From the NCBI RefSeq assembly GCF_041886205.1, contig NZ_CP169030.1: a stretch of DNA of 64,000 nt. One strand, given 5' to 3'. The stretch is from Escherichia coli. Its GTDB lineage: Bacteria; Pseudomonadota; Gammaproteobacteria; Enterobacterales; Enterobacteriaceae. The notes beneath the pieces are model-generated. The model made no database searches. It was given only the letters and a program-made list of their open reading frames with translations, and was not told the DNA's origin. How positions within the stretch are numbered: position 1 is the stretch's first letter; each line of letters opens with the position of its first letter. The position numbers were made by a program, and so were the translations under genes. Of the stretch, positions 1 to 64,000 are shown piece by piece.

Positions 1-2
1 CA

Positions 3-1004
3 GACTGGATCCCAGGTATCAGTGGACATAATGATGAATATCTGAATCTTTTTGAGCCCGTCAGTGAGGATTTTCGTCATATCCAGACGACCGGTAAACG
101 ACTCAGCAGCCTGACGCACTGGCGATATTATTTTGCCTTCTCCTCACCACAGAATGTTCTGCCACCTGAATTCTTCAGACAGCTTTTTGAACAGGCTGGC
201 GTATCGGAAAAACAGCAGCAGCTTTCTGAATTGCTGCTCTCAAAAATCAACAGTGTGGGCAGTCTGTCCGGAACCTGGTTTGAACATATACTGAGCAGAC
301 TGACTCCAGGCCTGATAAGAGAACGTAATTTCGAAGAGTGCGCAGGACTGGTTCATTTTTTCTTCGATCACACCGATGAGGTGAGCACTCGCTTCAGTAT
401 CCGTAACCCATGGTTTTCCCTGCGTGAAATGGCCATTAATGAGGTTGTACGGCATCTGCTGAAGCATATGCAGGATATTGATGAGACCAGAACGATCACG
501 CTTATGGAAAAACTGATCGTTACGGGTGCTTCGCCGTTCTGGATAGCCGATTTTATGCGGGATCTTATCTGGGAACATGGACTTGCTCAGAATGCAGTAC
601 CTTCGCCTTCAGACGCTCTTTTCAGTCGCGATATTACGGAACGGTTGCGTGACAGGTTTGCGGAACGTATGAATCAACCAGAACTTCAGCAACAGCTTCT
701 CCTGCGCAAGTCTCTTCTCGGGTATCTCTACGCCTGGAGAGACATGAGTTCAGGTGAAACCGTGAAGCAATGGGTCAGAGAAGTTACTACCACTGATGAA
801 GGCCTTGTTAACCTGTTGATACGATTACAGACCAGTGTCTTCAGCTCCCACCGAGGGGCATATCGCCGGATTGCGCGTGACCAGGTCAGTCCGTTCTTTG
901 ATGACTGGCCAGCAGTCGAAGAGAAGTTGAAGGTTATGCTGTCCGGCAACGAGCTGACTCCGGAGCAGGAAGCGCTCAAAACAGCGCTGGAAAATGACGA
1001 CTGA
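3..1004 (+). CDS. Hypothetical protein, 5'-truncated by window start (reading frame open from position 3; ORF track start at 231 is only the first in-frame Met)
   Basis: Frame stays open without stops from nt 3 to stop at 1004; no recognisable catalytic motif; convergent with TIR-like gene and separated by a hairpin terminator. Confidence 0.4.
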   Translation, partial: DWIPGISGHNDEYLNLFEPVSEDFRHIQTTGKRLSSLTHWRYYFAFSSPQNVLPPEFFRQLFEQAGVSEKQQQLSELLLSKINSVGSLSGTWFEHILSRLTPGLIRERNFEECAGLVHFFFDHTDEVSTRFSIRNPWFSLREMAINEVVRHLLKHMQDIDETRTITLMEKLIVTGASPFWIADFMRDLIWEHGLAQNAVPSPSDALFSRDITERLRDRFAERMNQPELQQQLLLRKSLLGYLYAWRDMSSGETVKQWVREVTTTDEGLVNLLIRLQTSVFSSHRGAYRRIARDQVSPFFDDWPAVEEKLKVMLSGNELTPEQEALKTALENDD

Positions 1005-1015
1005 CCAAAAATTAA

Positions 1016-1036
1016 GGCCGCTTAGCGGCCTTTTTC
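1016..1036. terminator. Bidirectional rho-independent terminator hairpin (GGCCGC-TTA-GCGGCC followed by T-run)
   Basis: Perfect 6-bp stem palindrome ggccgcttagcggcc then ttttt, located between two convergent ORF ends. Confidence 0.5.
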
Positions 1037-1053
1037 TTACTAAATGAAGGAGA

Positions 1054-1953
1054 TCAGGCGCTTAATGCTTTATCCTTGTCAAAAGGAACACCGGCATACG
1101 CAAGCTCACTCAGCAGTTTGCGTTTCCATCCACCATGCTCATCAAGCTCGGTATAGAGAACCCCGGCAAGATCTGAAGGGATTTCGATATCTCCCTTCCT
1201 GAGTACAAGTACTTTCCCGCGTCCAAGCTTCCCGGCGAAATATCCGAGCTCATACAGGACATTCTGGCGTGCGCGGAGACGTGTGCTTTCAGATGCCAGA
1301 GCACTGCCGCTATCGTCGGGCGTCATCAGCACGATGGCAAAACTGACATCCCCTGACTCTGCTTCAAATTTCTCGATAATCGTCCTGGAGCCGTCAGGAC
1401 GTTCTGAAAGAATGATTTCCTCAAGACCTATCCGGGATATAAAACGGGCAACAGACTGAAGGGCATCATTATCATGGCCATGAACAATAAAAATTTTTCG
1501 GGAAACCGGCCGAAACACTGCAGGCTCAGGATCGTGTTGGTTTTCCACATACAACTGGTAATCGCGCACGAACGGGGCAACTAATGACGACGTGAATTTT
1601 CGAATGGATTCAATAATGTTTCGATCATAGAAAAATGTATGACAGAAATTAAAGGAAAAATTGTTATCGTCTGCCATTTTCTCGATCAGCAGCAACTTCA
1701 GGCCCAAAATATCAGCGGGCTCATCAGGCCACTGTAGAACAGCGGAACCAGCCATGCTGGATTCAGTATCTTCACTCCTGGCCAGAAAGGTATCAAGTTC
1801 AACATTGCGGGTCAGATGTGCATTAACTGACTGCAGATTCTCTGAGTTCAAGAGCCGGGCCAATTGCTTAAGAGGTTGCTGATAGTTCTGAACGTCAGCG
1901 CGCTGAAGGTCGAATACGCAATTTTTAAGTGACTGAAAGATATCAATTGCCAT
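1054..1953 (-). CDS. TIR-like domain protein (COG4271/PF10137-type C-terminal domain) with uncharacterised N-terminal domain; candidate anti-phage effector
   Basis: C-terminal half contains KIFIVHGHD ... AIVLMTPDD ... RARQNVLYELGYFAGKLGRGKVLVL, matching the hallmark motif pattern of bacterial TIR-like nucleotide-binding domains seen in CBASS/Pycsar/Thoeris-type effectors; ~45 percent GC. Confidence 0.5.
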   Translation of the reverse strand: MAIDIFQSLKNCVFDLQRADVQNYQQPLKQLARLLNSENLQSVNAHLTRNVELDTFLARSEDTESSMAGSAVLQWPDEPADILGLKLLLIEKMADDNNFSFNFCHTFFYDRNIIESIRKFTSSLVAPFVRDYQLYVENQHDPEPAVFRPVSRKIFIVHGHDNDALQSVARFISRIGLEEIILSERPDGSRTIIEKFEAESGDVSFAIVLMTPDDSGSALASESTRLRARQNVLYELGYFAGKLGRGKVLVLRKGDIEIPSDLAGVLYTELDEHGGWKRKLLSELAYAGVPFDKDKALSA

Positions 1954-2233
1954 CCTGCCCGCTCTCCTGTCTTTGTTGTTCTGCTCTGTCCAGAATCTGT
2001 TGGCGCAGATTTTCTTTCATGTGTTCGATTAATGGGCTGACCATCGGATTAGTGGCATAACCAGAAGCGCGTTCGTACACCATGGAATAGGCTTCCTGAA
2101 TCGCGTTCTCAATGCTGACAGGATCGTTAGCATCGAAGTGGACATCATAACTTCCGTTTAATGCCTCTGTTGCTCTCTCAACCTCTTTTAGCTGTTTCTG
2201 CATTTTGTCTAAACCTGTGATTTTGACGCTCAT
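1943..2233 (-). CDS. Small hypothetical protein (96 aa), upstream gene of the TIR-like operon, 11-nt overlap with downstream gene
   Basis: ORF immediately upstream and overlapping the TIR-like gene on the same strand, suggesting translational coupling; no recognisable motif. Confidence 0.4.
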   Translation of the reverse strand: MSVKITGLDKMQKQLKEVERATEALNGSYDVHFDANDPVSIENAIQEAYSMVYERASGYATNPMVSPLIEHMKENLRQQILDRAEQQRQESGQDGN

Positions 2234-2381
2234 AACAACCTCCGGACTAAGTGAGATGTATCAACCTTTATAGATAGCACGTTGGAGATGTGGGGTAAGG
2301 GATATCACTCAAATTCCATGTAATTTCATTAAGATCAGACTTAACCTTTTTTCGGATCTCAGATAAAAAAGAAAGAAATAG

Positions 2382-2512
2382 AGATATGCTAAACATATGC
2401 CTGGCATCTACATATGCTACCGCTATACATATGCCACACATCTGCCTATACTAAACATATGCACACACCCGGTGCTTTGAATATTCCGGATATGTTTCAC
2501 ATATCCATATGC
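2382..2512. promoter_or_regulatory. vapBC promoter/operator region with at least five ACATATGC repeats
   Basis: Motif (A)CATATGC occurs at about 2393, 2411, 2427, 2455 and 2505 directly upstream of the vapB start codon; CATATG is palindromic. Confidence 0.4.
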
Positions 2513-2528
2513 TCGGGAGAGAAAAAAC

Positions 2529-2759
2529 ATGAGAACCGTATCGATATTTAAAAATGGCAACAACCGCGCCATCCGTCTGCCTCGTGATCTGGATTTTGAG
2601 GGGGTGAGCGAGCTCGAGATCGTCCGGGAAGGGGACAGCATCATCCTGCGCCCCGTCCGGCCAACCTGGGGATCATTCCTAGAGTACGAAAAAGCCGATC
2701 CAGATTTTATGGCGGAGCGCGAGGATGTTGTCAGCGACGAAGGGCGATTTAACCTGTGA
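2529..2759 (+). CDS. vapB: VapB/VagC-type antitoxin (AbrB/SpoVT fold)
   Basis: 76 aa, N-terminal SpoVT/AbrB-like motif (RAIRLPRDL), stop overlaps start of PIN toxin gene. Confidence 0.8.
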   Translation: MRTVSIFKNGNNRAIRLPRDLDFEGVSELEIVREGDSIILRPVRPTWGSFLEYEKADPDFMAEREDVVSDEGRFNL

Positions 2760-3172
2760 ACAAGACTTATATGCTTGATACCTGTATCTGCTCGTTCATC
2801 ATGCGTGAACAGCCAGAAGCCGTCCTGAAGCGTCTGGAGCAGGCGGTGCTACGCGGCCACCGTATAGTGGTCTCGGCCATCACCTACTCTGAAATGCGCT
2901 TCGGGGCTACCGGCCCAAAGGCCTCACCACGTCACGTCCAACTGGTCGATGAATTCTGCGCCCGCCTCGATGCCATCCTGCCCTGGGATCGCGCCGCAGT
3001 AGACGCCACCACGAAGATTAAAGTGGCACTGCGGCTGGCCGGGACGCCGATCGGCCCGAACGACACGGCGATTGCCGGGCACGCCATCGCCGCCGGGGCG
3101 ATACTGGTAACGAATAATACAAGAGAATTTGAGCGAGTGCCTGACCTGGTGCTGGAAGACTGGGTGAAGTAA
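2756..3172 (+). CDS. vapC: VapC/VagD PIN-domain toxin
   Basis: 138 aa; MLDTCICSF N-terminus and C-terminal VTNNTREFERV motif typical of plasmid VapC/VagD PIN nucleases. Confidence 0.85.
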   Translation: MNKTYMLDTCICSFIMREQPEAVLKRLEQAVLRGHRIVVSAITYSEMRFGATGPKASPRHVQLVDEFCARLDAILPWDRAAVDATTKIKVALRLAGTPIGPNDTAIAGHAIAAGAILVTNNTREFERVPDLVLEDWVK

Positions 3173-3209
3173 GACACTCTTTTCAAAGTCAGGAGATAAG
3201 GGCACCAAG

Positions 3210-3235
3210 AAACAGCCCGTATACGGGCTGTTTTA
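3210..3235. terminator. Bidirectional terminator hairpin (AAACAGCCCG-TATA-CGGGCTGTTTT)
   Basis: Perfect inverted repeat flanked by A-run and T-run between convergent vapC and the RloC-like gene. Confidence 0.5.
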
Positions 3236-3333
3236 ACAGATATCTACAGTAAGCGGTCCTAAACTGTAGGGTATCTTCGAAGATCAGACTATCAGGGAGC
3301 TAAAGCCTATCTTCCGGCGGCAAAAACAGTGGC

Positions 3334-5472
3334 TCAAGCGATACGGGCAACCGAGCTCTGGTTTGCTGCCGGTGGCAGGGCGATGAGCTTGTCACATTCC
3401 ATAATCACGTACTCCGGGATGAGATCGAATCTGGACGGATCTAGTTGACAGATGAACTCATTTTCAATGTGGTACGTTTCGTTAACGAATTTTCGTATTA
3501 CCGGATGGTCCTGATCCAGTTCCAGTAAACGGAATACCTGCAGTTTTTCATAGCCGTTACGACAGCGACGGTACAGGTTTTTTATTTCATCTGGGCTGCT
3601 GACGAGAGCCTGAAGTCGCGGGTAATCAAAACTGTCCACATACTCCCGGATATCCCGCAAGGCCTGCTGAATTTTCTCAGGAGCCATTTTGGGATAGCCC
3701 GAGCCCGCAGCGGCAGGCTCGCGATAATCCAGCGGGACGACGCGTCGATGGAATAGATTGGATAGAAGCTGATAAGCATCACCACGTTCGTCAACGATTT
3801 CAAAGTAGCGACGAAGATAGATGAGCTTAATGATCTCCTCACAGTCTGCTGACGCGGTGATGGATTTGCAGATCTGCATGAATGTCATGATATCGCCGTC
3901 GTTAACAGGTAATTCTTCTATGACTCCAGCAGACAGGCGCAGGCAGGAGGCGGTCACCTGATTACTGAACAACCTTCTGACTGACTTCAGCGTGTCAATC
4001 ACAGGCTCCACGTCATGCGTCAGCATAAGTACAGTCCGGTTCTTCAGGCATTCACCACTTGCACGTCTGAACAGCATTTCAAGAATGGCAAACTTCTTGT
4101 TTTTATCAAAAGAAGATATGGGATCATCAAGGATAATCAGTCCCGGGTTTTTTGACAGGCATTCATACATGAATAACACAATCGCAAAGGCGTTCCGTTC
4201 TCCATAGCTGAGATGCTGGCTACCGCCGCTGACGTACCCGTCAAAATCTATGTGTCGTAGCCTGAGTTTTCTCTGCTCTCCCTCGCCGGCTATATCCACC
4301 CTGTATTTATAGCCTGCATAAGTGAGGAAATTATTGATGTTTGTTTTGTGCTGTGCGATCAGCCGGATCATGCTGTCCCGGTGCCGGTTAATTTTTCCCT
4401 GCAGCGGTCCGGCAAGGTTTATCAGGTCCATAAGGGCCGCGTTCAGTCTGTCGGTGATCCCCTGCATGAGTTCGGATTGCAGATCAGGGAAGAACTGCAG
4501 GTCAATCAACCTGGCAGTGAGCACCTCCCGAACGTTCTGCTGTTCCTGCAGGCTGAAAACATTCAGGCCTCTCAGCGCAGTGAGTTTCTCTGTCAGCGTA
4601 TCGGTCTGGCGTTTCAACGCCACTAGGTACTCGATATGTTCGGCTTCCGGACCGTTCTGAAGCATAGTAATGGCCAGAAGGCGTTCTCTGGCGCTCTCCG
4701 TCAGGTAATTACCGAGGTTTTCCACCAGTCTGATGATAGCGGTCAGGTTTTTAATGGTGGATTTATCGTATTCCTCTCTGACTTGGCGAATTTGTGCTTC
4801 CTTTCCCGTGATATCACCGGTACAGAACGGACAGCAGCCATCCGAAAGGGGCGAAAACTCGAGTCCCTTTGTCTGCCAGTCAATCCATTCCACGCGGCGT
4901 TCACTGCGGATGTAGGGTTGATAGTTCTCAAGACCAGCCGGAATGTGGTGTATTTTATTTCCGCCTGACAGACCTCTCATGCCGGTTGAAGAACGTGAAA
5001 TCCCGGAACTGGTTGATCTGAAAGCATTACTGAGTTCCTGTAGATGGTCTATCAGAGAGTTCAGCTCAGTGTGATCCGTGAAAACAGCCCGGATCTTTTG
5101 CGTCATTTCTTCTATTTCACGCTCTCTTTCCGCATGGGCTTGATTGCGGATAAGAATATTAAAGCTATCACTGATGAGCTCGTCCGGTTGGAACGTAAAC
5201 TGACTGACGTACTCCTCGTTGAAGCACATCACGTCCCCAATCCCGTCAGCACCGATGACAATGGGCCCGGTGCTATCGGGGTTTTCTCCGCGCAGCCGGA
5301 AGGGTATCAGTGCCTGTAGTCCCTGAATGTCGTCCCGCGCCGCACAGCTTATGGCCCGTGACAGCGTACTTTTTCCAGTACCATTTGGCGCAAACTTAAT
5401 GTTCAGTTTATCGGCAGTGAGGGTGATATGTGCTCGTACGATGTTATTGCAGTGGCGTATTTCAATGTCCAT
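3334..5472 (-). CDS. ABC-type ATPase with coiled-coil CxxC zinc hook and C-terminal domain; RloC/PrrC-like anticodon-nuclease candidate
   Basis: Walker A (FAPNGTGKST) at N-terminus, long predicted coiled-coil insert containing CPFC, Walker B/D-loop (LIILDDPISSFD) and H-loop (LMLTHD), then ~220-aa C-terminal domain with LRRYFE and H-containing motifs; architecture matches RloC. Confidence 0.5.
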   Translation of the reverse strand: MDIEIRHCNNIVRAHITLTADKLNIKFAPNGTGKSTLSRAISCAARDDIQGLQALIPFRLRGENPDSTGPIVIGADGIGDVMCFNEEYVSQFTFQPDELISDSFNILIRNQAHAEREREIEEMTQKIRAVFTDHTELNSLIDHLQELSNAFRSTSSGISRSSTGMRGLSGGNKIHHIPAGLENYQPYIRSERRVEWIDWQTKGLEFSPLSDGCCPFCTGDITGKEAQIRQVREEYDKSTIKNLTAIIRLVENLGNYLTESARERLLAITMLQNGPEAEHIEYLVALKRQTDTLTEKLTALRGLNVFSLQEQQNVREVLTARLIDLQFFPDLQSELMQGITDRLNAALMDLINLAGPLQGKINRHRDSMIRLIAQHKTNINNFLTYAGYKYRVDIAGEGEQRKLRLRHIDFDGYVSGGSQHLSYGERNAFAIVLFMYECLSKNPGLIILDDPISSFDKNKKFAILEMLFRRASGECLKNRTVLMLTHDVEPVIDTLKSVRRLFSNQVTASCLRLSAGVIEELPVNDGDIMTFMQICKSITASADCEEIIKLIYLRRYFEIVDERGDAYQLLSNLFHRRVVPLDYREPAAAGSGYPKMAPEKIQQALRDIREYVDSFDYPRLQALVSSPDEIKNLYRRCRNGYEKLQVFRLLELDQDHPVIRKFVNETYHIENEFICQLDPSRFDLIPEYVIMECDKLIALPPAANQSSVARIA

Positions 5473-5689
5473 TTATCTGTCCTTTGCCAGTTATTCCGGG
5501 GGGATTCATATCCTTCCGCAAAATGTGCCCGCATGCTGTGATGCAGATACATAATACATTTCGTTTATACCATTGCTTACACCTCTCCGAGGTGTTCATA
5601 TCAGAAACAAAGATTAGGTCGATCCGACTTAGCCGGAAACCGGATCTGCGCGGCAGAAAAGACGCAAATGATATGATAATTAAGAAATA

Positions 5690-5815
5690 TACATAAAATC
5701 ATATCAGATATGATTTTAATCATTAAAAATGAAACAATATCTGATATTATCAGAAATCAAAAGCACACAAATCATACATGATATGATTTTTACCTGTCAG
5801 AACATTATCAGATGG
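5690..5815. promoter_or_regulatory. AT-rich divergent promoter region with repeated inverted repeats (AAAATCATATC-a-GATATGATTTT and related)
   Basis: Perfect 11-bp arms at 5695-5717 and an imperfect copy at about 5769-5790, lying between the divergently oriented RloC-like gene and the 85-aa gene. Confidence 0.35.
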
Positions 5816-5825
5816 AGCGTGCAGG

Positions 5826-6083
5826 ATGGATCAGGAAATGACGTTTTCACTCAGCTATGAACAACTGACCCGGTTTGCGGAACGACGCATCCGGGAATGC
5901 AATCTGGACAGCCAGGGCGCGATTTATCTCTGCGAGTCAGCCAAAGCCGGAGCCGTGCTGATCTTCTGGCATGAACTGGCCATAAATGGCTATGCCTCAA
6001 TGAATGCCATAAAGAGACAGGAGCTCATTGACGCCGACTTTCAGCGCCTCAGAAAGCTCATCTGGCCGGAGGATGACAGGTAA
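5826..6083 (+). CDS. Hypothetical protein (85 aa), first gene of a translationally coupled pair
   Basis: ORF with stop overlapping the start of the next gene (TAATG); no recognisable motif. Confidence 0.4.
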   Translation: MDQEMTFSLSYEQLTRFAERRIRECNLDSQGAIYLCESAKAGAVLIFWHELAINGYASMNAIKRQELIDADFQRLRKLIWPEDDR

Positions 6084-6673
6084 TGACCCAGAGCCGCCGA
6101 CCGTCGCCACTGCAGCGGAGAGTGCTGATTGTGCTGGCTGCCCTTGATGAAAAACGGCCAGGACCCGTGCTGACGCGGGACATAGAACGGGTGCTGGAGC
6201 GAAGCGGGGAAGCCCCGGTCTACGGGCCAAACCTGCGCGCCTCCTGCCGTCGTCTGGAGGATGCCGGCTGGCTGCGTACCCTGCGCGCTCCGAACCTGCA
6301 GCTGGCAGTGGAGCTGACGGACGCCGGCCGGGCCGTGGCACAGCCTCTGCTGCTGGCAGAACAGGACCGCCTCCGGGCAGAACAGCGTGCGGCAGAAGTC
6401 GTCGTACTGCCGCTGGTCCCGGCAGCAGGTCTGCACGCAGACGGCACTTCTGCCACTGATCTGGCGGTGGAGCTGAACGGCATAACGTATCAGGCCTGCC
6501 GTGGGGATTTTGTGGTGCGTCTCGACGGCAGCACCTGTCTGCAGTTATGGAATAAAGAAGGCAGAGTGGTACGCCGGGAGGGCGATCCGCTGGAAGTGGC
6601 GCAGTGGCTGCAGGCCTGTCATGATGCCGGAATAGAAGTTCGTGTACAGGTTAATGAAAGCGTCACTCCGTAA
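6083..6673 (+). CDS. Putative winged-helix DNA-binding protein (196 aa), high GC
   Basis: N-terminal segment LQRRVLIVLAALDEKRPGPVLTRDIERVLERSG resembles a wHTH; about 65 percent GC, contrasting with the AT-rich upstream region. Confidence 0.4.
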   Translation: MTQSRRPSPLQRRVLIVLAALDEKRPGPVLTRDIERVLERSGEAPVYGPNLRASCRRLEDAGWLRTLRAPNLQLAVELTDAGRAVAQPLLLAEQDRLRAEQRAAEVVVLPLVPAAGLHADGTSATDLAVELNGITYQACRGDFVVRLDGSTCLQLWNKEGRVVRREGDPLEVAQWLQACHDAGIEVRVQVNESVTP

Positions 6674-6690
6674 AAACATGCCAGCACGGT

Positions 6691-7038
6691 TTACACGTCA
6701 TCCCATGATGGCAGCCGGTTAACTTTCCTGCGCCACCAGTGGAAAGAGGCCATGAGCAGTCCGAACAAAAAACCACCCGTGATACTTATAATAATGGCCT
6801 CACCTGCCACCATTCCTGACGGCCTCCAGTAGATAAACCACATTGCACATCCCCAGGAAATGCCCCATAAGCCCCCCGTCAGCACCGTGACCTGCCAGAA
6901 CGGCATAAAGGGTAATGGCGGAAGCCGGATACCCAGCCGCCAGAGAATACGCAGAAGAGGAGGGGCATAATTGCTCCGCCACATCTTTTTGCTGTCCATC
7001 AGGGCAATGGCCCGGGCTTTTTTCTGCTCAAAGGTCAC
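6691..7038 (-). CDS. Small hydrophobic membrane protein (115 aa), function unknown
   Basis: Two or three hydrophobic segments (LPPLPFMPFWQVTVLTGGLWGISWGCAMWFIYW; IIISITGGFLFGLLMASF); located next to the colicin immunity gene. Confidence 0.4.
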   Translation of the reverse strand: MTFEQKKARAIALMDSKKMWRSNYAPPLLRILWRLGIRLPPLPFMPFWQVTVLTGGLWGISWGCAMWFIYWRPSGMVAGEAIIISITGGFLFGLLMASFHWWRRKVNRLPSWDDV

Positions 7039-7166
7039 AGGAGCACCTCCGTTCCATGATGTAAACGTGACACAGCTTATTGTTATTGATTATTATTATC
7101 ATGCTGTGATTATGTTGTCATGCATCAGTACACTGACAAAAGTGCAAAAGAAAGGAAAACAGGCAG

Positions 7167-7502
7167 ATGAACAGAAAATATTATTTTAATAATATGTGGT
7201 GGGGATGGGTGACGGGGGGATATATGCTGTATATGTCATGGGATTATGATTTTAAATACAGATTACTGTTCTGGTGTATTTCTCTCTGCGGAATGGTTTT
7301 GTATCCGGTTGCAAAATGGTATATTGAAGATACAGCTCTGAAATTTACCCGGCCTGATTTCTGGAACAGCGGTTTTTTTGCTGATACACCTGGAAAAATG
7401 GGATTGCTTGCTGTTTATACGGGTACTGTTTTCATATTATCTCTTCCGTTAAGTATGATATATATTCTTTCTGTTATTATAAAAAGGCTGTCTGTAAGAT
7501 AG
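7167..7502 (+). CDS. Colicin Ia/Ib-type pore-forming colicin immunity protein
   Basis: 111-aa membrane protein MNRKYYFNNMWWGWVTGGYMLYMSW... recalled as the colicin Ia immunity protein; convergent with a colicin C-terminal remnant as in ColIa/ColIb loci. Confidence 0.6.
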   Translation: MNRKYYFNNMWWGWVTGGYMLYMSWDYDFKYRLLFWCISLCGMVLYPVAKWYIEDTALKFTRPDFWNSGFFADTPGKMGLLAVYTGTVFILSLPLSMIYILSVIIKRLSVR

Positions 7503-7523
7503 ACAGCCTGTCTTATATTTTAT

Positions 7524-7639
7524 TTAAATACCCCAGAACTTATTCGCTTTTTCCACAAGCGATTCATCAATCAGCGCACCGGTGACAGCCATCAGTAAAC
7601 CATACCCGATAATGCCTAAAGCGCTTCCGGTAAGAATAG
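7524..7639 (-). pseudogene. Colicin Ia-type gene remnant: only the last ~38 codons (C-terminal hydrophobic hairpin ... ESLVEKANKFWGI) remain, truncated by IS903-like element
   Basis: Minus-strand translation ILTGSALGIIGYGLLMAVTGALIDESLVEKANKFWGI-stop ends at 7524; frame is cut at the IS inverted repeat at 7640. Confidence 0.5.
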
Positions 7640-8698
7640 GCTTTGTTGAATAAATCAGATTTCGGGTAAGTCTCCCCCGTAGCGGGTTGTGTTTTCAGGC
7701 AATACGCACGCTTTCAGGCATACCTGCTTTCGTCATTTTGTTCAGCGCTCGTACCAGGGCCATAGCCTCTGCAACCTGACCATCGTAGTCACGCAGCGTC
7801 AGTGAACCCCCGAACAGCTGTTTTACCCGGTACATCGCCGTTTCCGCTATCGAGCGACGGTTGTAATCTGTTGTCCATTTCCACCGCGCATTACTCCCGG
7901 TCATTCGCTGATTAGCCACTGCACGGTTACGGTCTGCATATTCACCGGGCCAGTAACCCGCACCTTTTCGGGGAGGGATAAGCGCGCTGATTTTCTTACG
8001 CCGCAGTTCATCGTGACATAGCCGGGTATCGTAAGCGCCATCGGCGGCGGCTGACCTGATTTTCCGGTGGGTTTGCCGGATTAACCCGGGGAAGGCCTCT
8101 GAGTCCGTAACGTTGTTCAGCGACAGGTCAGCGCAGATGATTTCATGTGTTTTACTGTCAACGGCGAGATGCAGCTTACGCCAGATACGGCGGCGTTCCT
8201 GGCCATGCTTTTTGACTTTCCACTCGCCTTCACCGAAGACCTTCAGCCCGGTGGAATCAATTACCAGGTGTGCGATTTCACCCCGGGTGGGCGTTTTGAA
8301 ACTGACATTAACCGACTTTGCCCGCCTGCTGACACAGCTGTAATCCGGGCAGCGTAGCGGAACGTTCATCAGAGAAAAAATGGAATCAATAAAGCCCTGC
8401 GCAGCGCGCAGGGTCAGCCTGAATACGCGTTTAATGACCAGCACAGTCGTGATGGCAAGGTCAGAATAGCGCTGAGGTCTGCCTCGTGAAGAAGGTGTTG
8501 CTGACTCATACCAGGCCTGAATAGCTTCATCATCCAGCCAGAAAGTTATGGAGCCACGGTTGATGAGGGCTTTATTGTAGGTGGGCCAGTTGGTGATTTT
8601 GAACTTTTGCTTTGCCACGGAACGGTCTGCGTTGTCGGGAAGATACGTGATCTGATCCTTCAACTCAGCAAAAGTTCGATTTATTCAACAAAGCCCGT
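7640..8698. mobile_element. IS903-like insertion sequence (IS5 family, IS903 group), 1059 bp
   Basis: Terminal inverted repeats GGCTTTGTTGAATAAATC at both ends bracketing a 322-aa IS5-family transposase; no matching 9-bp target duplication. Confidence 0.8.
7695..8663 (-). CDS. tnp: IS5-family (IS903-group) transposase
   Basis: 322-aa DDE transposase ORF filling the IS between its inverted repeats. Confidence 0.85.
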   Translation of the reverse strand: MKDQITYLPDNADRSVAKQKFKITNWPTYNKALINRGSITFWLDDEAIQAWYESATPSSRGRPQRYSDLAITTVLVIKRVFRLTLRAAQGFIDSIFSLMNVPLRCPDYSCVSRRAKSVNVSFKTPTRGEIAHLVIDSTGLKVFGEGEWKVKKHGQERRRIWRKLHLAVDSKTHEIICADLSLNNVTDSEAFPGLIRQTHRKIRSAAADGAYDTRLCHDELRRKKISALIPPRKGAGYWPGEYADRNRAVANQRMTGSNARWKWTTDYNRRSIAETAMYRVKQLFGGSLTLRDYDGQVAEAMALVRALNKMTKAGMPESVRIA

Positions 8699-8810
8699 AA
8701 TTCATTTTATCTCCTACAAGATTATTTAATGGAATGAAAAATATCTGGCCTGATAATAATGTTCCAGAATTAATATCTGCAGGCTATGTTAAGTTGTCCC
8801 CACACACAAT

Positions 8811-9086
8811 CTACCTGTTTTCTCGTGTGTGCCACAGGCGCAATACATAAATAGTCTGGCCATTAAGTTCGTAACGGATTTCGTACTCGCCAGCAAAAAT
8901 CCGTCTGACCTCCCTGGGTTCAAACTGAAACAACTGTTCTCCCATACGTGGATGAGTTAACAGAATGACCGGTGCCTGTGTCAGGGATTGCACCGTTCTG
9001 GCGGCCGCAGGTTTACTGGCCAGCACCAGAAAATCATATAACCGCGCCAAATCAGAAAGCGCCTTACTGGTCCACTTCAGTTCCAT
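8811..9086 (-). CDS. RelE/ParE-family toxin
   Basis: 91 aa with typical RelE/ParE C-terminal signature; overlaps upstream antitoxin gene by 1 nt. Confidence 0.7.
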   Translation of the reverse strand: MELKWTSKALSDLARLYDFLVLASKPAAARTVQSLTQAPVILLTHPRMGEQLFQFEPREVRRIFAGEYEIRYELNGQTIYVLRLWHTRENR

Positions 9087-9370
9087 CAGCGTGGCACCGG
9101 TAACGGATTGTCAGTACTGAGGCTGTCCGCCCAGGCCTGTACAGCCTGATGGTCGATAACCTGTCCGGATGTCACATCGTCCAGGGCTTCCAGCGTCAGG
9201 CGATTACGCTCCTCCTCCTGGGCAAGCCATGCAGAAAGCGCCTGTTTGATAACCCAGCCCCGGGAGCGTTCCAGCCTGGCGGCCATCTGGTCGACTTTAT
9301 CAGCCATAGGTAATGGCACATGCGCGGTAATGACTTTTGTTGCTTGTGCACTATTGTTTTTCATTTGCAT
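9086..9370 (-). CDS. Antitoxin (RHH/ParD-like) of the RelE/ParE module
   Basis: 94-aa ORF immediately upstream of and overlapping the toxin gene. Confidence 0.6.
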   Translation of the reverse strand: MQMKNNSAQATKVITAHVPLPMADKVDQMAARLERSRGWVIKQALSAWLAQEEERNRLTLEALDDVTSGQVIDHQAVQAWADSLSTDNPLPVPR

Positions 9371-9465
9371 ATCCGATTAGTTGTTAATCATATTTAATCA
9401 TAGTGATTACATTCAGACCGAACAAGGCAAATAATGCGCATCTGCGCATGTAAGGCAGCATACGG

Positions 9466-9520
9466 AGGTTACATGTAACACAGGTGTAAAACCGCCAAAG
9501 CCCGGCGTAAGCCGGTACGG
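9466..9520. repeat. Copy 1 of ~55-bp imperfect direct repeat (GGTTACATGT ... GTAAAACCGCC-AAGCCCGGCGTAAGCCGGTACGG) with internal CCGGC-GTAA-GCCGG hairpin
   Basis: Near-identical sequence recurs at 31651-31707 in the same orientation. Confidence 0.5.
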
Positions 9521-9566
9521 TCGTCCGAATATCACCAGTCCCACTCCGGCCCTGCGAGGCCATGTG

Positions 9567-9604
9567 GGGGGAACCGCAGAATTCGGAAAAAATCGTACGC
9601 TAAG
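9567..9604. repeat. Left 38-bp terminal inverted repeat of the Tn1721-like transposon
   Basis: GGGGGAACCGCAGAATTCGGAAAAAATCGTACGCTAAG. Confidence 0.8.
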
Positions 9605-9755
9605 CTAACGGTGTTCTCGTGACAGCTCTTTGACTAGGCTTTCTAAGGCCATTCTGATAGCCCTGACTTCCTGAAAAGCCATGGCTAAAATTTGTGCGGC
9701 TAAAAGGGATAACCGATGGTAAAGTAAGTTATCCCTGTCGAGATACTGAAAAGCG

Positions 9756-11333
9756 TTATCCTCGTTTTTCCCAAAACTGTTTTGCCAGTTCGCTCAGAGC
9801 GCTAGTTAACTGAGCGACAGATTTCGCACTTTGCAAATTATTCTGCCCGGTCTGTACATTGGTATCAGCAGCATCGCGTATATTGATAATACTGCGGTTT
9901 ATGTCTTCACTTACTGCTCCCTGCTGCTCGACCGCAGTCGCTATTTGCGCGTTCATGTCGGTAATTTCGTTAACGCGTTGGCCAATTCCATCAAGAGCTG
10001 TAGCTGCTTCCTCTGCGTGAGCTACACTCGTGTGCGCTTGCCGACTACTTTGCTCCATGACTGTAACAGCGGATTGCGCTCGCTCTTGTAGAGCGCTGAT
10101 CATGCTTTGAATATCCGTTGTCGATTGCTGTGTGCGAGCAGCAAGACTGCGAACCTCATCGGCGACAACAGCAAAACCACGCCCCTGCTCACCAGCACGC
10201 GCGGCCTCAATTGCTGCGTTGAGTGCCAACAAATTCGTTTGCTCGGCGATCCCTCGTATAACGTCAAGAACTTTTGATATCTCGTTACTTTGACCTTCAA
10301 GCTCATGAATAACCTGAGTGGCTTGCCTAATTTCACCTTCAAGGGCAGTGATTGACTGGCTTGTGTGGGCTACCAGACGCTGGCCAGATGCCGTCTCAGT
10401 GTCTGCTCTTCCGGCCGCATCTGCAGCATGCTGTGCATTGCTCGCAACCTCTTGAATGCTTGCCACCATTTGGTTTACTGCCGTTGCTATTTGATCTGTC
10501 TCTGCCTGCTGCTCAACTGTAAGTACATTGCTTGACTCAATATCCTTTAGTAGGCCTCGGGTGTGTTCGCTAAGCCGATTTGATGCATCACCTATGCGAC
10601 CTACTATGGCGCCTGTTTCAGCTTGCATCATTCGTAAAGCAAACTCTATTTGGCCAAACTCATCGGTGCGCCCAGTGTAGAGGGATTGACTTAATGGGTT
10701 ATTGGAAATATTCTTGGCTCTTTCAACCAGTCTTCCAAGAGGAGAGAGAATAGCCAAAACACTAACAGAGCTTAAGCTTCCTGACATTAAAGTGGCTAAC
10801 AATAAGCTGCTTATTGATGTATCAGTAAGCATGCCGGCAGCCATTGCGCTTGATATAATACTACCCCATATGAGCAAGAGTATTTTCACGGAAAAGCTAG
10901 CAGCCAATTTCGGCCTCGCGGCCTTCCCGCTTCTCAATTGAGCATATAATTTTTCCGCAGCCAAAACCTGCTCAGGTTCAGGCTTGGTCCTTACAGACTG
11001 GTATTCAACAATCGAACCATTCTTAGCTATTGGCGTTACATAAGCACTTACCCAATAGTGGTCGCCATTTTTACAGCGATTTTTTACTAGCCCCATCCAT
11101 GAGCGGCCAGATTTTAATGTACTCCACATATGCTCAAATGCAGCAGGCGGCATATCTGGGTGTCTTACGATGTTGTGAGGCTGGCCTAATAGTTCTTCCT
11201 CAGTGAAACCACTGATTTTAATGAAGTCAGGATTAACGTACGTGATATGGCTTTGAGGGGAGGTAGTCGAAAGAATATTGGCATCTTTTGGGAGTTCTAA
11301 GTTTCGACCCGTCACTGGTAAATTCTGGCGCAT
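9756..11333 (-). CDS. Methyl-accepting chemotaxis protein-like protein with PAS domain (Tn1721 orfI-type cargo)
   Basis: 525 aa; N-terminal PAS-like region, central TM segments, C-terminal MCP signalling domain ([31 protein letters not shown]). Confidence 0.8.
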
Positions 11334-11620
11334 AAGAACCTCAAGGGTTGGCTGTTTTATTTTATTGTTTTCGGCATTAAGCCCAATTTCTTGAGCGTTA
11401 CGATAAAGCTAGCATGGAAACGATAGGTGCAAGCAAGTTAAGGGTTGCATCGCGCATGTCAATCTAGGCTATACCCTAACTTGATGTCAGGCAGGGCCGC
11501 GCCGCTTCGTCAGAATAGAGTCTGCTTTCCCATTTTTTGACACATGCCCGCGAAGGTTATAGATTTCAGCCTGACAGAAATGGGCTTTGAGGCACAACGG
11601 AACAGAAAGTGCACTTAAGC

Positions 11621-11625
11621 CGCCT
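11621..11625. repeat. 5-bp target-site duplication (CGCCT) flanking IRt of the integron
   Basis: CGCCT immediately outside IRt; the same pentamer lies immediately outside the second IRi at 22464-22468. Confidence 0.6.
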
Positions 11626-11650
11626 TGTCATTTTCAGAAGACGACTGCAC
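11626..11650. repeat. IRt (25-bp terminal inverted repeat at tni end of Tn402-like integron)
   Basis: TGTCATTTTCAGAAGACGACTGCAC. Confidence 0.8.
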
Positions 11651-11766
11651 CAGTTGATTGGGCGTAATGGCTGTTGTGCAGCCAGCTCCTGACAGTTCAA
11701 TATCAGAAGTGATCTGCACCAATCTCGACTATGCTCAATACTCGTGTGCACCAAAGCGAGGTGAGC

Positions 11767-13446
11767 ATGGCGACGGACACCCCACGGATTCCAGAACAAG
11801 GCGTGGCCACTCTGCCTGATGAGGCTTGGGAGCGTGCGCGCCGTCGTGCGGAGATCATCAGTCCGTTGGCGCAGTCGGAGACGGTCGGGCACGAAGCGGC
11901 CGATATGGCGGCTCAGGCGCTGGGCTTGTCTCGGCGCCAGGTATACGTTCTGATCCGGCGTGCCCGGCAAGGCAGCGGCCTCGTGACGGATCTGGTGCCC
12001 GGCCAGTCCGGTGGAGGTAAAGGTAAGGGGCGCTTGCCGGAACCGGTCGAGCGCGTCATCCACGAGCTACTGCAAAAGCGGTTCCTGACCAAGCAGAAGC
12101 GCAGCCTAGCGGCCTTTCACCGCGAAGTCACTCAGGTGTGCAAGGCTCAAAAACTGCGAGTGCCGGCGCGCAATACCGTGGCCTTACGGATCGCTAGCCT
12201 TGACCCGCGCAAGGTCATCCGCCGGCGGGAAGGCCAGGATGCCGCTCGTGACCTACAAGGTGTGGGCGGCGAGCCTCCTGCCGTGACCGCGCCGCTGGAG
12301 CAGGTGCAGATAGACCATACGGTCATCGACCTGATCGTGGTCGATGACCGCGACCGGCAACCTATTGGCCGCCCGTACCTGACCCTCGCCATCGACGTGT
12401 TCACCCGCTGCGTGCTCGGCATGGTCGTCACGCTGGAAGCGCCGTCTGCCGTTTCGGTTGGCCTGTGCCTCGTGCATGTCGCCTGCGACAAGCGCCCTTG
12501 GCTGGAAGGACTGAACGTGGAAATGGATTGGCAGATGAGCGGCAAGCCCTTGCTGCTCTACCTAGACAACGCGGCCGAGTTCAAGAGCGAGGCCCTGCGC
12601 CGGGGTTGCGAGCAGCATGGCATCCGGCTGGACTATCGCCCGCTGGGACAGCCGCACTATGGCGGCATCGTGGAACGGATCATCGGCACGGCGATGCAGA
12701 TGATTCACGACGAACTGCCGGGAACGACCTTCTCCAACCCTGACCAGCGCGGCGACTACGATTCCGAAAACAAGGCCGCCCTGACGCTGCGCGAGCTAGA
12801 GCGCTGGCTCACATTGGCGGTCGGCACCTACCACGGTTCGGTGCACAACGGCCTGCTCCAACCGCCGGCCGCGCGCTGGGCCGAGGCCGTGGCGCGTGTC
12901 GGCGTACCGGCCGTCGTCACACGCGCTACTTCGTTCCTGGTCGATTTTCTGCCGATCCTCCGGCGCACGCTGACCCGCACCGGCTTTGTCATCGACCACA
13001 TCCACTACTACGCCGATGCGCTCAAGCCGTGGATTGCGCGGCGTGAACGCTGGCCGTCCTTTCTGATCCGGCGCGATCCGCGCGACATCAGCCGTATCTG
13101 GGTCCTGGAACCGGAGGGACAGCATTACCTGGAAATTCCCTACCGTACCTTGTCGCATCCGGCTGTCACCCTCTGGGAACAACGGCAGGCGCTGGCGAAA
13201 CTGCGGCAGCAAGGGCGCGAACAGGTGGATGAGTCGGCGCTGTTCCGCATGATCGGCCAGATGCGTGAGATTGTGACCAGCGCGCAGAAGGCCACACGCA
13301 AGGCGCGGCGTGACGCGGATCGCCGCCAGCACCTCAAGACATCAGCTCGGCCGGACAAGCCCGTTCCGCCGGATACGGATATTGCCGACCCGCAGGCAGA
13401 CAACTTGCCACCCGCCAAACCGTTCGACCAGATTGAGGAGTGGTAG
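11767..13446 (+). CDS. tniA: TniA transposase (Tn402/Tn5053 family, DDE)
   Basis: 559 aa starting MATDTPRIPEQG; ORF-track start at 11731 is an upstream in-frame Met. Confidence 0.9.
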   Translation: MATDTPRIPEQGVATLPDEAWERARRRAEIISPLAQSETVGHEAADMAAQALGLSRRQVYVLIRRARQGSGLVTDLVPGQSGGGKGKGRLPEPVERVIHELLQKRFLTKQKRSLAAFHREVTQVCKAQKLRVPARNTVALRIASLDPRKVIRRREGQDAARDLQGVGGEPPAVTAPLEQVQIDHTVIDLIVVDDRDRQPIGRPYLTLAIDVFTRCVLGMVVTLEAPSAVSVGLCLVHVACDKRPWLEGLNVEMDWQMSGKPLLLYLDNAAEFKSEALRRGCEQHGIRLDYRPLGQPHYGGIVERIIGTAMQMIHDELPGTTFSNPDQRGDYDSENKAALTLRELERWLTLAVGTYHGSVHNGLLQPPAARWAEAVARVGVPAVVTRATSFLVDFLPILRRTLTRTGFVIDHIHYYADALKPWIARRERWPSFLIRRDPRDISRIWVLEPEGQHYLEIPYRTLSHPAVTLWEQRQALAKLRQQGREQVDESALFRMIGQMREIVTSAQKATRKARRDADRRQHLKTSARPDKPVPPDTDIADPQADNLPPAKPFDQIEEW

Positions 13447-13448
13447 CC

Positions 13449-14357
13449 GTGGACGAATATCCCATCATCGACCTGTCCCACCTGCTGCCGGCGGCCCAGG
13501 GCTTGGCCCGTCTTCCGGCGGACGAGCGCATCCAGCGCCTTCGCGCCGACCGCTGGATCGGCTATCCGCGCGCAGTCGAGGCGCTGAACCGGCTGGAAGC
13601 CCTTTATGCGTGGCCAAACAAGCAACGCATGCCCAACCTGCTGCTGGTTGGCCCGACCAACAATGGCAAGTCGATGATCGTCGAGAAGTTCCGCCGCACC
13701 CACCCGGCCAGCTCCGACGCCGACCAGGAGCACATCCCGGTGTTGGTCGTGCAGATGCCGTCCGAGCCGTCCGTGATCCGCTTCTACGTCGCGCTGCTCG
13801 CCGCGATGGGCGCGCCGCTGCGCCCACGCCCACGGTTGCCGGAAATGGAGCAACTGGCTCTGGCACTGCTGCGCAAGGTCGGCGTGCGCATGCTGGTGAT
13901 CGACGAGCTGCACAACGTGCTGGCCGGCAACAGCGTCAACCGCCGGGAATTCCTCAACCTGCTGCGCTTCCTCGGCAACGAACTGCGCATCCCGTTGGTT
14001 GGGGTAGGCACGCGCGACGCCTACCTAGCCATCCGCTCCGATGACCAGTTGGAAAATCGCTTCGAGCCGATGATGCTGCCGGTATGGGAGGCCAACGACG
14101 ATTGCTGCTCACTGCTGGCCAGCTTCGCCGCTTCGCTCCCGCTGCGCCGGCCTTCCCCAATTGCCACGCTGGACATGGCTCGCTACCTGCTCACACGCAG
14201 CGAGGGCACCATAGGGGAACTGGCGCACTTGCTGATGGCGGCGGCCATCGTCGCCGTGGAGAGCGGCGAGGAAGCGATCAACCATCGCACACTCAGCATG
14301 GCCGTTTACACCGGACCCAGCGAGCGGCGGCGGCAATTCGAGCGGGAACTGATGTGA
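13449..14357 (+). CDS. tniB: TniB NTP-binding transposition protein
   Basis: Walker A VGPTNNGKS, probable GTG start at 13449 giving MDEYPIIDL. Confidence 0.85.
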   Translation: MDEYPIIDLSHLLPAAQGLARLPADERIQRLRADRWIGYPRAVEALNRLEALYAWPNKQRMPNLLLVGPTNNGKSMIVEKFRRTHPASSDADQEHIPVLVVQMPSEPSVIRFYVALLAAMGAPLRPRPRLPEMEQLALALLRKVGVRMLVIDELHNVLAGNSVNRREFLNLLRFLGNELRIPLVGVGTRDAYLAIRSDDQLENRFEPMMLPVWEANDDCCSLLASFAASLPLRRPSPIATLDMARYLLTRSEGTIGELAHLLMAAAIVAVESGEEAINHRTLSMAVYTGPSERRRQFERELM

Positions 14358-15571
14358 AGCCTGCGCCGCGCTGGCCGCTGCATCCCGCCCCGAAAGAAGG
14401 CGAGGCGCTGTCCTCATGGCTCAACCGCGTGGCCCTTTGCTATCACATGGAGGAGCCCGACCTGCTGGAGCACGATCTTGGTCACGGCCAGGTCGATGAC
14501 CTGGACACCGCGCCACCACTCTCGCTGCTGGCGTTGCTTTCCCAGCGGAGCGGCATCGAGCTGGACCGGCTGCGCTGTATGAGTTTCGCCGGATGGGTGC
14601 CTTGGCTACTGGACAGCCTTGATGACCAGATTCCAGACGCCTTGGAAACCTATGCGTTTCAGCTCTCGGTGTTGCTGCCAAGACTCCGCCGTAAGACGCG
14701 ATCCATCACGAGCTGGCGTGCCTGGCTGCCCAGCCAGCCGATAAACCGCGCCTGTCCGCTCTGCCTGAGCGATCCGGAGAACCAAGCCGTACTGCTCGCG
14801 TGGAAGCTGCCCCTGATGCTGAGCTGCCCGCTGCATGGCTGCTGGCTGGAATCCTATTGGGGCGTGCCAGGGCGGTTTCTCGGCTGGGAGAACGCCGACG
14901 CCGAACCGCGCACCGCCAGCGACGCGATTGCGGCGATGGACCAGCGTACCTGGCAGGCACTGACAACCGGTCACGTGGAGCTGCCGCGCCGACGCATCCA
15001 CGCCGGATTGTGGTTTCGACTTCTTCGCACGCTGCTCGATGAGCTGAACACCCCGCTTTCCGCGTGCGGAACCTGCGCGGGGTATCCCCGCCAAGTCTGG
15101 GAAGGCTGCGGGCATCCGCTGCGTGCTGGGCAAAGTCTGTGGCGACCGTATGAAACCCTGAATCCGATAGTACGGTTACAGATGCTGGAGGCGGCGGCAA
15201 CGGCAATCAGCTTGATTGAGGTGAGGGACATCAGCCCGCCAGGCGAGCAGGCAAAGCTATTCTGGTCCGAGCCCCAAACCGGGTTCACCAGTGGCCTGCC
15301 GACGAAAGCGCCGAAGCCCGAGCCCATCAATCACTGGCAGCGTGCAGTCCAGGCCATCGACGAGGCCATCATTGAAGCGCGACACAACCCCGAGACGGCA
15401 CGCTCGCTGTTCGCGTTGGCTTCCTATGGTCGGCGCGATCCCGCTTCCTTGGAACGGTTGCGCGCCACCTTCGTGAAGGAAGGCATCCCGCCGGAATTTC
15501 TGTCACATTACCTGCCTGATGCACCCTTTGCATGTCTTAAACAAAATGACGGGTTAAGTGACAAATTTTGA
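14354..15571 (+). CDS. tniQ: TniQ transposition protein
   Basis: 405-aa frame starting at GTG overlapping tniB stop (VKPAPRWPLHPAPKEGEALSSWLNR); the ORF-track entry 14084-15571 is an upstream extension of this frame. Confidence 0.8.
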   Translation: MKPAPRWPLHPAPKEGEALSSWLNRVALCYHMEEPDLLEHDLGHGQVDDLDTAPPLSLLALLSQRSGIELDRLRCMSFAGWVPWLLDSLDDQIPDALETYAFQLSVLLPRLRRKTRSITSWRAWLPSQPINRACPLCLSDPENQAVLLAWKLPLMLSCPLHGCWLESYWGVPGRFLGWENADAEPRTASDAIAAMDQRTWQALTTGHVELPRRRIHAGLWFRLLRTLLDELNTPLSACGTCAGYPRQVWEGCGHPLRAGQSLWRPYETLNPIVRLQMLEAAATAISLIEVRDISPPGEQAKLFWSEPQTGFTSGLPTKAPKPEPINHWQRAVQAIDEAIIEARHNPETARSLFALASYGRRDPASLERLRATFVKEGIPPEFLSHYLPDAPFACLKQNDGLSDKF

Positions 15572-15617
15572 CGGATAGAGCTTTCCGGCTCACACTGTCA
15601 CATAATCGAACGTATAC

Positions 15618-16256
15618 GTGACGGGTGAAAAGGTGCTGATCGGCTACATGCGGGTATCGAAGGCGGACGGATCCCAGTCCACCAATTTGCAACGCGATGC
15701 GCTCATCGCCGCTGGTGTGAGCCTTGCGCACCTTTACGAGGATCTGGCCTCGGGCAGGCGCGATGATCGCCCAGGGTTGGCTGCTTGCCTGAAGGCGCTT
15801 CGTGAAGGGGACACGCTGATCGTGTGGAAGCTCGATCGGCTTGGCCGTGATCTGCGCCACCTGATCAACACCGTGCACGACCTAACTGCGCGTAGCGTGG
15901 GCCTGAAGGTCCTGACCGGTCACGGTGCGGCGGTCGACACGACGACTGCCGCCGGCAAGCTTGTGTTCGGTATTTTTGCCGCGCTGGCCGAGTTCGAGCG
16001 TGAGTTGATTTCCGAGCGAACAGTCGCTGGACTTATCTCGGCGCGCGCTCGCGGCAGGAAAGGGGGGCGCCCCTTCAAGATGACCGCCGCCAAGCTACGC
16101 CTGGCGATGGCCAGCATGGGGCAACCGGAAACCAAGGTGGGCGATCTCTGCGAAGAACTCGGGATTACCCGGCAGACGCTCTACCGGCACGTGTCGCCCA
16201 AGGGCGAACTGCGGCCAGACGGCGTAAAGCTGCTCTCCCTCGGTTCAGCCGCATAA
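15618..16256 (+). CDS. tniR: TniR/TniC serine resolvase of Tn402-like element
   Basis: Serine recombinase motifs (IGYMRVSKADGSQ; C-terminal HTH); exact start uncertain. Confidence 0.8.
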   Translation: MTGEKVLIGYMRVSKADGSQSTNLQRDALIAAGVSLAHLYEDLASGRRDDRPGLAACLKALREGDTLIVWKLDRLGRDLRHLINTVHDLTARSVGLKVLTGHGAAVDTTTAAGKLVFGIFAALAEFERELISERTVAGLISARARGRKGGRPFKMTAAKLRLAMASMGQPETKVGDLCEELGITRQTLYRHVSPKGELRPDGVKLLSLGSAA

Positions 16257-16353
16257 ATGGAGGCGACCTGGAACGGGGCGCTGTTCAGTGCGGCAACGAT
16301 CCGATTACCGGTGTCGACCCAGAGCAGCCGTAGAGCTTTTGGGAAAGCTGTCG

Positions 16354-16448
16354 TTCAACGTTTGACGTGAGGGGCCGCCGTAGCGGCGAAGCCGCGAAGG
16401 GAACCCGCAAGCGCAGCTTGTGGGCGGTCCCTCTCGACGGAATGGTTA
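16354..16448 (-). other. Probable attC recombination site of the qac gene cassette
   Basis: Minus-strand inverse core ATCTAAC (plus 16441-16448) and core GTTGAAC (plus 16354-16360) bracket ~95 bp downstream of the qac stop; boundaries approximate. Confidence 0.4.
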
Positions 16449-16460
16449 GATGCGACCGTT

Positions 16461-16793
16461 TTAGTGAACACTTGCCTTAGATAGCAAGTTGAGCACAGCA
16501 ACGCCGCTGATAATGAAGCCGACACCAACAAATCCCCACATATCTAGTTTTTGACCATGCAAAACCCATGCAATCGCAGTGACCAAGACGATCCCGAGGC
16601 CCGACCAAACTGCGTAGGCGATTCCAACAGGAATCGATTTGAGTGTCAGCGACAGGAAATAAAAAGCAGCAGCGTATCCCGCTACGACGATAAAAGACGG
16701 TACTAACCTAGTAAAGCCCTCACTAGACTTGAGCGCAGAGGTTGCAATGACCTCAAAAATAATGGCCGTAGCCAGAAATAACCAATTTTTCAA
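16461..16793 (-). CDS. Small multidrug resistance (SMR) quaternary ammonium compound efflux protein, qacH/qacL-type gene cassette
   Basis: 110-aa frame [27 protein letters not shown]... with probable TTG start; the ORF-track entry 16461-17102 is an artefactual upstream extension through attI1. Confidence 0.75.
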
Positions 16794-16888
16794 AATATTT
16801 CTCCATGGAGTTCCGCGAAGAAATTTTAGGTTCGATTTAAGAAAAAAAACAGTCTTGTTGCTGGCCGAAATTTGTGCGCACAGCAAAG

Positions 16889-16965
16889 CATCTAACTTTG
16901 TTTTAGGGCGACTGCCCTGCTGCGTAACATCGTTGCTGCTCCATAACATCAAACATCGACCCACG
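16889..16965. other. attI1 site (copy 1) with cassette junction GTTAGATGC on minus strand
   Basis: Sequence CCCTAAAACAAAGTTAGATGC (minus strand) directly upstream of intI1; boundaries approximate. Confidence 0.6.
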
Positions 16966-17031
16966 GCGTAACGCGCTTGCTGCTTGGATGCCCGAGGCAT
17001 AGACTGTACAAAAAAACAGTCATAACAAGCC

Positions 17032-18045
17032 ATGAAAACCGCCACTGCGCCGTTACCACCGCTGCGTTCGGTCAAGGTTCTGGACCAGTTGCGTGAGCGC
17101 ATACGCTACTTGCATTACAGTTTACGAACCGAACAGGCTTATGTCCACTGGGTTCGTGCCTTCATCCGTTTCCACGGTGTGCGTCACCCGGCAACCTTGG
17201 GCAGCAGCGAAGTCGAGGCATTTCTGTCCTGGCTGGCGAACGAGCGCAAGGTTTCGGTCTCCACGCATCGTCAGGCATTGGCGGCCTTGCTGTTCTTCTA
17301 CGGCAAGGTGCTGTGCACGGATCTGCCCTGGCTTCAGGAGATCGGAAGACCTCGGCCGTCGCGGCGCTTGCCGGTGGTGCTGACCCCGGATGAAGTGGTT
17401 CGCATCCTCGGTTTTCTGGAAGGCGAGCATCGTTTGTTCGCCCAGCTTCTGTATGGAACGGGCATGCGGATCAGTGAGGGTTTGCAACTGCGGGTCAAGG
17501 ATCTGGATTTCGATCACGGCACGATCATCGTGCGGGAGGGCAAGGGCTCCAAGGATCGGGCCTTGATGTTACCCGAGAGCTTGGCACCCAGCCTGCGCGA
17601 GCAGCTGTCGCGTGCACGGGCATGGTGGCTGAAGGACCAGGCCGAGGGCCGCAGCGGCGTTGCGCTTCCCGACGCCCTTGAGCGGAAGTATCCGCGCGCC
17701 GGGCATTCCTGGCCGTGGTTCTGGGTTTTTGCGCAGCACACGCATTCGACCGATCCACGGAGCGGTGTCGTGCGTCGCCATCACATGTATGACCAGACCT
17801 TTCAGCGCGCCTTCAAACGTGCCGTAGAACAAGCAGGCATCACGAAGCCCGCCACACCGCACACCCTCCGCCACTCGTTCGCGACGGCCTTGCTCCGCAG
17901 CGGTTACGACATTCGAACCGTGCAGGATCTGCTCGGCCATTCCGACGTCTCTACGACGATGATTTACACGCATGTGCTGAAAGTTGGCGGTGCCGGAGTG
18001 CGCTCACCGCTTGATGCGCTGCCGCCCCTCACTAGTGAGAGGTAG
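17032..18045 (+). CDS. intI1: Class 1 integron integrase IntI1 (copy 1)
   Basis: 337-aa tyrosine recombinase [49 protein letters not shown]... Confidence 0.95.
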
Positions 18046-18222
18046 GGCAGCGCAAGTCAATCCTGGCGGATTCACTACCCCTGCGCGAAGGCCATCGGTG
18101 CCGCATCGAACGGCCGGTTGCGGAAAGTCCTCCCTGCGTCCGCTGATGGCCGGCAGCAGCCCGTCGTTGCCTGATGGATCCAACCCCTCCGCTGCTATAG
18201 TGCAGTCGGCTTCTGACGTTCA

Positions 18223-18247
18223 GTGCAGCCGTCTTCTGAAAACGACA
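18223..18247. repeat. IRi (25-bp inverted repeat at intI1 end), copy 1, internal
   Basis: GTGCAGCCGTCTTCTGAAAACGACA; followed by TTTGA rather than the CGCCT seen outside IRt. Confidence 0.8.
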
Positions 18248-18329
18248 TTTGAACCGGGAACCTTCCCTTTTTGGCTAGGCGTGAAACAATGGTCATTTTC
18301 CCTATACCCAAAATGACCAGGAGGCCCGC

Positions 18330-18428
18330 ATGAAAGTCGCACGCATCTACCTGCGCGTGAGCACGGAGGAACAAGACCTAAGCCGGCAGGATGCCATCGT
18401 GGAGAGCTTAAATAAGACCGTCCCGTAA
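18330..18428 (+). pseudogene. Serine recombinase (resolvase) N-terminal fragment, truncated after ~27 codons by the 88-bp repeat
   Basis: MKVARIYLRVSTEEQDLSRQDAIVES matches the catalytic-serine N-terminus of resolvases; frame then runs into repeat sequence and stops. Confidence 0.5.
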
Positions 18429-18495
18429 ATTTCAGCCGAATCCGACAAAAAGGCGTGAAGATTTCCTTTAAATAGAGAGACCGAAGGTCATCCTT
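18408..18495. repeat. 88-bp direct repeat, copy A, flanking the tet(M) segment
   Basis: TTAAATAAGACCGTCCCGTAAATTTCAGCCGAATCCGACAAAAAGGCGTGAAGATTTCCTTTAAATAGAGAGACCGAAGGTCATCCTT, identical at 20999-21086. Confidence 0.85.
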
Positions 18496-18648
18496 TTCCT
18501 AAAAAAGGGGGGGGCCATGGTTCCAAGATGTAAAATCGAGGGCTAATTCAGGCTATACTTGAACTATCCTTAATGGAATCTTTAGCCAGCGGTATCAACG
18601 AAGCAAGAAACATCGAAGACTAATTAAAAGAATCCATACATAACGGAA

Positions 18649-18693
18649 AGAGCCGATAAAATGAGATTGTATTAATCTCATTTTATCGGCTCT
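18649..18693. terminator. Long perfect hairpin (19-bp stem) at the 3' end of the small ORF downstream of tet(M)
   Basis: AGAGCCGATAAAATGAGATT-gtat-TAATCTCATTTTATCGGCTCT. Confidence 0.45.
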
Positions 18694-18850
18694 GCGTCTT
18701 TGCGTCTGGCTCTGTAATCGCAGTTACTTTGAACTGCTTTATTTCAATTAAATTTTCTTGTCTGCATTTCGGACAATAGAGGGGGAATTTTTTTAATTCA
18801 GTATCTTCCCTTATCTTTAATCGTGTTTTATTTCCACATACAGGACACAA
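18683..18850 (-). CDS. Small Cys-rich zinc-ribbon-like protein (~55 aa), Tn916 orf6-like, downstream of tet(M)
   Basis: Minus-strand frame CPVCGNKTRLKIREDTELKKFPLYCPKCRQENLIEIKQFKVTAITEPDAKTQSR with TTG/GTG start; below ORF-track length cutoff. Confidence 0.4.
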   Translation of the reverse strand: MCPVCGNKTRLKIREDTELKKFPLYCPKCRQENLIEIKQFKVTAITEPDAKTQSR

Positions 18851-18968
18851 TATCCACTTGTAGTTTATAATAACTATCTCCTCCTTTACACTTTAATTCA
18901 AATCTTTATTAAAAAATATTTCATCTTATTTAACAAGAAACCATATTTATATAACAACATAAAATACA

Positions 18969-20888
18969 CTAAGTTATTTTATTGAACATATATCGTACTT
19001 TATCTATCCGACTATTTGGACGACGGGGCTGGCAAACAGGTTCACCGGTAGTAACATGGTACCCTTTTAACTCTGTTAAACAAACACTACGTCCATTTGT
19101 AAAGAAAGTTAAATCACTACGATATTCTTGAATACACCGAGCAGGGATTTCTCCACTAAGAATGACCTCATTATTTTTCAATTGAGTGTCTACGATGTTC
19201 GCACAATATTTAGGAGCATCGTTGTATGCTCGTGAAAGATATTCCTGTGGCGCATAAATTTTAAAACTAAGATATGGCTCTAACAATTCTGTTCCAGCTT
19301 TTTTTAAGACTTGTTCCAATACAATAGGAGCAAGCATCCGAAAATCTGCTGGGGTACTAACAGGGCTATAGTATAAGCCATACTTAAAACAGATTTTACA
19401 GTCCGTCACATTCCAACCATACAATCCTTGTTCACAGCCATAGCGTATCCCTTCCATAACTGCATTTTGAAATGATTGATTTAAGTATCCAAGAGAAACC
19501 GAGCTCTCATACTGCATTCCACTTCCCAACGGAAGCGGTGATACAGATAAACCAATGGAAGCCCAGAAAGGATTTGGCGGCACTTCGATGTGAATGGTAT
19601 ATTCTGCATTTTTTAACGGTCTCTCCATATAAATGACTGTAGGCTCTTTTAGTTCTATCTCCACATGATACTTTTCTTGCAACAGTGCACTAATCACTTC
19701 CATTTGTACTTTCCCTAAGAAAGAAAGTATAATTTCATGTGTCGTAGAATCCACGTAATATCGTAGAAGCGGATCACTATCTGAGATTTCCAAAAGGGCA
19801 TCAAGCAACATTTCTCTCTGTTCAGGTTTACTCGGTTCAACAGTTGTTTGTAGTAGAGGGTGCGGATTTTCAATCTTTTTTCTCTGTGGCAATAGTTTTG
19901 TATCTCCAAGAACACTATTTAACTTCAAAAACTCATTTTGCAAAATAACAATTTCCCCGGAATAAGCCTTATCGATTTTACATAATTCACCATTTATTGA
20001 AGTATACATTTCTGTAATTTTTATTTTTTCCTTTTCCGATATTCTAACCGAATCTCGCAAATGCAGTACGCCACTATAAAGACGTATATATGCAAGACGT
20101 TGTCTTTTTTTTGTATATTCAATTTTGAAAACATTTCCGCAAAGTTCAGACTGACCTCGATGTGTTGATGAATAAAATTTATTCGTAATCACTTCTATAA
20201 GGTTATCAATCCCTATATTGTTTTTTGCACTTCCATGATAAAGAGGGAACAGAGAACAATTCTGAAATCTTATGCTTTCCTCTTGTTCGAGTTCCAATGC
20301 TTCTAATGATTTACCGGACATATATTTCTCTAAAAGGTCATCGTTTCCCTCTATTACCGTATCCCATTGTTCAGATTCGGTAAAGTTCGTCACACACATA
20401 TTAGGATACAGTTCTACCTTCTGTTTGATTACAATTTCGGCAGAAAGTTTCTCTTTAATATCCTGATAAACCGTTGATAAATCAATTCCATTTTGGTCAA
20501 TCTTATTGATAAAAAAGATTGTGGGAATCCCCATTTTCCTAAGTGCATGAAATAATATACGAGTTTGTGCTTGTACGCCATCTTTTGCAGAAATCAGTAG
20601 AATTGCCCCATCTAAAACTGATAATGAACGATATACTTCTGCTAAGAAATCCATATGTCCTGGCGTGTCTATGATGTTCACCTTCGTATTTTCCCACTGA
20701 AAAGAGGTTATTCCTGTCTGAATTGTAATTCCTCTCTGACGTTCTAAAAGCGTATTATCCGTCCTCGTTGTACCTTTGTCCACGCTTCCTAATTCTGTAA
20801 TCGCTCCACTGTTATATAATAAGCTTTCTGTTAAGGTAGTTTTTCCCGCATCAACATGAGCTAAAACTCCAATATTAATAATTTTCAT
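18969..20888 (-). CDS. tet(M): Tetracycline resistance ribosomal protection protein Tet(M)
   Basis: 639 aa starting [30 protein letters not shown] (translational GTPase motifs); the ORF-track frame begins 5 codons upstream. Confidence 0.95.
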
Positions 20889-20903
20889 GTGATTTTCCTC
20901 CAT

Positions 20904-20990
20904 TCAAAAGCCCAAAAGGGCATAAAAATCCCAGTGATAAATACTCTTATCACTGGGATTTTTATGCATAACCATAGGCATACAAAGCAT
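20904..20990 (-). CDS. tet(M) leader peptide (28 aa) of the transcriptional attenuator
   Basis: MLCMPMVMHKNPSDKSIYHWDFYALLGF immediately upstream of tet(M), as in Tn916. Confidence 0.7.
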   Translation of the reverse strand: MLCMPMVMHKNPSDKSIYHWDFYALLGF

Positions 20991-20998
20991 ACAGATAT

Positions 20999-21086
20999 TT
21001 AAATAAGACCGTCCCGTAAATTTCAGCCGAATCCGACAAAAAGGCGTGAAGATTTCCTTTAAATAGAGAGACCGAAGGTCATCCTT
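20999..21086. repeat. 88-bp direct repeat, copy B, flanking the tet(M) segment
   Basis: Identical to 18408-18495, same orientation. Confidence 0.85.
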
Positions 21087-21134
21087 GAAGAAGGAGTCCT
21101 CGGTGAGATTCAGAATGCCGAACACCGTCACCCT
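21087..21134 (-). pseudogene. sul1: sul1 5' fragment (codons ~2-17 only), joined on one side to the 88-bp repeat and on the other to truncated attI1
   Basis: Minus strand reads (V)TVFGILNLTEDSFF, the N-terminus of Sul1 dihydropteroate synthase, lacking its ATG and everything after codon ~17. Confidence 0.7.
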
Positions 21135-21200
21135 GCTGCGTAACATCGTTGCTGCTCCATAACATCAAACATCGACCCACGGCGTAACGCGCTTGCTGCT
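21133..21200. other. attI1 (copy 2), truncated: lacks the GTTAGATGC crossover end
   Basis: Sequence identical to copy 1 from CCCTGCTGCGTAACATCG onward, but the cassette-proximal ~25 bp are replaced by the sul1 fragment. Confidence 0.6.
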
Positions 21201-21247
21201 TGGATGCCCGAGGCATAGACTGTACAAAAAAACAGTCATAACAAGCC

Positions 21248-22261
21248 ATGAAAACCGCCACTGCGCCGTTACCACCGCTGCGTTCGGTCAAGGTTCTGGA
21301 CCAGTTGCGTGAGCGCATACGCTACTTGCATTACAGCTTACGAACCGAACAGGCTTATGTCCACTGGGTTCGTGCCTTCATCCGTTTCCACGGTGTGCGT
21401 CACCCGGCAACCTTGGGCAGCAGCGAAGTCGAGGCATTTCTGTCCTGGCTGGCGAACGAGCGCAAGGTTTCGGTCTCCACGCATCGTCAGGCATTGGCGG
21501 CCTTGCTGTTCTTCTACGGCAAGGTGCTGTGCACGGATCTGCCCTGGCTTCAGGAGATCGGAAGACCTCGGCCGTCGCGGCGCTTGCCGGTGGTGCTGAC
21601 CCCGGATGAAGTGGTTCGCATCCTCGGTTTTCTGGAAGGCGAGCATCGTTTGTTCGCCCAGCTTCTGTATGGAACGGGCATGCGGATCAGTGAGGGTTTG
21701 CAACTGCGGGTCAAGGATCTGGATTTCGATCACGGCACGATCATCGTGCGGGAGGGCAAGGGCTCCAAGGATCGGGCCTTGATGTTACCCGAGAGCTTGG
21801 CACCCAGCCTGCGCGAGCAGCTGTCGCGTGCACGGGCATGGTGGCTGAAGGACCAGGCCGAGGGCCGCAGCGGCGTTGCGCTTCCCGACGCCCTTGAGCG
21901 GAAGTATCCGCGCGCCGGGCATTCCTGGCCGTGGTTCTGGGTTTTTGCGCAGCACACGCATTCGACCGATCCACGGAGCGGTGTCGTGCGTCGCCATCAC
22001 ATGTATGACCAGACCTTTCAGCGCGCCTTCAAACGTGCCGTAGAACAAGCAGGCATCACGAAGCCCGCCACACCGCACACCCTCCGCCACTCGTTCGCGA
22101 CGGCCTTGCTCCGCAGCGGTTACGACATTCGAACCGTGCAGGATCTGCTCGGCCATTCCGACGTCTCTACGACGATGATTTACACGCATGTGCTGAAAGT
22201 TGGCGGTGCCGGAGTGCGCTCACCGCTTGATGCGCTGCCGCCCCTCACTAGTGAGAGGTAG
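21248..22261 (+). CDS. intI1: Class 1 integron integrase IntI1 (copy 2, identical protein)
   Basis: Identical 337-aa translation to copy 1; one silent nucleotide difference noted. Confidence 0.95.
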
Positions 22262-22438
22262 GGCAGCGCAAGTCAATCCTGGCGGATTCACTACCCCTGC
22301 GCGAAGGCCATCGGTGCCGCATCGAACGGCCGGTTGCGGAAAGTCCTCCCTGCGTCCGCTGATGGCCGGCAGCAGCCCGTCGTTGCCTGATGGATCCAAC
22401 CCCTCCGCTGCTATAGTGCAGTCGGCTTCTGACGTTCA

Positions 22439-22463
22439 GTGCAGCCGTCTTCTGAAAACGACA
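22439..22463. repeat. IRi, copy 2 (outer end of integron), followed by CGCCT target duplication
   Basis: GTGCAGCCGTCTTCTGAAAACGACA then CGCCT at 22464-22468. Confidence 0.8.
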
Positions 22464-22485
22464 CGCCTTCAACCAAGGAGACATC

Positions 22486-23046
22486 GTGCAGGGGCACCGC
22501 ATCGGCTACGTCCGGGTCAGCAGCTTTGACCAGAACCCGGAACGCCAGCTGGAACAAACCCAGGTGAGCAAGGTGTTCACCGACAAGGCATCGGGCAAGG
22601 ACACCCAGCGCCCCCAGCTCGAAGCGCTGCTGAGCTTCGTCCGCGAAGGCGATACAGTGGTGGTGCACAGCATGGATCGGCTGGCCCGCAACCTCGATGA
22701 CCTGCGTCGCTTGGTACAGAAGCTGACTCAGCGCGGCGTGCGCATCGAGTTCCTGAAGGAGGGCCTGGTGTTCACTGGCGAGGACTCGCCGATGGCCAAC
22801 CTGATGCTGTCGGTGATGGGGGCCTTCGCTGAGTTCGAGCGCGCCCTGATCCGCGAGCGGCAGCGTGAGGGCATCGCCTTGGCCAAGCAGCGTGGCGCGT
22901 ACCGGGGCCGCAAGAAAGCCCTGTCCGATGAGCAGGCTGCTACCCTGCGGCAGCGAGCGACGGCCGGCGAGCCCAAGGCGCAGCTTGCCCGCGAGTTCAA
23001 CATCAGCCGGGAAACCCTCTACCAGTACCTCCGCACGGACGACTGA
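22486..23046 (+). CDS. tnpR: TnpR resolvase (Tn21/Tn1721 subfamily)
   Basis: 186-aa serine recombinase MQGHRIGYVRVSSFDQNPERQ... Confidence 0.9.
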   Translation: MQGHRIGYVRVSSFDQNPERQLEQTQVSKVFTDKASGKDTQRPQLEALLSFVREGDTVVVHSMDRLARNLDDLRRLVQKLTQRGVRIEFLKEGLVFTGEDSPMANLMLSVMGAFAEFERALIRERQREGIALAKQRGAYRGRKKALSDEQAATLRQRATAGEPKAQLAREFNISRETLYQYLRTDD

Positions 23047-23049
23047 CAC

Positions 23050-26016
23050 ATGCCGCGTCGCTTGATCCTCTCGGCCACGGAGCGGGACACCCTGCTTGCG
23101 CTGCCGGAAAGCCAGGATGACCTGATCCGCTACTACACCTTCAACGACTCCGACCTGTCGCTGATCCGCCAGCGACGCGGCGACGCCAACCGCCTCGGCT
23201 TCGCCGTGCAGCTCTGCCTGCTGCGCTACCCCGGTTACGCGCTGGGAACCGACAGCGAGCTGCCCGAGCCGGTCATCCTGTGGGTGGCGAAGCAAGTCCA
23301 GGCCGAGCCGGCGAGCTGGGCAAAGTACGGCGAGCGCGACGTGACCCGTCGCGAGCATGCCCAGGAACTGCGCACCTACCTGCAACTGGCCCCGTTCGGC
23401 CTGTCCGACTTCCGCGCCCTGGTGCGCGAGCTAACCGAGCTGGCCCAGCAGACCGACAAAGGCTTGCTGCTGGCCGGTCAGGCCCTGGAGAGCCTACGGC
23501 AGAAACGACGCATCCTGCCGGCGCTGAGCGTGATTGACCGGGCCTGCTCGGAAGCCATTGCGCGAGCCAATCGGCGGGTCTACCGCGCCCTGGTCGAACC
23601 ACTCACGGACTCGCATCGGGCCAAGCTGGACGAGCTGTTGAAGCTCAAGGCCGGCAGCAGCATCACCTGGTTGACCTGGCTGCGCCAGGCACCGCTGAAA
23701 CCCAACTCTCGGCACATGCTGGAACACATCGAGCGGCTGAAGACATTTCAGTTGGTGGACTTGCCCGAAGGCCTGGGCCGGCACATCCACCAGAACCGCC
23801 TGCTCAAGCTGGCCCGCGAGGGTGGGCAGATGACGCCCAAAGACCTCGGTAAGTTCGAGCCGCAGCGCCGCTACGCGACCCTGGCCGCCGTGGTGCTGGA
23901 GAGCACCGCGACCGTGATCGATGAGCTGGTCGATCTGCATGACCGCATCCTGGTCAAGCTGTTCAGCGGCGCGAAGCACAAGCATCAGCAGCAGTTCCAG
24001 AAGCAGGGCAAGGCGATCAACGACAAGGTGCGCCTGTACTCCAGGATCGGCCAGGCGCTGCTGGAAGCGAAGGAAAGCGGCAGCGACCCCTATGCCGCCA
24101 TCGAGGCGGTGATTCCCTGGGACGAGTTCACCGAGAGCGTCAGCGAGGCCGAGCTGCTGGCCCGGCCGGAAGGCTTCGACCACCTGCACCTGGTCGGCGA
24201 GAACTTCGCCACCCTGCGCCGTTACACGCCGGCCTTGCTGGAGGTGCTGGAACTGCGCGCCGCGCCGGCCGCGCAAGGCGTGCTGGCAGCCGTGCAGACC
24301 CTGCGTGAGATGAACGCCGACAACCTGCGCAAGGTGCCGGCCGATGCACCCACGGCCTTCATCAAGCCGCGCTGGAAGCCGCTGGTGATCACCCCGGAAG
24401 GCCTCGACCGGAAATTCTACGAAATCTGCGCCCTGTCCGAGCTGAAGAACGCCCTGCGCTCCGGCGACATCTGGGTCAAGGGCTCGCGGCAGTTCCGCGA
24501 CTTCGACGACTACCTGCTGCCGGCCGAGAAGTTCGCCGCACTCAAGCGCGAGCAGGCCCTGCCCCTGGCGATCAACCCGAACAGCGACCAGTACCTGGAA
24601 GAGCGTTTGCAGCTGCTGGACGAGCAGTTGGCCACCGTCACCCGCCTGGCCAAGGACAACGAGCTGCCCGATGCCATCCTCACCGAGTCAGGGCTGAAAA
24701 TCACCCCGCTGGATGCGGCGGTGCCGGATCGGGCGCAGGCGCTGATCGACCAAACCAGCCAGTTACTGCCGCGCATCAAGATCACCGAACTGCTGATGGA
24801 CGTGGACGACTGGACGGGCTTCAGCCGCCACTTCACCCACTTGAAGGACGGGGCCGAGGCCAAAGACAGGACGTTGCTGCTGTCCGCAATCCTCGGTGAT
24901 GCGATCAACCTCGGGCTGACCAAGATGGCCGAGTCGAGCCCCGGCCTGACCTACGCCAAGCTGTCCTGGCTGCAAGCCTGGCACATCCGCGACGAAACCT
25001 ATTCGGCGGCCTTGGCCGAGCTGGTCAACCACCAGTATCGCCACGCCTTTGCCGCCCACTGGGGCGACGGCACGACCTCATCCTCCGATGGCCAGCGCTT
25101 CCGCGCGGGTGGCCGGGGCGAGAGCACCGGGCACGTCAACCCGAAGTACGGTAGCGAGCCGGGACGGCTGTTCTATACCCATATCTCCGACCAGTACGCG
25201 CCGTTCAGCACCCGCGTGGTGAATGTCGGCGTCCGCGATTCCACCTATGTGCTCGACGGCCTGCTGTACCACGAGTCCGACCTGCGGATCGAGGAGCACT
25301 ACACCGACACGGCCGGCTTCACCGATCACGTCTTTGCCCTGATGCACCTGCTAGGCTTCCGCTTCGCGCCGCGCATCCGCGACCTCGGCGAAACCAAGCT
25401 GTACGTGCCGCAGGGCGTGCAAGCCTACCCGACGTTGCGCCCGCTGATCGGCGGCACCCTGAACATCAAGCACGTGCGTGCCCACTGGGACGACATCCTG
25501 CGCCTGGCCAGCTCGATCAAGCAGGGCACCGTCACCGCCTCGCTGATGCTGCGCAAGCTCGGCAGCTACCCGCGCCAGAACGGACTGGCCGTGGCCCTGC
25601 GCGAGCTGGGCCGGATCGAGCGCACGCTGTTCATCCTGGACTGGCTGCAAAGTGTTGAACTGCGCCGCCGCGTGCATGCCGGCCTGAACAAAGGTGAGGC
25701 GCGCAACTCGCTGGCCAGGGCGGTGTTCTTCAACCGCCTTGGGGAAATCAGGGATCGGAGCTTCGAGCAGCAGCGCTACCGGGCCAGCGGCCTCAACCTG
25801 GTGACGGCGGCTATCGTGCTGTGGAACACGGTGTACCTGGAACGCGCCACCCAGGGGTTGGTCGAGGCCGGCAAGCCGGTGGACGGCGAGCTGCTGCAAT
25901 TCCTGTCGCCGCTGGGCTGGGAGCACATCAACCTAACCGGCGATTACGTCTGGCGGCAGAGCCGCAGACTGGAAGACGGGAAGTTTCGGCCCTTACGGAT
26001 GCCCGGAAAACCTTAG
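23050..26016 (+). CDS. tnpA: TnpA transposase (Tn3 family, Tn21/Tn1721 subfamily)
   Basis: 988-aa ORF ending inside the terminal inverted repeat. Confidence 0.9.
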
Positions 26017-26049
26017 CGTACGATTTTTTCCGAATTCTGCGGGCTCCCC
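26012..26049. repeat. Right 38-bp terminal inverted repeat of the Tn1721-like transposon
   Basis: Reverse complement reads GGGGAGCCCGCAGAATTCGGAAAAAATCGTACGCTAAG. Confidence 0.8.
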
Positions 26050-26190
26050 TTGTTTGTACGATTCGATATCGATACTGCGTAATGGCCGGTACTTCCCTGT
26101 ACCCAGCTTAAGATTATTACGCCAGACATCATCCCCATTAAGATTGATATGCTCCCAGCCCAACGGCGAAAGGTGAGTGCAGTTGGTCAT
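26050..26190 (-). pseudogene. 3' remnant of a second Tn3-family tnpA, inverted and abutting the outer end of the transposon IR
   Basis: Minus-strand translation [31 protein letters not shown] parallels the TnpA C-terminus [31 protein letters not shown]. Confidence 0.5.
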
Positions 26191-26319
26191 TAATCGGGAG
26201 CTTTTTTCGTTTCAGGGACTCAATGGCTCTTTCTATGTATACCGTGTTCCATAATTTTTCACTCCGTTGAAAACGGAGTACGTGGCAATCGTATCAGTGA
26301 TACAGTTGAGGCAATTGAC

Positions 26320-26520
26320 ACGAATACCCTTTCCGGTATTGATGGCATCAGTTGAAGAGCATGTTATTCTCTTGAGCTATTTGTGCCACACAGGCGCGGG
26401 GGGCGTTTTTTACCACGGGGACTTCGGGCATAAAAACAAGGGGCCGCAAACACGGCCCTTAATTCAGATCTAACCGGGTACGCTATCTGTTGCCCTGGAA
26501 AATTGATCTGACAACTCAGT
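26320..26520. mobile_element. Rearranged IS66-family remnant
   Basis: 26330-26430 resembles the region around 34460-34640 of the intact IS66-family copy; 26466-26513 resembles, in opposite orientation, 32307-32350. Confidence 0.45.
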
Positions 26521-26567
26521 AAAGATCAATACGGTTCTGACGAGCAGCTTACCTGCCTGTTTGCGTT

Positions 26568-27863
26568 TCAGAGCTTATTCTCTGCTGTCTGATAGCCACG
26601 GCTGAGACGAACAAACAGCATTGCCGTTGCGGCGAGTCCGCATAGCGCCGCGCACATGAGCCACCACCCCGGAGAACTCTTATCGCCGGTCAACTGGACC
26701 AATGCGGTGGAGATAGCAGGCGTCAGGCCGCCGAAAATCGCAGTCGCAAGACTAAAGGCCAGCGAAAAACCCACGGTTCGGACATAAACCGGCATCACTT
26801 CGGTCAGGGCCGCCACCATCGCACCGTTATACATGCCAAAAAAGAACGAGAACCAGAGCAGCACCAACGTCATGCGGGTGAAGTCAGGGGCAGCGGTAAG
26901 CCAGTTCATCACCGGCCAGGTGGTGACGAGGGCGAGCAAGGTGATGCCCATCAGCACCGGGCGTCGCCCGATCCGATCAGAGATAGCGCCGCCAATCGGC
27001 AGCCAGATGAAGTTAGAAATCCCTACCAGCATGGTGACAACCAGGCTGTCACGTGCGCTCAGGTTCAACACCGTTCTCCCGTAAGTGGGGGTATAGACAG
27101 TAATAAAATAAAAGGTCGTGGTCGTCATCGCTACCAGCAGGGTACCCGCGGTGATGATGCGCCAGTTTTTAGCAATGGTGGTAAAAATTTCCCGGGTGTC
27201 CGGACGGTGTTTACGTTGTAAAAAGGCTTCAGTTTCCTGTAGCGAACGTCGAAGAACAAAAATCAGCGGAATAATCATGCAGCCAATGAAGAACGGGATT
27301 CGCCAACCCCATTCGGAGATTTCATCGTGTCCCAGCGTGACATTCAGACCGTAGCCGATCAGCGCGGCGACGACAATCGCCACCTGCTGGCTGGCCGATT
27401 GCCAACTGGTGTAAAAGCCTTTATTGCCTGGTGTAGCGATCTCAGAAAGATAAACAGAGACGCCGCCCAGTTCGACGCCAGCAGAAAATCCCTGTAGCAG
27501 ACGCCCCACCAGGACCAGCACGGGAGCCAGCAGGCCGATAGTCTGATAACCCGGCACGAGGGCGATGAGCAGCGTGCCGCAGCCCATAATCGCCAGGGTG
27601 ACCATCAGCCCTTTCCGTCGGCCGATTCTGTCGATATATGCGCCCAACACCACGGCCCCGATAGGGCGCATTAAAAATCCGGAGCCAAAAACGGCAAAAG
27701 TAAGCATTAATGCGGCAAACTCACTTTCGGCAGGAAAAAACGTCTTTGCGATATAAGTGGCGTAAAAACCAAACAGGAAAAAATCGAACTGTTCGAGAAA
27801 ATTACCGCTGGTCACACGCAGTATTGCGCCGAACGTGCCAGCGCGCGATGGTTGTTGAGTCAT
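26568..27863 (-). CDS. tcuC: TcuC-like MFS transporter (tricarballylate/citrate uptake)
   Basis: 431-aa 12-TM MFS protein immediately downstream of tcuB. Confidence 0.7.
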
Positions 27864-27917
27864 TGAAGTTGCTCCACTGTCTTATCAGAATTATGTATAG
27901 AGGTAAGAGTTTGCGGG

Positions 27918-29057
27918 TTAGTCGCCTGAGACCCCCGCCTGTTTTCCACGTCGCTTCTCAATCGCCCATTTGAGTAAAGACGCGCAGCGGTAAAATCCGT
28001 GGGCAAATTTTCCGTATGGAATGGTCAAAAAAAGCGCCATGACCACGCCAAGATGGATGGCAAGCAGGATCCCCATCCATGAGGTGTCTCTTCCCGCCAG
28101 CAAACCTATACCGGTCAGGCTGGTCAGGAGCAGCAGTAAAATAAAACCGCGATCCATCGGTTTCTGTCGCGCGTCGCCATGCAGTGGCGAGCGCTTAAGG
28201 TTTAACCACAGCAGGCCTGCCGGGCCGACAATTAAACCGATTCCTCCGAGCGTGCCAAGCATGACCGGCACGCTGAAGAACGGGTAGGGGGCTTCCCAAC
28301 CGGCGAAGTAGTGGTAACCCGTCGCCACCACGGTCGCGGCGAAACAGAGCATAAAGCCGTAGAAGGTGAAATGGTGGAAACGACGACGCATCAATGTGAA
28401 AGCATCGTCCGCCTCGTTGCAGCCTTTGCCATGACCGCCGTCGAGGTATTTCAGCGTCAGCGCGTTGTGCGACGCTTCGGCAATTTCCGCCGGACGCGGC
28501 CCGACGTGAGAGATCTCGCGCCAGAAGCGGATCACCCCTGCCATTAGTAAACCGATCGCCAGCATGAAAACCGATCCAAACATCCATGCCAGCAGGTTGT
28601 GCGGGAAGATTTGGTAGAAATCACCGGCCAGCGGCGGATGGAGTAGCGATCCCTTCATCCCCATCGCGAGGAGTAAAAAGAGGATCAGACTAAAGACCAG
28701 TGCCAGCGTCACGGTGACGCCAGCCTGGCGATACAGCGCCCCGAAGGCCGCCGGTTGCGCGTAGTGTTGATACGTTTCCAGACGCACTTCCGCCATTGCT
28801 TTCGGCACGTTAATCGCAAACTCATGGGGTGGAGCATACTGGCAGGCGTGCAGGCAGGCGCCGCAGTTATGGCACAGGTTTGCCAGATAGTTAATGTCGG
28901 CTTTGCCAAATTCCAGTCGCTGAGTCATCGCCGGGAACACGGCGCAAAACCCTTCGCAATAGCGACAGGCATTACACACCTGCATCACCCGCTCGACTTC
29001 AGCTTCTGGCTCGGTGAGAATTTTGGCCTCGATGATCAGTTTTTCAAGCTGCTTCAT
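27918..29057 (-). CDS. tcuB: TcuB membrane iron-sulfur protein
   Basis: N-terminal [11 protein letters not shown] and [11 protein letters not shown] cysteine clusters followed by TM segments; probable start MKQLEKL, ORF-track frame extends 27 codons upstream. Confidence 0.75.
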
Positions 29058-30447
29058 GATGCGCCTCCTTACGTGCTGCCTGCGCGGCTTCTTTACCTGC
29101 GATGCGACCAAACGTGGTGCCGATGGACATGCCGACACCGGCGGTATAGCCCTTGCCCAGTACGTTGCCAGCCATCATCTCACCGGCAACGAACAGGTTA
29201 CGGCTGGGGGTGCCTGCGAAGTGAACCGCAGCGTGTTCATTCACTTTCAGTCCCAGGTAGGTAAAGGTGATCCCCGGTCGCAGGGCATAACCGTAGTAAG
29301 GGGGCGTATTAATAGGCCGCGCCCAGTGCGTTTTCGGTGGCGTCAGGCCCTGAGTCGCGCAGTTATCCAGCTTCGTGTGATCAAACTGACCCGGCTGACA
29401 GGCCTGATTGTAGTGCTCCACGGTATGGGTAAAGCGTTCGGGATCCAGCCCCAACTGGCGGGCCAGTTCACTCAGCGTATTGGCCTGTGCGCCGGGGAAA
29501 ACCGGCGGCATAAAGTGACCGATCGCTTTGCTGTCGATAATGGAGTAGCCAATCTGCCCCGGCTGTTGGGCAACCAGACGCCCCCAGATGGCATAGCGTT
29601 TCGGCCAGAAATCTTCGCCTTCATCGTAAAAGCGCTCCGCGTCCCGGTTGACTACCACACCCAGTGAGACGCAATCCACGCGGGTACAAATGCCGCCGTC
29701 GTACAACGGAGCCCGGGCATCAATCGCCACACAGTGGGACTGAGACGGATCGCCGATAATGTCAGCACCGGCATCGATCATAAACTTGAGCAAGACGCCC
29801 TGATTAAAGCGGGTGCCGCGAATGAGGAAGTTATCGGCTGGCCATTCGCCACGAGCGTTCTCTCCCCAGGCGTCGCGCAGCCATTCGCGGTTGGATTCAA
29901 ATCCACCGGCGGCGAGTACGCAGGCTTTCGCCTCAATGCGCTCGTGGCCTGCCAGGGCTGCGATGAATTCGCCGTTGTGCAATTCAAGTGCCTGTACCGG
30001 CGTGTTGTAGCGAATCTGTACCCCCAGCTTTTCTGCGCTGCGGTAATAGGCGTTCACGAGGGCTTTACCGCCGCCCATGAAGAAGGCATTGGTACGCGCC
30101 ACGTGCAGCGCGCCAGAGAGCGGAGGCTGAAAATTAACGCCGTGATGACGCATCCAGTCGCGACACTGGGAAGAGGTCCGGATCACCAGTCGCGCCAACG
30201 CTTCATTGGTATTGCCTTCGGTGACACGCCAGAGATCCTGCCAGAACTCCTCTTCGGGATAACTCTCGACCAGCACATCCTGTGGCGCATCGTGCATACA
30301 GCGTAAATTGCGCGTGTGTTGGGAATTCCCGCCGCGCCATTCCCGGGGCGCAGCCTCTAACAGCAGCACGGAAGCTCCTGCCTCACGGGCGGTTAAGGCG
30401 GCACATAACGCGGCATTACCACCGCCAATCACCAGTACATCAACCAT
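29044..30447 (-). CDS. tcuA: TcuA FAD-dependent tricarballylate dehydrogenase
   Basis: 467 aa, N-terminal dinucleotide-binding motif [17 protein letters not shown]. Confidence 0.8.
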
Positions 30448-30543
30448 CGTCTACTCCATTACCATTTAACTATTTGTTAAATTTGTAATTGAAATGTATA
30501 CGTATGATTGTATGGGCGCTATAACGAATAGCTAAAGATGGGT

Positions 30544-31470
30544 TTAGGGAGCGTAAAGGGTTGCGCCCGGCCAATGACCGGTTTCAACGAGTTCACGCAT
30601 GACTTTTGTGAGTATTACGCGGACTGCAAGACCGGCAGGGGTGAGTTCATCGTCCGACAGACTGACCAGAAAATTGGGGCGGCTGAGGACAGGATTATGG
30701 ACGCCGATCACTCTTAGCGCTTCCCTCTCAAGATGCGAAATGGCTGCACCGGGTTGCAGCGTGGCGCCGAGTCCGCTGCTAACGGCGCGCATCAGTAACG
30801 TCAGGCCGTCAATTTCCGTGGCAATATCGACCTTCAGTCCGTGTTCCTGACAGATGGCTTCCAGTCTGCCACGCAGGCCGTGTCCCTGGCTTGGCATGAT
30901 CAGGGGAATATTCGCCAGTTGAGCAGGCGTTATGGTGTCATCCGGAATATCCGCCAGCAGCTCGTGTGTGCCAATCAGAAACAGGCGCTCCTCAAGAACC
31001 GGTCTGGCGTTCCAGCGCAGGATTTTCTCTTTTTGAAACACGACCGCCAGATCAATCTGGCGCGTGTTGATCATCCGTTCCAGATTACCCGACAGGCTTT
31101 CCACCACATGCAGGCGAACGTCGGCGTAATGTTCCCGCATGGCATGAATAAACGGTATTCCCAGGATGGAGGCGGTGCTGGGGGCCATGCCGACGCTGAC
31201 GTGTCCAGAGAGACGCGCCTCGCGAGAGGCCAAGATCGCATCATCGGCGTGGCGTAGCGCCAATTGTGCCTGCGAGTAAAAAGCCAGACCGGCGTTAGTG
31301 GGCGTGACGCCGCGCGAGGTTCGTTGCAACAGACGAATGGAGAGTTCATTCTCCAGCCTCGTCATCTGTTGACTAAGTGCTGAGACACCGATACCGAGAT
31401 CAAGCGCCGCAATGCCCATACTACCGGTTTCCACAATACGAACAAAATAACGTAGCTGGCGAAGTTCCAT
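30544..31470 (-). CDS. tcuR: LysR-family transcriptional regulator (TcuR-like)
   Basis: 308 aa, N-terminal LysR HTH MELRQLRYFVRIVETGSMGIAALDLGIGVSALSQQMTRLE. Confidence 0.7.
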   Translation of the reverse strand: MELRQLRYFVRIVETGSMGIAALDLGIGVSALSQQMTRLENELSIRLLQRTSRGVTPTNAGLAFYSQAQLALRHADDAILASREARLSGHVSVGMAPSTASILGIPFIHAMREHYADVRLHVVESLSGNLERMINTRQIDLAVVFQKEKILRWNARPVLEERLFLIGTHELLADIPDDTITPAQLANIPLIMPSQGHGLRGRLEAICQEHGLKVDIATEIDGLTLLMRAVSSGLGATLQPGAAISHLEREALRVIGVHNPVLSRPNFLVSLSDDELTPAGLAVRVILTKVMRELVETGHWPGATLYAP

Positions 31471-31650
31471 TGCGATTCTCCGGAGAAGGCTGGGATATTT
31501 ACATTAAATCAACATGCTGTCAGAAGAAAGCACTAAGTAGAGAATGGCGCGCATAACAAAACAACCGACAGGTTGACTTTTCAGAATAGGGGCAGTTTGG
31601 TGATCGTCACCAGTATATGCAGCGTCAGCTGCATGGAAGGCGGCACGCTG

Positions 31651-31707
31651 TGGTTACATGTGATACCGGAGTAAAACCGCCGAAGCCCGGCGTAAGCCGG
31701 TACGGAT
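31651..31707. repeat. Copy 2 of the ~55-bp imperfect direct repeat
   Basis: GGTTACATGTGATACCGGAGTAAAACCGCCGAAGCCCGGCGTAAGCCGGTACGG, compare 9466-9520. Confidence 0.5.
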
Positions 31708-32254
31708 TGACAGATTTCACCTTACCCATCCCTTGCCCTGCCAGACCATACCTGCTTTCAGCCATGACAGAGCTTTTGTGCGCGGTCGGAGTGGTCCCGA
31801 CGAGGGTTTACCCGAAGTCGGGGCGTATCTCCGCGTTAGCGGGCCATCAGGGCCGCTTACGAGCGTGTACTCAATACTTCCAGCGAGAAGACTGACAGCG
31901 ATGAAGATGTAGTTACAACATTCATAATTAAAAGCGACTCTGTTCCGGCCCTTTGGGCCGGGGCGGGGCCGCTTTTCAGTTATGAGGGTGGGGCTTTGTG
32001 GTTTCGGTTCTGCGCTGGACCGGGGTTTTTCTTGGTGGTTCTGTTTGTGTGTTGTAACTAAAGTGGCTCCGGTCGGGGCCCGCCGCTTGCGGTGGGAGGT
32101 GCATATCTGTCTGTCCACAGGACAGGCAGTGAATAGGTTTTCTTTTTAAATGAATGTAATTAAGTAGTTTAAAGGAGATATAAACAGGTGTTTAAAAGAT
32201 ACATTGCACCCTGTAAGGCTGGCGGCTGGCGCTTTATGACATGAACGGTTGTAA

Positions 32255-32262
32255 CCTTATGA
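32255..32262. repeat. 8-bp target-site duplication (CCTTATGA), left copy, of the IS66-family insertion
   Basis: Same octamer at 34963-34970. Confidence 0.6.
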
Positions 32263-32293
32263 AGTAAGCGACTCGTCAGAACCGTATTGATAT

Positions 32294-33865
32294 TTACTGA
32301 GAGCTCAGATCAACTTTCCAGGGCAACAGATCGCGTACCCGGTTTGCCGGCCAGTCCTGGATATGTTCAATGACGTAACGCAGCCACTTTTCTGGCTCCA
32401 CATTGTTCAGACGGCATGTGCCGATCAGCGAGTACAACACCGCCGCATGTTCACCACCGCTGTCGGAACCCGCGAACATCCAGTTTTTCCGGCCTACGGC
32501 CACTCCCCGTAAGGCGTTCTCTGCGATGTTGTTGTCGATTTCCACCCAGCCATTACTGCAGTACACGTTCAGTGCATCCCACTGTTTCAGCAGGTATGCG
32601 AACGCTTTTGCCGTATCTGAGTGACGCGACAGTGTTTTCATCTGTTGCTGTATCCAGTCATACAGTGACTGCATCAGTGGCGCGGCTCTGGCTTTTCTTG
32701 CCGCCAGACGCTGTTCTGCTGAACAGCCCCGGACCTCTGCCTCGATGGCATACAGTTCACCGATACGCTGCAGGGCTTCCGTGGTGATGTAGGTGGACGC
32801 TCTTGCATGCACATCGTGGATTTTTCTCCGGGCATGAGCCATACACGCGGCTTCCGTTATTCTGCCGGATTCGTATAACGCCCGGTAACCACCGTAAGCA
32901 TCGGCCTGAAGCACACCGCTGTAACCGGCCAGGTGATTTTGTGGATGGATACCTTTCCGGTCCGGACTGTACGCGAACCAGACCGCCGGGGGCATCTGTG
33001 AACCGGCGTTACGGTCATCACGGACGTAGACCCACAGCCGGGCTGTCCGGGTTTTACCGCTGCCCGGCTCCTGGACCGGGACGGGGATATCATCAGCATG
33101 GACTTTACCGGGCATCAGCACATACTGGCGCAGGACGTCATACAGCGGCTCCAGCAGTTCAGCAACAGCACCTGTCCAGCGCCCCAGTGTGGCACGGCTC
33201 AGCTCCACTCCCTGACGACGGTATATTTCTGACTGGCGGTATAACGGCAGATGGTCTGCATATTTCCCGGTGACAACATGGGCCAGAAGCCCCGCTCCGG
33301 CATAACTGCGTGCAATGGGTTTTGAAGGTACTGGTGCCTGCACGATATGGTCGCACCGGCAACAGGCCTGTTTCGGACGTTGTGTTTCGATAACCTTAAA
33401 GGCGCTGCTGATAAGCTCCAGTTGCTCTGACACATCACATCCCAGAGAACTGAGTTCACCACCACAGGCAGGACAGCATTCCTCTTCCGGCCGGATAACC
33501 CGGGTTTCACGGGGAAGTGAGGCCGGTAACGGTTTACGGGCTGAAGACTGGCGCAGGGCGGATGGCAGTACCGGGTCATATTGCTCACCCAGCGTTTCCG
33601 CCATTTCTTCCTGAAGTGCGCTGATTCGCTCCTGTGCTTCCTGTATCTGCCGTTCGGTTTTTGCACGAAGTTTTTCTGAGCTTTTACCGAACTGCATACG
33701 TTGCAGTTTCGCAACCAGCGCCTTCAGCCGGTTGATTTCGGAAGCATAAGCCGCCACCCGCTGTGAGAGCAGGCGGTTGTATTCAGCCATCTGGCGGATG
33801 GTGTCCTGTTGCGTCTGCAACAGTGCCCGCAGGCGGGCGTTCTCATGAGCAAGTGAGGTGTCCAT
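32294..33865 (-). CDS. tnpC: IS66-family transposase TnpC
   Basis: 523 aa with N-terminal leucine zipper, CxxC zinc-finger (CPACGGEL ... CRCDH) and DDE region. Confidence 0.85.
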
Positions 33866-33884
33866 ATCCTCACTTTACAACGGG

Positions 33885-34232
33885 TTATATGCGGATTCCA
33901 GCGCGTTCCGTTCGTTTCGGGTGCTTCCAGTTGATACCTTCAAGAAGCATGGATAACTGAGCCGGAGTAAGGTGCACCTTGCCGTCACGGGTGACTGGCC
34001 AGACGAAGCGGCCCCGCTCCAGGCGTTTGGTGAAGAGGCACAGTCCGTCACTGTCAGCCCACAACACTTTTATCTGGTCACCCCGGCGTCCGCGGAAGAT
34101 GAACAGGTGTCCGGAGAACGGGTCATCCTTCAGGACGTTCTGAACTTTTGATGCCAGGCCGTTAAAGCCATTTCGCATATCGGTGATACCTGCAACCAGC
34201 CAGATACGCGAACCTGCAGGGAGAGATATCAT
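33885..34232 (-). CDS. tnpB: IS66-family accessory protein TnpB (Orf2)
   Basis: 115 aa typical IS66 Orf2. Confidence 0.8.
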   Translation of the reverse strand: MISLPAGSRIWLVAGITDMRNGFNGLASKVQNVLKDDPFSGHLFIFRGRRGDQIKVLWADSDGLCLFTKRLERGRFVWPVTRDGKVHLTPAQLSMLLEGINWKHPKRTERAGIRI

Positions 34233-34879
34233 CAGTGGCTGCTCCCTTTTATTTCGCGGATAAGTGTCTGTAATAACGCCGGCGTCAGTTTACCTTTAAG
34301 CCTGAGAGTTCCGGCCGGCAGAACCAGCTCACAACACAGACTGTCGGACGGTGTATTTATCTGCTCTGGTTCCTGTGCGGGGGCCGGGATTTTATTATCC
34401 GGCTCCGGCGTTAACGTCACGGGAAGCAGTGCCGGCATATTTTTTCCGGAAGGCAGCAGGCCACCTTTCCGGTATTGATGGCGCCAGTTGAAGAGCAGGT
34501 TATCGTTGATTCCGTTTTCCCGGGCGATCTGCGCCACACAGGCTCCGGGCTGCAGTGACTGCTCCACTAAGGCGATTTTAAACTCATAAGGGAAGTTGGG
34601 CCGCCGGGGACGTTTTTTTACCACGGGGGCTTCGGATATAACGGTGCTTTCAGGACGTACGACTGGTACCGTGGAAAATTGTCCGTAAAGGCAGGCATCA
34701 AGTTCCTGCTCCGACATGCCTGCGGGCAAAGGCCACGAAAGGCCAGCTCTCCGAAAGCGCACGAACATACTACAAACTGTTGATTTTGGTACACCCAGGC
34801 GACGCCCGGCCACAACCCGGGGTAAATGTTCTTCAAAGTGAAGACGTAAAGCTTCAGTGATCCAGGTCCGGTGTTTCAT
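34232..34879 (-). CDS. tnpA: IS66-family accessory protein TnpA (Orf1, HTH)
   Basis: Frame 34232-34909; probable start at MKHRTWITEALRLHFE. Confidence 0.7.
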   Translation of the reverse strand: MKHRTWITEALRLHFEEHLPRVVAGRRLGVPKSTVCSMFVRFRRAGLSWPLPAGMSEQELDACLYGQFSTVPVVRPESTVISEAPVVKKRPRRPNFPYEFKIALVEQSLQPGACVAQIARENGINDNLLFNWRHQYRKGGLLPSGKNMPALLPVTLTPEPDNKIPAPAQEPEQINTPSDSLCCELVLPAGTLRLKGKLTPALLQTLIREIKGSSH

Positions 34880-34962
34880 ACGATAGTGTCCATTAAAAAT
34901 GATGGACATTATTTTTGTAGAGCCGGAGGAAACAGACCAGACGGTTTAAATGAGCCGGTTAC

Positions 34963-34970
34963 CCTTATGA
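34963..34970. repeat. 8-bp target-site duplication (CCTTATGA), right copy
   Basis: Matches 32255-32262. Confidence 0.6.
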
Positions 34971-34990
34971 GGAAGTCCCTTGCAGTTAAA

Positions 34991-34999
34991 TGTGGATAA
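34991..34999. promoter_or_regulatory. DnaA box (TTATCCACA on minus strand) of the IncFII-type origin region downstream of repA1
   Basis: Consensus 9-mer about 175 bp downstream of the repA1 stop. Confidence 0.5.
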
Positions 35000-35174
35000 G
35001 CAAAATTCCTCGTCTGTGAGGCGTGTTTTGTATCAAAAACAGGAGGGACCGGATGCACCTGAAGGTGGATGATGAGGTTGTTTTTTGTATGCGGTGCTGT
35101 TTTTTTGTTCGCCGACAGGCTTCAGGCGTGCAGATGCCTCCGGTGCGGGCCGGATTATTCAGAGGAGGTCACTT

Positions 35175-36032
35175 TCAGGGGGAATCTGTGGCCAGCCGGC
35201 TGTAATTACGGTTACGTGACAGAATCATGCGCTCTTTCACACGACGCTCCACTTCGCGTTTTACCGCCTCACGATTGGCAGTGAAGCGCCCTTCCGAGAT
35301 TTCACGCGTCAGCTGCCGTTTCACCAGGGTGACGATATCCTGACGTTCCCTGTTCGCATCACGACGCGCACGGGCACGTTTTATTCCACGGGACTTAAGC
35401 TCTGTCTGGTAACTGCGGAAACGCTCACGCACAAAACGCCAGGCTTTCGCTATCAGTTCATCCATACCCAGGGTATCCAGTCCCTGCTTTTTGCGCTGTC
35501 TGTTTTCCCATTCAACACGACTGCGGCGCGCAGCAACCACTGCATCCTCAGACACATCAAGGGCGGCAAATAGCGCCGGTGTGAACGTGATATCGGTCGG
35601 AATGTAGCACCCGATAAGCGGATCATATTCCGTCTGGTAGGTAATCAGTCCCAGCTCTGCAAGGAACGTCAAGGCTCGGGTGGCCCGGGTGATGGAGAGT
35701 TTTCCGGCAGCAGACTCCGTCGCCAGTCCGCACTCAATGGCCAGCGTAGTGATGGAGCACTGGACGCGGTTGGCCAGCGGGTCATAGTGAAAACACAGCC
35801 CCTGCAGCAGCGCATCAATAGCCCGGCGACGCAGTACCGGTGGCATGCGCCGACGCAGTCCCTTCGAACGAGCATGTGCCACATGAATGGCGAAATCAAA
35901 ACGGGAGGTGAAGCCCACCGCCTTTTCCATCAGTTTTTCGCAGAACTTCAGCGTTCCGGCACCTTCACGGGGTGTGAACACCGGATTCGGGTTTTTAACC
36001 TGTGAATAGTATTTTTGAAGGAGATCAGCCAT
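35175..36032 (-). CDS. repA1: IncFII replication initiator RepA1
   Basis: 285-aa protein [41 protein letters not shown]...; ORF-track frame extends 13 codons upstream. Confidence 0.9.
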
Positions 36033-36108
36033 GTCCCCCTCCAACACTATTCCCCCTCCTACGGGCGGCAACTAGCTCGTCTGGGCCGACACGTAAAGTT
36101 TCGAACAT
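36025..36108 (-). CDS. Probable tap/repA6 leader peptide translationally coupled to repA1
   Basis: Short frame [27 protein letters not shown] terminating just inside the repA1 start, as for IncFII leader peptides. Confidence 0.35.
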
Positions 36109-36807
36109 ATCTGGTCTGAACCAGATGGTTCCTCCATCAAAAGCGATGAGATGAAGATCATTATCAAGAGTTTTGAGGGCTCTCCAAACACGAGTGTATG
36201 AACCTCCACTACAAACTGAAAGCTCTTTAACAGATAAGTTAACTTTGTTCGTATCAGGGATGTAGTGTGCGCACATTACTTGTACGAGGGAAACATAAAA
36301 ACTAACCATCGACGCGCTGATTTTATTTTTACGTTTGCCATGCGCTATTACAAGCAAACCTCTGATGAAGATCAGATGCTTGAAGGAGTCAAAATGAGCC
36401 CTTTTCTGGAGAAGGCTGCAAAACAGGTGAGGATACTTGCTGGAATCAATGTGAAGATCTGATTCAATCCCACCCGCTATTACTGAATGTGTTTCATGAT
36501 TAGCCACACCATCCTGCACTTACAATGCACAGAAGGAGTGAGCACAGAAAGAAGTCTTGAACTTTTCCGGGCATATAACTATACTCCCCGCATAGCTGAA
36601 TTGTTGGCTATACGGTTTAAGTGGATCCCGGTAATCTTCTCCTCGTCGCCAAACTAGATGAAGATTATCGGGGTTTTTGCTTTTCTGGCTCCTGTAAATC
36701 CACATCAGAACCAGTTCCCTGCCACCTTATGGCGTGGCCAGCCACAAAATTCCTTAAACGATCAGCAATCTATCACTCACGCCTGAGATAAGCAAGAATG
36801 TGAATAT

Positions 36808-37065
36808 TTACAAAGTCGCTCTGCGTTTCAGCTCTGATTCAATCAGTTTTTCAAGCATCTGCGCCTGGGTAATACCTTCCTCATCTGCCAGTTCACTCAG
36901 CCTGTCTTTTAACCGGGCCTGGATAACCGCATGAAAAGCCTTATGAGTGTTGCTTCTGCGAGCTAGAGAAGCCCTTTGCCTCTCTCTGGCCGGAACAGGG
37001 TTACCTTTCCGGTATGCACGCTTGTTACCTGATGAGGAAGTCACTGCATTTTCTGTCTGCGACAT
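36808..37065 (-). CDS. repA2: CopB/RepA2 transcriptional repressor of repA1
   Basis: 85 aa starting [11 protein letters not shown] with EGITQAQ motif, typical CopB. Confidence 0.75.
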
Positions 37066-37348
37066 CTCGCCCCCTCAATATTTAAACAGGGATCGTTTCG
37101 CAGAGGATACTACAGTTTTTTGAAATCAGCGACTTGAGAATTGTGACAATGATCTGTGTTGGCGCACAAATCATGTCTGATTACGACCGTTTAATGTGAT
37201 TTTGATAATGAAATGACTGAAAAGCAGGATATGCCTGAACCTGGGTGCCGGCCCCGGGCGGGACCGGCTGTTTCTGGCATGTCGGGTGTCTGCCCCTGAA
37301 ATACCTCACACTTCCGGAAAGCGGGGACTTCCGTCCCCGCCCGGCAGC

Positions 37349-37555
37349 TTACTTCCGTGCTTCGTAGGCCAGAGTTACCTGCACCACTGTATTTCCCCTG
37401 TGAATATTCAGCTCACATAACCGTTCCCTGAATATCAGTGAAAAACACAACACCGTAGCGCACACGGCGAGCAACCCGATAAGGGCATATTTCGTCATAA
37501 ACTTTGACCTCTCTGCAAGGAAGAGGCTACAATCAGTAGTGTTAAGGTACTTCAT
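37349..37555 (-). CDS. srnB: SrnB (Hok-family) post-segregational killing toxin
   Basis: MKYLNTTDCSLFLAERSKFMTKYALIGLLAVCATVLCFSLIFRERLCELNIHRGNTVVQVTLAYEARK. Confidence 0.8.
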   Translation of the reverse strand: MKYLNTTDCSLFLAERSKFMTKYALIGLLAVCATVLCFSLIFRERLCELNIHRGNTVVQVTLAYEARK

Positions 37556-37892
37556 GCAGACCTCACGAGTTAATGGATTAACAAGTGGGGTCTTCGCATT
37601 TCTGGTACCTGCGTCTTGCCTGAACCAGAAAGGCTCAGACACCCGCCGCGATAATACCACATTCCCTGTTGCTTAATAACTGCCACCACTGGCGCGATCA
37701 GATATTGGTTGTCTGGAGATTCAGGGTCCAACCTAACTTGAGCCAGCTATAGCGCGAAACCGTAAATTATTGTTCGTATGCTCCCGCTGGTCCAGAATGG
37801 GAATTCCCTCTGTCTGATGTTGAGCAGTCATGGAGAATTGAAACTTGTTTAAGACTTTGGCAGCCTACTGTTTTTAATACACCCAATAAGGT

Positions 37893-38210
37893 ATGAAGAT
37901 GAAACCAGGTAAGTTGTTAGCCGCCGCTACCGTTTTAACGATAACTGCATGTGCTGGAAAGGTTGAAAAAGACCCGCAATATGTAGCCGCAGAGAAATGT
38001 GCAGATTTAGTTATCATAAAATCAAGAGCTCTGGCAGAGAAAGGCATAAGTGGTAAATACGTACTAACATCAAAACTCCGTACAACTTCGACGTCTGATG
38101 GCCCATTCACATCAACAAAAATCAGAGGCATTCCATATGCAACCTCTACGTTCCTCGACAATGGTAATGAGGGGAGTGCCTGGAGAAAATGTATGGGGCA
38201 GAAATTGTAA
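37893..38210 (+). CDS. Putative lipoprotein (105 aa)
   Basis: Signal peptide with lipobox LTITAC; overlapping minus-strand ORF lacks features. Confidence 0.35.
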   Translation: MKMKPGKLLAAATVLTITACAGKVEKDPQYVAAEKCADLVIIKSRALAEKGISGKYVLTSKLRTTSTSDGPFTSTKIRGIPYATSTFLDNGNEGSAWRKCMGQKL

Positions 38211-38996
38211 GCATGAGTTGTTCCCCAAAAGGATTTTGGGGGTGTTAAAAATAGTTTACATTTCCAGTTAAGATTCAGTGCGAAACACTTTTCCCGCAAG
38301 TATCTGTGTGCCACAAATTATATTAATCAGAGTCTTATGGGGTTCAACTTATTCAAACCGTAAGTTTCTGCACAGACTTTCCTGCTGGCCCAGTACACGA
38401 ACAACCTGCCCATAAATATCTGCAGACAATACCGGCTATGAAAAGATAAATAATACCAGTGGAATATATTCCCTCATGTTATTCTCCATATCAAATAAAT
38501 GGCACCTGTATTTCAGGCATCCTGAATATTGCAGCACACATTGAATAACACCTTATTTTGTGAAATAAATCACAAAATATAAAATCACGACTTAATACGA
38601 AAAAAAACTCTGTGCTACTCAGAATTGTCCGGTCATACTACCCGACCGGAGATTAAAAAAGTAAATCTCATGCATTATTCAGCCTTCTGACTCCTGGAGT
38701 AATGAAGGCTGCTTTTTTCGTTACACCTTTCCCCGGCAGCCCGTCGCCATGCTTCTGCCGCTTCCATCCAGCGTCCACTGATCTCCAGAATAACGGCCCG
38801 GCTTCCGGCACGCTGCCAGCGCCAGACCTGACCGTTCCGTGAACTGTTTCTGAATCCATTCATTTTTCTGCCCCTCCCTTTTAGTCGTCAGTATTATTGT
38901 GGTAAATAATTCAGTGGACTGGCTTCCTTTCGGGTACGGAAGTTATTTCCTTTTAAGCCTTATTTCCCTGCCTCCTCTCTCTGATGGAGGCTTTTT

Positions 38997-39557
38997 TTAT
39001 TTCTCATCAAGCACGGCCTGAAGTTCTGCCTTTATCCGGTTCTGGCGGCGGATTTTATCCAGACGCTCTGCCGCATACGCTTCCTCCTCCTGAGAAATAT
39101 GCTCCGTCACATACCCTTCCGTGTCATACCGGCAGGCACCGGCTTTCATGGCACACAGATAGCTTTCTGAACGGGTGATGGCCTTCAGCGCCCTGCGCAG
39201 TTTTTTATGCGAGAGCGGGATATTCCGCTGCGCCACGTCTTCCAGTAACACGTCCCGGATACCGCAGGCCAGAAGCCGGGGCGTGTCACCGTCAAATAAT
39301 CCCGGCCACCAGGGCTTCAGGGTGTTCACGGCATCATCCAGCGTGGGCAGATTCAGATAAATGGACAGCGCCTGTCTGGCCTGCGCTTTTTTTGCCGCCA
39401 GCTCTGCTTCCCGGGCGGCTTTCTCGGCCAGCTTCTGCTTTTTCACCTTCCACTTTGGTGGCGTGGTGACATTGATGATGGTTTTCCGGCTGCGGACAAG
39501 CGTCTCCCCTTCTGTCTTCCGCTTCAGTGTCAGTACCGGTCGCTTCTGCTCTGTCAT
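38997..39557 (-). CDS. finO: FinO fertility inhibition RNA chaperone
   Basis: 186 aa starting [18 protein letters not shown]. Confidence 0.9.
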
Positions 39558-39611
39558 GCTGTGTTCTGCCTCTGACGAATCATCCTCTTGCGGCCAAAGA
39601 TACCACACCCG

Positions 39612-40358
39612 TCACAGCGCCAGAACGCCCAGCACAGCCAGATGACAGGCATAGAACGTCGGGAAAAAGTCTCCGGGCCAGAAACGGGATAATAATTTCC
39701 CTGCACACGACACCAGACCAACGGTCAGCACCGTCATCACAAGGCCGGCTACAGCCGCCGCATCACTGGTGGCAAGGTTAAGCGCCGGAATCACGGCCAG
39801 CAGGCAAGCGACAAGCACCAGACGTTCCATTCTGTCTTCCGCCCGGTACAGCCGGTGGCTGACAGCCAGCATCAGCAGCCCGGCAATGCCGTAACTGGTG
39901 CCGGACAAAGGCCCCCACAGTGCCATCATGAGAATGGCCGCTGCAGTACGCCACCCACTGCGCGTTTCACACCATGTCAGCACCTGTGCCGCCACTGCAA
40001 AGGCAAACAGGATATTCCCCTCATACCAGGGAAAGCCGGCAAAGTAATACCAGAACTGGGAAAAAACTGCCCATCCCCACAGCCGGTTAATGGCCAGTTG
40101 CCGGATATGCGCATGACGGGACAGATTCAGCCCCCACACCAGGGCAAACAGCGGAAAGGCCCCGCGCCCGGCCAGAAACATCCACGACTGGTCCAGATGC
40201 AGAATACGGTTTGCATGGTCCAGAACCATCAGCACCAGTGCCACCGTTTTGATGATATCCCGCTGTCCGGGTGACCAGACCAGCAACGACTGCAACCAGG
40301 TATCGGTCCGGGCAACCAGTGAATCGTTACGTGTCGTGTTCGTGTTATCCGTTGTCAT
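39612..40358 (-). CDS. traX: TraX F-pilin N-acetylase
   Basis: 248-aa polytopic membrane protein starting MTTDNTNTTRNDSLVARTDTW. Confidence 0.85.
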   Translation of the reverse strand: MTTDNTNTTRNDSLVARTDTWLQSLLVWSPGQRDIIKTVALVLMVLDHANRILHLDQSWMFLAGRGAFPLFALVWGLNLSRHAHIRQLAINRLWGWAVFSQFWYYFAGFPWYEGNILFAFAVAAQVLTWCETRSGWRTAAAILMMALWGPLSGTSYGIAGLLMLAVSHRLYRAEDRMERLVLVACLLAVIPALNLATSDAAAVAGLVMTVLTVGLVSCAGKLLSRFWPGDFFPTFYACHLAVLGVLAL

Positions 40359-40377
40359 CAGCGTTTGTCTTCCTGTA

Positions 40378-43300
40378 TCAGTCTCCACCCAGGGTTTTCT
40401 CTTTCTGCAGGTCGCGGACCATATCCCGCTCCATCTGCTGAAGTCGCTCCTGCAGCAGATTTTCCCGGGCAATTTCCCTGACAGCTTCCCGCACCCGTTG
40501 AGGTTCACGCAGTACACCCTCCGGCAGCGCGGCTTCCCGTTCAGTTATGGCAGCCCGGTCACGCTCCTGCCCGGCAATCTCCCTGACAGCCTGCTCTGTT
40601 TTGCCATCCGGCAGGTCAGGTTTGTTCTCTGCCATTTTACGGACAATTTCATCTGCGCGGCGTTCCGTTTCACGACGGATGGCCTCTTCAGCCTGCCGCT
40701 GTGCCAGCACCTCTGCCGTGACCGGTTCGCCATTTCCGGCTCCCGGCCGGACACTGTTGTCCGGGATATCCCCCCACACGCGACCACCGGTGATGGCACC
40801 GGGATTCCACGGACGACCTTCACCGGCGATTCTCACCACCACACCGCTGTCAGGATTATCACGGGCAATCCGGACACCATCCTGCATATTATCAGCCAGC
40901 AGGCTCTCTCCGTTACGGCTGCCCTGCAGGGCCACGAACTGCGCATCCCCGCTGCCTTTCACCCGTCCTTCACCACTGAATCCCCGAAGTCCGTTTCCGT
41001 CATCCGTGGTCAGTGGGTTCAGCCAGATACCGGCGGACTTGCCGTTACGGTCAAAGGCCGGCAGGGCTACATACGGCTGCGGATATTTGCGCCCCGGTGC
41101 AATAAACCGTGCAGGACTGTCTCCCCCGGCCAGCCCTGCCTGACGGAGAACGGCACGACCAGCTGCCACGTCCCGCAGCTCCCGCGCCGTACTGAACAGC
41201 CGCTGCGCATTCATGACCTCCCGGTCAGCCCCCGGCTCCAGCACATCGTGAGCCGTTCCTTTCTGTACGGCTTTGCTGATGGCATCCGTCCAGCCCTGAC
41301 GGTTATCGGTGTACACCTGCACATGCTGCTTCATACGCGACAGGGCCACGTAGGCTGACTCAAAGCCGGCCATCAGTTTCCGGCTGCCTTCCGTACCTTC
41401 AAGCGCGATGGCAAAGGTTTCACTTGCCCCCTGCGCACCGTGAGCGGTGATGGCATAGGCCAGGTCAATATGTTGCTCTGCCCGCTCCTTGGCGGGGCGA
41501 ATCACCCGGGTCTGCTGTCCGCCCGACAGCGTGACACTGTCACCGGAAACCGCTGTCACCGTCCAGACGCTGTTGGCCACATAACCACGCTCCCGGTCAC
41601 TCTTCGTGAAGCGCATCCGGTCACCGGTTCCCACCCTGATGGTGTCCGGGGTGTACAGTGTGACACCTTCAGCCACCGCCTCCCGGGGAGAAATCAGCCG
41701 CGTGTTACCTTCCGCATCCTGCAGGGTTATCAGCCCGTCATCCTTACTGATACCGGCAATCCGGTGATACACATTATCCACCAGGACAAGTGCGTCCCGA
41801 TGTGTCTCCCAGGTGGAGAGACGACGCAGCTCCCCGTCACGTATATTCGCTGTGTTCAGGACAGACACCATGACCTGCTCTTTCCCCAGCTCACCGGCCT
41901 TTTCCCGTACATCATGAATCATGCTGTTCAGTACGCGCCGGTCCTCATTCAGGTGCGTGACAATCAGCGTCTGCTCCCGTGCTTCCGGTGTTCTGCCGGT
42001 ATAGTCGCGGACAATGGCTTCATACAGTGTCATGGGGACATCCGGAAAAGCCTCGCCTTTCAGCATCGCCTTCTGCTGCGCTTCTGCCAGTTTCGCTTCC
42101 TGGCTGTGACTGAACTCCGTCACGGAGTGCTCCGGTGCCCATGCGCCCTCCTGACGTGGCACCTGAGACGGTTTCACACTCTCAAGCCCGGACAGTGCCC
42201 TTTCCACATCCCGGTTAATCAGGCTGTATACCGCCTCCCGCAGTTCCGGCGTCTGACGCACAATCTCCTTCATGATGGCCACATCGGCAGCACTGCGCGT
42301 CTGCTGGAGACGGAAAGGCTGACCGGGCGCGATGGCCTGCAGCTGGTCCGTGTCACCACTGGCCACCGCCCTACCGCCACCGGCCGCAATCAGGGCGTAT
42401 GCCCGTGCCATGTCGGTATTGCCCACCATTGAGCTCTCATCGAGCAGGAACAGCGTGTTGCTGAAATCCGGCGTTTCTCCGCTGCGCTGCTGCAGCTGCG
42501 TGTCATGCAGAAAGGACGCCAGTGTCTGCGCATCCACGCCGGCGCTGCGCATCTCCCCGACCGCACGGTGTGTGGGACCCAGCCCCACGACTCGGGGACG
42601 CTCACTCTCCGGCAGCATGTTCACGGCTGACATCACCGCCCGGAACTGTGTGGTCTTACCCACACCGGCATAGCCCTGTACCACCGTGAAACGGTCGGAC
42701 GTTTCCAGTATCATGCGGGTGGCGGCACGCTGTCCTGATGTCAGTTTCTCCATGAGTTCGCCAGGTACTCTCTCCATCAGCGGCATGACCGCCTCCTTAC
42801 CTTCGAGAATATGGCGAAGAATGCTCTTTTCTGCCTCATACGACGCACGGGAAACCAGCAGACCTGTGCCATAGCCTTTTGCCACATCCACATACAGTAA
42901 ATCACCCCGTTTTATCTGCGCATTGATTTCCCCTCCCAGTTCAGTAAAACCGGTTCCTTCTGCAGCAAACGACTTTGCCTCTGTCAGCAGGTCCACCATG
43001 CTGAAGGCCAGTTTTTTACTTTCCACCACCGGAAGGGCAAGATGAATGGCCTGCTGTGCCGGCGTGTGAAGTGCGGACTTCTGATGACTGATAGCCGTTT
43101 CCAGCGATGTCTCACCGGCCCGCGTCTTTATCTGCTCAGAAACCACCGTAAAGGACGGATGGCGGGCAAGTTTTTCCGCAGTACGGGTTTCATCCAGTGA
43201 GGAATACAGCCGGACATCACGACCACTGCGGGCCAGACCGTTCAGGGTGGCATTGTCCATTGCCATCTGTGTGACGGAGGCAAAAACCGTCGCACTGTCG

Positions 43301-45648
43301 CTGACGGAATGCCCGGGCGTTTCCACCCAGCCGTTCTCCAGCTTCAGTGCCGTGAACGGTGAATCGCTCACAGGCAGGGTGGCCGGTTCAGCCCGTCCCG
43401 GCACAACAACCGTCATCGTGTCCTCACTGACGGACGACACCTGCAGGCGGTCACCGCCGGAGACGCGGAGTCCGGGAATTTTCCCTGTCACCCTCAGACG
43501 CTCGCCGTCTGCCACCGGCATTTTTTCCGGCCGGAACAGCGACCAGCTGCTGTCCAGAGAAGAAATACGCACCACCTGCGTTTCGCCCTGCGCATCCCGC
43601 AGGGTCAGGCTGTGACTCTGCGCCGTCACCCGGTCTATCACATAGCGGTCATGACTGCGTGTCTCCGGGTTCCACTGCTCCATCACCATCCCCGGGCGGT
43701 ACATATCCCGCAGATAACGACTCCGGCTGTCCAGCCAGACCGGTGACAGCGCGGTCATGGTCACCTCCGGATGTCCGAGTACGCCCTGTGTTTTCAGCTC
43801 ACTGCGAATGGTCTGAGTCAGCATGGCCTGTTCCCGTACTCCACTGACCTGCGCCACGCTCTCTTCTCCGGCTTTCACGCTGACCGCAAAATCTCCGGCC
43901 AGCCGGGCATAGCGGACATTACGGTCCGGTTCACTGATGATGGTTGCCGGTCGCTGTTCTCCCCCCTGCCAGCGATATGTGTTCACTCCGGCATCCTTCA
44001 TGGCCATCAGCGCACTGCCGGTACCGGTCCGCTGCCCGCTGTCGATTATCAGGACCTGTACGTTATGCCGTGCGGCACCGTCCAGCAGAGTTAACGTCTC
44101 TTTCAGGGAGAGTTTTTCGCCCTGGTCGACGATAACGGTACTGCCCGGCGTGAAGGTCATGCCCTCCAGCAGCTGACGCCGCCCGGTTATCAGCTCACCG
44201 GACAGACGCTCATCCTGCTTCATGTTCATCTGCGAGCGACGGTCAGCAGCGATAATCTGCACCTCCCGCCCCTGCTCCCGGGCCATCATGACCAGTTCAG
44301 CCACCCGCTCACGCTGCCCGGCTGCACCGCCCTGCCCGGACACAATGGCCAGCGACGGGCGATCCTGTGCCAGCACGCTGACGGCATCGCTGTAACCGGC
44401 CGTCCGGGGAACACTTTTCTCCGGATGTACGGTCACCCGGTTCTGTTTCATGATGTCACGACTGAGTGCCCGGACTGACAGCTCATCGAGCACATGAATC
44501 CCGGACGTGAACAGCCCCTTCTCACGGTCGAGGGGGATAAGCTGCTCACGGCTGATGGCCTCATCGATACCGGCGCGTGCCCGTTCAATCACACCATTTT
44601 CCGGCGGCAGTATGCCGACCGTTCTGGCCAGTACGTCCGTGTACGTGAACTGCACTTTTCGTTCACTTAATCCGGCAATCGCCTGTGTCACCGCCTGCTG
44701 CACATCCGGCCCGTCCTGTGAAGCAGGCCCGGGCGTCAGCGTGCGGAGATCCGCACGCTGATCCGCCGCGTCACGATATGCCCGGATGTCGAACCCGGTT
44801 TCCTTCAGCGTCTGCATCCACTCGGCCATTTTGATCTCCGGATCGACATGCTGTTTGGATTTACGCGTATCCAGCGCCGCCACATCCCGGGATTTCAGCG
44901 AGGCGTCTTCCCCGACGGCCTCCCGGATAGTCTGTGAGCGTCCGGAAAAGGCCTCCACCGGTACACCCGGCATTTCCCACATACCGTGCTTACCAACCAC
45001 TTCAGTTTCATAGCCCAGCGCCTCAACCTGCTCTTTCAGTTTTTCCCGGTAGAGCCTGCCAAAGGCAATCTGATTAGCGTACACATTCTCAATGAACCCC
45101 GTTTTCCCCACTTTGTCACTGCTCAGTGTCTTCCATTCGCCATTATGCTGCGTGACATTAGCCACCACCGCATGCGTGTGTAACTGTGGTTCCTGATCGC
45201 GACTGGTGTCGTGGTTAAACAGTGCCATCACCAGATTACCGGTCAGCACCGTTTCTGACTGTCCGTCCGTCATCACCCGTGTGGAGGCCAGCGCCTCCAC
45301 CTGACGGACAGCAAAATCCACGGCCTGATTATGTGCATCAATCAGGCGCTTATCGCCACCTAACATGGCCATCATGGAGACACTTTTGGGGGCGGAGAAG
45401 GTCAGATCGTAGCCGGGACGATGCCTGTTACTGCCATCCTGCATGCGGCTTAGATCCGCTCCGTCCGGCAGCCTGCCCTCCAGAAGACGGGTAAAAACAT
45501 CCTTATCGACACTGCCCTGCAGCCCCAGCTGTTCAGCCCCCCTGCCGGCCCAGCGTTCTCCCATGCTGCCCAGCACATAGTAATTATCCTTGTCGGTATA
45601 ATAGTTCCCGGCACTTCCGGCCGATCTGACCTGCGCAATACTCATCAT
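40378..45648 (-). CDS. traI: TraI relaxase/helicase (1756 aa)
   Basis: N-terminal relaxase domain, two helicase Walker A motifs (GYAGVGKT), starts MMSIAQVRSAGSAGNYY. Confidence 0.95.
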   Translation of the reverse strand: MMSIAQVRSAGSAGNYYTDKDNYYVLGSMGERWAGRGAEQLGLQGSVDKDVFTRLLEGRLPDGADLSRMQDGSNRHRPGYDLTFSAPKSVSMMAMLGGDKRLIDAHNQAVDFAVRQVEALASTRVMTDGQSETVLTGNLVMALFNHDTSRDQEPQLHTHAVVANVTQHNGEWKTLSSDKVGKTGFIENVYANQIAFGRLYREKLKEQVEALGYETEVVGKHGMWEMPGVPVEAFSGRSQTIREAVGEDASLKSRDVAALDTRKSKQHVDPEIKMAEWMQTLKETGFDIRAYRDAADQRADLRTLTPGPASQDGPDVQQAVTQAIAGLSERKVQFTYTDVLARTVGILPPENGVIERARAGIDEAISREQLIPLDREKGLFTSGIHVLDELSVRALSRDIMKQNRVTVHPEKSVPRTAGYSDAVSVLAQDRPSLAIVSGQGGAAGQRERVAELVMMAREQGREVQIIAADRRSQMNMKQDERLSGELITGRRQLLEGMTFTPGSTVIVDQGEKLSLKETLTLLDGAARHNVQVLIIDSGQRTGTGSALMAMKDAGVNTYRWQGGEQRPATIISEPDRNVRYARLAGDFAVSVKAGEESVAQVSGVREQAMLTQTIRSELKTQGVLGHPEVTMTALSPVWLDSRSRYLRDMYRPGMVMEQWNPETRSHDRYVIDRVTAQSHSLTLRDAQGETQVVRISSLDSSWSLFRPEKMPVADGERLRVTGKIPGLRVSGGDRLQVSSVSEDTMTVVVPGRAEPATLPVSDSPFTALKLENGWVETPGHSVSDSATVFASVTQMAMDNATLNGLARSGRDVRLYSSLDETRTAEKLARHPSFTVVSEQIKTRAGETSLETAISHQKSALHTPAQQAIHLALPVVESKKLAFSMVDLLTEAKSFAAEGTGFTELGGEINAQIKRGDLLYVDVAKGYGTGLLVSRASYEAEKSILRHILEGKEAVMPLMERVPGELMEKLTSGQRAATRMILETSDRFTVVQGYAGVGKTTQFRAVMSAVNMLPESERPRVVGLGPTHRAVGEMRSAGVDAQTLASFLHDTQLQQRSGETPDFSNTLFLLDESSMVGNTDMARAYALIAAGGGRAVASGDTDQLQAIAPGQPFRLQQTRSAADVAIMKEIVRQTPELREAVYSLINRDVERALSGLESVKPSQVPRQEGAWAPEHSVTEFSHSQEAKLAEAQQKAMLKGEAFPDVPMTLYEAIVRDYTGRTPEAREQTLIVTHLNEDRRVLNSMIHDVREKAGELGKEQVMVSVLNTANIRDGELRRLSTWETHRDALVLVDNVYHRIAGISKDDGLITLQDAEGNTRLISPREAVAEGVTLYTPDTIRVGTGDRMRFTKSDRERGYVANSVWTVTAVSGDSVTLSGGQQTRVIRPAKERAEQHIDLAYAITAHGAQGASETFAIALEGTEGSRKLMAGFESAYVALSRMKQHVQVYTDNRQGWTDAISKAVQKGTAHDVLEPGADREVMNAQRLFSTARELRDVAAGRAVLRQAGLAGGDSPARFIAPGRKYPQPYVALPAFDRNGKSAGIWLNPLTTDDGNGLRGFSGEGRVKGSGDAQFVALQGSRNGESLLADNMQDGVRIARDNPDSGVVVRIAGEGRPWNPGAITGGRVWGDIPDNSVRPGAGNGEPVTAEVLAQRQAEEAIRRETERRADEIVRKMAENKPDLPDGKTEQAVREIAGQERDRAAITEREAALPEGVLREPQRVREAVREIARENLLQERLQQMERDMVRDLQKEKTLGGD

Positions 45649-45729
45649 AAACGTATATCCCTTTGACATATCCCGGCATCAATCCCACAATGGATATACA
45701 CAAGACATATCCACATAAGGAGGCAAATA

Positions 45730-45957
45730 ATGGAAACCACCGTATTTCTCAGCAACCGCAGCCAGGCGGTCAGACTGCCAAAAGCGGTTGCATTGCCGGA
45801 AAACGTAAAACGCGTTGAAGTGATTGCTGTCGGACGAACCCGAATCATTACGCCTGCCGGAGAGACATGGGACGAATGGTTCGACGGAAACAGTGTCAGC
45901 GCTGATTTTATGGATAACAGGGAACAGCCTGGTATGCAGGAAAGGGAGTCATTCTGA
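45730..45957 (+). CDS. vapB: VapB-type antitoxin (second vapBC module)
   Basis: 75 aa SpoVT/AbrB-like (VFLSNRSQAVRLPKAV), stop overlaps vapC start. Confidence 0.75.
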   Translation: METTVFLSNRSQAVRLPKAVALPENVKRVEVIAVGRTRIITPAGETWDEWFDGNSVSADFMDNREQPGMQERESF

Positions 45958-46355
45958 TGCTGAAGTTTATGCTCGATACCAACATCTGCATTTTTACGAT
46001 AAAGAACAAACCCGCCAGTGTCAGGGAACGTTTTAACCTGAACCAGGGGAGAATGTGCATCAGTTCGGTCACTCTGATGGAGGTGATATATGGTGCAGAA
46101 AAAAGCCAGATGCCTGAACGTAATCTCGCTGTGATCGAGGGATTTGTTTCCCGCATTGACGTTCTGGATTACGACGCTGCTGCTGCCACACACACCGGCC
46201 AGATAAGAGCAGAACTTGCCCTTCAGGGACGCCCTGTCGGGCCATTTGATCAAATGATCGCAGGTCATGCCCGCAGTCGGGGACTGATTATTGTGACTAA
46301 TAACACCCGGGAATTTGAACGTGTGGGCGGCCTGAGAATTGAAGACTGGAGTTGA
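45957..46355 (+). CDS. vapC: VapC PIN-domain toxin (second vapBC module)
   Basis: 132 aa MLKFMLDTNICIF ... VTNNTREFERV. Confidence 0.8.
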   Translation: MLKFMLDTNICIFTIKNKPASVRERFNLNQGRMCISSVTLMEVIYGAEKSQMPERNLAVIEGFVSRIDVLDYDAAAATHTGQIRAELALQGRPVGPFDQMIAGHARSRGLIIVTNNTREFERVGGLRIEDWS

Positions 46356-46363
46356 CCTGTTCA

Positions 46364-48517
46364 TCAGAAATCATCTCCCGGCTCAACATCCTCCCCGCGC
46401 TCCCGGTGCACATTAATGTTCACCTCTTCACGACGCTGCATCTGCTGCTGGATGTCCGGATGATTTTCCTGTTGCCATGCCTCATAAGCGGCCATATCCA
46501 CCACTTCACCGGATTCACTGATCCCGGGTGGCAGTTGCTGTTCCATCTCTTCTTCCGGTTTCATTTTCAGCTCCTGCTCGATCCCCCCTGCCGGAACATT
46601 CACACCTGAATCTGACTTCTTATCGTTGATGGCAGGAGACACCGGCTGTTGCGGCTGTTCAGCCTGAGTCACGTCTTCTCCGGAAACAACCTCCGGGACA
46701 TCCGGTTCGAAGAGGCTGGCCATCTGACGACCTTCTGCTTCCCTTGCGGCAAGTACGGCACTCAGACGGTTCTCCATTTCCGGGTTGATGTCACGCGGAA
46801 TAAACTCCGGAGCGACCTTCGGTCGTGTCTGATATTTCAGAGAGAGTTTTACTGCCGGATACGGTCCGGGCAGGGTGACATAACAGGTCAGATCCGGCAG
46901 AGACTGAATGTCGGAATAACTGACCAGCGTCTGGCGCTCCATATCCTTACCGGTCGATACCCCGTCACGTACCGGATCAGCACCGTAGGAATACTGCTCG
47001 CTGGCTTTCAGGTGCTCTTTCTCACCAATTTCACCGGCAGCGAACTCTGCAATCTTATGGCTGGGAGAACGGAAAAAGGCACGGGTGTTCATGACGTCAA
47101 ACAGCGAGGCAGCCGCTTTCTCACCGTAGATATCTTCCAGCTGGGCATAGGACTGGATACCAAACACATAACAGCCACCGAACTTACGGGCTTCCGGCAG
47201 GATCTCCACCAGGTCCGGCAGTTTGTGTAACGTGGGTAACTCATCACAGAAAAACCACACACGACGGTTACGGTTTTCTCCCATTGCCAGCAGACCACGA
47301 ATGGCAATGGACAGCCACATGGAGATCACCGGCTTCAGGGAGGCATGGGTGTCGGCATTCGACGAAATAAACAGCCAGCCGTTTTTCTGATCTTCCCGGA
47401 CACCACGCATCCAGTCACGGATGGTAAAAGGCTCACCGTTATGCTCAATCCCCTGCAGGTAACGGATGGCTTTCACGTAGTTGGTCAGCACAGCACGGAT
47501 GGAAATCGCCGTTTTCTCAATTTTCTCTTCCACCAGGTTGGCCGCCGGTGAATTACGCAGGTAGGTACGCAGTTTTTCAATTTTGATGGAAAGCAGTGTG
47601 TCCACCAGTTTGCTGTAGCTGCGGTTGGGGTCATTACGCATCAGATACGCCGCTTCCGCAAAAATGGTACGTCCTGAACCCTGCCAGAACGGGTCCTCTT
47701 TTGTACCCATCGGGATCAGAGTATTTGCGGTATTATCAAAATCCGGCTGTGTCAGGCACTCCTTCCACAAATCCCAGGCGGCACAGCGGGCATCCAGCGG
47801 ATTCAGGATTTTATCGATGGAGGGATCATAGTAACTTTTAACAAATTCCCCCGAACGGTCATAAATCACCACCATATCACCGCGCTGACGGGCGTAGTTG
47901 GCCAGACGACGGATAACTTCCGACTTACCGGCCCCGACCGTGCCGTGCAGACAGAAGTTCTGGATTTCGGAATCCCGGATAATCGGCAGGTCTCCAATCC
48001 GGATATCGGAGTCCTTGCCGTCTTTTTTCAGCATCCGGGCAACGTCTTTCGGATTGTCTGTCAGCTGACGACCACCTGTGACTTCATTTTCGCTCTGTTG
48101 TTTACCCTGACGCCCCAGAATCCAGGAGACAACAAAGAAGGTAATCAGGCAAATAACCAGTGCCACAACAGCAGCCAGCACGAAGGCGGACCATAACTGC
48201 TCACTGCACCAGATCATATATTTGTCATGCAGTACCTGAGCAGCGTTCATGCGGAAGGTTTTACCGTAATACTGGATCTCATAGACCGGCTGGGATTTGA
48301 TTAAATCCCGCATGCCTTCCAGCGTGGTACACCACCAGTAAATACAGCCGTTCACAAACGTCTGCCAGCTTATTTTTATCCATAAAACCAGACCAACGAG
48401 TATCCAGAAAAAAATAAACAGGCAGTAAAGCATGATATTGGCGATCTGGCTGAACATGCGGATACGCATGGACGCAATCTGACCGCCCTGGGTCATATCC
48501 TTTGCGTTAAAACTCAT
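46364..48517 (-). CDS. traD: TraD type IV coupling protein
   Basis: 717 aa with Walker A GTVGAGKS and Gln/Pro-rich C-terminal tail. Confidence 0.95.
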
Positions 48518-48769
48518 GATGATATTCCGAAGAAAAAAAGTCAGTCGGACTGATTATTAATGATGAAAAGATTAATAACCGTTAAATTCCGGCTTCGCCG
48601 GCAACACTTCACGGTCGCACAAAGAATTTGCACAACCGCTCAGTGTTTTCATATTTATTTCGGAAACGCCGGGGAGAAATAAAATTTATTTTATTTCTTT
48701 CCGGGGTTGGACAACGAGCAAAGCGAGGCGTCAGTCAGGAGGCCGGTCAGACCAGCCTCCGGAAGATAA

Positions 48770-49501
48770 TCAGAGAATATTTGCGATTGATTTGGCCAGC
48801 TGGTCTTCGAGAACAGGCTTCGCCTCTTCAAATTTCAGGTTAACCTTGTTCGCATTTGAGACCACACGGGTCTGGTATTTATGCTGGTTACCTGTTTCTG
48901 TACTGGTCTGAATTTTCGCACCTGATGTGCCCTGACGCAGGGCGGCAACATTATCCGTTGTCACCGTTGCCTTAGTACGCTCTGCAATCTGCACATCCGT
49001 GATCATGGTATAGTTCACATCTTCCACCATCGCATCTGCAGCCATACCCACCAGACCGGCAGCAAGGCCCACACCGAGTGTGGCACCGGCAGAATTGGAA
49101 TTATATCCGGTGATACCGGCACCTAACGCTGCACCAACTGCTGCGCCTTCATAACCACGGTTCAGCCATCCCTGAGACTCCCGCAGATCCATCTTATCGG
49201 CCTTCAGCACATTCGCCTGAATCCAGTAGTAGGCTTTATCCGGAGAAGTCACCACCTGATACCCTTTTGCTTTCACAGCATCAGCAATTTTGCCCTGCAG
49301 CCCACTCATGTCTTTATCAGACGTGTTTTTGATCTGCAGAAATACCGTGCGTTCGCTGGCGGGTTCAAGCCAGATGGTCTCACTCATCTGAGTCTTCACC
49401 TCAAGGTTACGCTTCTTGATTGCTGTGCTCATCGCACCACACCCTGAAAGGGCCAGAGTGGAACTGACCAGTGCAACCATCATTAGTTTTTTTGTTTTCA
49501 T
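48770..49501 (-). CDS. traT: TraT surface exclusion lipoprotein
   Basis: Signal peptide with lipobox LALSGC. Confidence 0.9.
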
Positions 49502-49525
49502 CATATATTTACTCTCTAATATCTT

Positions 49526-50047
49526 TTATTTTACTCTTGATAACTTCTTGTTTTTGACGTAACTATTGATTGCATCAATAACACCAACAAATTGATATCT
49601 ACCGATATCTAATTGAATCAAGAACGCCATAATAACCGTCACTAAAATTGCGCCAAAACCGTATATAATCCCTCCACCTAAAAAAGACCATAAAAATATA
49701 ACTCCCATATACACAATGAAATACACTTTAAGTTTTGATGATATAACCCTCATTACGGATGATGTCTTTAGGAATTCTTCCGGCAGAGAGAAATATAACA
49801 TCCTAATCCTTGCCACAATAAACAGAATAATAAGTCCAAGCCATCCTCCGGCTAACACAGCAGTGAGTGTTTCACTTGTCTTTTGTGTTATTAGAAATGA
49901 CATTAGCAAGGGACAAAAAATCATCCACCCCATGATGATAAGCCCGGGTTTTAATCCCTGCCATAGTGACGGAATTCTAATATCTCCTGAGTCAATATGT
50001 TTCTTTAAAACTTCCAACTCACTACTGATAATTTGTTGTGTAATCAT
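49526..50047 (-). CDS. traS: TraS entry exclusion protein
   Basis: 173-aa hydrophobic protein between traG and traT. Confidence 0.75.
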   Translation of the reverse strand: MITQQIISSELEVLKKHIDSGDIRIPSLWQGLKPGLIIMGWMIFCPLLMSFLITQKTSETLTAVLAGGWLGLIILFIVARIRMLYFSLPEEFLKTSSVMRVISSKLKVYFIVYMGVIFLWSFLGGGIIYGFGAILVTVIMAFLIQLDIGRYQFVGVIDAINSYVKNKKLSRVK

Positions 50048-50079
50048 GGTCTCTCCATACCCTACCCAACATGTTATGA

Positions 50080-52896
50080 TTATTCTTTATGCTGGTAACT
50101 CTTTGCTTTCTCTAAAAGCTCTTTCGGACTATCAGCACCAGGTATTCTTTCCTGAGCCAGCTTTTCTTCATTATATTTATTATTCTGAGTTAATGCTTCT
50201 GTTTTATGATGATTTTGTAGTTCAGAATACTGCCCTTTTACAATATTTTCCTCGCCTCGGATGCTGTTCTGAGTATCTCCGATATTACCTCGATATTCTG
50301 TGACCATATTATCAACCTGATGTTTTACATCATTACGGATATTACTGTCCTGCGTTCTTTGCTCAATAATGGCCTGATGTCCCTGATGATCAGCAATAAT
50401 ATCCTGGCTGCCACCACCCGAAGGTACGCTCTCCATTCCTTTACCTATATCTCTACGGGATTCACGCCAGGTGTTATCAACACCAGGCTGTACCTGTTCC
50501 TGCACAAAAGACCACGCCATAGCCCGACGGCGTTCTGCAATCTCCGGCGAACTGGTATTTGTCAGAATAGCTTCAACATCCTGCGGTGCGTTTTTCATCA
50601 CATACTGTGCAAACTGTTGCGACAGATCTTCACTCATCTGCCCACTCATACTCTCAGTACGGGATGCCATTTCAGCATATTCATGGCTGCGGGTCATATT
50701 CGTCGTGTACTGGTCGTAACTCTGTTTCGCTGAATTCAGGGCTGCAGACAACTGATCCACACGGGAATCAGCATTATTGTCAGTATGGCTGCCGGATTCA
50801 CTGACTTTGCGGCTGGTAAAGTAATCGCTGGCTTCTTTAAAGTCTTGTGTAGCTCTGGCATCGATATCATGACGAGCATCATGGCTGGCCCGTGAACCAC
50901 TACTGGCTTCATGTGAGTCAAGATCACTGCCATCAATGCTTGCCTTAGCTCCGGCCTGGAGACCAACCCCTCCACCGTTACCCAATACACTTATGCCTAA
51001 ATGCCCTTTAGCATAAGCATCACCGTAAAGGCCAAGCGACGCATTTGTACTTCTCGAGGCCAGTTCTCTCGTCGCCTGCTCATTACTGATATTATGCGCC
51101 TTCGCATAGCTTTCCACTGCACTGCGCATACGGCTGGCCATCATGGAGTCCTGAGCACTCATCGTGCTGTCAGCACCACCAGTGACAGAGTCACTGCTCC
51201 CCCGGTTAGAGCCAAACTGACTGAGTGTGTTCCAGGCACTGGCAATACTGCTGCTGAAACCATGCAGGGCACTTTCGGCTCTGTTCGACGCCTCCCGGGC
51301 CATTTCCTGTTGTGCCGCTGCAATCTGACGCGTTGCATTGATACCGACCGGTAACCGGGACATCGCTCCGCTTGCATCCATCACCATATTACCGTCACGG
51401 GTCTGTGTGGCGGTTGCGCCACTGCCGGTCTGGTACATCATCTGACCAAACGACGTGGTGCTGTTGGTGCTCCAGCTGAAGCCGTTCACGTTTTCCGTCT
51501 GCATGTTGCCGTAGGAGTAATTACCGTCAACCACACTGCCTGCTGCACTGGCCGTTGGACTGATAGATGAAGAGGCGAAGTGGCTGTACACGCTGGAAAA
51601 ACCTGCGCCAAGGCCTTTTACCATCATCCATGACAACGGGGGGATCATGGCTGAAAGATACCCGGCAGTGGAGGCCAGGTTAGAGTATTTCAGCTGTATC
51701 TGAGAGAGTTCAGACAACACGACCGGCGCACCATTCTGTTTCGCATAGAATGTCATGGCACTGTTCAGAATGGCATACAACAACGGCCAGGTCTGCAGCC
51801 ACATCAGGGCAAACACATACCCCTTTAATACAGACAATGTCAGCTTGTTAAAGACAGCCGCCAGTATCAGGAGCGGGAATATACCAATGGCAATCCCCGT
51901 CAGGATAGTCTGGACCATCGGCAGGTTTCGCATAGTTACATGACCAATGGAGACATGTGCCAGACGTTGTTTCTCCATCGATGACGTGGTGGCCAGACTT
52001 ACCAGGCTGGCGGTGTCACCGTTACGGGCTGCATTACTGGTGATACCCTCTTTCAGGGCATTCATGGTGACGTTCTGGCGCATAATCTGGCTGGCAGACT
52101 GACTGGAGCCGTAGAAATAACTGTAACTGTCACTGACCAGTTGTCTGAATAACAGGTCCGGGTCCGGTCTGCCGCCAAATATCTGCTGCACATAATAATG
52201 CCAGGTCTTGCCTCCCGTCTTTGTATCGAGATTCAGCCTGTCTTTCAGCGTGACCGACGCATCCTTACAAGTTATGAAATTATTATTGTTGTCATAAACG
52301 CCCCGTAGCGGGCTGGGGCGGGAAAAAATCAGCGTGTAGGGGTCAGCGGAGGCCATCAGGTCTTCCAGCGTGTATTTATGATTCAGGTAAATATCACCCA
52401 GCACGCAGTTCTGGACGTAGTCCTGGAACAGATTGATGATTTCCGGATTCCGGGACAGGAAATCGGTGCTTTTCACAATCAGATTCGCCCCGAACAGCAT
52501 CCCCGTTTTGCTGTAGGTGACGCTGTCCGGTTGCGTGAAGATCATCTCGTAACTGGCCACCATTGCATGCCCGATACGGGTCGTCAGTGAAAGTGGCATC
52601 GCCAGACCGACCGGCACATTATCCACCCGGTGAACTTTGACCAGGTCACTGTTATCAATAATCTGCACCGATGTGCGGACATTAACCAGCAGGCTGATAA
52701 GCACAAACACGGCCACCCAGCCCAGCAAATCCATCACGTTGTGCCGCTGTACCCACATTACGGCCACCGCGAGAACAGACAATGTGAGCGCAATTTTTTC
52801 AATGGAATCCCACGTCCAGGTTCCCATAAAGGCGGCAATGGCGTTCAGGTTATTCCGCAACCACTCACCACCGGCAATCACATAAACTTCATTCAC
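50080..52896 (-). CDS. traG: TraG mating-pair stabilisation protein
   Basis: 938 aa, N-terminal membrane domain and large periplasmic C-terminal domain. Confidence 0.9.
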   Translation of the reverse strand: MNEVYVIAGGEWLRNNLNAIAAFMGTWTWDSIEKIALTLSVLAVAVMWVQRHNVMDLLGWVAVFVLISLLVNVRTSVQIIDNSDLVKVHRVDNVPVGLAMPLSLTTRIGHAMVASYEMIFTQPDSVTYSKTGMLFGANLIVKSTDFLSRNPEIINLFQDYVQNCVLGDIYLNHKYTLEDLMASADPYTLIFSRPSPLRGVYDNNNNFITCKDASVTLKDRLNLDTKTGGKTWHYYVQQIFGGRPDPDLLFRQLVSDSYSYFYGSSQSASQIMRQNVTMNALKEGITSNAARNGDTASLVSLATTSSMEKQRLAHVSIGHVTMRNLPMVQTILTGIAIGIFPLLILAAVFNKLTLSVLKGYVFALMWLQTWPLLYAILNSAMTFYAKQNGAPVVLSELSQIQLKYSNLASTAGYLSAMIPPLSWMMVKGLGAGFSSVYSHFASSSISPTASAAGSVVDGNYSYGNMQTENVNGFSWSTNSTTSFGQMMYQTGSGATATQTRDGNMVMDASGAMSRLPVGINATRQIAAAQQEMAREASNRAESALHGFSSSIASAWNTLSQFGSNRGSSDSVTGGADSTMSAQDSMMASRMRSAVESYAKAHNISNEQATRELASRSTNASLGLYGDAYAKGHLGISVLGNGGGVGLQAGAKASIDGSDLDSHEASSGSRASHDARHDIDARATQDFKEASDYFTSRKVSESGSHTDNNADSRVDQLSAALNSAKQSYDQYTTNMTRSHEYAEMASRTESMSGQMSEDLSQQFAQYVMKNAPQDVEAILTNTSSPEIAERRRAMAWSFVQEQVQPGVDNTWRESRRDIGKGMESVPSGGGSQDIIADHQGHQAIIEQRTQDSNIRNDVKHQVDNMVTEYRGNIGDTQNSIRGEENIVKGQYSELQNHHKTEALTQNNKYNEEKLAQERIPGADSPKELLEKAKSYQHKE

Positions 52897-54269
52897 AGCG
52901 TGCTCCCTCCGAAGTGATAGTTGTTCTGGTAACGACTGAGCATGCGGGCGGAAAGCTGCTGACGCATGTAGCTCATCTGACGATCGACAACCAGCAGCGC
53001 ATCCTGCTGTACCTGCACCTGTGACTGAAACGCCGCAATCTGCCGGGTGGCATCATTCATGTTGTCGTTAATATGCCCGATAACCGCTTCGTCATAATTT
53101 CCCGTGGCCACCATCGCCCGTGCCTGCTGTATCAGCTCCTGAATGTACTGCAGCAGGATGTCGTAACCGATATAGTCCGTCAGCTGGTAAATCATACTGT
53201 TGGAAACACCGAGCATCTGCGGGTCAACCAGGTATTTGAAGACGGGGATGGTGGTACTGGAAATAAAGCCTTTTTCCTTGTCATCCAGAGGCGTGTCACT
53301 GACAGCCTTGTTCTGAATGCTGGCCAGAAGTTTAGTAATCTGAGACTTCAGTGCATTATCCCGGCTGATGGTCACCGGTGTGTCTGCCACCACTTTCAGG
53401 CATTTATCAGAATCGTTGCAGTGAGAAATTTTTGCTGTGCCGCCTTCCATCATGGCCCGGATAATTGAACGGTCAGTGGTTCTGGCTGACAGCGGTGTGA
53501 TTTCGCCGTTGGGACCAAACACCAGTGAGCCGGTCAGCGTCATCACAAACTCTTTCAGCTCTTTGTTGCCGTCAAACATTCTGTTTTTGGAAAGCGCATT
53601 CCACATGATGTTGATGTTTTTGGTCACCCGCTCCTTATCCTTGTCGCTGGCTTTATCCCTGACGCTGTCAGATTTCCCGCCAACGGTACATCCCTGCCGG
53701 GAAGCCGCCCAGTCAGCAAAAATATTGCTCTCACCGGCAATGTCCTGACAGACTTTTTGCTGGGACACCTGCGTCCGGGGGAACAGCCCGCCGATAATCC
53801 CCTGTGCAGCCTGGCAGGAACTGAGGTTCATACTGTTAATGTCGCTTGCCATTTTCTGCAGGAAGTCTTTTGCGGTTTTTATTTCCGGCACCGTTGTCTG
53901 CAGGGCAAGGTCAAAAAAGTAACCGGCAGCATTGCTCATAATCTGCTTAACAAAACGCTGCAACTGCTCACCATTAATAAAACTGAACGAGCCGAGATAG
54001 GCGTCGATGCCGCCACATCCAGCATTGATATCCGGCAGCGTCATGGAAATTAGCTGAACATTTTTGACCTGAGTACGGGCATACAGGGAGCCACCGTAAG
54101 CATAGCCGGCGGCCTGCCCCTGCCAGACGCCCGGCTGTGTGGTATTGGAAGCAAATCCCAGCTTATTAAAGAACTGATTCATGTCGCTGTTCACATCCGC
54201 TGACGCTGCAGGCGTCACCGTCAGTAAGGCGGCACAAAGAACCAGAAGAGGTTTAATGCGTGGCATCAT
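52893..54269 (-). CDS. traH: TraH pilus assembly protein
   Basis: 458 aa with signal peptide. Confidence 0.9.
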   Translation of the reverse strand: MMPRIKPLLVLCAALLTVTPAASADVNSDMNQFFNKLGFASNTTQPGVWQGQAAGYAYGGSLYARTQVKNVQLISMTLPDINAGCGGIDAYLGSFSFINGEQLQRFVKQIMSNAAGYFFDLALQTTVPEIKTAKDFLQKMASDINSMNLSSCQAAQGIIGGLFPRTQVSQQKVCQDIAGESNIFADWAASRQGCTVGGKSDSVRDKASDKDKERVTKNINIMWNALSKNRMFDGNKELKEFVMTLTGSLVFGPNGEITPLSARTTDRSIIRAMMEGGTAKISHCNDSDKCLKVVADTPVTISRDNALKSQITKLLASIQNKAVSDTPLDDKEKGFISSTTIPVFKYLVDPQMLGVSNSMIYQLTDYIGYDILLQYIQELIQQARAMVATGNYDEAVIGHINDNMNDATRQIAAFQSQVQVQQDALLVVDRQMSYMRQQLSARMLSRYQNNYHFGGSTL

Positions 54270-54679
54270 TCTTGCCCTCCCTTAATGTGTTCTCCCGGTG
54301 CATACGACATTTCAGCAGGAATATCTCGATATTTCCGTATATTAATTCGTACATTGGGGACAGAAAAAAATGTAACAAGAAACCCGGCTGCAAGCGCATA
54401 TAACGTATACGGAATGGCATATATCAGGATATTCCACATATAACTCGAATTATTTAATTCCGGGTCCGCTTTCCACGAATCAATACAGGCATCAAAAATA
54501 ATATCCATAACTGTCCATAAAACAATTCCGGCAGTCAGGAATACCAGAGACAATCCAGCATACCTGCCAGTAATTCTGGAAATGTATTTATAATCTCGTT
54601 CTGTACTTCTGATTTTGAGTTCAGGATTACTTTTATTTTCTCTCATTATAAGTTCCCTCTGATATTTCCGATGATTCAT
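54266..54679 (-). CDS. trbF: TrbF-like small membrane protein (start uncertain)
   Basis: Position between traH and trbJ as in F. Confidence 0.6.
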   Translation of the reverse strand: MNHRKYQRELIMRENKSNPELKIRSTERDYKYISRITGRYAGLSLVFLTAGIVLWTVMDIIFDACIDSWKADPELNNSSYMWNILIYAIPYTLYALAAGFLVTFFSVPNVRINIRKYRDIPAEMSYAPGEHIKGGQE

Positions 54680-54916
54680 TCAGACCGGTCATGCGGCTGT
54701 AATATATTTCAGACACCGAAATCCATCCCACAATTGCCCCCACAAAAAACACAACAGAAACAGAAAAGGTAAGACTCAGCGAAACGACAATTTCTACAGG
54801 GCTGGCGGGATAAAAAAGCCCCTGACGGATAAAGGGGATATTCAGGCTGACGATTATTCCCGTCACGATGCCGGATATTCCGGCAATGAGTAACACCACC
54901 TGCTTATTTCGCACCT
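54633..54916 (-). CDS. trbJ: TrbJ-like small membrane protein (start uncertain, probably internal GTG)
   Basis: Hydrophobic core VVLLIAGISGIVTGIIVSLNIPF; position as in F. Confidence 0.5.
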
Positions 54917-55449
54917 TTTTTTCCTCCGTACATCTGCAAAACGGTATCCACCCGCGCCATAAAACCGGCGGCATCCGTTGCCCCCTGTAAAAGCGGTAAT
55001 GCCTCAAGCGTGTTGACGTTGACCAGGAAGGTGGTCGGTGTGGCCACCGGGATATTCGGGAAGAAGGTCTGCATCACGTCCGGTGGCACCGGTAATGCTT
55101 CAGGAAAGGCCGTATCCCCCTGACCATCCAGGGTGTAGGAAAAAACGGAAAAGCCGTACTGCTGTGCCAGCTGTTTCAGTACCGGGTCAAACTGGTGACA
55201 GTAAGGACAATGCCCCTGCATAAACAGCACCACCTTCCAGTCGGCCAAGTTAACCTGCCTGCCATTACTGAGACGGAACCAGCGGGGAGCCGGCTTTGCT
55301 GTCCTGGCTGACGTGCCTGCTGCCGGTTGTGCAGGCTGCGTAGCCATACCCTGCGGATTCCAGAGTCGCTCTATTTCATCCCGGGTGGAGGCCTGCACAG
55401 CAGCGGCGCTCAGCAACAGGGTGAACAGCAGTGATTTAGTGAGAGACAT
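54904..55449 (-). CDS. trbB: TrbB thioredoxin-like disulfide isomerase
   Basis: Signal peptide and CPYC active site. Confidence 0.85.
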   Translation of the reverse strand: MSLTKSLLFTLLLSAAAVQASTRDEIERLWNPQGMATQPAQPAAGTSARTAKPAPRWFRLSNGRQVNLADWKVVLFMQGHCPYCHQFDPVLKQLAQQYGFSVFSYTLDGQGDTAFPEALPVPPDVMQTFFPNIPVATPTTFLVNVNTLEALPLLQGATDAAGFMARVDTVLQMYGGKKGAK

Positions 55450-55720
55450 GTCCGCCCTCCTGCTGCCCTTCCATCATGGCCTGTTGCCTGGCTTCCAGTG
55501 CCTCACGCTCTTCCCGGCTGACACGGGCAATCCATGCATCCAGCACCTGGTATGCGCCGAACAGTACGAGAATGGCCGCAATCAGCTCCGCCAGAAAAAA
55601 AGCCATCCAGGGTTTGCTGTAAACAAGACGGGCGACGATATGAAACCAGACACCCAGGGAAAATACCCACATTCCCGTAATATCAAGCCGGGGTAAAGAG
55701 AATCTGCGTTTACTTATCAT
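55436..55720 (-). CDS. traQ: TraQ pilin chaperone
   Basis: 94-aa membrane protein in F gene order. Confidence 0.8.
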   Translation of the reverse strand: MISKRRFSLPRLDITGMWVFSLGVWFHIVARLVYSKPWMAFFLAELIAAILVLFGAYQVLDAWIARVSREEREALEARQQAMMEGQQEGGHVSH

Positions 55721-55800
55721 GTTAAACTCCGGTTATTATTTACATGAGAGTATTCATGTCTGTAATATTCGCGTTTGTGTGATATTAATCAGAGGTACAA

Positions 55801-56115
55801 ATGGAAAAGCGATCTTTTAAAGAAAAACTGGAAATAATCAGAAACATAATAAGAGAGTCGTTACTGGGAAATACGGCAATTATTGCGCTGATATATGCAG
55901 CATCACATTCATTACCGGTCAATGCTTTCCCTGACTATCTTGTAATAAGTTTATTAAGTGTCGCAGCAGGCATCGTTGTATTATGGTTATTTTCAATTAT
56001 CTATATTTATTTTTGTGAGCTATTCAGAAGCCACTGGATTGCGGTATGGTTTATCATATGGTCTTCAGTAATCAACCTCATTATTTTGTATGGTTTTTAT
56101 GACCGTTTTATATGA
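55801..56115 (+). CDS. artA: ArtA (anti-tra strand ORF)
   Basis: 104-aa hydrophobic ORF on the opposite strand between traQ and trbA, as in F. Confidence 0.55.
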   Translation: MEKRSFKEKLEIIRNIIRESLLGNTAIIALIYAASHSLPVNAFPDYLVISLLSVAAGIVVLWLFSIIYIYFCELFRSHWIAVWFIIWSSVINLIILYGFYDRFI

Positions 56116-56116
56116 C

Positions 56117-56464
56117 TTAGCCTGTCATAAGCCCCCTTATAAAAAACCACATCACTCCGGACCATACCGATGACAACATAATACAGATAAATATTCTTCT
56201 GAACCTGTCGAAGCTCGTAACGTCCGGTAATGCGGCCGCAACTATTGAAACAACCAGTGCTGCGCCCTGACTCATAATTGCACCACACAGAAACCAGAGA
56301 CTGGCGGTAAGCACATATAAACACGCGATATTAACAACAAGGAAAACCAGTGAGCTCAGGAGAAACATTTTCCTGTCATTACGCTCAGAAAAGAAATAAC
56401 CGGCAATAATGACAAATATTAACAGAACAACACCTGTAAACATTTTCAAATAATCTTCACTCAT
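56117..56464 (-). CDS. trbA: TrbA membrane protein
   Basis: 115 aa, position as in F. Confidence 0.7.
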   Translation of the reverse strand: MSEDYLKMFTGVVLLIFVIIAGYFFSERNDRKMFLLSSLVFLVVNIACLYVLTASLWFLCGAIMSQGAALVVSIVAAALPDVTSFDRFRRIFICIMLSSVWSGVMWFFIRGLMTG

Positions 56465-56479
56465 AAATCAAATCCGCGA

Positions 56480-57223
56480 TTAAAAATTGGGTTTAAAATC
56501 TTCAGAAACGTTCAGGAACTGTTTTGCCAGGTCGTCCTGCGAAATAAAGCCGTATGATAACGGGCGAACACTGCCCTGTTTCGGGTCAACCAGCATCATG
56601 GCCGGGAAATATTTCACGCCGAGGCGCTGCGCCTGCCCCTGGTCAGTCCGGGAATCCGGCAACAGCGGATTAATCACGCCATCCACGGAAACGGGAATAA
56701 CACTCAGACCATACGTATCCCGGAAGCCATTAATGACCTGCGCCAGTTGCCCGTCGATGGGGTCCTGCCCCCGGTAAAAAAACATGATGCCGTAGTGTTC
56801 AGCCAGTTTCGCAATGGCCTGTCGCTGCTGCGCCTGGTCTGCTGCCAGCTGGTTCCGTACCGTGCCGTTGTAATGACTGTACTGCAGGTTATAGTCCAGT
56901 TCAGGATGTGCCAGCATGGCCTTTCTGGCGCTCATGGTGAAAAGCCCGGCCTGCTGAGCCCAGTAATTTTGCAGCCGGAAATATTTCACAAAATTATCCA
57001 CGCCGGGATACAGAATGGCTTCGTACAGCGCCCGCTTTGTTGCCGTCTGCAGTGCGGCCAGTTTCTGCATAATATCCGGTTCCTGACGGGGGGCTGCAGG
57101 TACAGGTTTATTTTCTTTTTCCTTCGGATTTATTTTCTCGTTATACCACTGCCAGCCTGCATCTTTTCCTGACGCCGGAAAAATAAAGCAGCAGAGTAAC
57201 AGTGGCAGTAATGCTTTATTCAT
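56480..57223 (-). CDS. traF: TraF thioredoxin-fold pilus assembly protein
   Basis: 247 aa starting MNKALLPLLLCCFIFPASG. Confidence 0.9.
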   Translation of the reverse strand: MNKALLPLLLCCFIFPASGKDAGWQWYNEKINPKEKENKPVPAAPRQEPDIMQKLAALQTATKRALYEAILYPGVDNFVKYFRLQNYWAQQAGLFTMSARKAMLAHPELDYNLQYSHYNGTVRNQLAADQAQQRQAIAKLAEHYGIMFFYRGQDPIDGQLAQVINGFRDTYGLSVIPVSVDGVINPLLPDSRTDQGQAQRLGVKYFPAMMLVDPKQGSVRPLSYGFISQDDLAKQFLNVSEDFKPNF

Positions 57224-57476
57224 CTTCATTCCTTTCATCACTTTTTCTTTCATCAGGTTTCTGCAGGTCAGTCAGGGCAGAAAAACAAAAATACAGAATA
57301 AACAGGAGCACACCGGAGTAAAGGATAACGAAAGCAGCGGCAAGCATCCCGTCTGCCGTGGTTTCTTTTACCGTATCCCACGACCAGATAATTACCGGAG
57401 AAATGACAATCGCTGTAATCAAAAGCCGGATAAGAAAATCAATAAAACGGTTCGACGTGAATATGACTTTCATCAT
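57216..57476 (-). CDS. trbE: TrbE small membrane protein
   Basis: 86 aa, position as in F. Confidence 0.7.
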   Translation of the reverse strand: MMKVIFTSNRFIDFLIRLLITAIVISPVIIWSWDTVKETTADGMLAAAFVILYSGVLLFILYFCFSALTDLQKPDERKSDERNEDE

Positions 57477-57499
57477 TTCCCCCGGTTATTTCCCATACC

Positions 57500-59308
57500 T
57501 TACTGTCCTGCCTGTTTCAGCTGGTCAGCAATCTGCTCTTTCACTTTCTGCGTCAGAACGCCACTGTCCGGGATTTTCTGGTTATTCATCAGGTCTTCGT
57601 AGAAGTTAGTGAAATCCAGTCTGTTGAACTGAATTTTCTGCAGCTCATCAACCGTAATCCCCCGACAGTCAGGATGCTTCGCACTACCAAAACTGATACG
57701 CAACTGACCGTTGCGCCCCTGCTGCTGGACTATCTGCGCCAGCTTCGAATCAAACTGACAGTAGCTGCGTTTTTTCTCCAGACAGACACCCAGCACTTTC
57801 TTCGAACAGAACTCCCCGACGCTGACGGTCAGTTTGTTTGATTTTGCTTTAGCCAGGGCCTTTTCATCACTGCTGCATTTGGCCAGCCCGATATCCTGTC
57901 CCCAGCCGCTGTCCTTACAGCAGTTGCTGTATCCGGCTGCAGCCTTCTTACAAAATTTCGCCTGACCGGTGAAAGCACGGACATCCACCCCGTTCAGCGC
58001 CGCAACATCCTTACCTGCTGCGGCCAGTGCCGCCAGCTGAGAAACGGCTTCGGCAAAATCATTACTCTGCCCGCTCTGAGCCTTATCGCATTCGCCATCG
58101 AGACAGAAGACGTCTCCCCCACAGACCATCACTTTCCCGGATGTTTTTGACTCACAGGAGTACGTGGCATATTCATGCAGACAGGCACCTTCTTCGGAGT
58201 AAAAGGCACACTGGTGTGACACCAGGGTACAGGCAGGATTGTCGGTGTAGGTCTGACAGGTTCCCTTGTCTGCTGACTGCGTGACATACGTGTCCCGGTA
58301 TGCCCAGCAGCTCTGGTACATGCTGTATGACTGACCGTCTTTCACCAGCGTCCTATTCCCGCCAGCCTCCGTACATTCTGTTTTTGTCAGTTTCCCCAGC
58401 TCCTTGCTGAACGGGCAGCTTTCAGACCAGACAACATACGGGGTGTACGAGGCTTTTTTTACCCTGACAACCAGACGCAGCTTCATTGCCGTATGACGTT
58501 TGAATTTTGTATTCCCGACCCGGACGGGGTGAGATGACGTAAAAGCCACACCGGCAGTCAGTGTTTTCTGTACTGGTGTAAATGAGGCATCTGCTGAGTA
58601 TTTGGCATTCCAGCTCAGTGGGGTTCCCAGTACTGTAATTGTCATAGGTACACTCTTCTGCAAGTAAGTACGACTCCAGCTGTAATGCGCATCGACAATT
58701 TCACCGGTAACGGGAGAGGTCATGGAGACAACATACTGACCATTCACTTCACGTGCAGGTAGCTGACTCATTTCATACTCCAGCGTCCGGGTTTCCCATG
58801 TGGTACTCCCCTGCAGCTCCATACGGGCAGTTCGTGTGCAGTACTGCTCCACCTGTAAATCCCGCTCACAGGTGTAATTCGTGTATTCACTCCTGCTAAT
58901 CTCCTGCGCACTGCACTGCTGCCCGGTGTTTCCCACAATGCTGTCAGCCCGGTTCACCACATCCCTGCCGGTCTGGATAAACGGTGCATCCGGTGAAAGA
59001 ATGTCTTTCGGCTTGTTCATGAATGACTCTGTAATGGTTTTTCCGGTTTCACCGGTCGCCCATTCCGTGGTGCCGTCATTTTTCAGGCCGCCATCCCCGC
59101 CGGCAGTCACGCCACCGTAATATTTTGTCTCGTCCGGATTCGCGTTATAGCCGGGGATACTCTCCTGTGGCTTAAAGCCTTGAATACTGCTGCTTCCCTG
59201 CCCTTTGATCTGGTGAGCAAAATCAGAACCGGCCCGGTAATCACTGTTGCTGTCAGCCTGTGCCATGCCGGCAACCAGAGCCAGTATCAGAGGTAAAATA
59301 CGTTTCAT
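57500..59308 (-). CDS. traN: TraN mating-pair stabilisation outer membrane protein
   Basis: 602 aa, signal peptide, Cys-rich C-terminal half. Confidence 0.9.
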   Translation of the reverse strand: MKRILPLILALVAGMAQADSNSDYRAGSDFAHQIKGQGSSSIQGFKPQESIPGYNANPDETKYYGGVTAGGDGGLKNDGTTEWATGETGKTITESFMNKPKDILSPDAPFIQTGRDVVNRADSIVGNTGQQCSAQEISRSEYTNYTCERDLQVEQYCTRTARMELQGSTTWETRTLEYEMSQLPAREVNGQYVVSMTSPVTGEIVDAHYSWSRTYLQKSVPMTITVLGTPLSWNAKYSADASFTPVQKTLTAGVAFTSSHPVRVGNTKFKRHTAMKLRLVVRVKKASYTPYVVWSESCPFSKELGKLTKTECTEAGGNRTLVKDGQSYSMYQSCWAYRDTYVTQSADKGTCQTYTDNPACTLVSHQCAFYSEEGACLHEYATYSCESKTSGKVMVCGGDVFCLDGECDKAQSGQSNDFAEAVSQLAALAAAGKDVAALNGVDVRAFTGQAKFCKKAAAGYSNCCKDSGWGQDIGLAKCSSDEKALAKAKSNKLTVSVGEFCSKKVLGVCLEKKRSYCQFDSKLAQIVQQQGRNGQLRISFGSAKHPDCRGITVDELQKIQFNRLDFTNFYEDLMNNQKIPDSGVLTQKVKEQIADQLKQAGQ

Positions 59309-59946
59309 TTCCCGGAATCTCCTTTCCCTGCCAGTAAATCATGAGCCACCTGCCGGCAGTCACCCGTGGCGGCCACTTTCTCCAGCGCCTGGCCGACCCG
59401 CAGGTTTCCCCGGATGATGTCGTATCCCTGACTGCAGAACACCACCAGTGCCGGTACAGTGCGAATGCCGTACTGTGAAAACAGCGTCGGGTCGATCTGA
59501 ACACCATCAGTCGCGCCGTCTTTCACCAGGGACAACACAGCTTCAGCGGTGGTCTTCAGGTCATTGTTCACCATGCCCCGCAGTGTGGCCGGAATACCGA
59601 AGTGCCGGGTTTCGCCCAGCATTCGTTTCAGCCCCTCTTCGGGAATGGAAAACGACACAAAATACAGAGCACCCTGCCGGGGTTTCCCGTCCTGCGAAGC
59701 CTGCTGTTTACGAACCAGCTCATCCAGGAAATGGTTATCTGAACGCTGAAGGGGGTTTTCCAGCACCTGTTTCTCCGCCCAGGCTTTCAGCTGATGGTCA
59801 GGTTTTTCACGCAGTTGTCTGCTTAAATTTTCCTGCTGCTTCAGGAACTGGCGGTTTTCAGGAGTGTTCACGTTTTCTGACGCCATAACCGCCCCGTTCA
59901 GCATCATCAGCAGTGCTGCCAGAGATTTCATACTCAGCTTCATCAT
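59305..59946 (-). CDS. trbC: TrbC pilus assembly protein
   Basis: 213 aa with signal peptide. Confidence 0.85.
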   Translation of the reverse strand: MMKLSMKSLAALLMMLNGAVMASENVNTPENRQFLKQQENLSRQLREKPDHQLKAWAEKQVLENPLQRSDNHFLDELVRKQQASQDGKPRQGALYFVSFSIPEEGLKRMLGETRHFGIPATLRGMVNNDLKTTAEAVLSLVKDGATDGVQIDPTLFSQYGIRTVPALVVFCSQGYDIIRGNLRVGQALEKVAATGDCRQVAHDLLAGKGDSGK

Positions 59947-59951
59947 TCACC

Positions 59952-60944
59952 TCACAGGAAGACACAGTTACGTTTACGCCACATCAGGTAGCCGAAGTTT
60001 TTCTTTGTGTTGGGCGGATTTTTCCCGTTTTCCCAGCGGGTCACGCTGCGCCCGAACGGGTGGCACTGCCCGCTGTCCGGATACATATTCACCATCTGGT
60101 AACGCCAGCGTTCTTTGGGCAGGATTGGGGACGGATATTCATTACAGACGGCGTTATTTTTCCCGATGGTTTCCATAATCATGCCCTGACGGTGCAGCTT
60201 GAACGCCATGCGTTCACTGACCAGCAGGGAGGACTGCAACGGACTGGACTCATTACTCACCCAGCCATTGAACGGGTACATACTTCCCTGCGAACCGGCA
60301 CACCAGAACAGAACATCGAGAGGCATATTAAAGGCGCTGGCAATCGCATCTGCTGCGCAGGCTCCCTGTGCTATCGGATTGGCAAAGATGACAGCTTCCG
60401 GATTGAGAATGGTGGTCAGGCTGCTGTCCGTCCAGGTGGGGTCGATTTCAGAAAGATAAGCGATATCCATGTCACCACCTTCCAGACAGCCCAGCGATGT
60501 GATGATGTTCAGCCAGTACGTCAGCGGGTATTTGTACCAGTGAACGTGATAGAACGCCCCATTTACCTGCTTCTCATCCTTTTTCGCCGTTCCCTGTGCC
60601 GTTTTACCAAAAGCCGGCAGGCTGAAGCCCAGGTTCACCATGCATCCCGGTGACCGGGTGACGTCCGTCAACGCCATCGGCTCCCAGTAACCAATGGCCA
60701 GCCCGATACGCCTGAACAGCGGCGGCGGTGCCGGACAAATCTGAATGGGCATCGACGGGTTCGCCGTGTCGGGGACCTTACCCTGACTGACTTTGATACT
60801 GCCCAGCGAGAGCGGGAAAATACAGCTCCAGCAGATATCTGTGATCGGGTTTACAAAACGCCCCTCACAGGCAGAATCCGCAGACGCCGCAGGGACATGA
60901 CCGGCGAAAAGGAATAACATCAGCAGCCACAGCCTTCGCTTCAT
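59952..60944 (-). CDS. traU: TraU pilus assembly/DNA transfer protein
   Basis: 330 aa with signal peptide MKRRLWLLMLFLFAGHVPAASA. Confidence 0.9.
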   Translation of the reverse strand: MKRRLWLLMLFLFAGHVPAASADSACEGRFVNPITDICWSCIFPLSLGSIKVSQGKVPDTANPSMPIQICPAPPPLFRRIGLAIGYWEPMALTDVTRSPGCMVNLGFSLPAFGKTAQGTAKKDEKQVNGAFYHVHWYKYPLTYWLNIITSLGCLEGGDMDIAYLSEIDPTWTDSSLTTILNPEAVIFANPIAQGACAADAIASAFNMPLDVLFWCAGSQGSMYPFNGWVSNESSPLQSSLLVSERMAFKLHRQGMIMETIGKNNAVCNEYPSPILPKERWRYQMVNMYPDSGQCHPFGRSVTRWENGKNPPNTKKNFGYLMWRKRNCVFL

Positions 60945-61573
60945 TTTCTGCCCTCCTCTGCCGGAATAAATTCCACCTTCAGGAAGCGATCGCCGGGAAC
61001 GGCGCTCACCCGTGCCGGGACCTGATCAATGCCGAGGCGCTGGCAGAGCACACCGTTCTGGTCAAAGTAAACACGGCTGTCCAGAGACTTCTGCATCTCC
61101 GGGATACTGCCCTGCACGAGGATAATTTTGCTCTCCAGTGTGGGCGGCGTCTGGCGTTTCATCCAGGCCACCTGCGCCGGATCATCGCCATTGATGAAAT
61201 ACAGCGTCTGGTTAAAAGGAACATACTGCAGCGGATTCATCACTTCACCCTGACGGGCAAACACCCGCCCTTCGTTATCCCGGATATCCGCAGCCAGTCT
61301 GACGGACGGGTCAAACAACCGGCTGCCGTATTTCTCCGTGCGTCCGATACCGGGCACGGCAGGGGGCCGCAGACTGTTGCGGATCACCCGCTCCTTAAAG
61401 GCATCCATTTTCCGGCCCATCTCACCGGACTGCTCCAGTGCCGTCAGGCGCTGCATGATCACCGTCAGCATGTCCGGCTCCTTTACCGGCCACAGATCGC
61501 CCCAGGTACCAAGATCGGCGGCGGCCACACTCTGCCCCCATATCAGCAGGGCAATCAGCCCCCGGCATCTCAT
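60941..61573 (-). CDS. traW: TraW pilus assembly protein
   Basis: 210 aa starting MRCRGLIALLIWGQSVAA; ORF-track frame extends upstream. Confidence 0.85.
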   Translation of the reverse strand: MRCRGLIALLIWGQSVAAADLGTWGDLWPVKEPDMLTVIMQRLTALEQSGEMGRKMDAFKERVIRNSLRPPAVPGIGRTEKYGSRLFDPSVRLAADIRDNEGRVFARQGEVMNPLQYVPFNQTLYFINGDDPAQVAWMKRQTPPTLESKIILVQGSIPEMQKSLDSRVYFDQNGVLCQRLGIDQVPARVSAVPGDRFLKVEFIPAEEGRK

Positions 61574-61956
61574 GGTTCCGCCCTCATTCGCCGGGCAATA
61601 TCCTGCTGGATTTCCCGGGTGATATCCGGTGCCCCCTGTACCACAGCAGGCGACACCAGAATGACCGCGTGGTGTTTCTGCTGCCACGCCTGCAGGCTGG
61701 CTTCCAGTGCCGTGTTAAAACGCGCTGAAAGGGCTTTTGACTGCGCTTCTGACAGTTGTTTCTGACTGGCGCTGTCAAAAAACGCATCCACGGTCTGTTT
61801 CATGTTGAAGGCGACAGTCACCGGTGCGTTCAGTCTGACAATGCCGTAACTGACGGCTGCGTTCAGTAACACCATTGCCAGGCATCCCGGCACCGTCCAC
61901 CACCAGTGGCTGCGTCGTTCTGCCGTGACGTCGGCGGGTTTCTGCATTGAACTCAT
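61570..61956 (-). CDS. trbI: TrbI
   Basis: 128 aa with one TM segment, position as in F. Confidence 0.8.
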   Translation of the reverse strand: MSSMQKPADVTAERRSHWWWTVPGCLAMVLLNAAVSYGIVRLNAPVTVAFNMKQTVDAFFDSASQKQLSEAQSKALSARFNTALEASLQAWQQKHHAVILVSPAVVQGAPDITREIQQDIARRMRAEP

Positions 61957-64000
61957 GCCACACTCCTGTATTTCTCATGTTCTTCCAGCCAGGCTTCCAG
62001 CGAAGCCATTTCCGGCCCTGACTTCTTCCACGCCAGCTGCCACACTGCCTCATGAATACTCAGCCCCTCTTTACGCTTCTGCTGCACAAACTCAAAATCC
62101 GGGCCGTCAGAGCTGTACATGGCGCGGCTTAACGGGTCCACAAACAGACGGTGCCAGGAGGAATGGTTTTCCACCTGCAGCAGGAAGGAACTGAACCACT
62201 GGTCTTTGGCCGCACCAAACTTACCAATCATGTCGCGCTGCAGTGGCAGGAACTGGTCCGGATACAGTTGGTTGTATTTCGCGAACTCCTTCGCACTCTG
62301 TTTGAGGATAATTTTGTAGGAGGAGTTACCCCATGCCGCGCGGGCAGCACTGGAGGCCTTATCAGAGTCAAAGTCGACGATGTTCTGTGTGATGGTGATA
62401 TAGGCACCGGTATGACGGCGGGCCGTACGGTAGCCTTTCTCAATAAATTCACCGACCTTGTGATTTTTGAAGTCCAGCAGACGCCAGCCTTCATCAATAA
62501 CGTTCAGTTTCTTGAGGTTACGCGGCGTGCGGTACATCCTGTTCTCGATGTAGATAATCAGGGAGAACATCACCGCAACCAGCAGTGACGGACGGTCTTC
62601 CAGTCCGCCCAGCTCCAGCACCACCATTTTTGCGTCATCCCGCAGGGACGGCTCATCAGAGTTAAAATACTGGCCGTAAGTGCCGTTGGCAGTGTACTGG
62701 TCAAGCAGCACAATCATTTCGTCCAGACGGCTGCGGATAGTCGGTGACTCGGCATACTGCTCGCTGTCACTGGCGTTTTTCAGGAAATCCACCACGTCAT
62801 CAATACGTGCTCTGTTCTCTTTGGCCAGCCAGGAGGCTCTGACCGCCTGCAACAGCAGACCTTCATGCACTTCATCCAGGTTACCGTTGGGGCTGGCCAT
62901 CACTGACAACTGGTCACGGACACGCTCCGCTGACTGGTCAATATCGGTGATGTTCGCAAACGGGTTAAAACGCAGGGTTTCACCGTCCAGATACACCCCG
63001 CCCATGTTCTCACACAGGGACTTGTATCCATCCCCCATGTCGAACACCACGGCAAAGCCTCCGGAGTCCAGCACGCTGCGGATAAGTGGCTGTATCAGCC
63101 CGGTTTTACCGGCCCCGGAGGTGCCACAGACCGCCATGTTGTAGTTGGTGTTATTCATCCCCCGGAAGAAAATATCGATAAACGCCAGCTGGTTACGGTA
63201 GGTGGGTGCCAGCAGACCTGCCGGTGTCAGGGGGTTATCCGCCACTAACGGCATCAGGTTGGCAACATTAAAGCTCTCTGCGCGCTGAACCACTCCGGCC
63301 TCTTTCAGCTGTTTAAACAGCCCTTTCCCGGCCATAAAGGGCAGGCAGGTCAGGAAATTGCGCATGTGGTTAAAGCGCGGTGAAATCAGCTCAAAACCGT
63401 TTTTACGAAAGCTGTTCAGGATGTCCTGCTCCACTTCCAGCGCCGTTTCATTATTGTCCTTGCAGAATGCTGTGATGTTGAGGAAGTAGGACACCACGGA
63501 GGACTGACCGGAGCCCAGCCGCTGACGCAATTCCCCCCACTCCTTCGCCTCTTTCTCCACGGACGGAAACCATTTGGCATAGGAGGTCTTCGACTTTTTC
63601 TCCAGGTCCATGTACTTCAGGTTGGCTTCGCTGTGGGTTTTCACCTGGTCTTCCACCACCAGAGTCAGCGTCAGGATGAACGGACAGGAGATGGACAGTT
63701 CCGGGTTCAGCAGGTTGCTGTAGTTGTCGGCCACGTTCCACAGGAAGGCGATTTCCGGGTTACGGGCCAGATGGAAATTCAGGATGCGGGCCGTGCTGTT
63801 CCTGCCGTTCTCACGCAGGCCCAGCGTCAGGTAATCAGCCCGGACTTTCAGATCAAAACTGTCCTCCACACACTGATAATTCAGATCAGAATACGGGTCC
63901 AGCTGACGTCTTTTCGGGTACAGGGAGTCCGGGTTATGGTTAATCATCTCCCCGACAATATCGATAAAGGCCTGTGCATCCACCGTCTGTGTGGTGATAC
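61953..64000 (-). CDS. traC: TraC type IV secretion ATPase (VirB4-like), N-terminus beyond window end
   Basis: Walker A GTSGAGKT, matches C-terminal ~680 aa of F TraC; frame open to window edge. Confidence 0.9.
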   Translation of the reverse strand, partial: ITTQTVDAQAFIDIVGEMINHNPDSLYPKRRQLDPYSDLNYQCVEDSFDLKVRADYLTLGLRENGRNSTARILNFHLARNPEIAFLWNVADNYSNLLNPELSISCPFILTLTLVVEDQVKTHSEANLKYMDLEKKSKTSYAKWFPSVEKEAKEWGELRQRLGSGQSSVVSYFLNITAFCKDNNETALEVEQDILNSFRKNGFELISPRFNHMRNFLTCLPFMAGKGLFKQLKEAGVVQRAESFNVANLMPLVADNPLTPAGLLAPTYRNQLAFIDIFFRGMNNTNYNMAVCGTSGAGKTGLIQPLIRSVLDSGGFAVVFDMGDGYKSLCENMGGVYLDGETLRFNPFANITDIDQSAERVRDQLSVMASPNGNLDEVHEGLLLQAVRASWLAKENRARIDDVVDFLKNASDSEQYAESPTIRSRLDEMIVLLDQYTANGTYGQYFNSDEPSLRDDAKMVVLELGGLEDRPSLLVAVMFSLIIYIENRMYRTPRNLKKLNVIDEGWRLLDFKNHKVGEFIEKGYRTARRHTGAYITITQNIVDFDSDKASSAARAAWGNSSYKIILKQSAKEFAKYNQLYPDQFLPLQRDMIGKFGAAKDQWFSSFLLQVENHSSWHRLFVDPLSRAMYSSDGPDFEFVQQKRKEGLSIHEAVWQLAWKKSGPEMASLEAWLEEHEKYRSVA

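What the first reader, a model, noticed from the sequence alone, without database searches (positions are those of the whole stretch)
7167..8698. Orphan colicin Ia-type immunity gene with colicin gene reduced to a 38-codon stub by IS903
The immunity gene is intact, but the convergent colicin gene retains only its last ~38 codons before the IS903-like inverted repeat. No 9-bp target duplication flanks the IS, so it probably mediated an adjacent deletion. The plasmid would give immunity without colicin production.
Basis: partly seen in the sequence, partly recalled or inferred. Interest (0 to 1): 0.4.

Follow-up and report, generated by a model that had tools for sequence, protein, structure and literature searches.

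The report
Orphan colicin Ia immunity gene
An E. coli F-type plasmid keeps an intact colicin Ia immunity gene, but an IS903B insertion sequence has deleted all except the last 37 codons of the toxin gene; this is a real but ordinary, already annotated kind of plasmid decay.

Summary

**What is there**
- Window 7167-7502 (+) is an intact 111-aa colicin Ia immunity gene.
- 7524-7637 (-) is the last 37 codons plus the stop of colicin Ia (residues 590-626). It is 115/115 nt identical to intact cia genes.
- 7639-8695 is a complete 1057-bp IS903B with perfect 18-bp ends and no 9-bp target duplication.

**Evidence for deletion**
- Related plasmids share exactly the same cia|IS903B junction.
- They carry four different, nested junctions on the other side of the IS, which is the signature of IS-mediated adjacent deletion.
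- Against an intact relative, about 5.6 kb is missing: cia codons 1-589, yagA, yafB and small ORFs. The deletion ends 115 nt from a ParE/RHH toxin-antitoxin pair.
- One relative carries the same IS inserted into itself with a perfect 9-bp duplication. The missing duplication in the window is therefore meaningful.

**Function**
- The exact immunity protein sits beside full-length colicin Ia in other plasmids.
- No other cia sequence occurs in the 64-kb window.
- Immunity without colicin production is the likely phenotype, but this is inferred, not tested.

**Novelty**
- RefSeq already annotates this stub as a pseudogene in identical plasmids.
- Orphan colicin immunity genes with shared truncations were surveyed in 2025.
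- The finding is real but ordinary.

The parts
7067..7096 (+). Promoter-like site upstream of the immunity gene (GTGACA-18-TATTAT, 10 of 12 matches)
   Evidence: Consensus scan only. The 128-nt upstream region differs at one base (7109) from loci that have intact cia.
7167..7502 (+). Intact colicin Ia immunity gene (iia/imm), 111 aa
   Evidence: ORF. Pfam PF03526 match at 30.9 bits against a cut-off of 25. The identical protein sits next to full-length 626-aa colicin Ia in L022, L024, L025, L026, L028 and L029. It has 0 nt differences from L024 and L028. RefSeq names it 'colicin 1A immunity protein', WP_001080730.1.
7485..7509 (.). Bidirectional terminator-like hairpin between the convergent imm and cia stop codons
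   Evidence: Found on both strands by the scan and as inverted repeat I13. The 136 nt after imm are identical to intact-cia loci.
7524..7638 (-). Colicin Ia (cia) 3' stub: codons 590-626 plus TAA (7524-7637) and one further base of codon 589
   Evidence: Translation. 115/115 nt identical to cia nt 1767-1881 of L022, and stub = Cia residues 590-626. Matches 1CII colicin Ia over 35 of 35 residues. RefSeq marks it as a pseudogene, 'colicin-like pore-forming protein, missing N-terminus', in identical plasmids.
7639..8695 (-). Complete IS903B: 1057 bp, 18-bp perfect inverted ends at 7639-7656 and 8678-8695, transposase at 8663->7695
   Evidence: NCBIfam IS5 transposase match at 357 bits. Identical to the IS annotated as IS903B in NZ_AP024116.1. 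No 9-bp duplication at its flanks.
8696..8705 (-). Deletion endpoint: the first 10 nt (ATGAATTACG) of a small ORF that is 47 aa in the +315 relatives and 93 aa in L024
   Evidence: Comparison of right flanks. The window's flank starts at reference position 6080 of L024.
8811..9370 (-). ParE-family toxin (8811-9086) and ribbon-helix-helix antitoxin (9086-9370). These are the retained neighbours on the far side of the deletion.
   Evidence: Pfam PF05016 and PF01402. They lie in the same relative position, near the replication gene, in I-complex plasmids that have an intact colicin locus (L008; L024).

Best explanation
This is an orphan colicin Ia immunity gene left behind when IS903B removed the toxin gene.

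**Ancestral module (shown).** The order is ybaA(DUF6404)-imm-cia-yagA-yafB-small ORFs-parE/RHH, and it still exists intact in I-complex and other plasmids.

**What happened (inferred).** An IS903B copy came to lie in cia after codon 589. DNA next to its transposase-proximal end was then lost by IS-mediated adjacent deletion, meaning intramolecular transposition of that end into nearby targets. This probably took more than one step.

**What was lost (shown).** In the window about 5.6 kb is gone: cia codons 1-589 with its promoter, yagA, yafB and two to three small ORFs. The deletion ends 115 nt from parE.

**What remains (shown).** The immunity gene is untouched, together with its upstream region and the shared terminator hairpin.

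**Likely phenotype (inferred).** The plasmid should still make the inner-membrane immunity protein that blocks the colicin Ia pore. That would protect its host from colicin Ia producers, while the host can no longer make the toxin.
For: - **Anatomy:**
- **Stub identity:** 100% identical to cia nt 1767-1881, Cia residues 590-626, and matches PDB 1CII.
- **Intact ancestral order:** seen in L008 and in L022, L024 and L028.
- **Deletion size:** mapped against L024, the window keeps reference positions 1-472 and 6080 onward, so 5,607 bp are missing.
- **Nested series:** the left junction is identical in 7 plasmids of the plasmid collection and 10 RefSeq E. coli records, which partly overlap. The right junctions fall at four positions, retaining 315, 130, 60 and 0 nt more than the window.
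- **Positive control:** in L015 an identical IS903B copy has inserted into the resident copy with a perfect 9-bp duplication, GTTTTCAGG. This IS is therefore active in the lineage, and simple insertions do leave a duplication.
- **IS903 biology in the literature:** IS903 is reported to be 1057 bp, to make 9-bp duplications, and to generate adjacent deletions and cointegrates (PMC12670165).
- **Immunity allele:** it is the same one that partners full-length Cia.
- **Immunity alone protects:** an expressed colicin Ia immunity gene on its own protects E. coli K-12 from a colicin Ia producer (PMC10761095).
- **No second copy:** there is no other cia, yagA or yafB sequence in the window or in NZ_AP024116.1.
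Against: - No progenitor was found, that is, a simple IS903B insertion in cia flanked by GTAAGAATA. The order of events is therefore inferred.
- Recombination between two IS903B copies would give the same end product.
- Immunity expression and phenotype were not measured.
- The exact source replicon is not in the searched collections, so the DNA outside the window could not be examined.
- The fixed left junction cannot be read as selection for imm, because the relatives were found by searching with imm or with that junction.
Confidence: 0.88

Rival explanations
1. The deletion arose by homologous recombination between two directly repeated IS903B copies, one in cia and one near parE. It was not a one-step intramolecular transposition (adjacent deletion).
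For: A single IS without a target duplication is also the expected product of IS-IS recombination. IS903B is abundant in these plasmids, and the lineage shows repeated IS903B transposition (L015).
Against: Four nested right junctions share one left junction. Recombination would need four separate second insertions, each followed by recombination. No two-copy intermediate was seen among the fetched relatives, apart from the self-insertion in L015. The IS copies are identical or differ by 1-3 bases, which does not discriminate between the two routes.
Confidence: 0.15
2. The immunity gene is a silent or decaying leftover with no protective role. It is carried along only because it lies between backbone genes.
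For: Within the IS903B lineage a few amino-acid changes occur: R107M in L005 and L015, and S24L in L019. One record has a frameshift (L007), though that record also looks error-prone. Expression was not measured.
Against: In the window the gene is 100% identical in DNA to copies that partner intact cia. Its upstream region and terminator are retained. The same orphan arrangement persists in plasmids from Japan, the USA, China, Korea, the UK, Malawi and Ecuador. A published survey argues that orphan colicin immunity genes with shared truncations are maintained (PMC12546727).
Confidence: 0.12
3. The stub is a duplicated fragment, and a complete cia gene lies elsewhere on the same replicon.
For: Only 64 kb of the replicon is visible, and the exact source record was not found.
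Against: A protein-against-DNA search with full-length Cia finds only the stub in the window. A nucleotide search finds only the 115-nt match. The closest complete plasmid with the identical module, NZ_AP024116.1 (95 kb), gave no match to the colicin N-terminal and central parts at E <= 0.1 and has no colicin gene in its annotation apart from the stub pseudogene.
Confidence: 0.03

Closest known systems
Colicin Ia operon (cia-iia) of ColIa, IncI-complex and IncF plasmids
   Same: The immunity protein is identical. The convergent gene layout, shared terminator and flanking ybaA (DUF6404) gene are the same. The last 115 nt of cia are identical.
   Different: The toxin gene lacks codons 1-589 and its promoter. 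The neighbours yagA and yafB are also gone.
Orphan bacteriocin immunity genes on E. coli plasmids (survey in Nat Commun 2025, PMC12546727)
   Same: A pore-former immunity gene without a working toxin, beside a heavily truncated toxin gene. The same truncation is shared by plasmids of different size and origin.
   Different: Nothing essential. This report adds the mechanism and the nested junction series for one particular lineage.
IS903 / IS903B (IS5 family, IS903 group) and its adjacent deletions
   Same: 1057 bp, 18-bp inverted ends and a DDE transposase. It leaves a 9-bp duplication at a simple insertion (L015) and none after a deletion (PMC12670165).
   Different: None found. It differs at 10 positions from the IS903B copy linked to blaCTX-M-14 in L003, so it is not obviously derived from that unit.
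IS1-truncated cia with retained imm (L004, L020 and many Klebsiella and E. coli plasmids)
   Same: The same module and the same outcome: imm is kept, cia is reduced to a 3' remnant and an IS is joined to the parE side.
   Different: This is an independent event. It keeps 383 nt of cia, involves IS1 instead of IS903B, and has its endpoint 34 nt from parE. It is often bracketed by IS26.

Membership tests
Colicin Ia immunity protein (Iia; E1-type pore-former immunity) | Sequence identity to the immunity protein encoded next to a full-length colicin Ia gene | tested here: met
   The exact 111-aa protein lies convergent to a 626-aa Colicin_Ia/Colicin-domain gene in L022, L024, L025, L026, L028 and L029. 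It has 0 nt differences from L024 and L028.
Colicin Ia immunity protein (Iia; E1-type pore-former immunity) | Match to the curated family model | tested here: met
   Pfam PF03526 at 30.9 bits against a gathering score of 25. No NCBIfam model matched.
Colicin Ia immunity protein (Iia; E1-type pore-former immunity) | Three membrane-spanning segments | tested here: inconclusive
   The Kyte-Doolittle profile shows two clear hydrophobic peaks, at about residues 36-46 and 82-103. The N-terminal aromatic-rich stretch does not reach a high score. No dedicated topology predictor was available.
Colicin Ia immunity protein (Iia; E1-type pore-former immunity) | Confers specific immunity to colicin Ia | not testable with these tools
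   This needs a colicin sensitivity assay. A cloned Ia immunity gene alone does protect in published work (PMC10761095).
Colicin Ia (cia), as a gene remnant | Colinear identity to the C-terminal pore domain of colicin Ia rather than Ib | tested here: met
   37/37 aa and 115/115 nt identical to Cia. 1CII matches at E = 4e-16, against colicin Ib at E = 5e-4. The Ib C-terminus in L008 is visibly different.
Colicin Ia (cia), as a gene remnant | Complete reading frame of 626 codons with translocation, receptor and pore domains | tested here: not met
   Only codons 590-626 remain, with no other cia sequence in the window. It is therefore a pseudogene fragment.
IS903B (IS5 family, IS903 group) | Length of about 1057 bp with 18-bp terminal inverted repeats | tested here: met
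   7639-8695 is 1057 bp, with perfect 18-bp ends.
IS903B (IS5 family, IS903 group) | IS5-family DDE transposase | tested here: met
   NF033579 at 357 bits against a cut-off of 140. PF13737 and PF01609 also match. The IS is 100% identical in DNA to the copy in NZ_AP024116.1, whose transposase RefSeq names 'IS5-like element IS903B family transposase', WP_000654812.1.
IS903B (IS5 family, IS903 group) | 9-bp target duplication at simple insertions | tested here: met
   It is absent at the window copy, as expected after a deletion. It is present, as GTTTTCAGG, around the identical copy that inserted into the resident IS in L015.

The most novel reading that the evidence does not exclude
The orphan immunity gene may be actively maintained, and even tuned, as a stand-alone anti-colicin defence.

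Every fetched member of the IS903B lineage (13 loci plus the window) carries A at window position 7109. All 13 other fetched loci carry G there, including every one with an intact cia gene. The change turns TGTGGTTAT into TGTGATTAT (7105-7113), which is closer to an extended -10 promoter element, about 54 nt upstream of the imm start codon.

If this raises imm expression, the lineage would be a case of selection for immunity after toxin loss, rather than passive decay.
Probability: 0.08. Interest if true: 0.35.

Novelty: already known. Interest (0 to 1): 0.12.

Why it matters
It matters only modestly. The plasmid should be scored as 'colicin Ia immune, non-producer'. Gene-presence screens that count imm as a colicin or virulence marker should allow for this; one study, for example, reports Imm as a marker of ST1193 strains (PMC10756391).

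The nested junction series is a clean natural illustration of IS903B adjacent deletion. It adds a worked example to the published argument that orphan colicin immunity genes persist on E. coli plasmids (PMC12546727). It does not reveal a new kind of system.

Tried and rejected
1. **My first translation of the stub used the wrong frame**. It was corrected.
2. **Remnant of the ISEcp1-blaCTX-M-14-IS903B unit?** That unit interrupts cia in IncI/K plasmids (L002, L003). I rejected this because the unit sits at a different cia position and has an iroN-like fragment between IS903B and cia. Its IS903B also differs at 10 positions.
3. **Search for the progenitor.** I looked for a simple IS903B insertion in cia flanked by GTAAGAATA. 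Nothing convincing turned up in the plasmid collection, and there was no exact match in the representative genomes.
4. **Search for the exact source replicon.** The best matches were partial in both the plasmid and the E. coli genome collections. The rest of the replicon could not be checked.
5. **An apparent leftward-deletion variant** (hits H231-H234). It was an artefact: the search tool had joined an unrelated IS903B copy to the match.
6. **Reading the fixed left junction as selection for imm.** I rejected this because the relatives were ascertained through imm or through that junction.
7. **NCBIfam** gave no model for the immunity protein or for ParE.

Full report
**What is in the sequence**

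The region holds four features.
- An intact 111-aa ORF lies at 7167-7502 on the plus strand. It matches the colicin E1-type immunity family, Pfam PF03526, at 30.9 bits against a cut-off of 25.
- A hairpin at 7485-7509 scores as a terminator on both strands.
- Convergent to the ORF, 7524-7637 on the minus strand reads ILTGSALGIIGYGLLMAVTGALIDESLVEKANKFWGI and then TAA.
- At 7639 a 1057-bp element begins and runs to 8695. It has perfect 18-bp inverted ends (GGCTTTGTTGAATAAATC) and an IS5-family DDE transposase at 8663->7695 on the minus strand.

The nine bases on either side of the element are GTAAGAATA and CGTAATTCA, so there is no target duplication. '38 codons' is correct if the stop codon is counted.

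**Identity of the parts**

The stub is colicin Ia, not Ib.
- It equals residues 590-626 of a full-length 626-aa colicin Ia, and 115/115 nt are identical.
- 35 of 35 aligned residues match the solved colicin Ia structure 1CII at E = 4e-16. Colicin Ib matches at only E = 5e-4.
- The colicin Ib C-terminus in L008 is clearly different.

The immunity protein is the normal working allele.
- The exact sequence is very common in public assemblies.
- It lies next to a full-length Colicin_Ia-domain gene in at least six contigs: L022, L024, L025, L026, L028 and L029.
- Its DNA has no differences from L024 and L028.
- The 136 nt downstream are identical to intact loci, and the 128 nt upstream differ at one base.

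The IS is the element RefSeq calls IS903B. It is identical to the annotated copy in NZ_AP024116.1.

**Where the module comes from**

The window is part of an F-type conjugative E. coli plasmid.
- It carries an IncFII-family repA and the tra genes.
- It also carries a Tn402-like class 1 integron region, tet(A) and tet(M).
- These follow from mapping onto NZ_AP024116.1.

The colicin neighbourhood is a module shared with I-complex plasmids. Its order is ybaA(DUF6404)-imm-cia-yagA-yafB(ProQ/FinO)-small ORFs-parE/RHH-rep. This is visible intact with colicin Ib in L008 and with colicin Ia in L022, L024 and L028.

**How the toxin gene was lost**

Aligned to the intact reference L024, the window keeps reference positions 1-472. 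These cover imm, a 21-nt spacer and 115 nt of cia. The window resumes at position 6080, so 5,607 bp are missing. The missing DNA comprises:
- cia codons 1-589 and the cia promoter;
- yagA;
- yafB;
- two small ORFs and all but the first 10 nt of a third.

The deletion ends 115 nt from the stop codon of a ParE-family toxin gene (8811-9086), which has its RHH antitoxin at 9086-9370.

The key evidence is comparative.
- The exact cia|IS903B junction occurs in 7 plasmids of the plasmid collection and 10 RefSeq E. coli plasmid records, which partly overlap.
- On the other side of the IS these relatives have four different, nested junctions.
  - One lies within the 3' end of yafB, retaining 315 nt more than the window: L005, L007, L014, L016, L019 and L027.
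  - One retains 130 nt more: L015.
  - One retains 60 nt more: L006.
  - One is the window's own junction: L001, L013 and L017.
- One fixed end with a ladder of endpoints at the other end is the classical footprint of IS-mediated adjacent deletion. IS903 is reported to do this (PMC12670165).
- The variable side is the end nearest the start of the transposase gene.

A natural control exists in L015. There an identical IS903B copy has inserted into the resident copy with a perfect 9-bp duplication, GTTTTCAGG. This IS is therefore active in the lineage and does leave a duplication when it simply inserts. That makes its absence in the window informative.

The +315 relatives also carry a separate 1,035-bp difference between yafB and parE that does not touch the IS. 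The immediate ancestor was therefore not identical to L024.

**What could not be shown**

- No progenitor with a simple insertion in cia was found. The order of events is inferred, and recombination between two IS903B copies remains a possible, less parsimonious route.
- The exact source plasmid is not in the collections searched, so DNA beyond the 64-kb window was not examined.
  - Within the window, full-length Cia matches only the stub, and yagA and yafB match nothing.
  - The closest complete plasmid with the identical module has no match to the colicin N-terminal and central parts and no annotated colicin gene apart from the stub pseudogene.

**Likely function**

What follows is inference from established knowledge of pore-forming colicins. 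The immunity protein is a small inner-membrane protein made from its own promoter, and it blocks the cognate colicin channel in the membrane.

The gene, its upstream region and its terminator are intact. An expressed Ia immunity gene alone protects E. coli K-12 from a colicin Ia producer (PMC10761095). The plasmid should therefore give immunity without production.

The 37-codon stub has no start codon of its own apart from an internal ATG that would give 22 aa. It encodes only part of the hydrophobic hairpin and the last helix, and nothing suggests it has a function.

**Is it new?**

No.
- RefSeq already annotates this very stub as 'colicin-like pore-forming protein, incomplete, missing N-terminus' in identical plasmids.
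- A 2025 survey found 243 E. coli plasmids with orphan bacteriocin immunity genes, 146 of them for pore-formers. It noted heavily truncated toxin genes with the same truncation shared across plasmids (PMC12546727).

The same outcome has also arisen independently several times in this module:
- an IS1-linked truncation that keeps 383 nt of cia, widespread in E. coli and Klebsiella plasmids and often bracketed by IS26;
- a deletion without any IS that keeps 164 nt of cia (L023);
- interruption by the ISEcp1-blaCTX-M-14 unit (L003).

All these relatives were found by searching with imm or with its junction. Their retention of imm therefore cannot be taken as evidence of selection.

**A small loose end**

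All 13 fetched loci of the IS903B lineage, and the window, carry A at position 7109. All 13 other fetched loci carry G. The change moves TGTGGTTAT towards the extended -10 consensus, about 54 nt upstream of imm. It may be no more than a lineage marker, and I did not test it further.

**Verdict**

The observation and the interpretation are both supported. The feature is real and ordinary. It is already annotated and belongs to a described class, so it is of low interest.

Noticed in passing
L015 2541-4663 (NZ_JBRNHK010000002.1): An identical IS903B copy sits inside the resident IS903B, flanked by a perfect 9-bp duplication, GTTTTCAGG. The same plasmid has a fourth deletion endpoint that retains 130 nt more than the window.
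   Followed up: yes
window 7105-7113 (SNP at 7109): Every IS903B-lineage locus has A at 7109, and every other fetched locus (including all with intact cia) has G. The A allele gives TGTGATTAT, closer to an extended -10 element about 54 nt upstream of imm, with a -35-like TTGATT at 7086-7091.
   Followed up: partly
L004 5041-7613; L020 4734-9312: An independent orphan-imm form: imm plus 383 nt of the cia 3' end, joined by IS1 to a point 34 nt from parE. In L020 IS26 copies bracket it. It is common in Klebsiella plasmids and is also present on an E. coli chromosome record (CP067399.1).
   Followed up: partly
L023 6001-7245 (CP043541.1): A deletion without any IS keeps 164 nt of the cia 3' end and joins it to sequence upstream of yafB. 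Colicin B/M-type genes lie nearby, and the record is chromosome-sized.
   Followed up: partly
L003 6905-13610: The ISEcp1-blaCTX-M-14-IS903B unit, with a TonB-dependent receptor fragment, is inserted in cia. The two cia pieces overlap by 5 bp, as expected for an ISEcp1 target duplication. L002 has a tandem duplication of blaCTX-M-14.
   Followed up: partly
L018 2597-5081 (NZ_OZ547260.1): The IS903B next to the cia stub is itself interrupted by IS21.
   Followed up: no
window 16915-18247 and 21131-22463: Two copies of a 1.3-kb segment containing intI1. They belong to a resistance region with Tn402-like tni genes, qacG2, tet(M), TnAs1 and tet(A), by similarity to NZ_AP024116.1.
   Followed up: no
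window 1-5600: This part is not shared with NZ_AP024116.1. In other plasmids the matching DNA is annotated as a TIR-domain protein, an AAA/KAP-type ATPase and VapBC, which may be a defence-related cluster.
   Followed up: no
window 9756-11333: A PAS-domain methyl-accepting chemotaxis gene lies right next to the ParE/RHH pair. It resembles the mcp passenger gene of Tn1721/Tn1722-type transposons described in PMC5052281. Other relatives have a Tn3-family remnant or the tcu operon at this position instead.
   Followed up: no

Follow-up and report, generated by a model that had tools for sequence, protein, structure and literature searches.

The window, a 64-kb (64,000-nt) stretch of an Escherichia coli plasmid, contains minus-strand genes for a RelE/ParE toxin (8811–9086) and a ribbon-helix-helix (RHH) antitoxin (9086–9370), both mapped from the annotation of an identical stretch in JML285_P2. 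They are followed by a plus-strand segment, B1 (9436–9567), and this in turn by a Tn1721-like/class 1 integron composite transposon (9568–26050) with terminal inverted repeats (IRs) at 9568–9605 and 26013–26050. The cargo of the composite comprises an MCP gene, tniABQ, qacG2, two copies of intI1, tet(M), tnpR and tnpA. Its ends lack a 5-bp target duplication, and ~260 bp of the older sequence are deleted. Next come the remnant of an older Tn3-family transposase (26051–26200, minus strand; C-terminal ~45 codons, ending GKYRPLR) and, at 26553–31589 on the minus strand, a tcu unit (tcuC, 26568–27863; tcuB; tcuA; tcuR, 30544–31470) that matches its counterpart in IncHI1 plasmids, R27 among them, at 96% identity. 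The tcu unit directly adjoins a second plus-strand segment, B2 (31622–31869), with neither an IS nor an IR at the junction (31589–31601).

Beyond B2 lies a replication region. Two ter-like (Tus-binding) sites predicted by sequence, TAGTTACAACA at 31910–31920 (minus strand) and TGTTGTAACTA at 32050–32060 (plus strand), form an inverted pair between B2 and oriR, where a DnaA box (34991–34999, minus strand) precedes an IncFII-family repA1 (35175–36071, minus strand). The RepA1 protein has 92–99% identity with proteins annotated as IncFII RepA in thousands of plasmids. An IS66-family element in oriR (32263–34962, minus strand), flanked by an 8-bp target duplication, CCTTATGA, at 32255–32262 and 34963–34970, splits the replicon of B2; it is not part of the repeat and is absent from JML285_P2.

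The first-pass annotation had described imperfect direct repeats of ~55 bp around the 22-kb block of accessory genes. The motif in question occurs at 9466–9520 and 31651–31707, both on the plus strand, with 49 of 57 aligned positions identical (86%), and each occurrence has the hairpin CCGGC-GTAA-GCCGG. As had been noted, the left motif lies just outside the transposon, ending 47 bp before the start of the IR at 9568, and the right one just past tcuR, starting 181 bp beyond its start codon (31470). A 35-nt core, GTAAAACCGCC(A/G)AAGCCCGGCGTAAGCCGGTACGG, is identical at 34 of 35 positions between the two. Allowing up to 3 mismatches, the core is found at these two sites only in the 64-kb window; 100 dinucleotide shuffles gave 0 matches, and none is expected by chance. 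The direct repeats are real, but the homology is not confined to ~55 bp. It spans a 248-bp segment, B, delimited by alignments, of which the motif is the best-conserved part; it draws notice because no other portion of B is as constrained. B2 is a complete copy, whereas only the first 132 of the 248 bp of B1 are left in the window, because the transposon sits inside it. The block is likewise bracketed as described but composite, consisting of a 5.6-kb tcu interval and a later Tn1721-like insertion. A tcu-only intermediate, with the 5.6-kb interval and no Tn1721-like element, is found in pMB3176_2 and other plasmids.

We searched related plasmids for an empty site using a chimeric query composed of the left flank, one motif and the right flank. 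This query matched as one contiguous piece, and at least 901 records were found to carry one B between the RHH/RelE genes and oriR. Gene order in three of the empty-site plasmids is RelE-RHH-B-ter-oriR-repA1, and the RelE/RHH pair is a backbone module that normally adjoins a single B. The motif is part of the backbone in these plasmids, in keeping with the earlier suggestion of a backbone sequence; it is not an IS end. B is very common, being carried by >5,000 plasmids, yet it occupies a fixed place in the replicon, in single copy; the worry that the motif might be a common dispersed element was borne out as to number and not as to dispersal. In replicons of E. coli, Shigella pINV, IncK2/Z and Pantoea, the repA1 stop is followed by the exact core at a distance of 760–982 bp. 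Searches with nhmmer recovered B, in constant orientation, in 8 of 9 replicon tails, including those of pCD1, Citrobacter, Enterobacter and two Klebsiella plasmids, where it lies 0.65–1.1 kb past repA1 (E values of 1e-23 to 3e-33); in the remaining tail, that of a pSLT-like replicon, nhmmer did not detect it. B is thus the distal tail of IncFII-family replicons, which run repA1, oriR, ter pair, B, toxin/antitoxin operon.

Rfam covariance models gave no match in 31400–36600 at E values up to 1, and BLAST of B against 50,697 phage genomes gave none either. Genome annotations ignore B. In a scan of genome collections, matches beyond Pantoea and Yersinia were mostly on short contigs, in unrelated taxa, with the look of IncF contamination, and one, on a GC-rich Terriglobia contig, was a chance match.

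The two copies in the window have different affinities. FIC-type homology at B2 begins at ~31601, and the B2 allele matches ordinary FIC/pINV-type replicon tails along its whole length: it is the tail of the resident FIC/FII replicon. B1 is 81% identical to B2 overall, in a mosaic pattern (62–100% by 40-nt block) whose longest perfect match is 23 nt. B1 and B2 are different natural alleles and not copies of each other. A query joining the RHH gene to B1 matched 1,567 plasmids, and roughly 1,000 or more carry the B1 allele together with the 60 bp that follow it and an old Tn3-family IR. In pMB3176_2, this 38-bp IR (GGGGTCCGCCTGGAAAAAGGAAAATATCCCACGCTAAG) precedes the transposase remnant, 60 bp beyond the end of B1. 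Direct inspection of pCFS3246-1 showed an identical B1, the 60 bp and the Tn3-type IR with no adjoining tcu unit. The B1 allele is also present, intact with RHH/RelE, in a Shigella plasmid, and in an Escherichia albertii RepFIC replicon B and the same 60 bp run unbroken into ter-oriR-repA1. B1 is the stub of a second, diverged replicon tail, still joined to its RHH/RelE neighbours. The proposal that a backbone sequence was duplicated when the block was acquired does not survive these comparisons, since the copies are different alleles (81%) and the B1 allele occurs without an adjoining tcu in pCFS3246-1.

We also considered whether B1 and B2 bracket the resistance region of MDR IncF plasmids as a general rule. 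In pCFS3246-1 the B1 arm leads into an MDR region and on to traD, and no other B lies within 50 kb; the rule was therefore rejected.

The first-pass annotation had also raised the possibility of a site used by a site-specific recombinase. On that account the core hairpin would be an att-, res- or dif-like site through which the block integrates and excises by means of a dedicated recombinase, leaving hybrid sites at its ends. In its favour, the two copies flank accessory DNA in direct orientation, relatives have empty sites with a single copy, the core is nearly invariant and partly palindromic, and allele mosaics in some plasmids switch near the core. Backbone homology, however, extends to both sides of the core, for ~190 bp plus the 60 bp rightward from B1 and for 50–75 bp leftward from B2, which crossover at a short core does not predict. 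B1 with its own right flank occurs without the block in pCFS3246-1, breakpoints lie 30–190 bp off the core and vary from plasmid to plasmid (offsets of +250 bp for pMB3176_2, +47 bp for the window and +30 bp for E. albertii), and the element is a fixed replicon part in >5,000 plasmids. Nor does any recombinase regularly sit next to the element, whose neighbours are RHH/RelE, tcuR and ter/oriR; the sole recombinases are those of the transposon and integron themselves. We regard a dedicated site as very improbable; given the two-sided homology, the off-core breakpoints and the lack of a dedicated recombinase, neither it nor a fresh duplication is supported. By eye, one arm of a Xer/dif-like site in B was partly similar and no second arm was seen; this candidate was dropped.

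Direct repeats of a few hundred bp around an insert are also the classic outcome of Campbell-type integration, in which a circular tcu molecule with its own B would have entered by a single homologous crossover within B, and diverged copies are expected if the incoming molecule had the other allele. Such a crossover should leave reciprocal chimeras. Instead, B1 is an established allele, intact with RHH/RelE in tcu-less and Shigella plasmids, and B2 fits ordinary FIC/pINV-type tails over its full length. Moreover, B1 leads into a replicon-tail extension and a transposon end, not into DNA of the tcu unit. These points make single-crossover entry improbable, if less so than a dedicated site.

The position of the repeats near the transposon ends, bracketing accessory DNA, could suggest a footprint of transposition: a duplicated target site, or the termini of some unrecognised mobile element that carries the block. 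A target duplication is incompatible with 248 bp at 81% identity lying 47 bp from the IR; the copies are direct, not inverted, and the true transposon ends were located separately. Together with the motif's place in the backbone of empty-site plasmids, the allelic divergence refutes this explanation, to which we give almost no weight.

The repeats are best explained as two alleles of one replicon-tail element, a stub and a live tail brought together by fusion of F-type plasmids and then trimmed, with B most likely serving as a G-site; we put the probability of this reading at roughly 80%. Two F-type backbones would have been joined by replicative-transposition cointegration, or by recombination in shared transposon sequence, and then trimmed. 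The second replicon tail was severed 60 bp past B by an old Tn3-family transposon, whose IR and transposase remnant persist in relatives, and the Tn1721-like element, which entered later than tcu, cut the stub again, inside B. The accessory DNA therefore sits between the stub of a dead replicon and the tail of a live one. We infer the fusion history from its end products; no parental pair or cointegrate for the F-type fusion was identified. The two copies of B around accessory genes are what plasmid fusion and transposon activity ordinarily leave behind, and not a new recombination site.

This arrangement resembles that of mosaic multireplicon IncF plasmids, in which a second IncFII-family replicon is reduced by a Tn3-family transposon beside accessory DNA. 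The F plasmid, with a RepFIC remnant interrupted by Tn1000, is an example. Compared with that remnant, only the extreme tail (B and 60 bp) survives here, with no repA or cop sequences, and the transposon is not Tn1000, as its IR differs. A further independent stub, in E. albertii p1RM9973, ends at a different Tn3-type IR.

With pMB3176_2-type plasmids and E. albertii p1RM9973, two independent B stubs end at different Tn3-type IRs. The B tail may conceivably be a recurrent landing hotspot for Tn3-family elements, a homology patch for module swapping between F-type plasmids, or a cis element that has not been described and differs from the published G-site, though we consider this unlikely. If true, a swap patch would help explain why IncF accessory and resistance regions accumulate exactly between the toxin/antitoxin genes and oriR.

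What B does in its replicon was approached through its folding. In a MAFFT alignment of 13 versions of B the stems fell out of register owing to unequal stem and loop lengths, and each sequence was folded separately in place of pair counting. An architecture of three hairpins (H1, H2 and H3) was found in 12 of the 13 (z scores of –3.2 to –5.3); across versions, the stems of H1 and H2 have changed in a compensatory way. In B1, H1 lies at 9434–9449 and H3 at 9502–9515; in B2, H1 lies at 31617–31634, the H2 arms at 31639–31643 and 31677–31681, and H3 at 31687–31700. C(C/T)CTG follows H3 by 33–40 nt in all 13 versions, as GCCCTG at 9549–9554 in B1 and at 31735–31740 in B2. Most E. coli alleles, like the Citrobacter and Enterobacter versions, have CTG directly after H3; the versions from Pantoea, Klebsiella and pCD1 lack it, and B1 and B2 have TACGG there. 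The position, orientation and three-hairpin single-stranded DNA architecture of B are kept across Escherichia, Shigella, Klebsiella, Citrobacter, Enterobacter, Pantoea and Yersinia replicons.

B lies 360–400 bp beyond the 188-bp oriR and ~765 bp beyond the repA1 stop. In all replicons the hairpins and CTG are on the strand opposite repA1, which would be the template for leading-strand synthesis heading away from repA1. Leading-strand synthesis in R1/NR1 reportedly starts ~380–400 bp downstream of oriR, near the 3′ end of repA4, at a primase-only G-site, to which we liken B. Because its position, polarity and architecture are kept across enterobacterial genera, B is most likely such a site: a candidate R1/R100-type, primase-recognised G-site for the start of the leading strand, an assignment drawn from sequence and in part from the reported start position. 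The R1/NR1 (R100) basic replicon belongs to the same family, with DnaA box, ter pair and B arranged alike; the likeness is one of layout and position, and both window alleles have TACGG where most alleles have TACTG. The window plasmid also differs in having the element twice, one copy being a truncated stub without an origin. The repA4 region reportedly holds ter sites and is needed for stable maintenance (PMC4398462), and the repA4 ORFs of pEntH10407 end ~750 bp from the repA1 stop (PMC2762410).

The oric of phage G4 has a similar layout, with template-strand hairpins and then CTG, where the primer starts. In the G4 record the primer maps to 3970–3997, and the hairpin GGACGGCG-AAAGC-CGCCGTCC is followed by CTACTG. 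The string CGGCG(A/T)AAGCCG is common to G4 oric and B, as is TACTG in most F-plasmid alleles, whereas hairpin sequences and spacing differ. Local alignment of B with G4 oric was not significant, 130 of 500 shuffles scoring as well, so homology to G4 cannot be claimed and the analogy is one of layout only.

Alternatively, the core could be mainly an intrinsic minus-strand terminator that keeps read-through transcription from repA1/oriR out of the toxin/antitoxin operon, and not a priming site. A terminator scan flagged CGCCGGGCTTCGGCG followed by GTTTTAC (31692–31678) and ATGCGCAGATGCGCAT followed by TATTTGCC (9449–9434), both on the minus strand, and the polarity fits because repA1 and the RHH gene are on that strand. 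The T-run, however, is short (4 T) and unconserved, and Klebsiella, pCD1 and FIC versions keep the hairpins without a T tract. Nor would a terminator be expected to have core stem sequences that are invariant, and not merely complementary, or a CCTG kept at fixed spacing. We consider termination as the main role unlikely. Conservation of the hairpins is compatible with either strand, as DNA or as RNA, and cannot say which form is functional.

The repeats mark no new mobile element or recombination system, and the tcu/transposon block should therefore not be annotated as an excisable island. As direct repeats, the two copies could occasionally recombine and delete the block, as a by-product and not a function; with a perfect match of 23 nt, they are a weak substrate for spontaneous loss of the accessory DNA between them. 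In IncFII-family replicons the 248-bp tail segment serves as a fixed landmark, and its stubs reveal past plasmid fusions. Its three-hairpin single-stranded DNA architecture, shared across genera, and the CCTG at a fixed distance provide a sequence-level definition of a probable leading-strand priming site.

Two copies of a ~55-bp motif lie in the same orientation at 9466-9520 and 31651-31707, next to the left transposon IR and past tcuR, as the first-pass annotation had placed them. Across the 55–57 bp originally delimited, 49 of 57 positions are identical. A 35-nt core, GTAAAACCGCC(A/G)AAGCCCGGCGTAAGCCGGTACGG, differs by a single mismatch between the copies. Even with 3 mismatches tolerated, the core has only these two sites in the window, and 100 dinucleotide-preserving shuffles yielded no match. 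The window belongs to an F-type conjugative plasmid, with long tra ORFs at 40–64 kb and an IncFII-family repA1 (35175-36071, minus strand) whose product shares 92–99% identity with IncFII RepA as annotated in thousands of plasmids. The left copy sits just upstream of a ribbon-helix-helix (RHH)/RelE toxin-antitoxin pair; the right copy has tcuR on one side and an inverted ter-like pair preceding oriR on the other. IncF backbone of a very common type flanks both copies, the left flank being matched by 1,567 plasmids and the right by >5,000.

An earlier suggestion was to look in related plasmids for a single-copy motif at an empty site. We joined the left flank, a single motif and the right flank into one chimeric query, and at least 901 plasmids matched it in one contiguous alignment. 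Gene order in empty-site plasmids L004–L006 is RelE–RHH–single motif–ter–oriR–repA1, with ~910 bp separating the RHH gene from repA1. The motif is thus an ordinary part of the backbone, normally present in one copy. To delimit the duplicated segment, we aligned an empty-site plasmid with pMB3176_2, a relative that carries the tcu interval and no transposon. This segment, B, is 248 bp long, from GCG(T)CA..GCATG through ..CTTACGAGCGTGTA, and the motif is the best-conserved block within its 5' half. At full length, the left (B1) and right (B2) copies are 81% identical (75, 88, 68, 63, 95, 95 and 100% in successive 40-nt blocks). In the window, a Tn1721-like element sits within B1, of which 9436-9567 is all that is left; B2 occupies 31622-31869.

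The two copies have different histories. The arm comprising RHH and B1 is matched by 1,567 plasmids; most of these matches have 95–99% identity and stop at the equivalent of window position 9567. Direct inspection of one of these, pCFS3246-1, revealed the B1 allele, a 60-bp extension and a Tn3-family IR (GGGGTCCGCCT.GAAAAAGGAAA...), all as in pMB3176_2, with no tcu genes beside B1. Beyond that IR is what remains of the C-terminus of a Tn3-family transposase (ending ...GKYRPLR). In E. albertii p1RM9973, B and the same 60 bp continue unbroken into ter, oriR and repA1 of the RepFIC replicon. So B1 plus the 60 bp is an FIC-type replicon tail cut by a transposon, and it is older than the tcu block. 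B2, over its full length, is an ordinary FIC/pINV-type allele. The proposal that a backbone sequence was duplicated when the block was acquired thus holds as to backbone and fails as to duplication, the copies being distinct alleles, one of which predates tcu. Campbell-type integration, which would leave reciprocal chimeric alleles, is not supported: a crossover within B at insertion should have produced such chimeras, and none was seen among the B1 and B2 alleles. Nor do the data favor the idea that the repeats are a site used by a site-specific recombinase, with homology confined to the core. Backbone homology extends on both sides of the core in both copies, breakpoints vary between cases, and a cognate recombinase is not adjacent to the copies. 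Target-site duplication was separately ruled out by the length of the repeats and their divergence.

We conclude that plasmid mosaicism very probably (roughly 85%) brought the two replicon-tail alleles together. Two F-type backbones would have been joined and then trimmed. One would have given RelE–RHH–B1, the rest of its replicon being lost at the Tn3-family insertion, and the other tcu–B2–ter–oriR–repA1. Replicative transposition by Tn3-family elements yields such cointegrates, as does recombination within shared transposon sequence. The joining step is inferred from its end products. E. albertii p1RM9973 also has a partial second B (~1440–1580), which stops ~30 nt past the core at a Tn3-family-type IR, GGGGTCAGTCTGGAGAGCGGGAATTTTTGTACATTAAG, and lies in direct orientation to the intact RepFIC B, ~2 kb away. 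This stub is an independent case of a replicon tail cut by a Tn3-family end, at a different IR, which shows that the process recurs. Bracketing by B1 and B2 does not hold generally: past its B1 arm, pCFS3246-1 carries an MDR region followed by traD, and it lacks another B within 50 kb.

The interval between the copies includes the tcu unit (tcuRABC, 26553-31589), which abuts B2 and is 96% identical to its counterpart in IncHI1 plasmids (R27, pHCM1-like). One boundary falls 15 bp beyond the stop codon of tcuC, the other 119 bp upstream of tcuR; no IS or IR is visible at either end (26553, 31589). The whole 5.6-kb tcu interval, with both junctions, is common to ~11 IncF plasmids. About 350 bp (26200-26552) separate the unit from the old transposase remnant. 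The 16.5-kb Tn1721-like/integron composite joined later than tcu. Its terminal IRs differ slightly, GGGGAACCGCAG... versus GGGGAGCCCGCAG... (9555-9610, 26005-26070), and its ends lack a 5-bp target duplication. Compared with pMB3176_2, the window has lost ~260 bp, namely the remainder of B1, the 60 bp beyond it and the 38-bp IR of an older element. Together, the missing target duplication and this loss suggest an adjacent deletion mediated by the composite. A tet(A)/tetR module follows tnpA in the near-identical plasmid JML285_P2 and is absent from the window. Two intI1 ORFs of equal length (17032-18045 and 21248-22261) lie either side of tet(M) (18969-20903), a ribosomal-protection gene typically found in Gram-positive bacteria; its embedding between duplicated class 1 integrase genes is unusual.

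The resident FIC/FII replicon is itself interrupted. A 2.7-kb IS66-family element with three minus-strand ORFs (32263-34962) lies inside oriR, flanked by an 8-bp target duplication, CCTTATGA, at 32255-32262 and 34963-34970, and ~20 bp from a DnaA box (34991-34999). JML285_P2, otherwise near-identical, lacks this element. The insertion may impair the replicon, and replication may depend on another one. Plasmids related to this one have been typed as IncFIA. CopA antisense RNA is expected upstream of an IncFII-family repA1; an Rfam E-value scan of 31400-36600 gave zero matches, CopA included.

In many genera B belongs to the replicon, downstream of repA1. Counting from the repA1 stop, the exact core lies 760–766 bp farther on in E. 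coli, Shigella pINV and an IncK2/Z plasmid; in Pantoea the distance is 982 bp. Profile searches placed B 0.65–1.1 kb past repA1, with orientation kept, in Y. pestis pCD1, Citrobacter, Enterobacter and two Klebsiella plasmids (E 1e-23 to 3e-33); they did not find it in a pSLT-like plasmid. Near-identical IncF replicon-tail pieces also occur on short contigs from assemblies labelled Streptomyces morookaense, Lachnospiraceae, Clostridiales, Sporosarcina and Collinsella, probably through contamination or misbinning of plasmid DNA. Among divergent versions, CGCCG-N4-6-CGGCG-N3-4-GCCGG, then C(C/T)CTG, then GCTTA at the distal end are essentially invariant. When each of 13 versions was folded by itself as ssDNA, 12 gave the same three-element structure (z –3.2 to –5.3). 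Hairpin H1 (ATGC..GCAT) occurs as four different, mutually compensatory stems; H2 is GGCGG/CCGCC or GGCGCC/GGCGCC, by lineage; H3 is CCGGC/GCCGG, with a conserved CCTG 33–40 nt past it.

What might B do? In R1/NR1, leading-strand synthesis begins at a G-site, which primase recognises on its own; this site lies ~380–400 bp downstream of oriR, close to the 3' end of repA4. Plasmid G-sites reportedly have conserved blocks in common, and their likeness to phage G4 is limited and near the primer start. In an undisrupted plasmid, a 188-bp oriR is followed 360–400 bp farther on by B, the strand of which would be the template for a leading strand heading away from repA1. The core lies ~765 bp from the repA1 stop, versus ~750 bp for the ends of the repA4 ORFs annotated in pEntH10407 (PMC2762410). 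The repA4 region reportedly contains the ter sites and is required for maintenance (PMC4398462). The annotated primer start of G4 has a hairpin followed by CTACTG, a layout matching B, although the sequence likeness is not statistically significant. Right after H3, both window copies have TACGG and no CTG, and a CTG there is not kept in distant lineages. Position near the repA4 end, the reports on the ter/repA4 region and the G4 layout fit a G-site, and we lean slightly towards B being a putative R1/R100-type G-site for leading-strand start. That the core is a minus-strand terminator is a weaker reading, because the T tract behind it is short and lacks conservation. Although real, the repeats are ordinary, and mark neither a mobile unit nor a recombination site. 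They are two alleles of a kind of replicon part that was already known.

Follow-up and report, generated by a model that had tools for sequence, protein, structure and literature searches.

The deletions beside the Tn3-family element Tn1331delta::IS26 in the pAAC154 lineage are a published precedent for the structure reported here: flanking stretches of 171 bp and 1,259 bp were removed, one copy of the target duplication was lost, and the authors ascribed these deletions to intramolecular replicative transposition in cis (He et al., 2016, mBio, PMC5142620). The transposons Tn1721 and Tn1722 share their terminal inverted repeats (IRs), in which EcoRI sites are present, mcp (orfI), tnpR and tnpA, and Tn1721 additionally carries a tetR-tet(A)-pecM/delta-tnpA module of 5,488 bp. 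In Tn21/Tn1696-type structures, a Tn21-subgroup transposon carries a Tn402-family class 1 integron that has inserted in its res region.

The window analyzed here is a stretch of 64,000 nt from the Escherichia coli contig NZ_CP169030.1. At 9567-26049 it contains a Tn1721/Tn1722-type transposon of the Tn3 family (Tn21 subgroup) on an IncF plasmid. Like Tn1331delta::IS26, this transposon has intact ends, a short flank has been removed beside it (212 bp), and the 5-bp duplication has lost one of its copies. The plasmids from before and after the event were recovered in the Tn1331delta::IS26 study, whereas the present comparison is only between an empty site and the end product.

The resident transposon and its integron

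The left 38-bp IR (IRL; 9567-9604, plus strand; GGGGGAACCGCAGAATTCGGAAAAAATCGTACGCTAAG) is identical to the IRLs of Tn1721 copies on other plasmids, and the right 38-bp IR (IRR; 26012-26049, minus strand) reads GGGGAGCCCGCAGAATTCGGAAAAAATCGTACGCTAAG as its reverse complement. The two are complementary at 35 of 38 positions, and they have the length (~38 bp), the GGGG start and the ACGCTAAG end of Tn3-family IRs. Next to the IRL, mcp (orfI of Tn1721; 9756-11333, minus strand) encodes a PAS methyl-accepting chemotaxis protein with the Pfam domains MCPsignal, PAS_3 and HAMP, and it is annotated in the same way in E. coli JML285_P2. The tnpR gene (22486-23046, plus strand; Pfam Resolvase and HTH_7) encodes a serine resolvase and adjoins tnpA (23050-26016, plus strand), the product of which is a large Tn3-type DDE transposase of 988 amino acid residues (Pfam DUF4158 and DDE_Tnp_Tn3, E = 3e-155). 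In the relatives, this tnpA is annotated by PGAP as “TnAs1 family”; its stop codon falls within the IRR. Over 15.5 kb, the transposon matched the annotated Tn1721 derivative of JML285_P2 at 99.99% identity, and its near-identity to Tn1721/Tn1722 was judged via this annotated plasmid.

Unlike Tn1721, the window copy lacks the tetR-tet(A)-pecM/delta-tnpA module and therefore has the Tn1722-length form. The module would have been lost later in the window lineage, when tnpA recombined homologously with the 1789-bp tnpA 3′ segment that is duplicated in Tn1721; a collapsed repeat could still account for its absence. A further difference from both Tn1721 and Tn1722 is a 10.8-kb Tn402-like class 1 integron with tet(M) in the res region. 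It was delimited at 11626-22463 by its 25-bp IRs, its flanks, its internal repeats and the annotation of JML285_P2, and it is bracketed by a perfect 5-bp duplication, CGCCT (11621-11625 and 22464-22468). Its location between mcp and tnpR is presumably the place of the Tn1721 res site. The order of its parts is IRt, tniA-tniB-tniQ-tniR, a qacG2 cassette, intI1, IRi, a tet(M) block and a second intI1-IRi copy. The 25-bp IRi/IRt and the 5-bp duplication are shared with the Tn21/Tn1696-type structures. Unlike in those structures, the host is Tn1721 rather than a mer transposon, and the integron has a full tni module, a qacG2 cassette and a duplicated intI1 end that brackets tet(M). A literature search for the JML285 structure, or for Tn1721 with tet(M), intI1 and qacG, returned nothing specific to the present structure.

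Unmatched flanks and the loss of 212 bp

The initial annotation had described the 5 bp outside the two IRs as different, and this was borne out: ATGTG (9562-9566) on the left and TTGTT (26050-26054) on the right form no direct repeat, so the window copy lacks the 5-bp target duplication of the Tn3 family, in this respect also differing from Tn1721/Tn1722. Such a duplication is a trait of a fresh insertion and not of the element itself. Neither IR tip has lost a base, and the junctions are ambiguous by at most 1 bp; the junction string observed in the window is GGGCTCCCCTTGTTTGTACG. Both window junctions were also found in JML285_P2 and CP063715.1, the only two other plasmids that have them, both with the full Tn1721. 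An assembly artefact was ruled out by their presence in these two independent records.

The left flank, ending in ATGTG, is intergenic DNA of the IncF backbone (9371-9566) downstream of RHH/ParE toxin-antitoxin genes (8811-9370), and it is collinear with the transposon-free plasmid pMB3176_2 up to position 5788 of the latter. In pMB3176_2 the right flank starts at position 6001, and the 212 bp between the two flanks consist of 170 bp of backbone, the 38-bp IR of a tnpA remnant and 4 bp. The window has lost these 212 bp exactly between two intact transposon tips, and the missing duplication is due to this adjacent deletion. The earlier view that the present ends come from separate events followed by deletion stands insofar as one simple insertion is impossible, 212 bp being gone relative to pMB3176_2.

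The arrangement in pMB3176_2 is ancestral. The empty site was found whole in 14 PLSDB plasmids and in parts in thousands, and many plasmids without Tn1721 at this site have the remnant complete with its IR and bounded identically on the inner side. The ETEC plasmid p948 shares the backbone as well, and this homology stops precisely where the remnant IR has its outer tip. In an Rfam scan of the empty-site region, no family was matched.

The inverted tnpA remnant beyond the right junction

To the right of the IRR, the minus strand had been read as encoding, in inverted orientation, the C-terminus of a Tn3-family TnpA, and the nucleotide, protein and Pfam matches agree with this reading. As proposed, a second Tn3-family element does contain the right junction, which falls in the last codons of a tnpA remnant and 4 bp inside the remnant IR. 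The extent had been underestimated: instead of ~30 residues ending at 26190, the remnant comprises ~68 codons (26050 to ~26254, minus strand) of the 3′ end of tnpA from a different Tn21-subgroup element, with a frameshift near 26172-26180, according to the nucleotide match, blastx, Pfam and tblastn.

The nucleotide comparison with the 3′ end of the resident tnpA gave an inverted 96-nt match at 72% and a second match of 28 nt at 82%, and blastx aligned residues 924-948 and 952-983 of the resident TnpA (combined E = 7e-15). The remnant covered positions 347-388 of the 389 positions of Pfam DDE_Tnp_Tn3 (PF01526; E = 9.8e-11; 41.5 bits, cutoff 24), and tblastn against tnpA genes of other plasmids gave E values of about 1e-31. 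In a tblastn search with a repaired 73-aa peptide, no named parent element emerged from the listed matches outside the 80-95% identity bands. Among the matches listed, and excluding the remnant itself, the nearest tnpA 3′ ends had ~77% protein identity; one was on the IncHI1 plasmid pCP131, where it is likewise a remnant and has IS4321 as a neighbour, and the other on a Yersinia plasmid.

The remnant had also been described as lacking its own IR. This holds for the window, where the last 2 codons, the stop codon and the 38-bp IR are missing, but not for the transposon-free relatives, in which the IR lies 4 bp past the present junction and was thus among the deleted DNA. In pMB3176_2, this IR (GGGGTCCGCC...ACGCTAAG, 38 bp) is located at 5959-5996 and includes the TAG stop codon; a 38-bp IR starting with GGGG and a tnpA stop within it are as in the decayed Tn21-subgroup IR/tnpA remnants of IncF plasmids. 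In other plasmids the same remnant has either received an IS4321 insertion within its IR or been truncated by IS26. The copy of IS4321 within the remnant IR of Klebsiella pneumoniae pS234-4 fits the known target of IS4321/IS5075 (PMC8269217).

Recombination of the resident transposon with the neighbouring Tn3-family element had been suggested as a source of the right end. Both tnpA 3′ ends do contain a conserved block (96 nt at 72% plus 54 nt at 81%), but the homologous blocks are inverted, and an exchange between them would invert rather than delete the DNA. The homologous block does not reach the breakpoint, which is at the IR tip. Moreover, the resident tnpA and the IRR are 100% Tn1721-like to the very end, and the remnant sequence to the right of the junction is identical in the window and in the empty-site plasmids. 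Given an overall identity of only ~62%, the inverted orientation, and breakpoints exactly at the outer tips of Tn1721-type IRs, which point to transposase action and not to homologous exchange, this origin is exceedingly improbable and already effectively refuted. Nor is a causal role of the remnant supported: it already exists in many plasmids without Tn1721 at this site and is a bystander target, not a partner.

Origin of the deletion

The structure probably arose by one ordinary insertion followed by a transposase-mediated intramolecular transposition in cis, which would have deleted the 212 bp and one copy of the duplication. A Tn1721-type transposon with the integron already aboard would have inserted once into the IncF backbone, at ATGTG or TTGTT, two sites that are 212 bp apart and adjoin the pre-existing dead Tn3-family remnant. 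Its own transposase may then have carried out intramolecular replicative transposition into the other site by the cis pathway, excising the 212 bp, and with them one of the original target-duplication copies, as a non-replicating circle and leaving one intact transposon between unrelated flanks. The hallmarks of a cis deletion were observed in the window, namely an intact element, one unchanged flank, a loss exactly from the IR tip and the disappearance of one duplication copy. IR tips that are intact to the base are the pattern expected from transposase chemistry. Ordinary insertion behaviour is supported by normal duplications elsewhere, namely CGCCT at the window integron and the perfect 5-bp duplication AACAA of p1916D18-2, in which Tn1721 lies ~140 bp upstream on the same backbone. 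Transposition immunity in the Tn3 family should make an element less likely to transpose within the replicon that carries it, and this counts against the cis route.

Intermediates with a matched duplication were predicted to have the junctions IRR+ATGTGGCCTG and GCTGTTGTT+IRL (exact strings GGGCTCCCCATGTGGCCTGTCAGCG and CTAAGGCTGTTGTTGGGGGAACCGC). No such intermediate was found for either site with 300-bp queries against PLSDB and a set of 5,426 complete E. coli genomes, and searches of JGI metagenome contigs and GTDB species genomes for the predicted junctions as exact 25-mers were likewise negative. The intermediate structure that the initial annotation had proposed to seek in related plasmids was thus found in none of the four collections. 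The two-piece matches that were inspected (L006-L008) were rejected because they are paralogues, 80-83% identical to the backbone segment and set in unrelated surroundings; those in L011 and L012 were rejected as other contexts, judged by annotation alone. The plasmids L009 and L010 carry independent Tn1721 insertions at other positions.

A lack of intermediates with normal duplications is what would be predicted by a one-step origin, in which a single aberrant insertion had its ends attack 212 bp apart (non-concerted strand transfer) and the deletion came about with the insertion itself. A transposase-independent deletion that chanced to stop at the IR tip would be an alternative. However, the absence of intermediates is weak evidence, because even the window junctions are known from no more than 2-3 sequenced plasmids. 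There is no established Tn3-family precedent to cite for a one-step origin, and it is improbable that a random deletion would stop precisely where a 38-bp IR has its last base; the microhomology is only 0-1 bp. Both courses of events appear improbable. As the intermediates were not found, we infer the cis pathway, with the transposase as the maker of the deletion and the insertion as the earlier event, from the end product alone.

A product identical to the observed structure would also be obtained if two independent insertions in the same orientation, one at ATGTG and one at TTGTT, had occurred in sister plasmids and homologous or res/TnpR recombination had then deleted the 212 bp. Such recombination could draw on a functional resolvase gene and on 16 kb of homologous sequence, and repeat hits are conceivable given that Tn1721-type elements struck this backbone region independently elsewhere (L009, L010/L015). 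Yet three events would be needed instead of the two of the cis route, and an unusual integron/tet(M) derivative of at least 16.5 kb would have had to insert twice, in the same orientation, within 212 bp. PLSDB, the 5,426 E. coli genomes, the JGI contigs and the GTDB genomes yielded neither of the parental junctions, and no reciprocal product with a duplication either. We consider this course of events possible but unlikely. Its product does not differ from that of the cis deletion, and the site that was hit first cannot be read from the sequence.

With the cis deletion as the preferred reading, the structure is an ordinary, already documented by-product of Tn3-family transposition and represents no new mechanism or element type. 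The position of the right junction 4 bp inside a foreign IR, which is identical to the Tn1721 IR at 25-26 of 38 positions, together with the independent Tn1721-type hits on this short piece of backbone in other IncF plasmids, could mean that the target choice was non-random, the dead Tn21-type IR or a neighbouring structured intergenic element attracting the Tn1721 transposase rather than conferring immunity. This seems very doubtful; if it were true, dead transposon ends would be hotspots for new insertions and deletions.

The IncF multiresistance region would have been assembled from Tn1721, a Tn402-type integron and tet(M), in this order, followed by the adjacent 212-bp deletion and the loss of tet(A). 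The unmatched flanks and the 212-bp gap provide a lineage marker that the window so far has in common only with JML285_P2 and CP063715.1. For the family as a whole, a Tn3-family element without matching target duplications has usually undergone a secondary deletion mediated by the transposase.

The resident transposon and its nested integron

The resident transposon occupied positions 9567–26049 of the window and was bounded by 38-bp terminal inverted repeats (IRs) that matched at 35 of 38 positions (IRL, GGGGGAACCGCAGAATTCGGAAAAAATCGTACGCTAAG; reverse complement of IRR, GGGGAGCCCGCAGAATTCGGAAAAAATCGTACGCTAAG). It carried a PAS/MCP gene (mcp; 9756–11333, minus strand), a serine resolvase gene (tnpR; 22486–23046) and a Tn3-type transposase gene (tnpA; 23050–26016) encoding 988 amino acid residues, the stop codon of which was located within the right IR. 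Over 15.5 kb, the resident region and the Tn1721 derivative carried by the E. coli plasmid JML285_P2 (NZ_AP024116.1) shared 99.99% identity, and the element is a member of the Tn1721/Tn1722 group of the Tn3 family. The 5,488-bp tetR-tet(A)-pecM/ΔtnpA module of full Tn1721, present in JML285_P2 and CP063715.1, was absent from the window, which held the Tn1722-length form (window 24261–26049 compared with 15564–21050 of the JML285_P2 locus L002). This loss is consistent with homologous recombination across the 1,789-bp tnpA repeat; a collapsed repeat in the window assembly, a less interesting option, would give the same absence. An assembly artefact at the outer junctions was rejected, as two independent records, JML285_P2 and CP063715.1, shared both junctions with the window.

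A Tn402-like class 1 integron (11626–22463) was found between mcp and tnpR, in an integron-in-res arrangement resembling those of Tn21 and Tn1696. It contained a full tni module (tniABQR), a qacG2 cassette, a duplicated intI1 end and tet(M) (18969–20903, minus strand). The tet(M) block was bounded by 88-bp direct repeats (18408–18495 and 20999–21086), and the insert (18248–21130) was framed by two 1,333-bp direct copies of the attI1-intI1-IRi end (16915–18247 and 21131–22463). Right behind the first IRi, at 18248–18407, lay the 5′ end of a resolvase gene of foreign origin (MKVARIYLRVSTEEQDLSRQ...), which, together with the layout of the block, suggests that the tet(M) block was acquired through recombination with an integron belonging to a different transposon context.

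The integron was bracketed by a perfect 5-bp duplication, CGCCT (11621–11625 and 22464–22468), whereas the outer 5-bp flanks of the transposon were ATGTG and TTGTT, as the initial annotation had recorded, and thus formed no target duplication. A clean insertion signature was therefore retained on the inner element, and none on the outer transposon.

The tnpA remnant and the ancestral site

Directly outside the right IR, on the minus strand, the initial annotation had also recognized the inverted 3′ end of a related Tn3-family tnpA, and this remnant proved to be real. It aligned in inverted orientation with the resident tnpA 3′ end over 96 nt at 72% and 28 nt at 82% nucleotide identity, and blastx matched TnpA residues 924–948 and 952–983 in two reading frames (E = 7e-15), with a frameshift near 26172–26180. 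Pfam DDE_Tnp_Tn3 was matched at positions 347–388 of 389 (41.5 bits; cutoff, 24 bits), and tblastn to the tnpA genes of other plasmids gave E values of about 1e-31. Given the agreement of nucleotide and protein searches, a chance protein likeness does not explain the remnant. It is a tnpA C-terminus as described, but extends from 26050 to ∼26254, about 68 codons instead of ∼30 residues. Its inner end (∼26251–26257) fell where the tcu module, as shared with p417H-90, begins on the left (match from window 26251 onward), and truncation of the old transposon and arrival or rearrangement of the tcu module were probably one event. Salmonella IncHI plasmids shared the tricarballylate (tcuRABC) module only from about 26553.

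In IncF plasmids free of the transposon, such as pMB3176_2 (locus L001), the left flank ended at L001 position 5788 and the right flank (ttgtttgtacg...) began at 6001. The 212 bp between them, missing from the window, comprised 170 bp of backbone, the remnant's own 38-bp Tn3-family IR (GGGGTCCGCCTGGAAAAAGGAAAATATCCCACGCTAAG; L001 5959–5996) and 4 further bp; the deletion proposed in the initial annotation was thus borne out. The ancestral remnant had its stop codon inside its own IR, which is typical of the Tn21 subgroup. The complete empty site was present in 14 PLSDB plasmids, and parts of it in thousands. In p948 of ETEC H10407, the shared backbone stopped exactly at the remnant IR's outer tip, beyond which the sequences diverged. 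In K. pneumoniae pS234-4 (locus L004, 5559–5581), IS4321 was inserted within the remnant's 38-bp IR, the Tn21-type IR being a known target of IS4321/IS5075 (PMC8269217), and IS26 cut the remnant at a point 54 bp inward of the IR in numerous plasmids of E. coli and Klebsiella (e.g., pEC22-3; locus L003, 7651/7652). These observations show that the pMB3176_2 arrangement is ancestral, so that a dead transposon end had long resided in the backbone before Tn1721 and the window state, without the remnant IR, is derived. Recombination with the other Tn3-family element, also put forward initially, was rejected: the homologous blocks were inverted, overall identity was about 62%, the breakpoint did not fall within the homologous block, and the sequences to either side of the junction were 100% parental.

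A conserved backbone intergenic segment of about 300 nt was located downstream of RHH/ParE toxin–antitoxin genes (window 9425–9566; full copy, L001 5655–5958). It had 80–83% paralogues on other F-like plasmids, its plus-strand fold was more stable than those of shuffled sequences (z = −3.08), and no Rfam family was matched. The left transposon junction fell within the loop of a GGCC-ATGT-GGCC hairpin, and the right half of the segment was removed by the 212-bp deletion.

The right junction lay 4 bp inside the heterologous IR, 25–26 of whose 38 positions were identical to the Tn1721 IR, and independent Tn1721-type insertions were found at other positions in the IncF backbone neighbourhood of other plasmids (locus L009, AP026748.1; loci L010/L015, NZ_CP045999.1), one of them with a perfect AACAA duplication ∼140 bp upstream of the window's left junction. 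These repeated hits, a biased set from searches seeded with these very sequences, may reflect a regional hotspot or ascertainment bias. That the foreign IR and the repeatedly hit stretch would have had a targeting effect on Tn1721 seems most improbable.

Origin of the unmatched flanks

Both Tn1721 IR tips were intact to the base, and the missing DNA lay exactly between them, with a junction ambiguity of ≤1 bp. As a control, the Tn1721 copy that p1916D18-2 carries in this backbone, ∼140 bp farther upstream, had a perfect AACAA duplication; together with CGCCT around the integron, this shows that target duplications are ordinarily generated and retained. The simplest account, which we consider probable, comprises two events. 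A single ordinary insertion, at ATGTG or at TTGTT, would have been followed by intramolecular replicative transposition through the cis pathway into the remaining site, and the intervening DNA would have been freed as a non-replicating circle, along with a copy each of the transposon and the duplication. The identities of the elements, the exact 212-bp loss, the intact tips and the earlier presence of the remnant are direct observations; we infer both the involvement of the transposase and the order of events. He et al. (PMC5142620) inferred such a cis outcome for the Tn3-family Tn1331Δ::IS26, with 171-bp and 1,259-bp deletions and loss of one TTATA copy; as in the window, a short flanking deletion accompanied the loss of a duplication copy. 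Within 25 bp, the A+T content was 56% at TTGTT and 32% at ATGTG, a difference that at best hints very weakly at TTGTT being the more typical Tn3-family target.

An intermediate structure, which the initial annotation had suggested seeking among related plasmids, was not found. Neither predicted junction (IRR+ATGTGGCCTG... and ...GCTGTTGTT+IRL) was detected in 72,556 PLSDB plasmids, 5,426 complete E. coli genomes, JGI metagenome contigs or GTDB species-representative genomes. The apparent two-piece matches that were inspected were rejected: loci L006–L008 represented backbone-segment paralogues (80–83%) in different surroundings, and L011 and L012, judged by annotation only, also belonged to other contexts. 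Since the observed right junction itself occurred in only one of the 5,426 E. coli genomes, the lineage is a rare one, and little weight can be placed on the failure to find intermediates. Two independent insertions in the same orientation, one at each site, followed by homologous or res recombination, would yield an identical product, but three events would be needed and neither parental junction was found; we regard this course as unlikely. An aberrant insertion completed in a single step, or a deletion made without the transposase and ending by chance at the IR tip, would account for the data without any intermediate, and is judged improbable.

Loss of a short neighbouring segment, leaving flanks that do not match, has been documented for replicative elements, including those of the Tn3 family. 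No new mechanism is needed to account for the structure in the window.

Follow-up and report, generated by a model that had tools for sequence, protein, structure and literature searches.

Our analysis strongly suggests that a 6,622-bp Tn402-type transposon carrying a class 1 integron was inserted by transposition beside the res site of a Tn1721/Tn1722-type transposon, and that a tet(M)-bearing unit was recombined into it at a later time. The nested element lies within the window, which is the whole 64,000-nucleotide stretch of DNA that was analysed, and it is bounded by the following features.

11626-11650, + strand: IRt, with the sequence TGTCATTTTCAGAAGACGACTGCAC; more 19-bp TniA-type repeats occur up to ~11719
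22439-22463: outer IRi, present as the reverse complement and complementary to IRt at 23 of 25 positions
18223-18247, - strand: inner IRi, identical to the outer IRi, which closes a 6,622-bp Tn402-like unit
11621-11625: left copy of CGCCT, the 5-bp target-site duplication
22464-22468: right copy of CGCCT, the 5-bp target-site duplication

The original prediction had CGCCT flanking both IRt and the second IRi, and both pentamers were found in these positions, while the flank of the inner IRi is TTTGA and does not match CGCCT. When the element was removed in silico by joining 11126-11625 to 22469-22968, the flanks rebuilt uninterrupted, contiguous Tn1721-type sequence in one piece (1000 of 1000 bases, 100%), and this empty site matches many plasmids, pFBAOT6 (NC_006143) among them. 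Because the join is 100% identical to Tn1721, the two pentamers do not appear to be a coincidence. Recombination within conserved segments is a frequent means of movement for class 1 integrons, apparently used by the tet(M) unit as well, and the whole integron might in principle have arrived by homologous or illegitimate recombination with a chance CGCCT on either side. We consider this extremely improbable, as a random 5-bp match of this kind has a chance of ~1/1024 (~0.001), removal with one CGCCT restores intact Tn1721, two complete 25-bp inverted repeats are present, and both the orientation and the res-adjacent site fit the family. The TniA-type 19-bp repeats are intact at both element ends; the proviso that intact ends would have to be supplied for transposition therefore falls away, the ends being already intact and identical to those of Tn402.

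The transposon that received the insertion was delimited by its terminal repeats and genes.

9567-9604, + strand: left 38-bp terminal IR of Tn1722/Tn1721, complementary to 26012-26049 at 35 of 38 positions
9756-11333, - strand: mcp/orfI, encoding the Tn1721 methyl-accepting chemotaxis protein with a PAS domain (matches to the NCBIfam MCP and PAS models; annotation of matching records)
~11457-11576, + strand: putative complete res of Tn1721, in three blocks that are also conserved in Tn21 of R100 (res I ~11457-11490, with crossover at ~11471-11480; res II ~11508-11545; res III ~11552-11576; all limits approximate)
11537-11565, + strand: sigma-70-like promoter TTGACA-17-TAGATT inside res II/III (10 of 12 matches in a consensus scan)
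22486-23046, + strand: tnpR of Tn1721/Tn1722, 186 aa (WP_001161490.1 in matching records; recombinase matches)
23050-26016, + strand: tnpA, 988 aa, of TnAs1/Tn1721 type (annotation of matching records)
26012-26049, - strand: right 38-bp IR (IRR-I) of Tn1722, followed by IncF tcu genes, with no tet(A) arm

The order mcp-res-tnpR-tnpA between 38-bp IRs is that of Tn1721/Tn1722, in the Tn21 subgroup of the Tn3 family. We found no third IR of Tn1721 proper in the window, where IncF tcu DNA runs from 26050 on, and no 5-bp direct repeat outside the host IRs (ATGTG vs TTGTT). Since the third IR and tet(A) arm are absent and the flanking repeats differ, the host is, judging by its sequence, the Tn1722 core, with no preserved duplication. 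The limits of the res subsites were drawn from an alignment of Tn21 and Tn1721 together with natural hybrids. Two natural res I hybrids (Tn21/Tn1721 and mer-Tn/Tn1721) change sequence at ~11471-11480, and one of them, in pUTAK-16-1, retains the CGCCT-IRt junction. By this alignment and these hybrids, all three putative subsites would lie on the IRt flank, at odds with the prediction that the insertion had split res between the two flanks. The CGCCT target follows res III at a distance of 44 bp and falls in the tnpR leader, within a spacer specific to Tn1721. Its placement upstream of tnpR stood, and the predicted 23 bp became 22 bases in our count from IRi to the tnpR GTG at 22486, a matter of counting convention.

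All four genes of the transposition module had been predicted to be complete, and each is full length with 100% protein identity to Tn402 of R751.

11767-13446, + strand: tniA, DDE transposase, 559 aa (Pfam Mu-transpos_C and rve)
13449-14357, + strand: tniB, NTP-binding, 302 aa (Pfam TniB)
14354-15571, + strand: tniQ, 405 aa (Pfam TniQ), with a single synonymous SNP at 14884
15572-15632: tniQ-tniR spacer of 61 bp with the Tn402 res, identical to Tn402
15633-16256, + strand: tniR/tniC, serine resolvase, 207 aa (Pfam Resolvase)

Over 4735 bp from IRt, the nucleotide identity to R751 Tn402 is 99.98%; the role of the 61-bp spacer as the Tn402 res is taken from the literature. Elements of the Tn402/Tn5053 family target res regions and generate 5-bp repeats, with IRi usually beside the resolvase gene, and they sometimes insert outside the subsites. 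The element analysed here has IRs identical to the R751 Tn402 ends, a 5-bp duplication, and a complete tniABQ-res-tniR module. It sits beside res and outside any subsite, with its IRi end nearer to tnpR; the gaps are 44 bp to res III and 22 bp to tnpR. The suggestion that this is the res-hunting behaviour of the Tn402 family thus holds, as the element transposed next to the res of Tn1721/Tn1722 in the preferred orientation, and the inner IRi likewise faces the start of an IncP-1 parA gene. From these features we infer that the element may still be competent to transpose today.

Downstream of tniR, the integron consists of a short cassette array and two copies of the 5'-conserved segment (5'-CS).

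16359-16895, - strand: single qacG2 gene cassette with attC (gene 16461-16793), with no 3'-CS
16871-16942, - strand: attI1, the sole intact copy (Rfam RF02912, 72.1 bits)
17032-18045, + strand: intI1 copy 1 (NCBIfam integron integrase, 799 bits)
17119-17147, - strand: PcH1 promoter, TGGACA-17-TAAACT
21131-22463, + strand: second 5'-CS copy, 1,333 bp, cut short within attI1, with intI1 at 21248-22261, PcW, and the outer IRi

The cassette limits were set from the GTTRRRY core sites, and QacG2 scored 231.7 bits against an NCBIfam cut-off of 220 and was called at 100% by AMRFinder in matching records. An Rfam scan of 11000-23000 returned nothing besides the one attI1, and the second 5'-CS copy gave no hit. 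With intI1, attI1, a Pc promoter (PcH1), and at least one cassette (qacG2), this is a class 1 integron. It is not of the clinical sul1 type with a 3'-CS (qacEdelta1-sul1), as only a 44-bp scrap of sul1 is present and the cassette array adjoins tniR. An ISCR1-type complex integron was also considered and rejected: the large ORFs in 11626-22463 are all accounted for by tniABQR, qacG2, two intI1 copies, and tet(M), and the duplicated segment is the 5'-CS. The description as a complex class 1 integron consequently does not hold in its usual sense, there being neither ISCR1 nor a 3'-CS duplication, and the complexity resides in the tet(M) unit and the duplicated 5'-CS. The second copy, 21131-22463, equals 16915-18247 except for one SNP (17121/21337), which is the -10 base of Pc. 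An argument based on this one SNP, PcH1 vs PcW, suggests that the two 5'-CS copies may be of different origin.

The material that separates the two copies is part of an added unit of 4,216 bp, which consists of an IncP-1 parA-res flank of IRi, a Tn916-type tet(M) segment, 44 bp of sul1, and the second 5'-CS, which lacks attI1.

18248-18407, + strand: foreign IRi flank, 160 bp, with an IncP-1-type res and codons 1-26 of the parA resolvase gene
18408-18495: 88-bp direct repeat copy A, 100% identical to 20999-21086
18561-20998, - strand: Tn916-type segment, sharing 96-99.7% identity with plasmids of Enterococcus and Neisseria
18683-18850: small Cys-rich KTR ORF within the Tn916-type segment
18969-20888, - strand: tet(M) (NCBIfam Tet(M), 1515 bits)
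20904-20990, - strand: tet(M) leader peptide (NCBIfam)
20999-21086: 88-bp direct repeat copy B, 100% identical to 18408-18495
21087-21130, - strand: sul1 5'-end fragment, 44 bp, 100% identical to sul1 as annotated in thousands of plasmids

The tet(M) gene between the two intI1 copies was absent from the original prediction. The 160-bp flank at 18248-18407 is 93% identical to the annotated parA of JN106170 and ~81% identical to other IncP-1 parA/res sequences, with a weak Pfam Resolvase match (E = 0.0037), and its first 114-115 bp also follow IRi in pECN580 and pFBAOT6. In PLSDB, the 88-bp repeats had no other match, and no source was found there for them or for the 65 bp that follow. Plasmid p15-0756.1 carries the tet(M) unit between two 5'-CS copies, with a Tn21 flank at the outer IRi and the Pc variants swapped, and its Tn1721 res is uninterrupted. 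The unit thus occurs in other integron contexts, and homologous recombination within the 5'-CS is its most likely route of entry. No circular or donor form of it was observed. A near-identical 1.3-kb repeat is of the kind that short-read assemblies mis-join, and the duplicated intI1 and IRi could for that reason be a mis-resolved assembly artefact. This is scarcely credible, because the same arrangement is found at 100% in AP024116, CP063715, CP043759, CP123685, and CP157136, which are complete, independent sequences from different hosts and laboratories, and the two copies can be told apart by a SNP and by their left junctions.

Comparison with known relatives bears directly on which unit moved. 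Plasmid pSH111_166 (NC_019121), an IncC plasmid of Salmonella Heidelberg, carries an unnamed Tn1721::Tn402-like[qacG2] structure that is 99.95% identical over 12,272 bp and shares the host transposon, insertion point, CGCCT junctions, tni module, qacG2, and PcH1, but only one 5'-CS and IRi are present there and the 4,216-bp tet(M) unit is missing. In Pseudomonas aeruginosa RW109 plasmid 1 (LT969519), the 6,622-bp unit is present end to end at 99.94% identity, also with IRi towards tnpR; there it separates res I from res II in a Tn1721-like element, has a different target duplication, AAGGC, and again lacks the tet(M) unit. In light of these two plasmids, the view that the 10.8-kb unit from IRt to the outer IRi had moved gives way to one in which most probably the 6,622-bp element from IRt to the inner IRi did so. 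The element that moved would have been a pre-3'-CS class 1 integron with the layout IRt-tniABQ-res-tniR-qacG2 cassette-attI1-intI1-IRi. TniABQ-mediated, res-targeted replicative transposition would have delivered it to the res-tnpR interval of Tn1721/Tn1722, where it would have entered between res III (44 bp away) and tnpR (22 bp away), duplicated CGCCT, and left IRi facing the resolvase gene. Homologous recombination in the 5'-CS would afterwards have added the 4,216-bp tet(M) unit, leaving both intI1 and IRi in duplicate. The change might also have run from the duplicated form to the pSH111_166 form, as recombination between the 1.3-kb repeats that deletes tet(M) gives the same product.

This ambiguity leads to an alternative in which the 10.8-kb composite transposed as one and single-copy forms such as pSH111_166 arose later by recombination between the 5'-CS repeats. 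CGCCT does flank IRt and the outer IRi, multi-end composites of the Tn402 family can move together (e.g., Tn6006, which comprises Tn6007 and Tn6008), and deletion across a 1.3-kb direct repeat is easy and would reproduce the PcH1 of pSH111_166 if the crossover fell right of Pc. We nevertheless regard this history as unlikely, given that the 6,622-bp unit occurs without tet(M) at an independent res position in RW109 plasmid 1, that the tet(M) unit is also found in a non-Tn402, Tn21-borne integron context, and that no composite copy with another duplication was seen among the records examined. Several more distant relatives were also compared. Tn402 (Tn5090) of the IncP-1beta plasmid R751 has identical 25-bp IRt and IRi, the same overall layout, no 3'-CS, and a 5'-CS to which that of the window is 99.9% identical, but it carries dfrB3-orfD-qacE and PcS instead of a single qacG2 and PcH1/PcW, while the element here has the added 4.2-kb tet(M) unit with its second 5'-CS and IRi and lies beside a Tn1721 res. 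Tn6007 (in Tn6006/Tn6005; E. cloacae, and pOP-I, KY126370) has the same qacG2 (=qacE2) cassette adjoining tniR and occupies the res of a transposon of the Tn21 subgroup, its IRi end on the side of tnpR; it differs in that its tni is only ~92% identical, its array begins with an additional FMN reductase cassette, and its host is Tn501-like with mer. In2 in Tn21 (R100) and In4 in Tn1696 are also derived from Tn402, adjoin res/tnpR, and have IRi at the end closer to tnpR; unlike the complete tni and 44-bp sul1 scrap found here, they have a 3'-CS (qacEdelta1-sul1) and defective tni.

The nested element is therefore of a known kind that has already been sequenced, namely a Tn402-type integron in Tn1722 on an IncF plasmid, and identical structures are present in at least four public plasmids. 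Searches by accession and element names, with "tet(M)" being unsearchable as a term, found no paper on the tet(M)-bearing composite. The behaviour corresponds to established Tn402/Tn5053 res-hunting and identical sequences are already public. No mechanistic question is opened or settled. It is tempting to speculate that the 10.8-kb composite is itself an autonomous res-hunting transposon and that the position in the tnpR leader rewires both transposons, although we view this combination as doubtful. An autonomous composite would move a Gram-positive tet(M) between plasmids unaided. Under rewiring, transcripts started at the intI1 promoter, which LexA controls, would read through into tnpR-tnpA of Tn1722, and no promoter-like or terminator-like site was found between intI1 and tnpR. 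The TTGACA-17-TAGATT promoter, which is found in intact Tn1721 as well as in the window, is presumed to be the native tnpR promoter and is now directed into IRt and tniA; under rewiring, this promoter in resolvase-occupied res II/III would read into tniABQ. Complete Tn402 transposition modules are uncommon in class 1 integrons from clinical and food-animal sources, and this one provides an example of resistance-gene stacking, with a complete module nested in a transposon of the Tn3 family, which a conjugative IncF plasmid carries in turn, and with tet(M), a gene that stems from Gram-positive bacteria, between the ends of the element. The structure is relevant for surveillance because it offers three nested routes by which tet(M) could move.

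The element is flanked on both sides by a Tn1721/Tn1722 transposon. The original prediction had taken the CGCCT pentamers beside IRt and the outer IRi, two of the 25-bp ends of this Tn402-type class 1 integron, to be a target duplication, and both copies are present among the following features:

9567-9604 and 26012-26049: 38-bp IRs of the host transposon
9756-11333, minus strand: mcp
11621-11625: left CGCCT, directly before IRt
11626-11650: IRt, 25 bp, TGTCATTTTCAGAAGACGACTGCAC
18223-18247: inner IRi, inside the element and identical to the outer IRi
22439-22463: outer IRi, as reverse complement
22464-22468: right CGCCT, directly after the outer IRi
22486-23046: tnpR, its GTG separated from the outer IRi by 22 bases
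23050-26016: tnpA

The prediction stood or fell with whether the flanks would rebuild a contiguous sequence. We reconstructed the empty site by joining 11126-11625 to 22469-22968, which drops the element and one CGCCT, and the resulting 1000 bp aligned as a single piece, at 100% identity, to unbroken Tn1721-type DNA carried by many plasmids, pFBAOT6 (NC_006143) among them. This establishes the duplication as real. The right IR of the host transposon is followed by an IncF backbone (tcuRABC, repA, tra) rather than a tet(A) arm, no third IR occurs in the window, and no 5-bp direct repeat lies outside Tn1722 (9567-26049), where ATGTG (9562-9566) faces TTGTT (26050-26054). The host in the window is thus a Tn1722 core whose own duplication has not been preserved; having neither the repeat nor the tet(A) arm, it is unlike CP063715. 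The equivalent right boundary in the related plasmid LR890509 carries IS4321.

The res site was predicted to be split between the two flanks, and this did not hold. We placed its subsites by aligning intact Tn1721 with Tn21 of R100, which gave three conserved blocks with unconserved spacers between them, the limits being inferred from conservation:

about 11457-11490: res I
about 11508-11545: res II
about 11552-11576: res III

Tn1721 differs from Tn21 in having a ~65-bp spacer ahead of tnpR, and the target CGCCT (11621-11625) falls within this Tn1721-specific spacer, 44 bp past res III. Because all three inferred subsites lie on the IRt side of the target, res appears to be intact on that flank, and the insertion would separate it from tnpR. 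Two natural hybrids, with a left half from Tn21 or another mer transposon and a right half from Tn1721, change from one sequence to the other within GGCATACCCTAAC (about 11471-11480), a switch point that probably corresponds to the crossover site of res I. Of the two, pUTAK-16-1 (CP157136.1, about 4000-4060), keeps the CGCCT-IRt junction, which suggests that the insertion left res I on the IRt flank in use; it also keeps the tet(M) composite, whose outer IRi is followed there by aph(3')-Ia and IS26. The other is p15-0756.1 (CP039857.1, about 11560-11590). Among further Tn402-type IRi ends in Tn1721-type res sites, that of RW109 falls between res I and res II and that of pA708-1 at the edge of res II, and all of them point to tnpR. 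According to the literature, res hunters may also insert outside the subsites, and these elements have a preferred orientation.

A sigma-70-like promoter (TTGACA-17-TAGATT, 11537-11565) inside res II/III is now directed at IRt and tniA. Between the second intI1 copy and tnpR we found no promoter-like or terminator-like site, so expression of tnpR-tnpA may rely on transcription reading through from the intI1 promoter, at which a LexA-box-like sequence is visible.

The unit from IRt to the inner IRi spans 6,622 bp and is organised as follows:

11767-13446: tniA
13449-14357: tniB
14354-15571: tniQ, followed by a 61-bp spacer
15633-16256: tniR
about 16359-16895: qacG2 (gene 16461-16793), the sole cassette
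16871-16942: intact attI1 (Rfam RF02912)
17032-18045: intI1 copy 1, followed by the inner IRi

TniA, TniB, TniQ and TniR are full length and 100% identical as proteins to those of R751 Tn402, with families confirmed by Pfam, so that the tni module is complete as predicted. Over its first 4735 bp the element shares 99.98% identity with Tn402 (one synonymous SNP), and it contains no 3'-CS. These proteins, together with the duplication and the exact empty site, bear out the assignment to the Tn402 family and its transposition mechanism. The original prediction had implied that intact ends would need to be supplied, but IRt and IRi are both intact, and the 19-bp repeats are present at both ends.

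Beyond the inner IRi lie a further 4,216 bp, the tet(M) unit (18248-22463):

18248-18407: non-Tn1721 DNA containing an RBS and codons 1-26 of a serine recombinase gene
18408-18495: 88-bp direct repeat, copy A
18496-18560: 65 bp
18561-20998: Tn916-type segment with a small Cys-rich ORF, tet(M) (18969-20888) and leader peptide
20999-21086: 88-bp direct repeat, copy B
21087-21130: sul1 5' end, 44 bp
21131-22463: second copy of the 5'-conserved segment (5'-CS), 1,333 bp, broken off inside attI1 and extending to the outer IRi

The perfect 88-bp repeats bracket the Tn916-type segment, and in PLSDB neither they nor the adjoining 65 bp had a match beyond the ~18 plasmids with this tet(M) unit. A single base (17121/21337), at position four of the Pc -10 hexamer, distinguishes the two 5'-CS copies: copy 1, with attI1 and qacG2, has PcH1 (TAAACT, 17119-17147), and copy 2, without attI1 and near tnpR, has PcW (TAAGCT, 21335-21363). 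The stretch at 18248-18407 shares 93% identity with a gene annotated as parA (resolvase) on an IncP-1 plasmid, and its first 114-115 bp also follow IRi in pECN580 and pFBAOT6. This parA start, 82 bp past the inner IRi and in the same orientation, has the form of a second "fossil" res-hunter junction internal to the element.

The prediction had treated the 10.8-kb unit, IRt to outer IRi, as what transposed, and related plasmids speak against this. Salmonella Heidelberg pSH111_166 (NC_019121) has both of the same junctions and the same element minus the 4,216 bp (99.95% identity to the window over 12,272 bp; PcH1). Taken alone, this plasmid could also have arisen in the reverse direction, by loss of the tet(M) unit through recombination between repeats. 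The 6,622-bp Tn402-like[qacG2] unit is also found, at 99.94% identity, in P. aeruginosa RW109 plasmid 1 (LT969519.1, 2441-9061), where it interrupts a Tn1721-like transposon between res I and res II, with an AAGGC duplication and IRi towards tnpR. The 6.6-kb unit thus transposed there independently. In p15-0756.1 the tet(M) unit sits between an aadA12-lnu(F) integron and a 5'-CS with Tn21 flank at IRi, the Tn1721 res is unbroken, and the Pc variants are swapped relative to the window. The simplest account is a two-step order, in which the 6.6-kb transposon would have inserted beside the Tn1721 res and the tet(M) unit would have been added later through homologous recombination in the 5'-CS, possibly when a 4,216-bp circle with a PcW 5'-CS integrated.

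The original observation is thus confirmed and its interpretation partly supported. The element is already known. Its type and its mechanism are textbook matter, and public records contain identical sequences: AP024116, CP063715, CP043759 and CP123685 match the full 16.6-kb region at 100%. Exact left and right junctions occur in 11 and about 20 PLSDB records, respectively, mostly from Salmonella and E. coli, and North American food animals are the source of many. Among named elements, the nearest relatives are Tn402, with the same tni module, and Tn6007, with the same qacG2/qacE2 cassette adjoining tniR but a tni only about 92% identical. Searches of the literature library returned no published description of this composite.

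Around Tn1722, the tricarballylate utilisation cluster tcuC, tcuB, tcuA, tcuR (26568-31470, named via annotation of related IncF plasmids) lies directly right of the right IR, and a ParE/RHH toxin-antitoxin pair (8811-9370) just left of the transposon. The window also contains IS903B-type (7695-8663) and IS66-family (32294-33865) transposases. On the IncF backbone, two minus-strand genes may serve in anti-phage defence: the product of one (1054-1953) has a CAP12/Pycsar-type TIR effector domain (Pfam E = 3.7e-37), and the other (3334-5472) encodes an AAA_13 ATPase of 712 aa.
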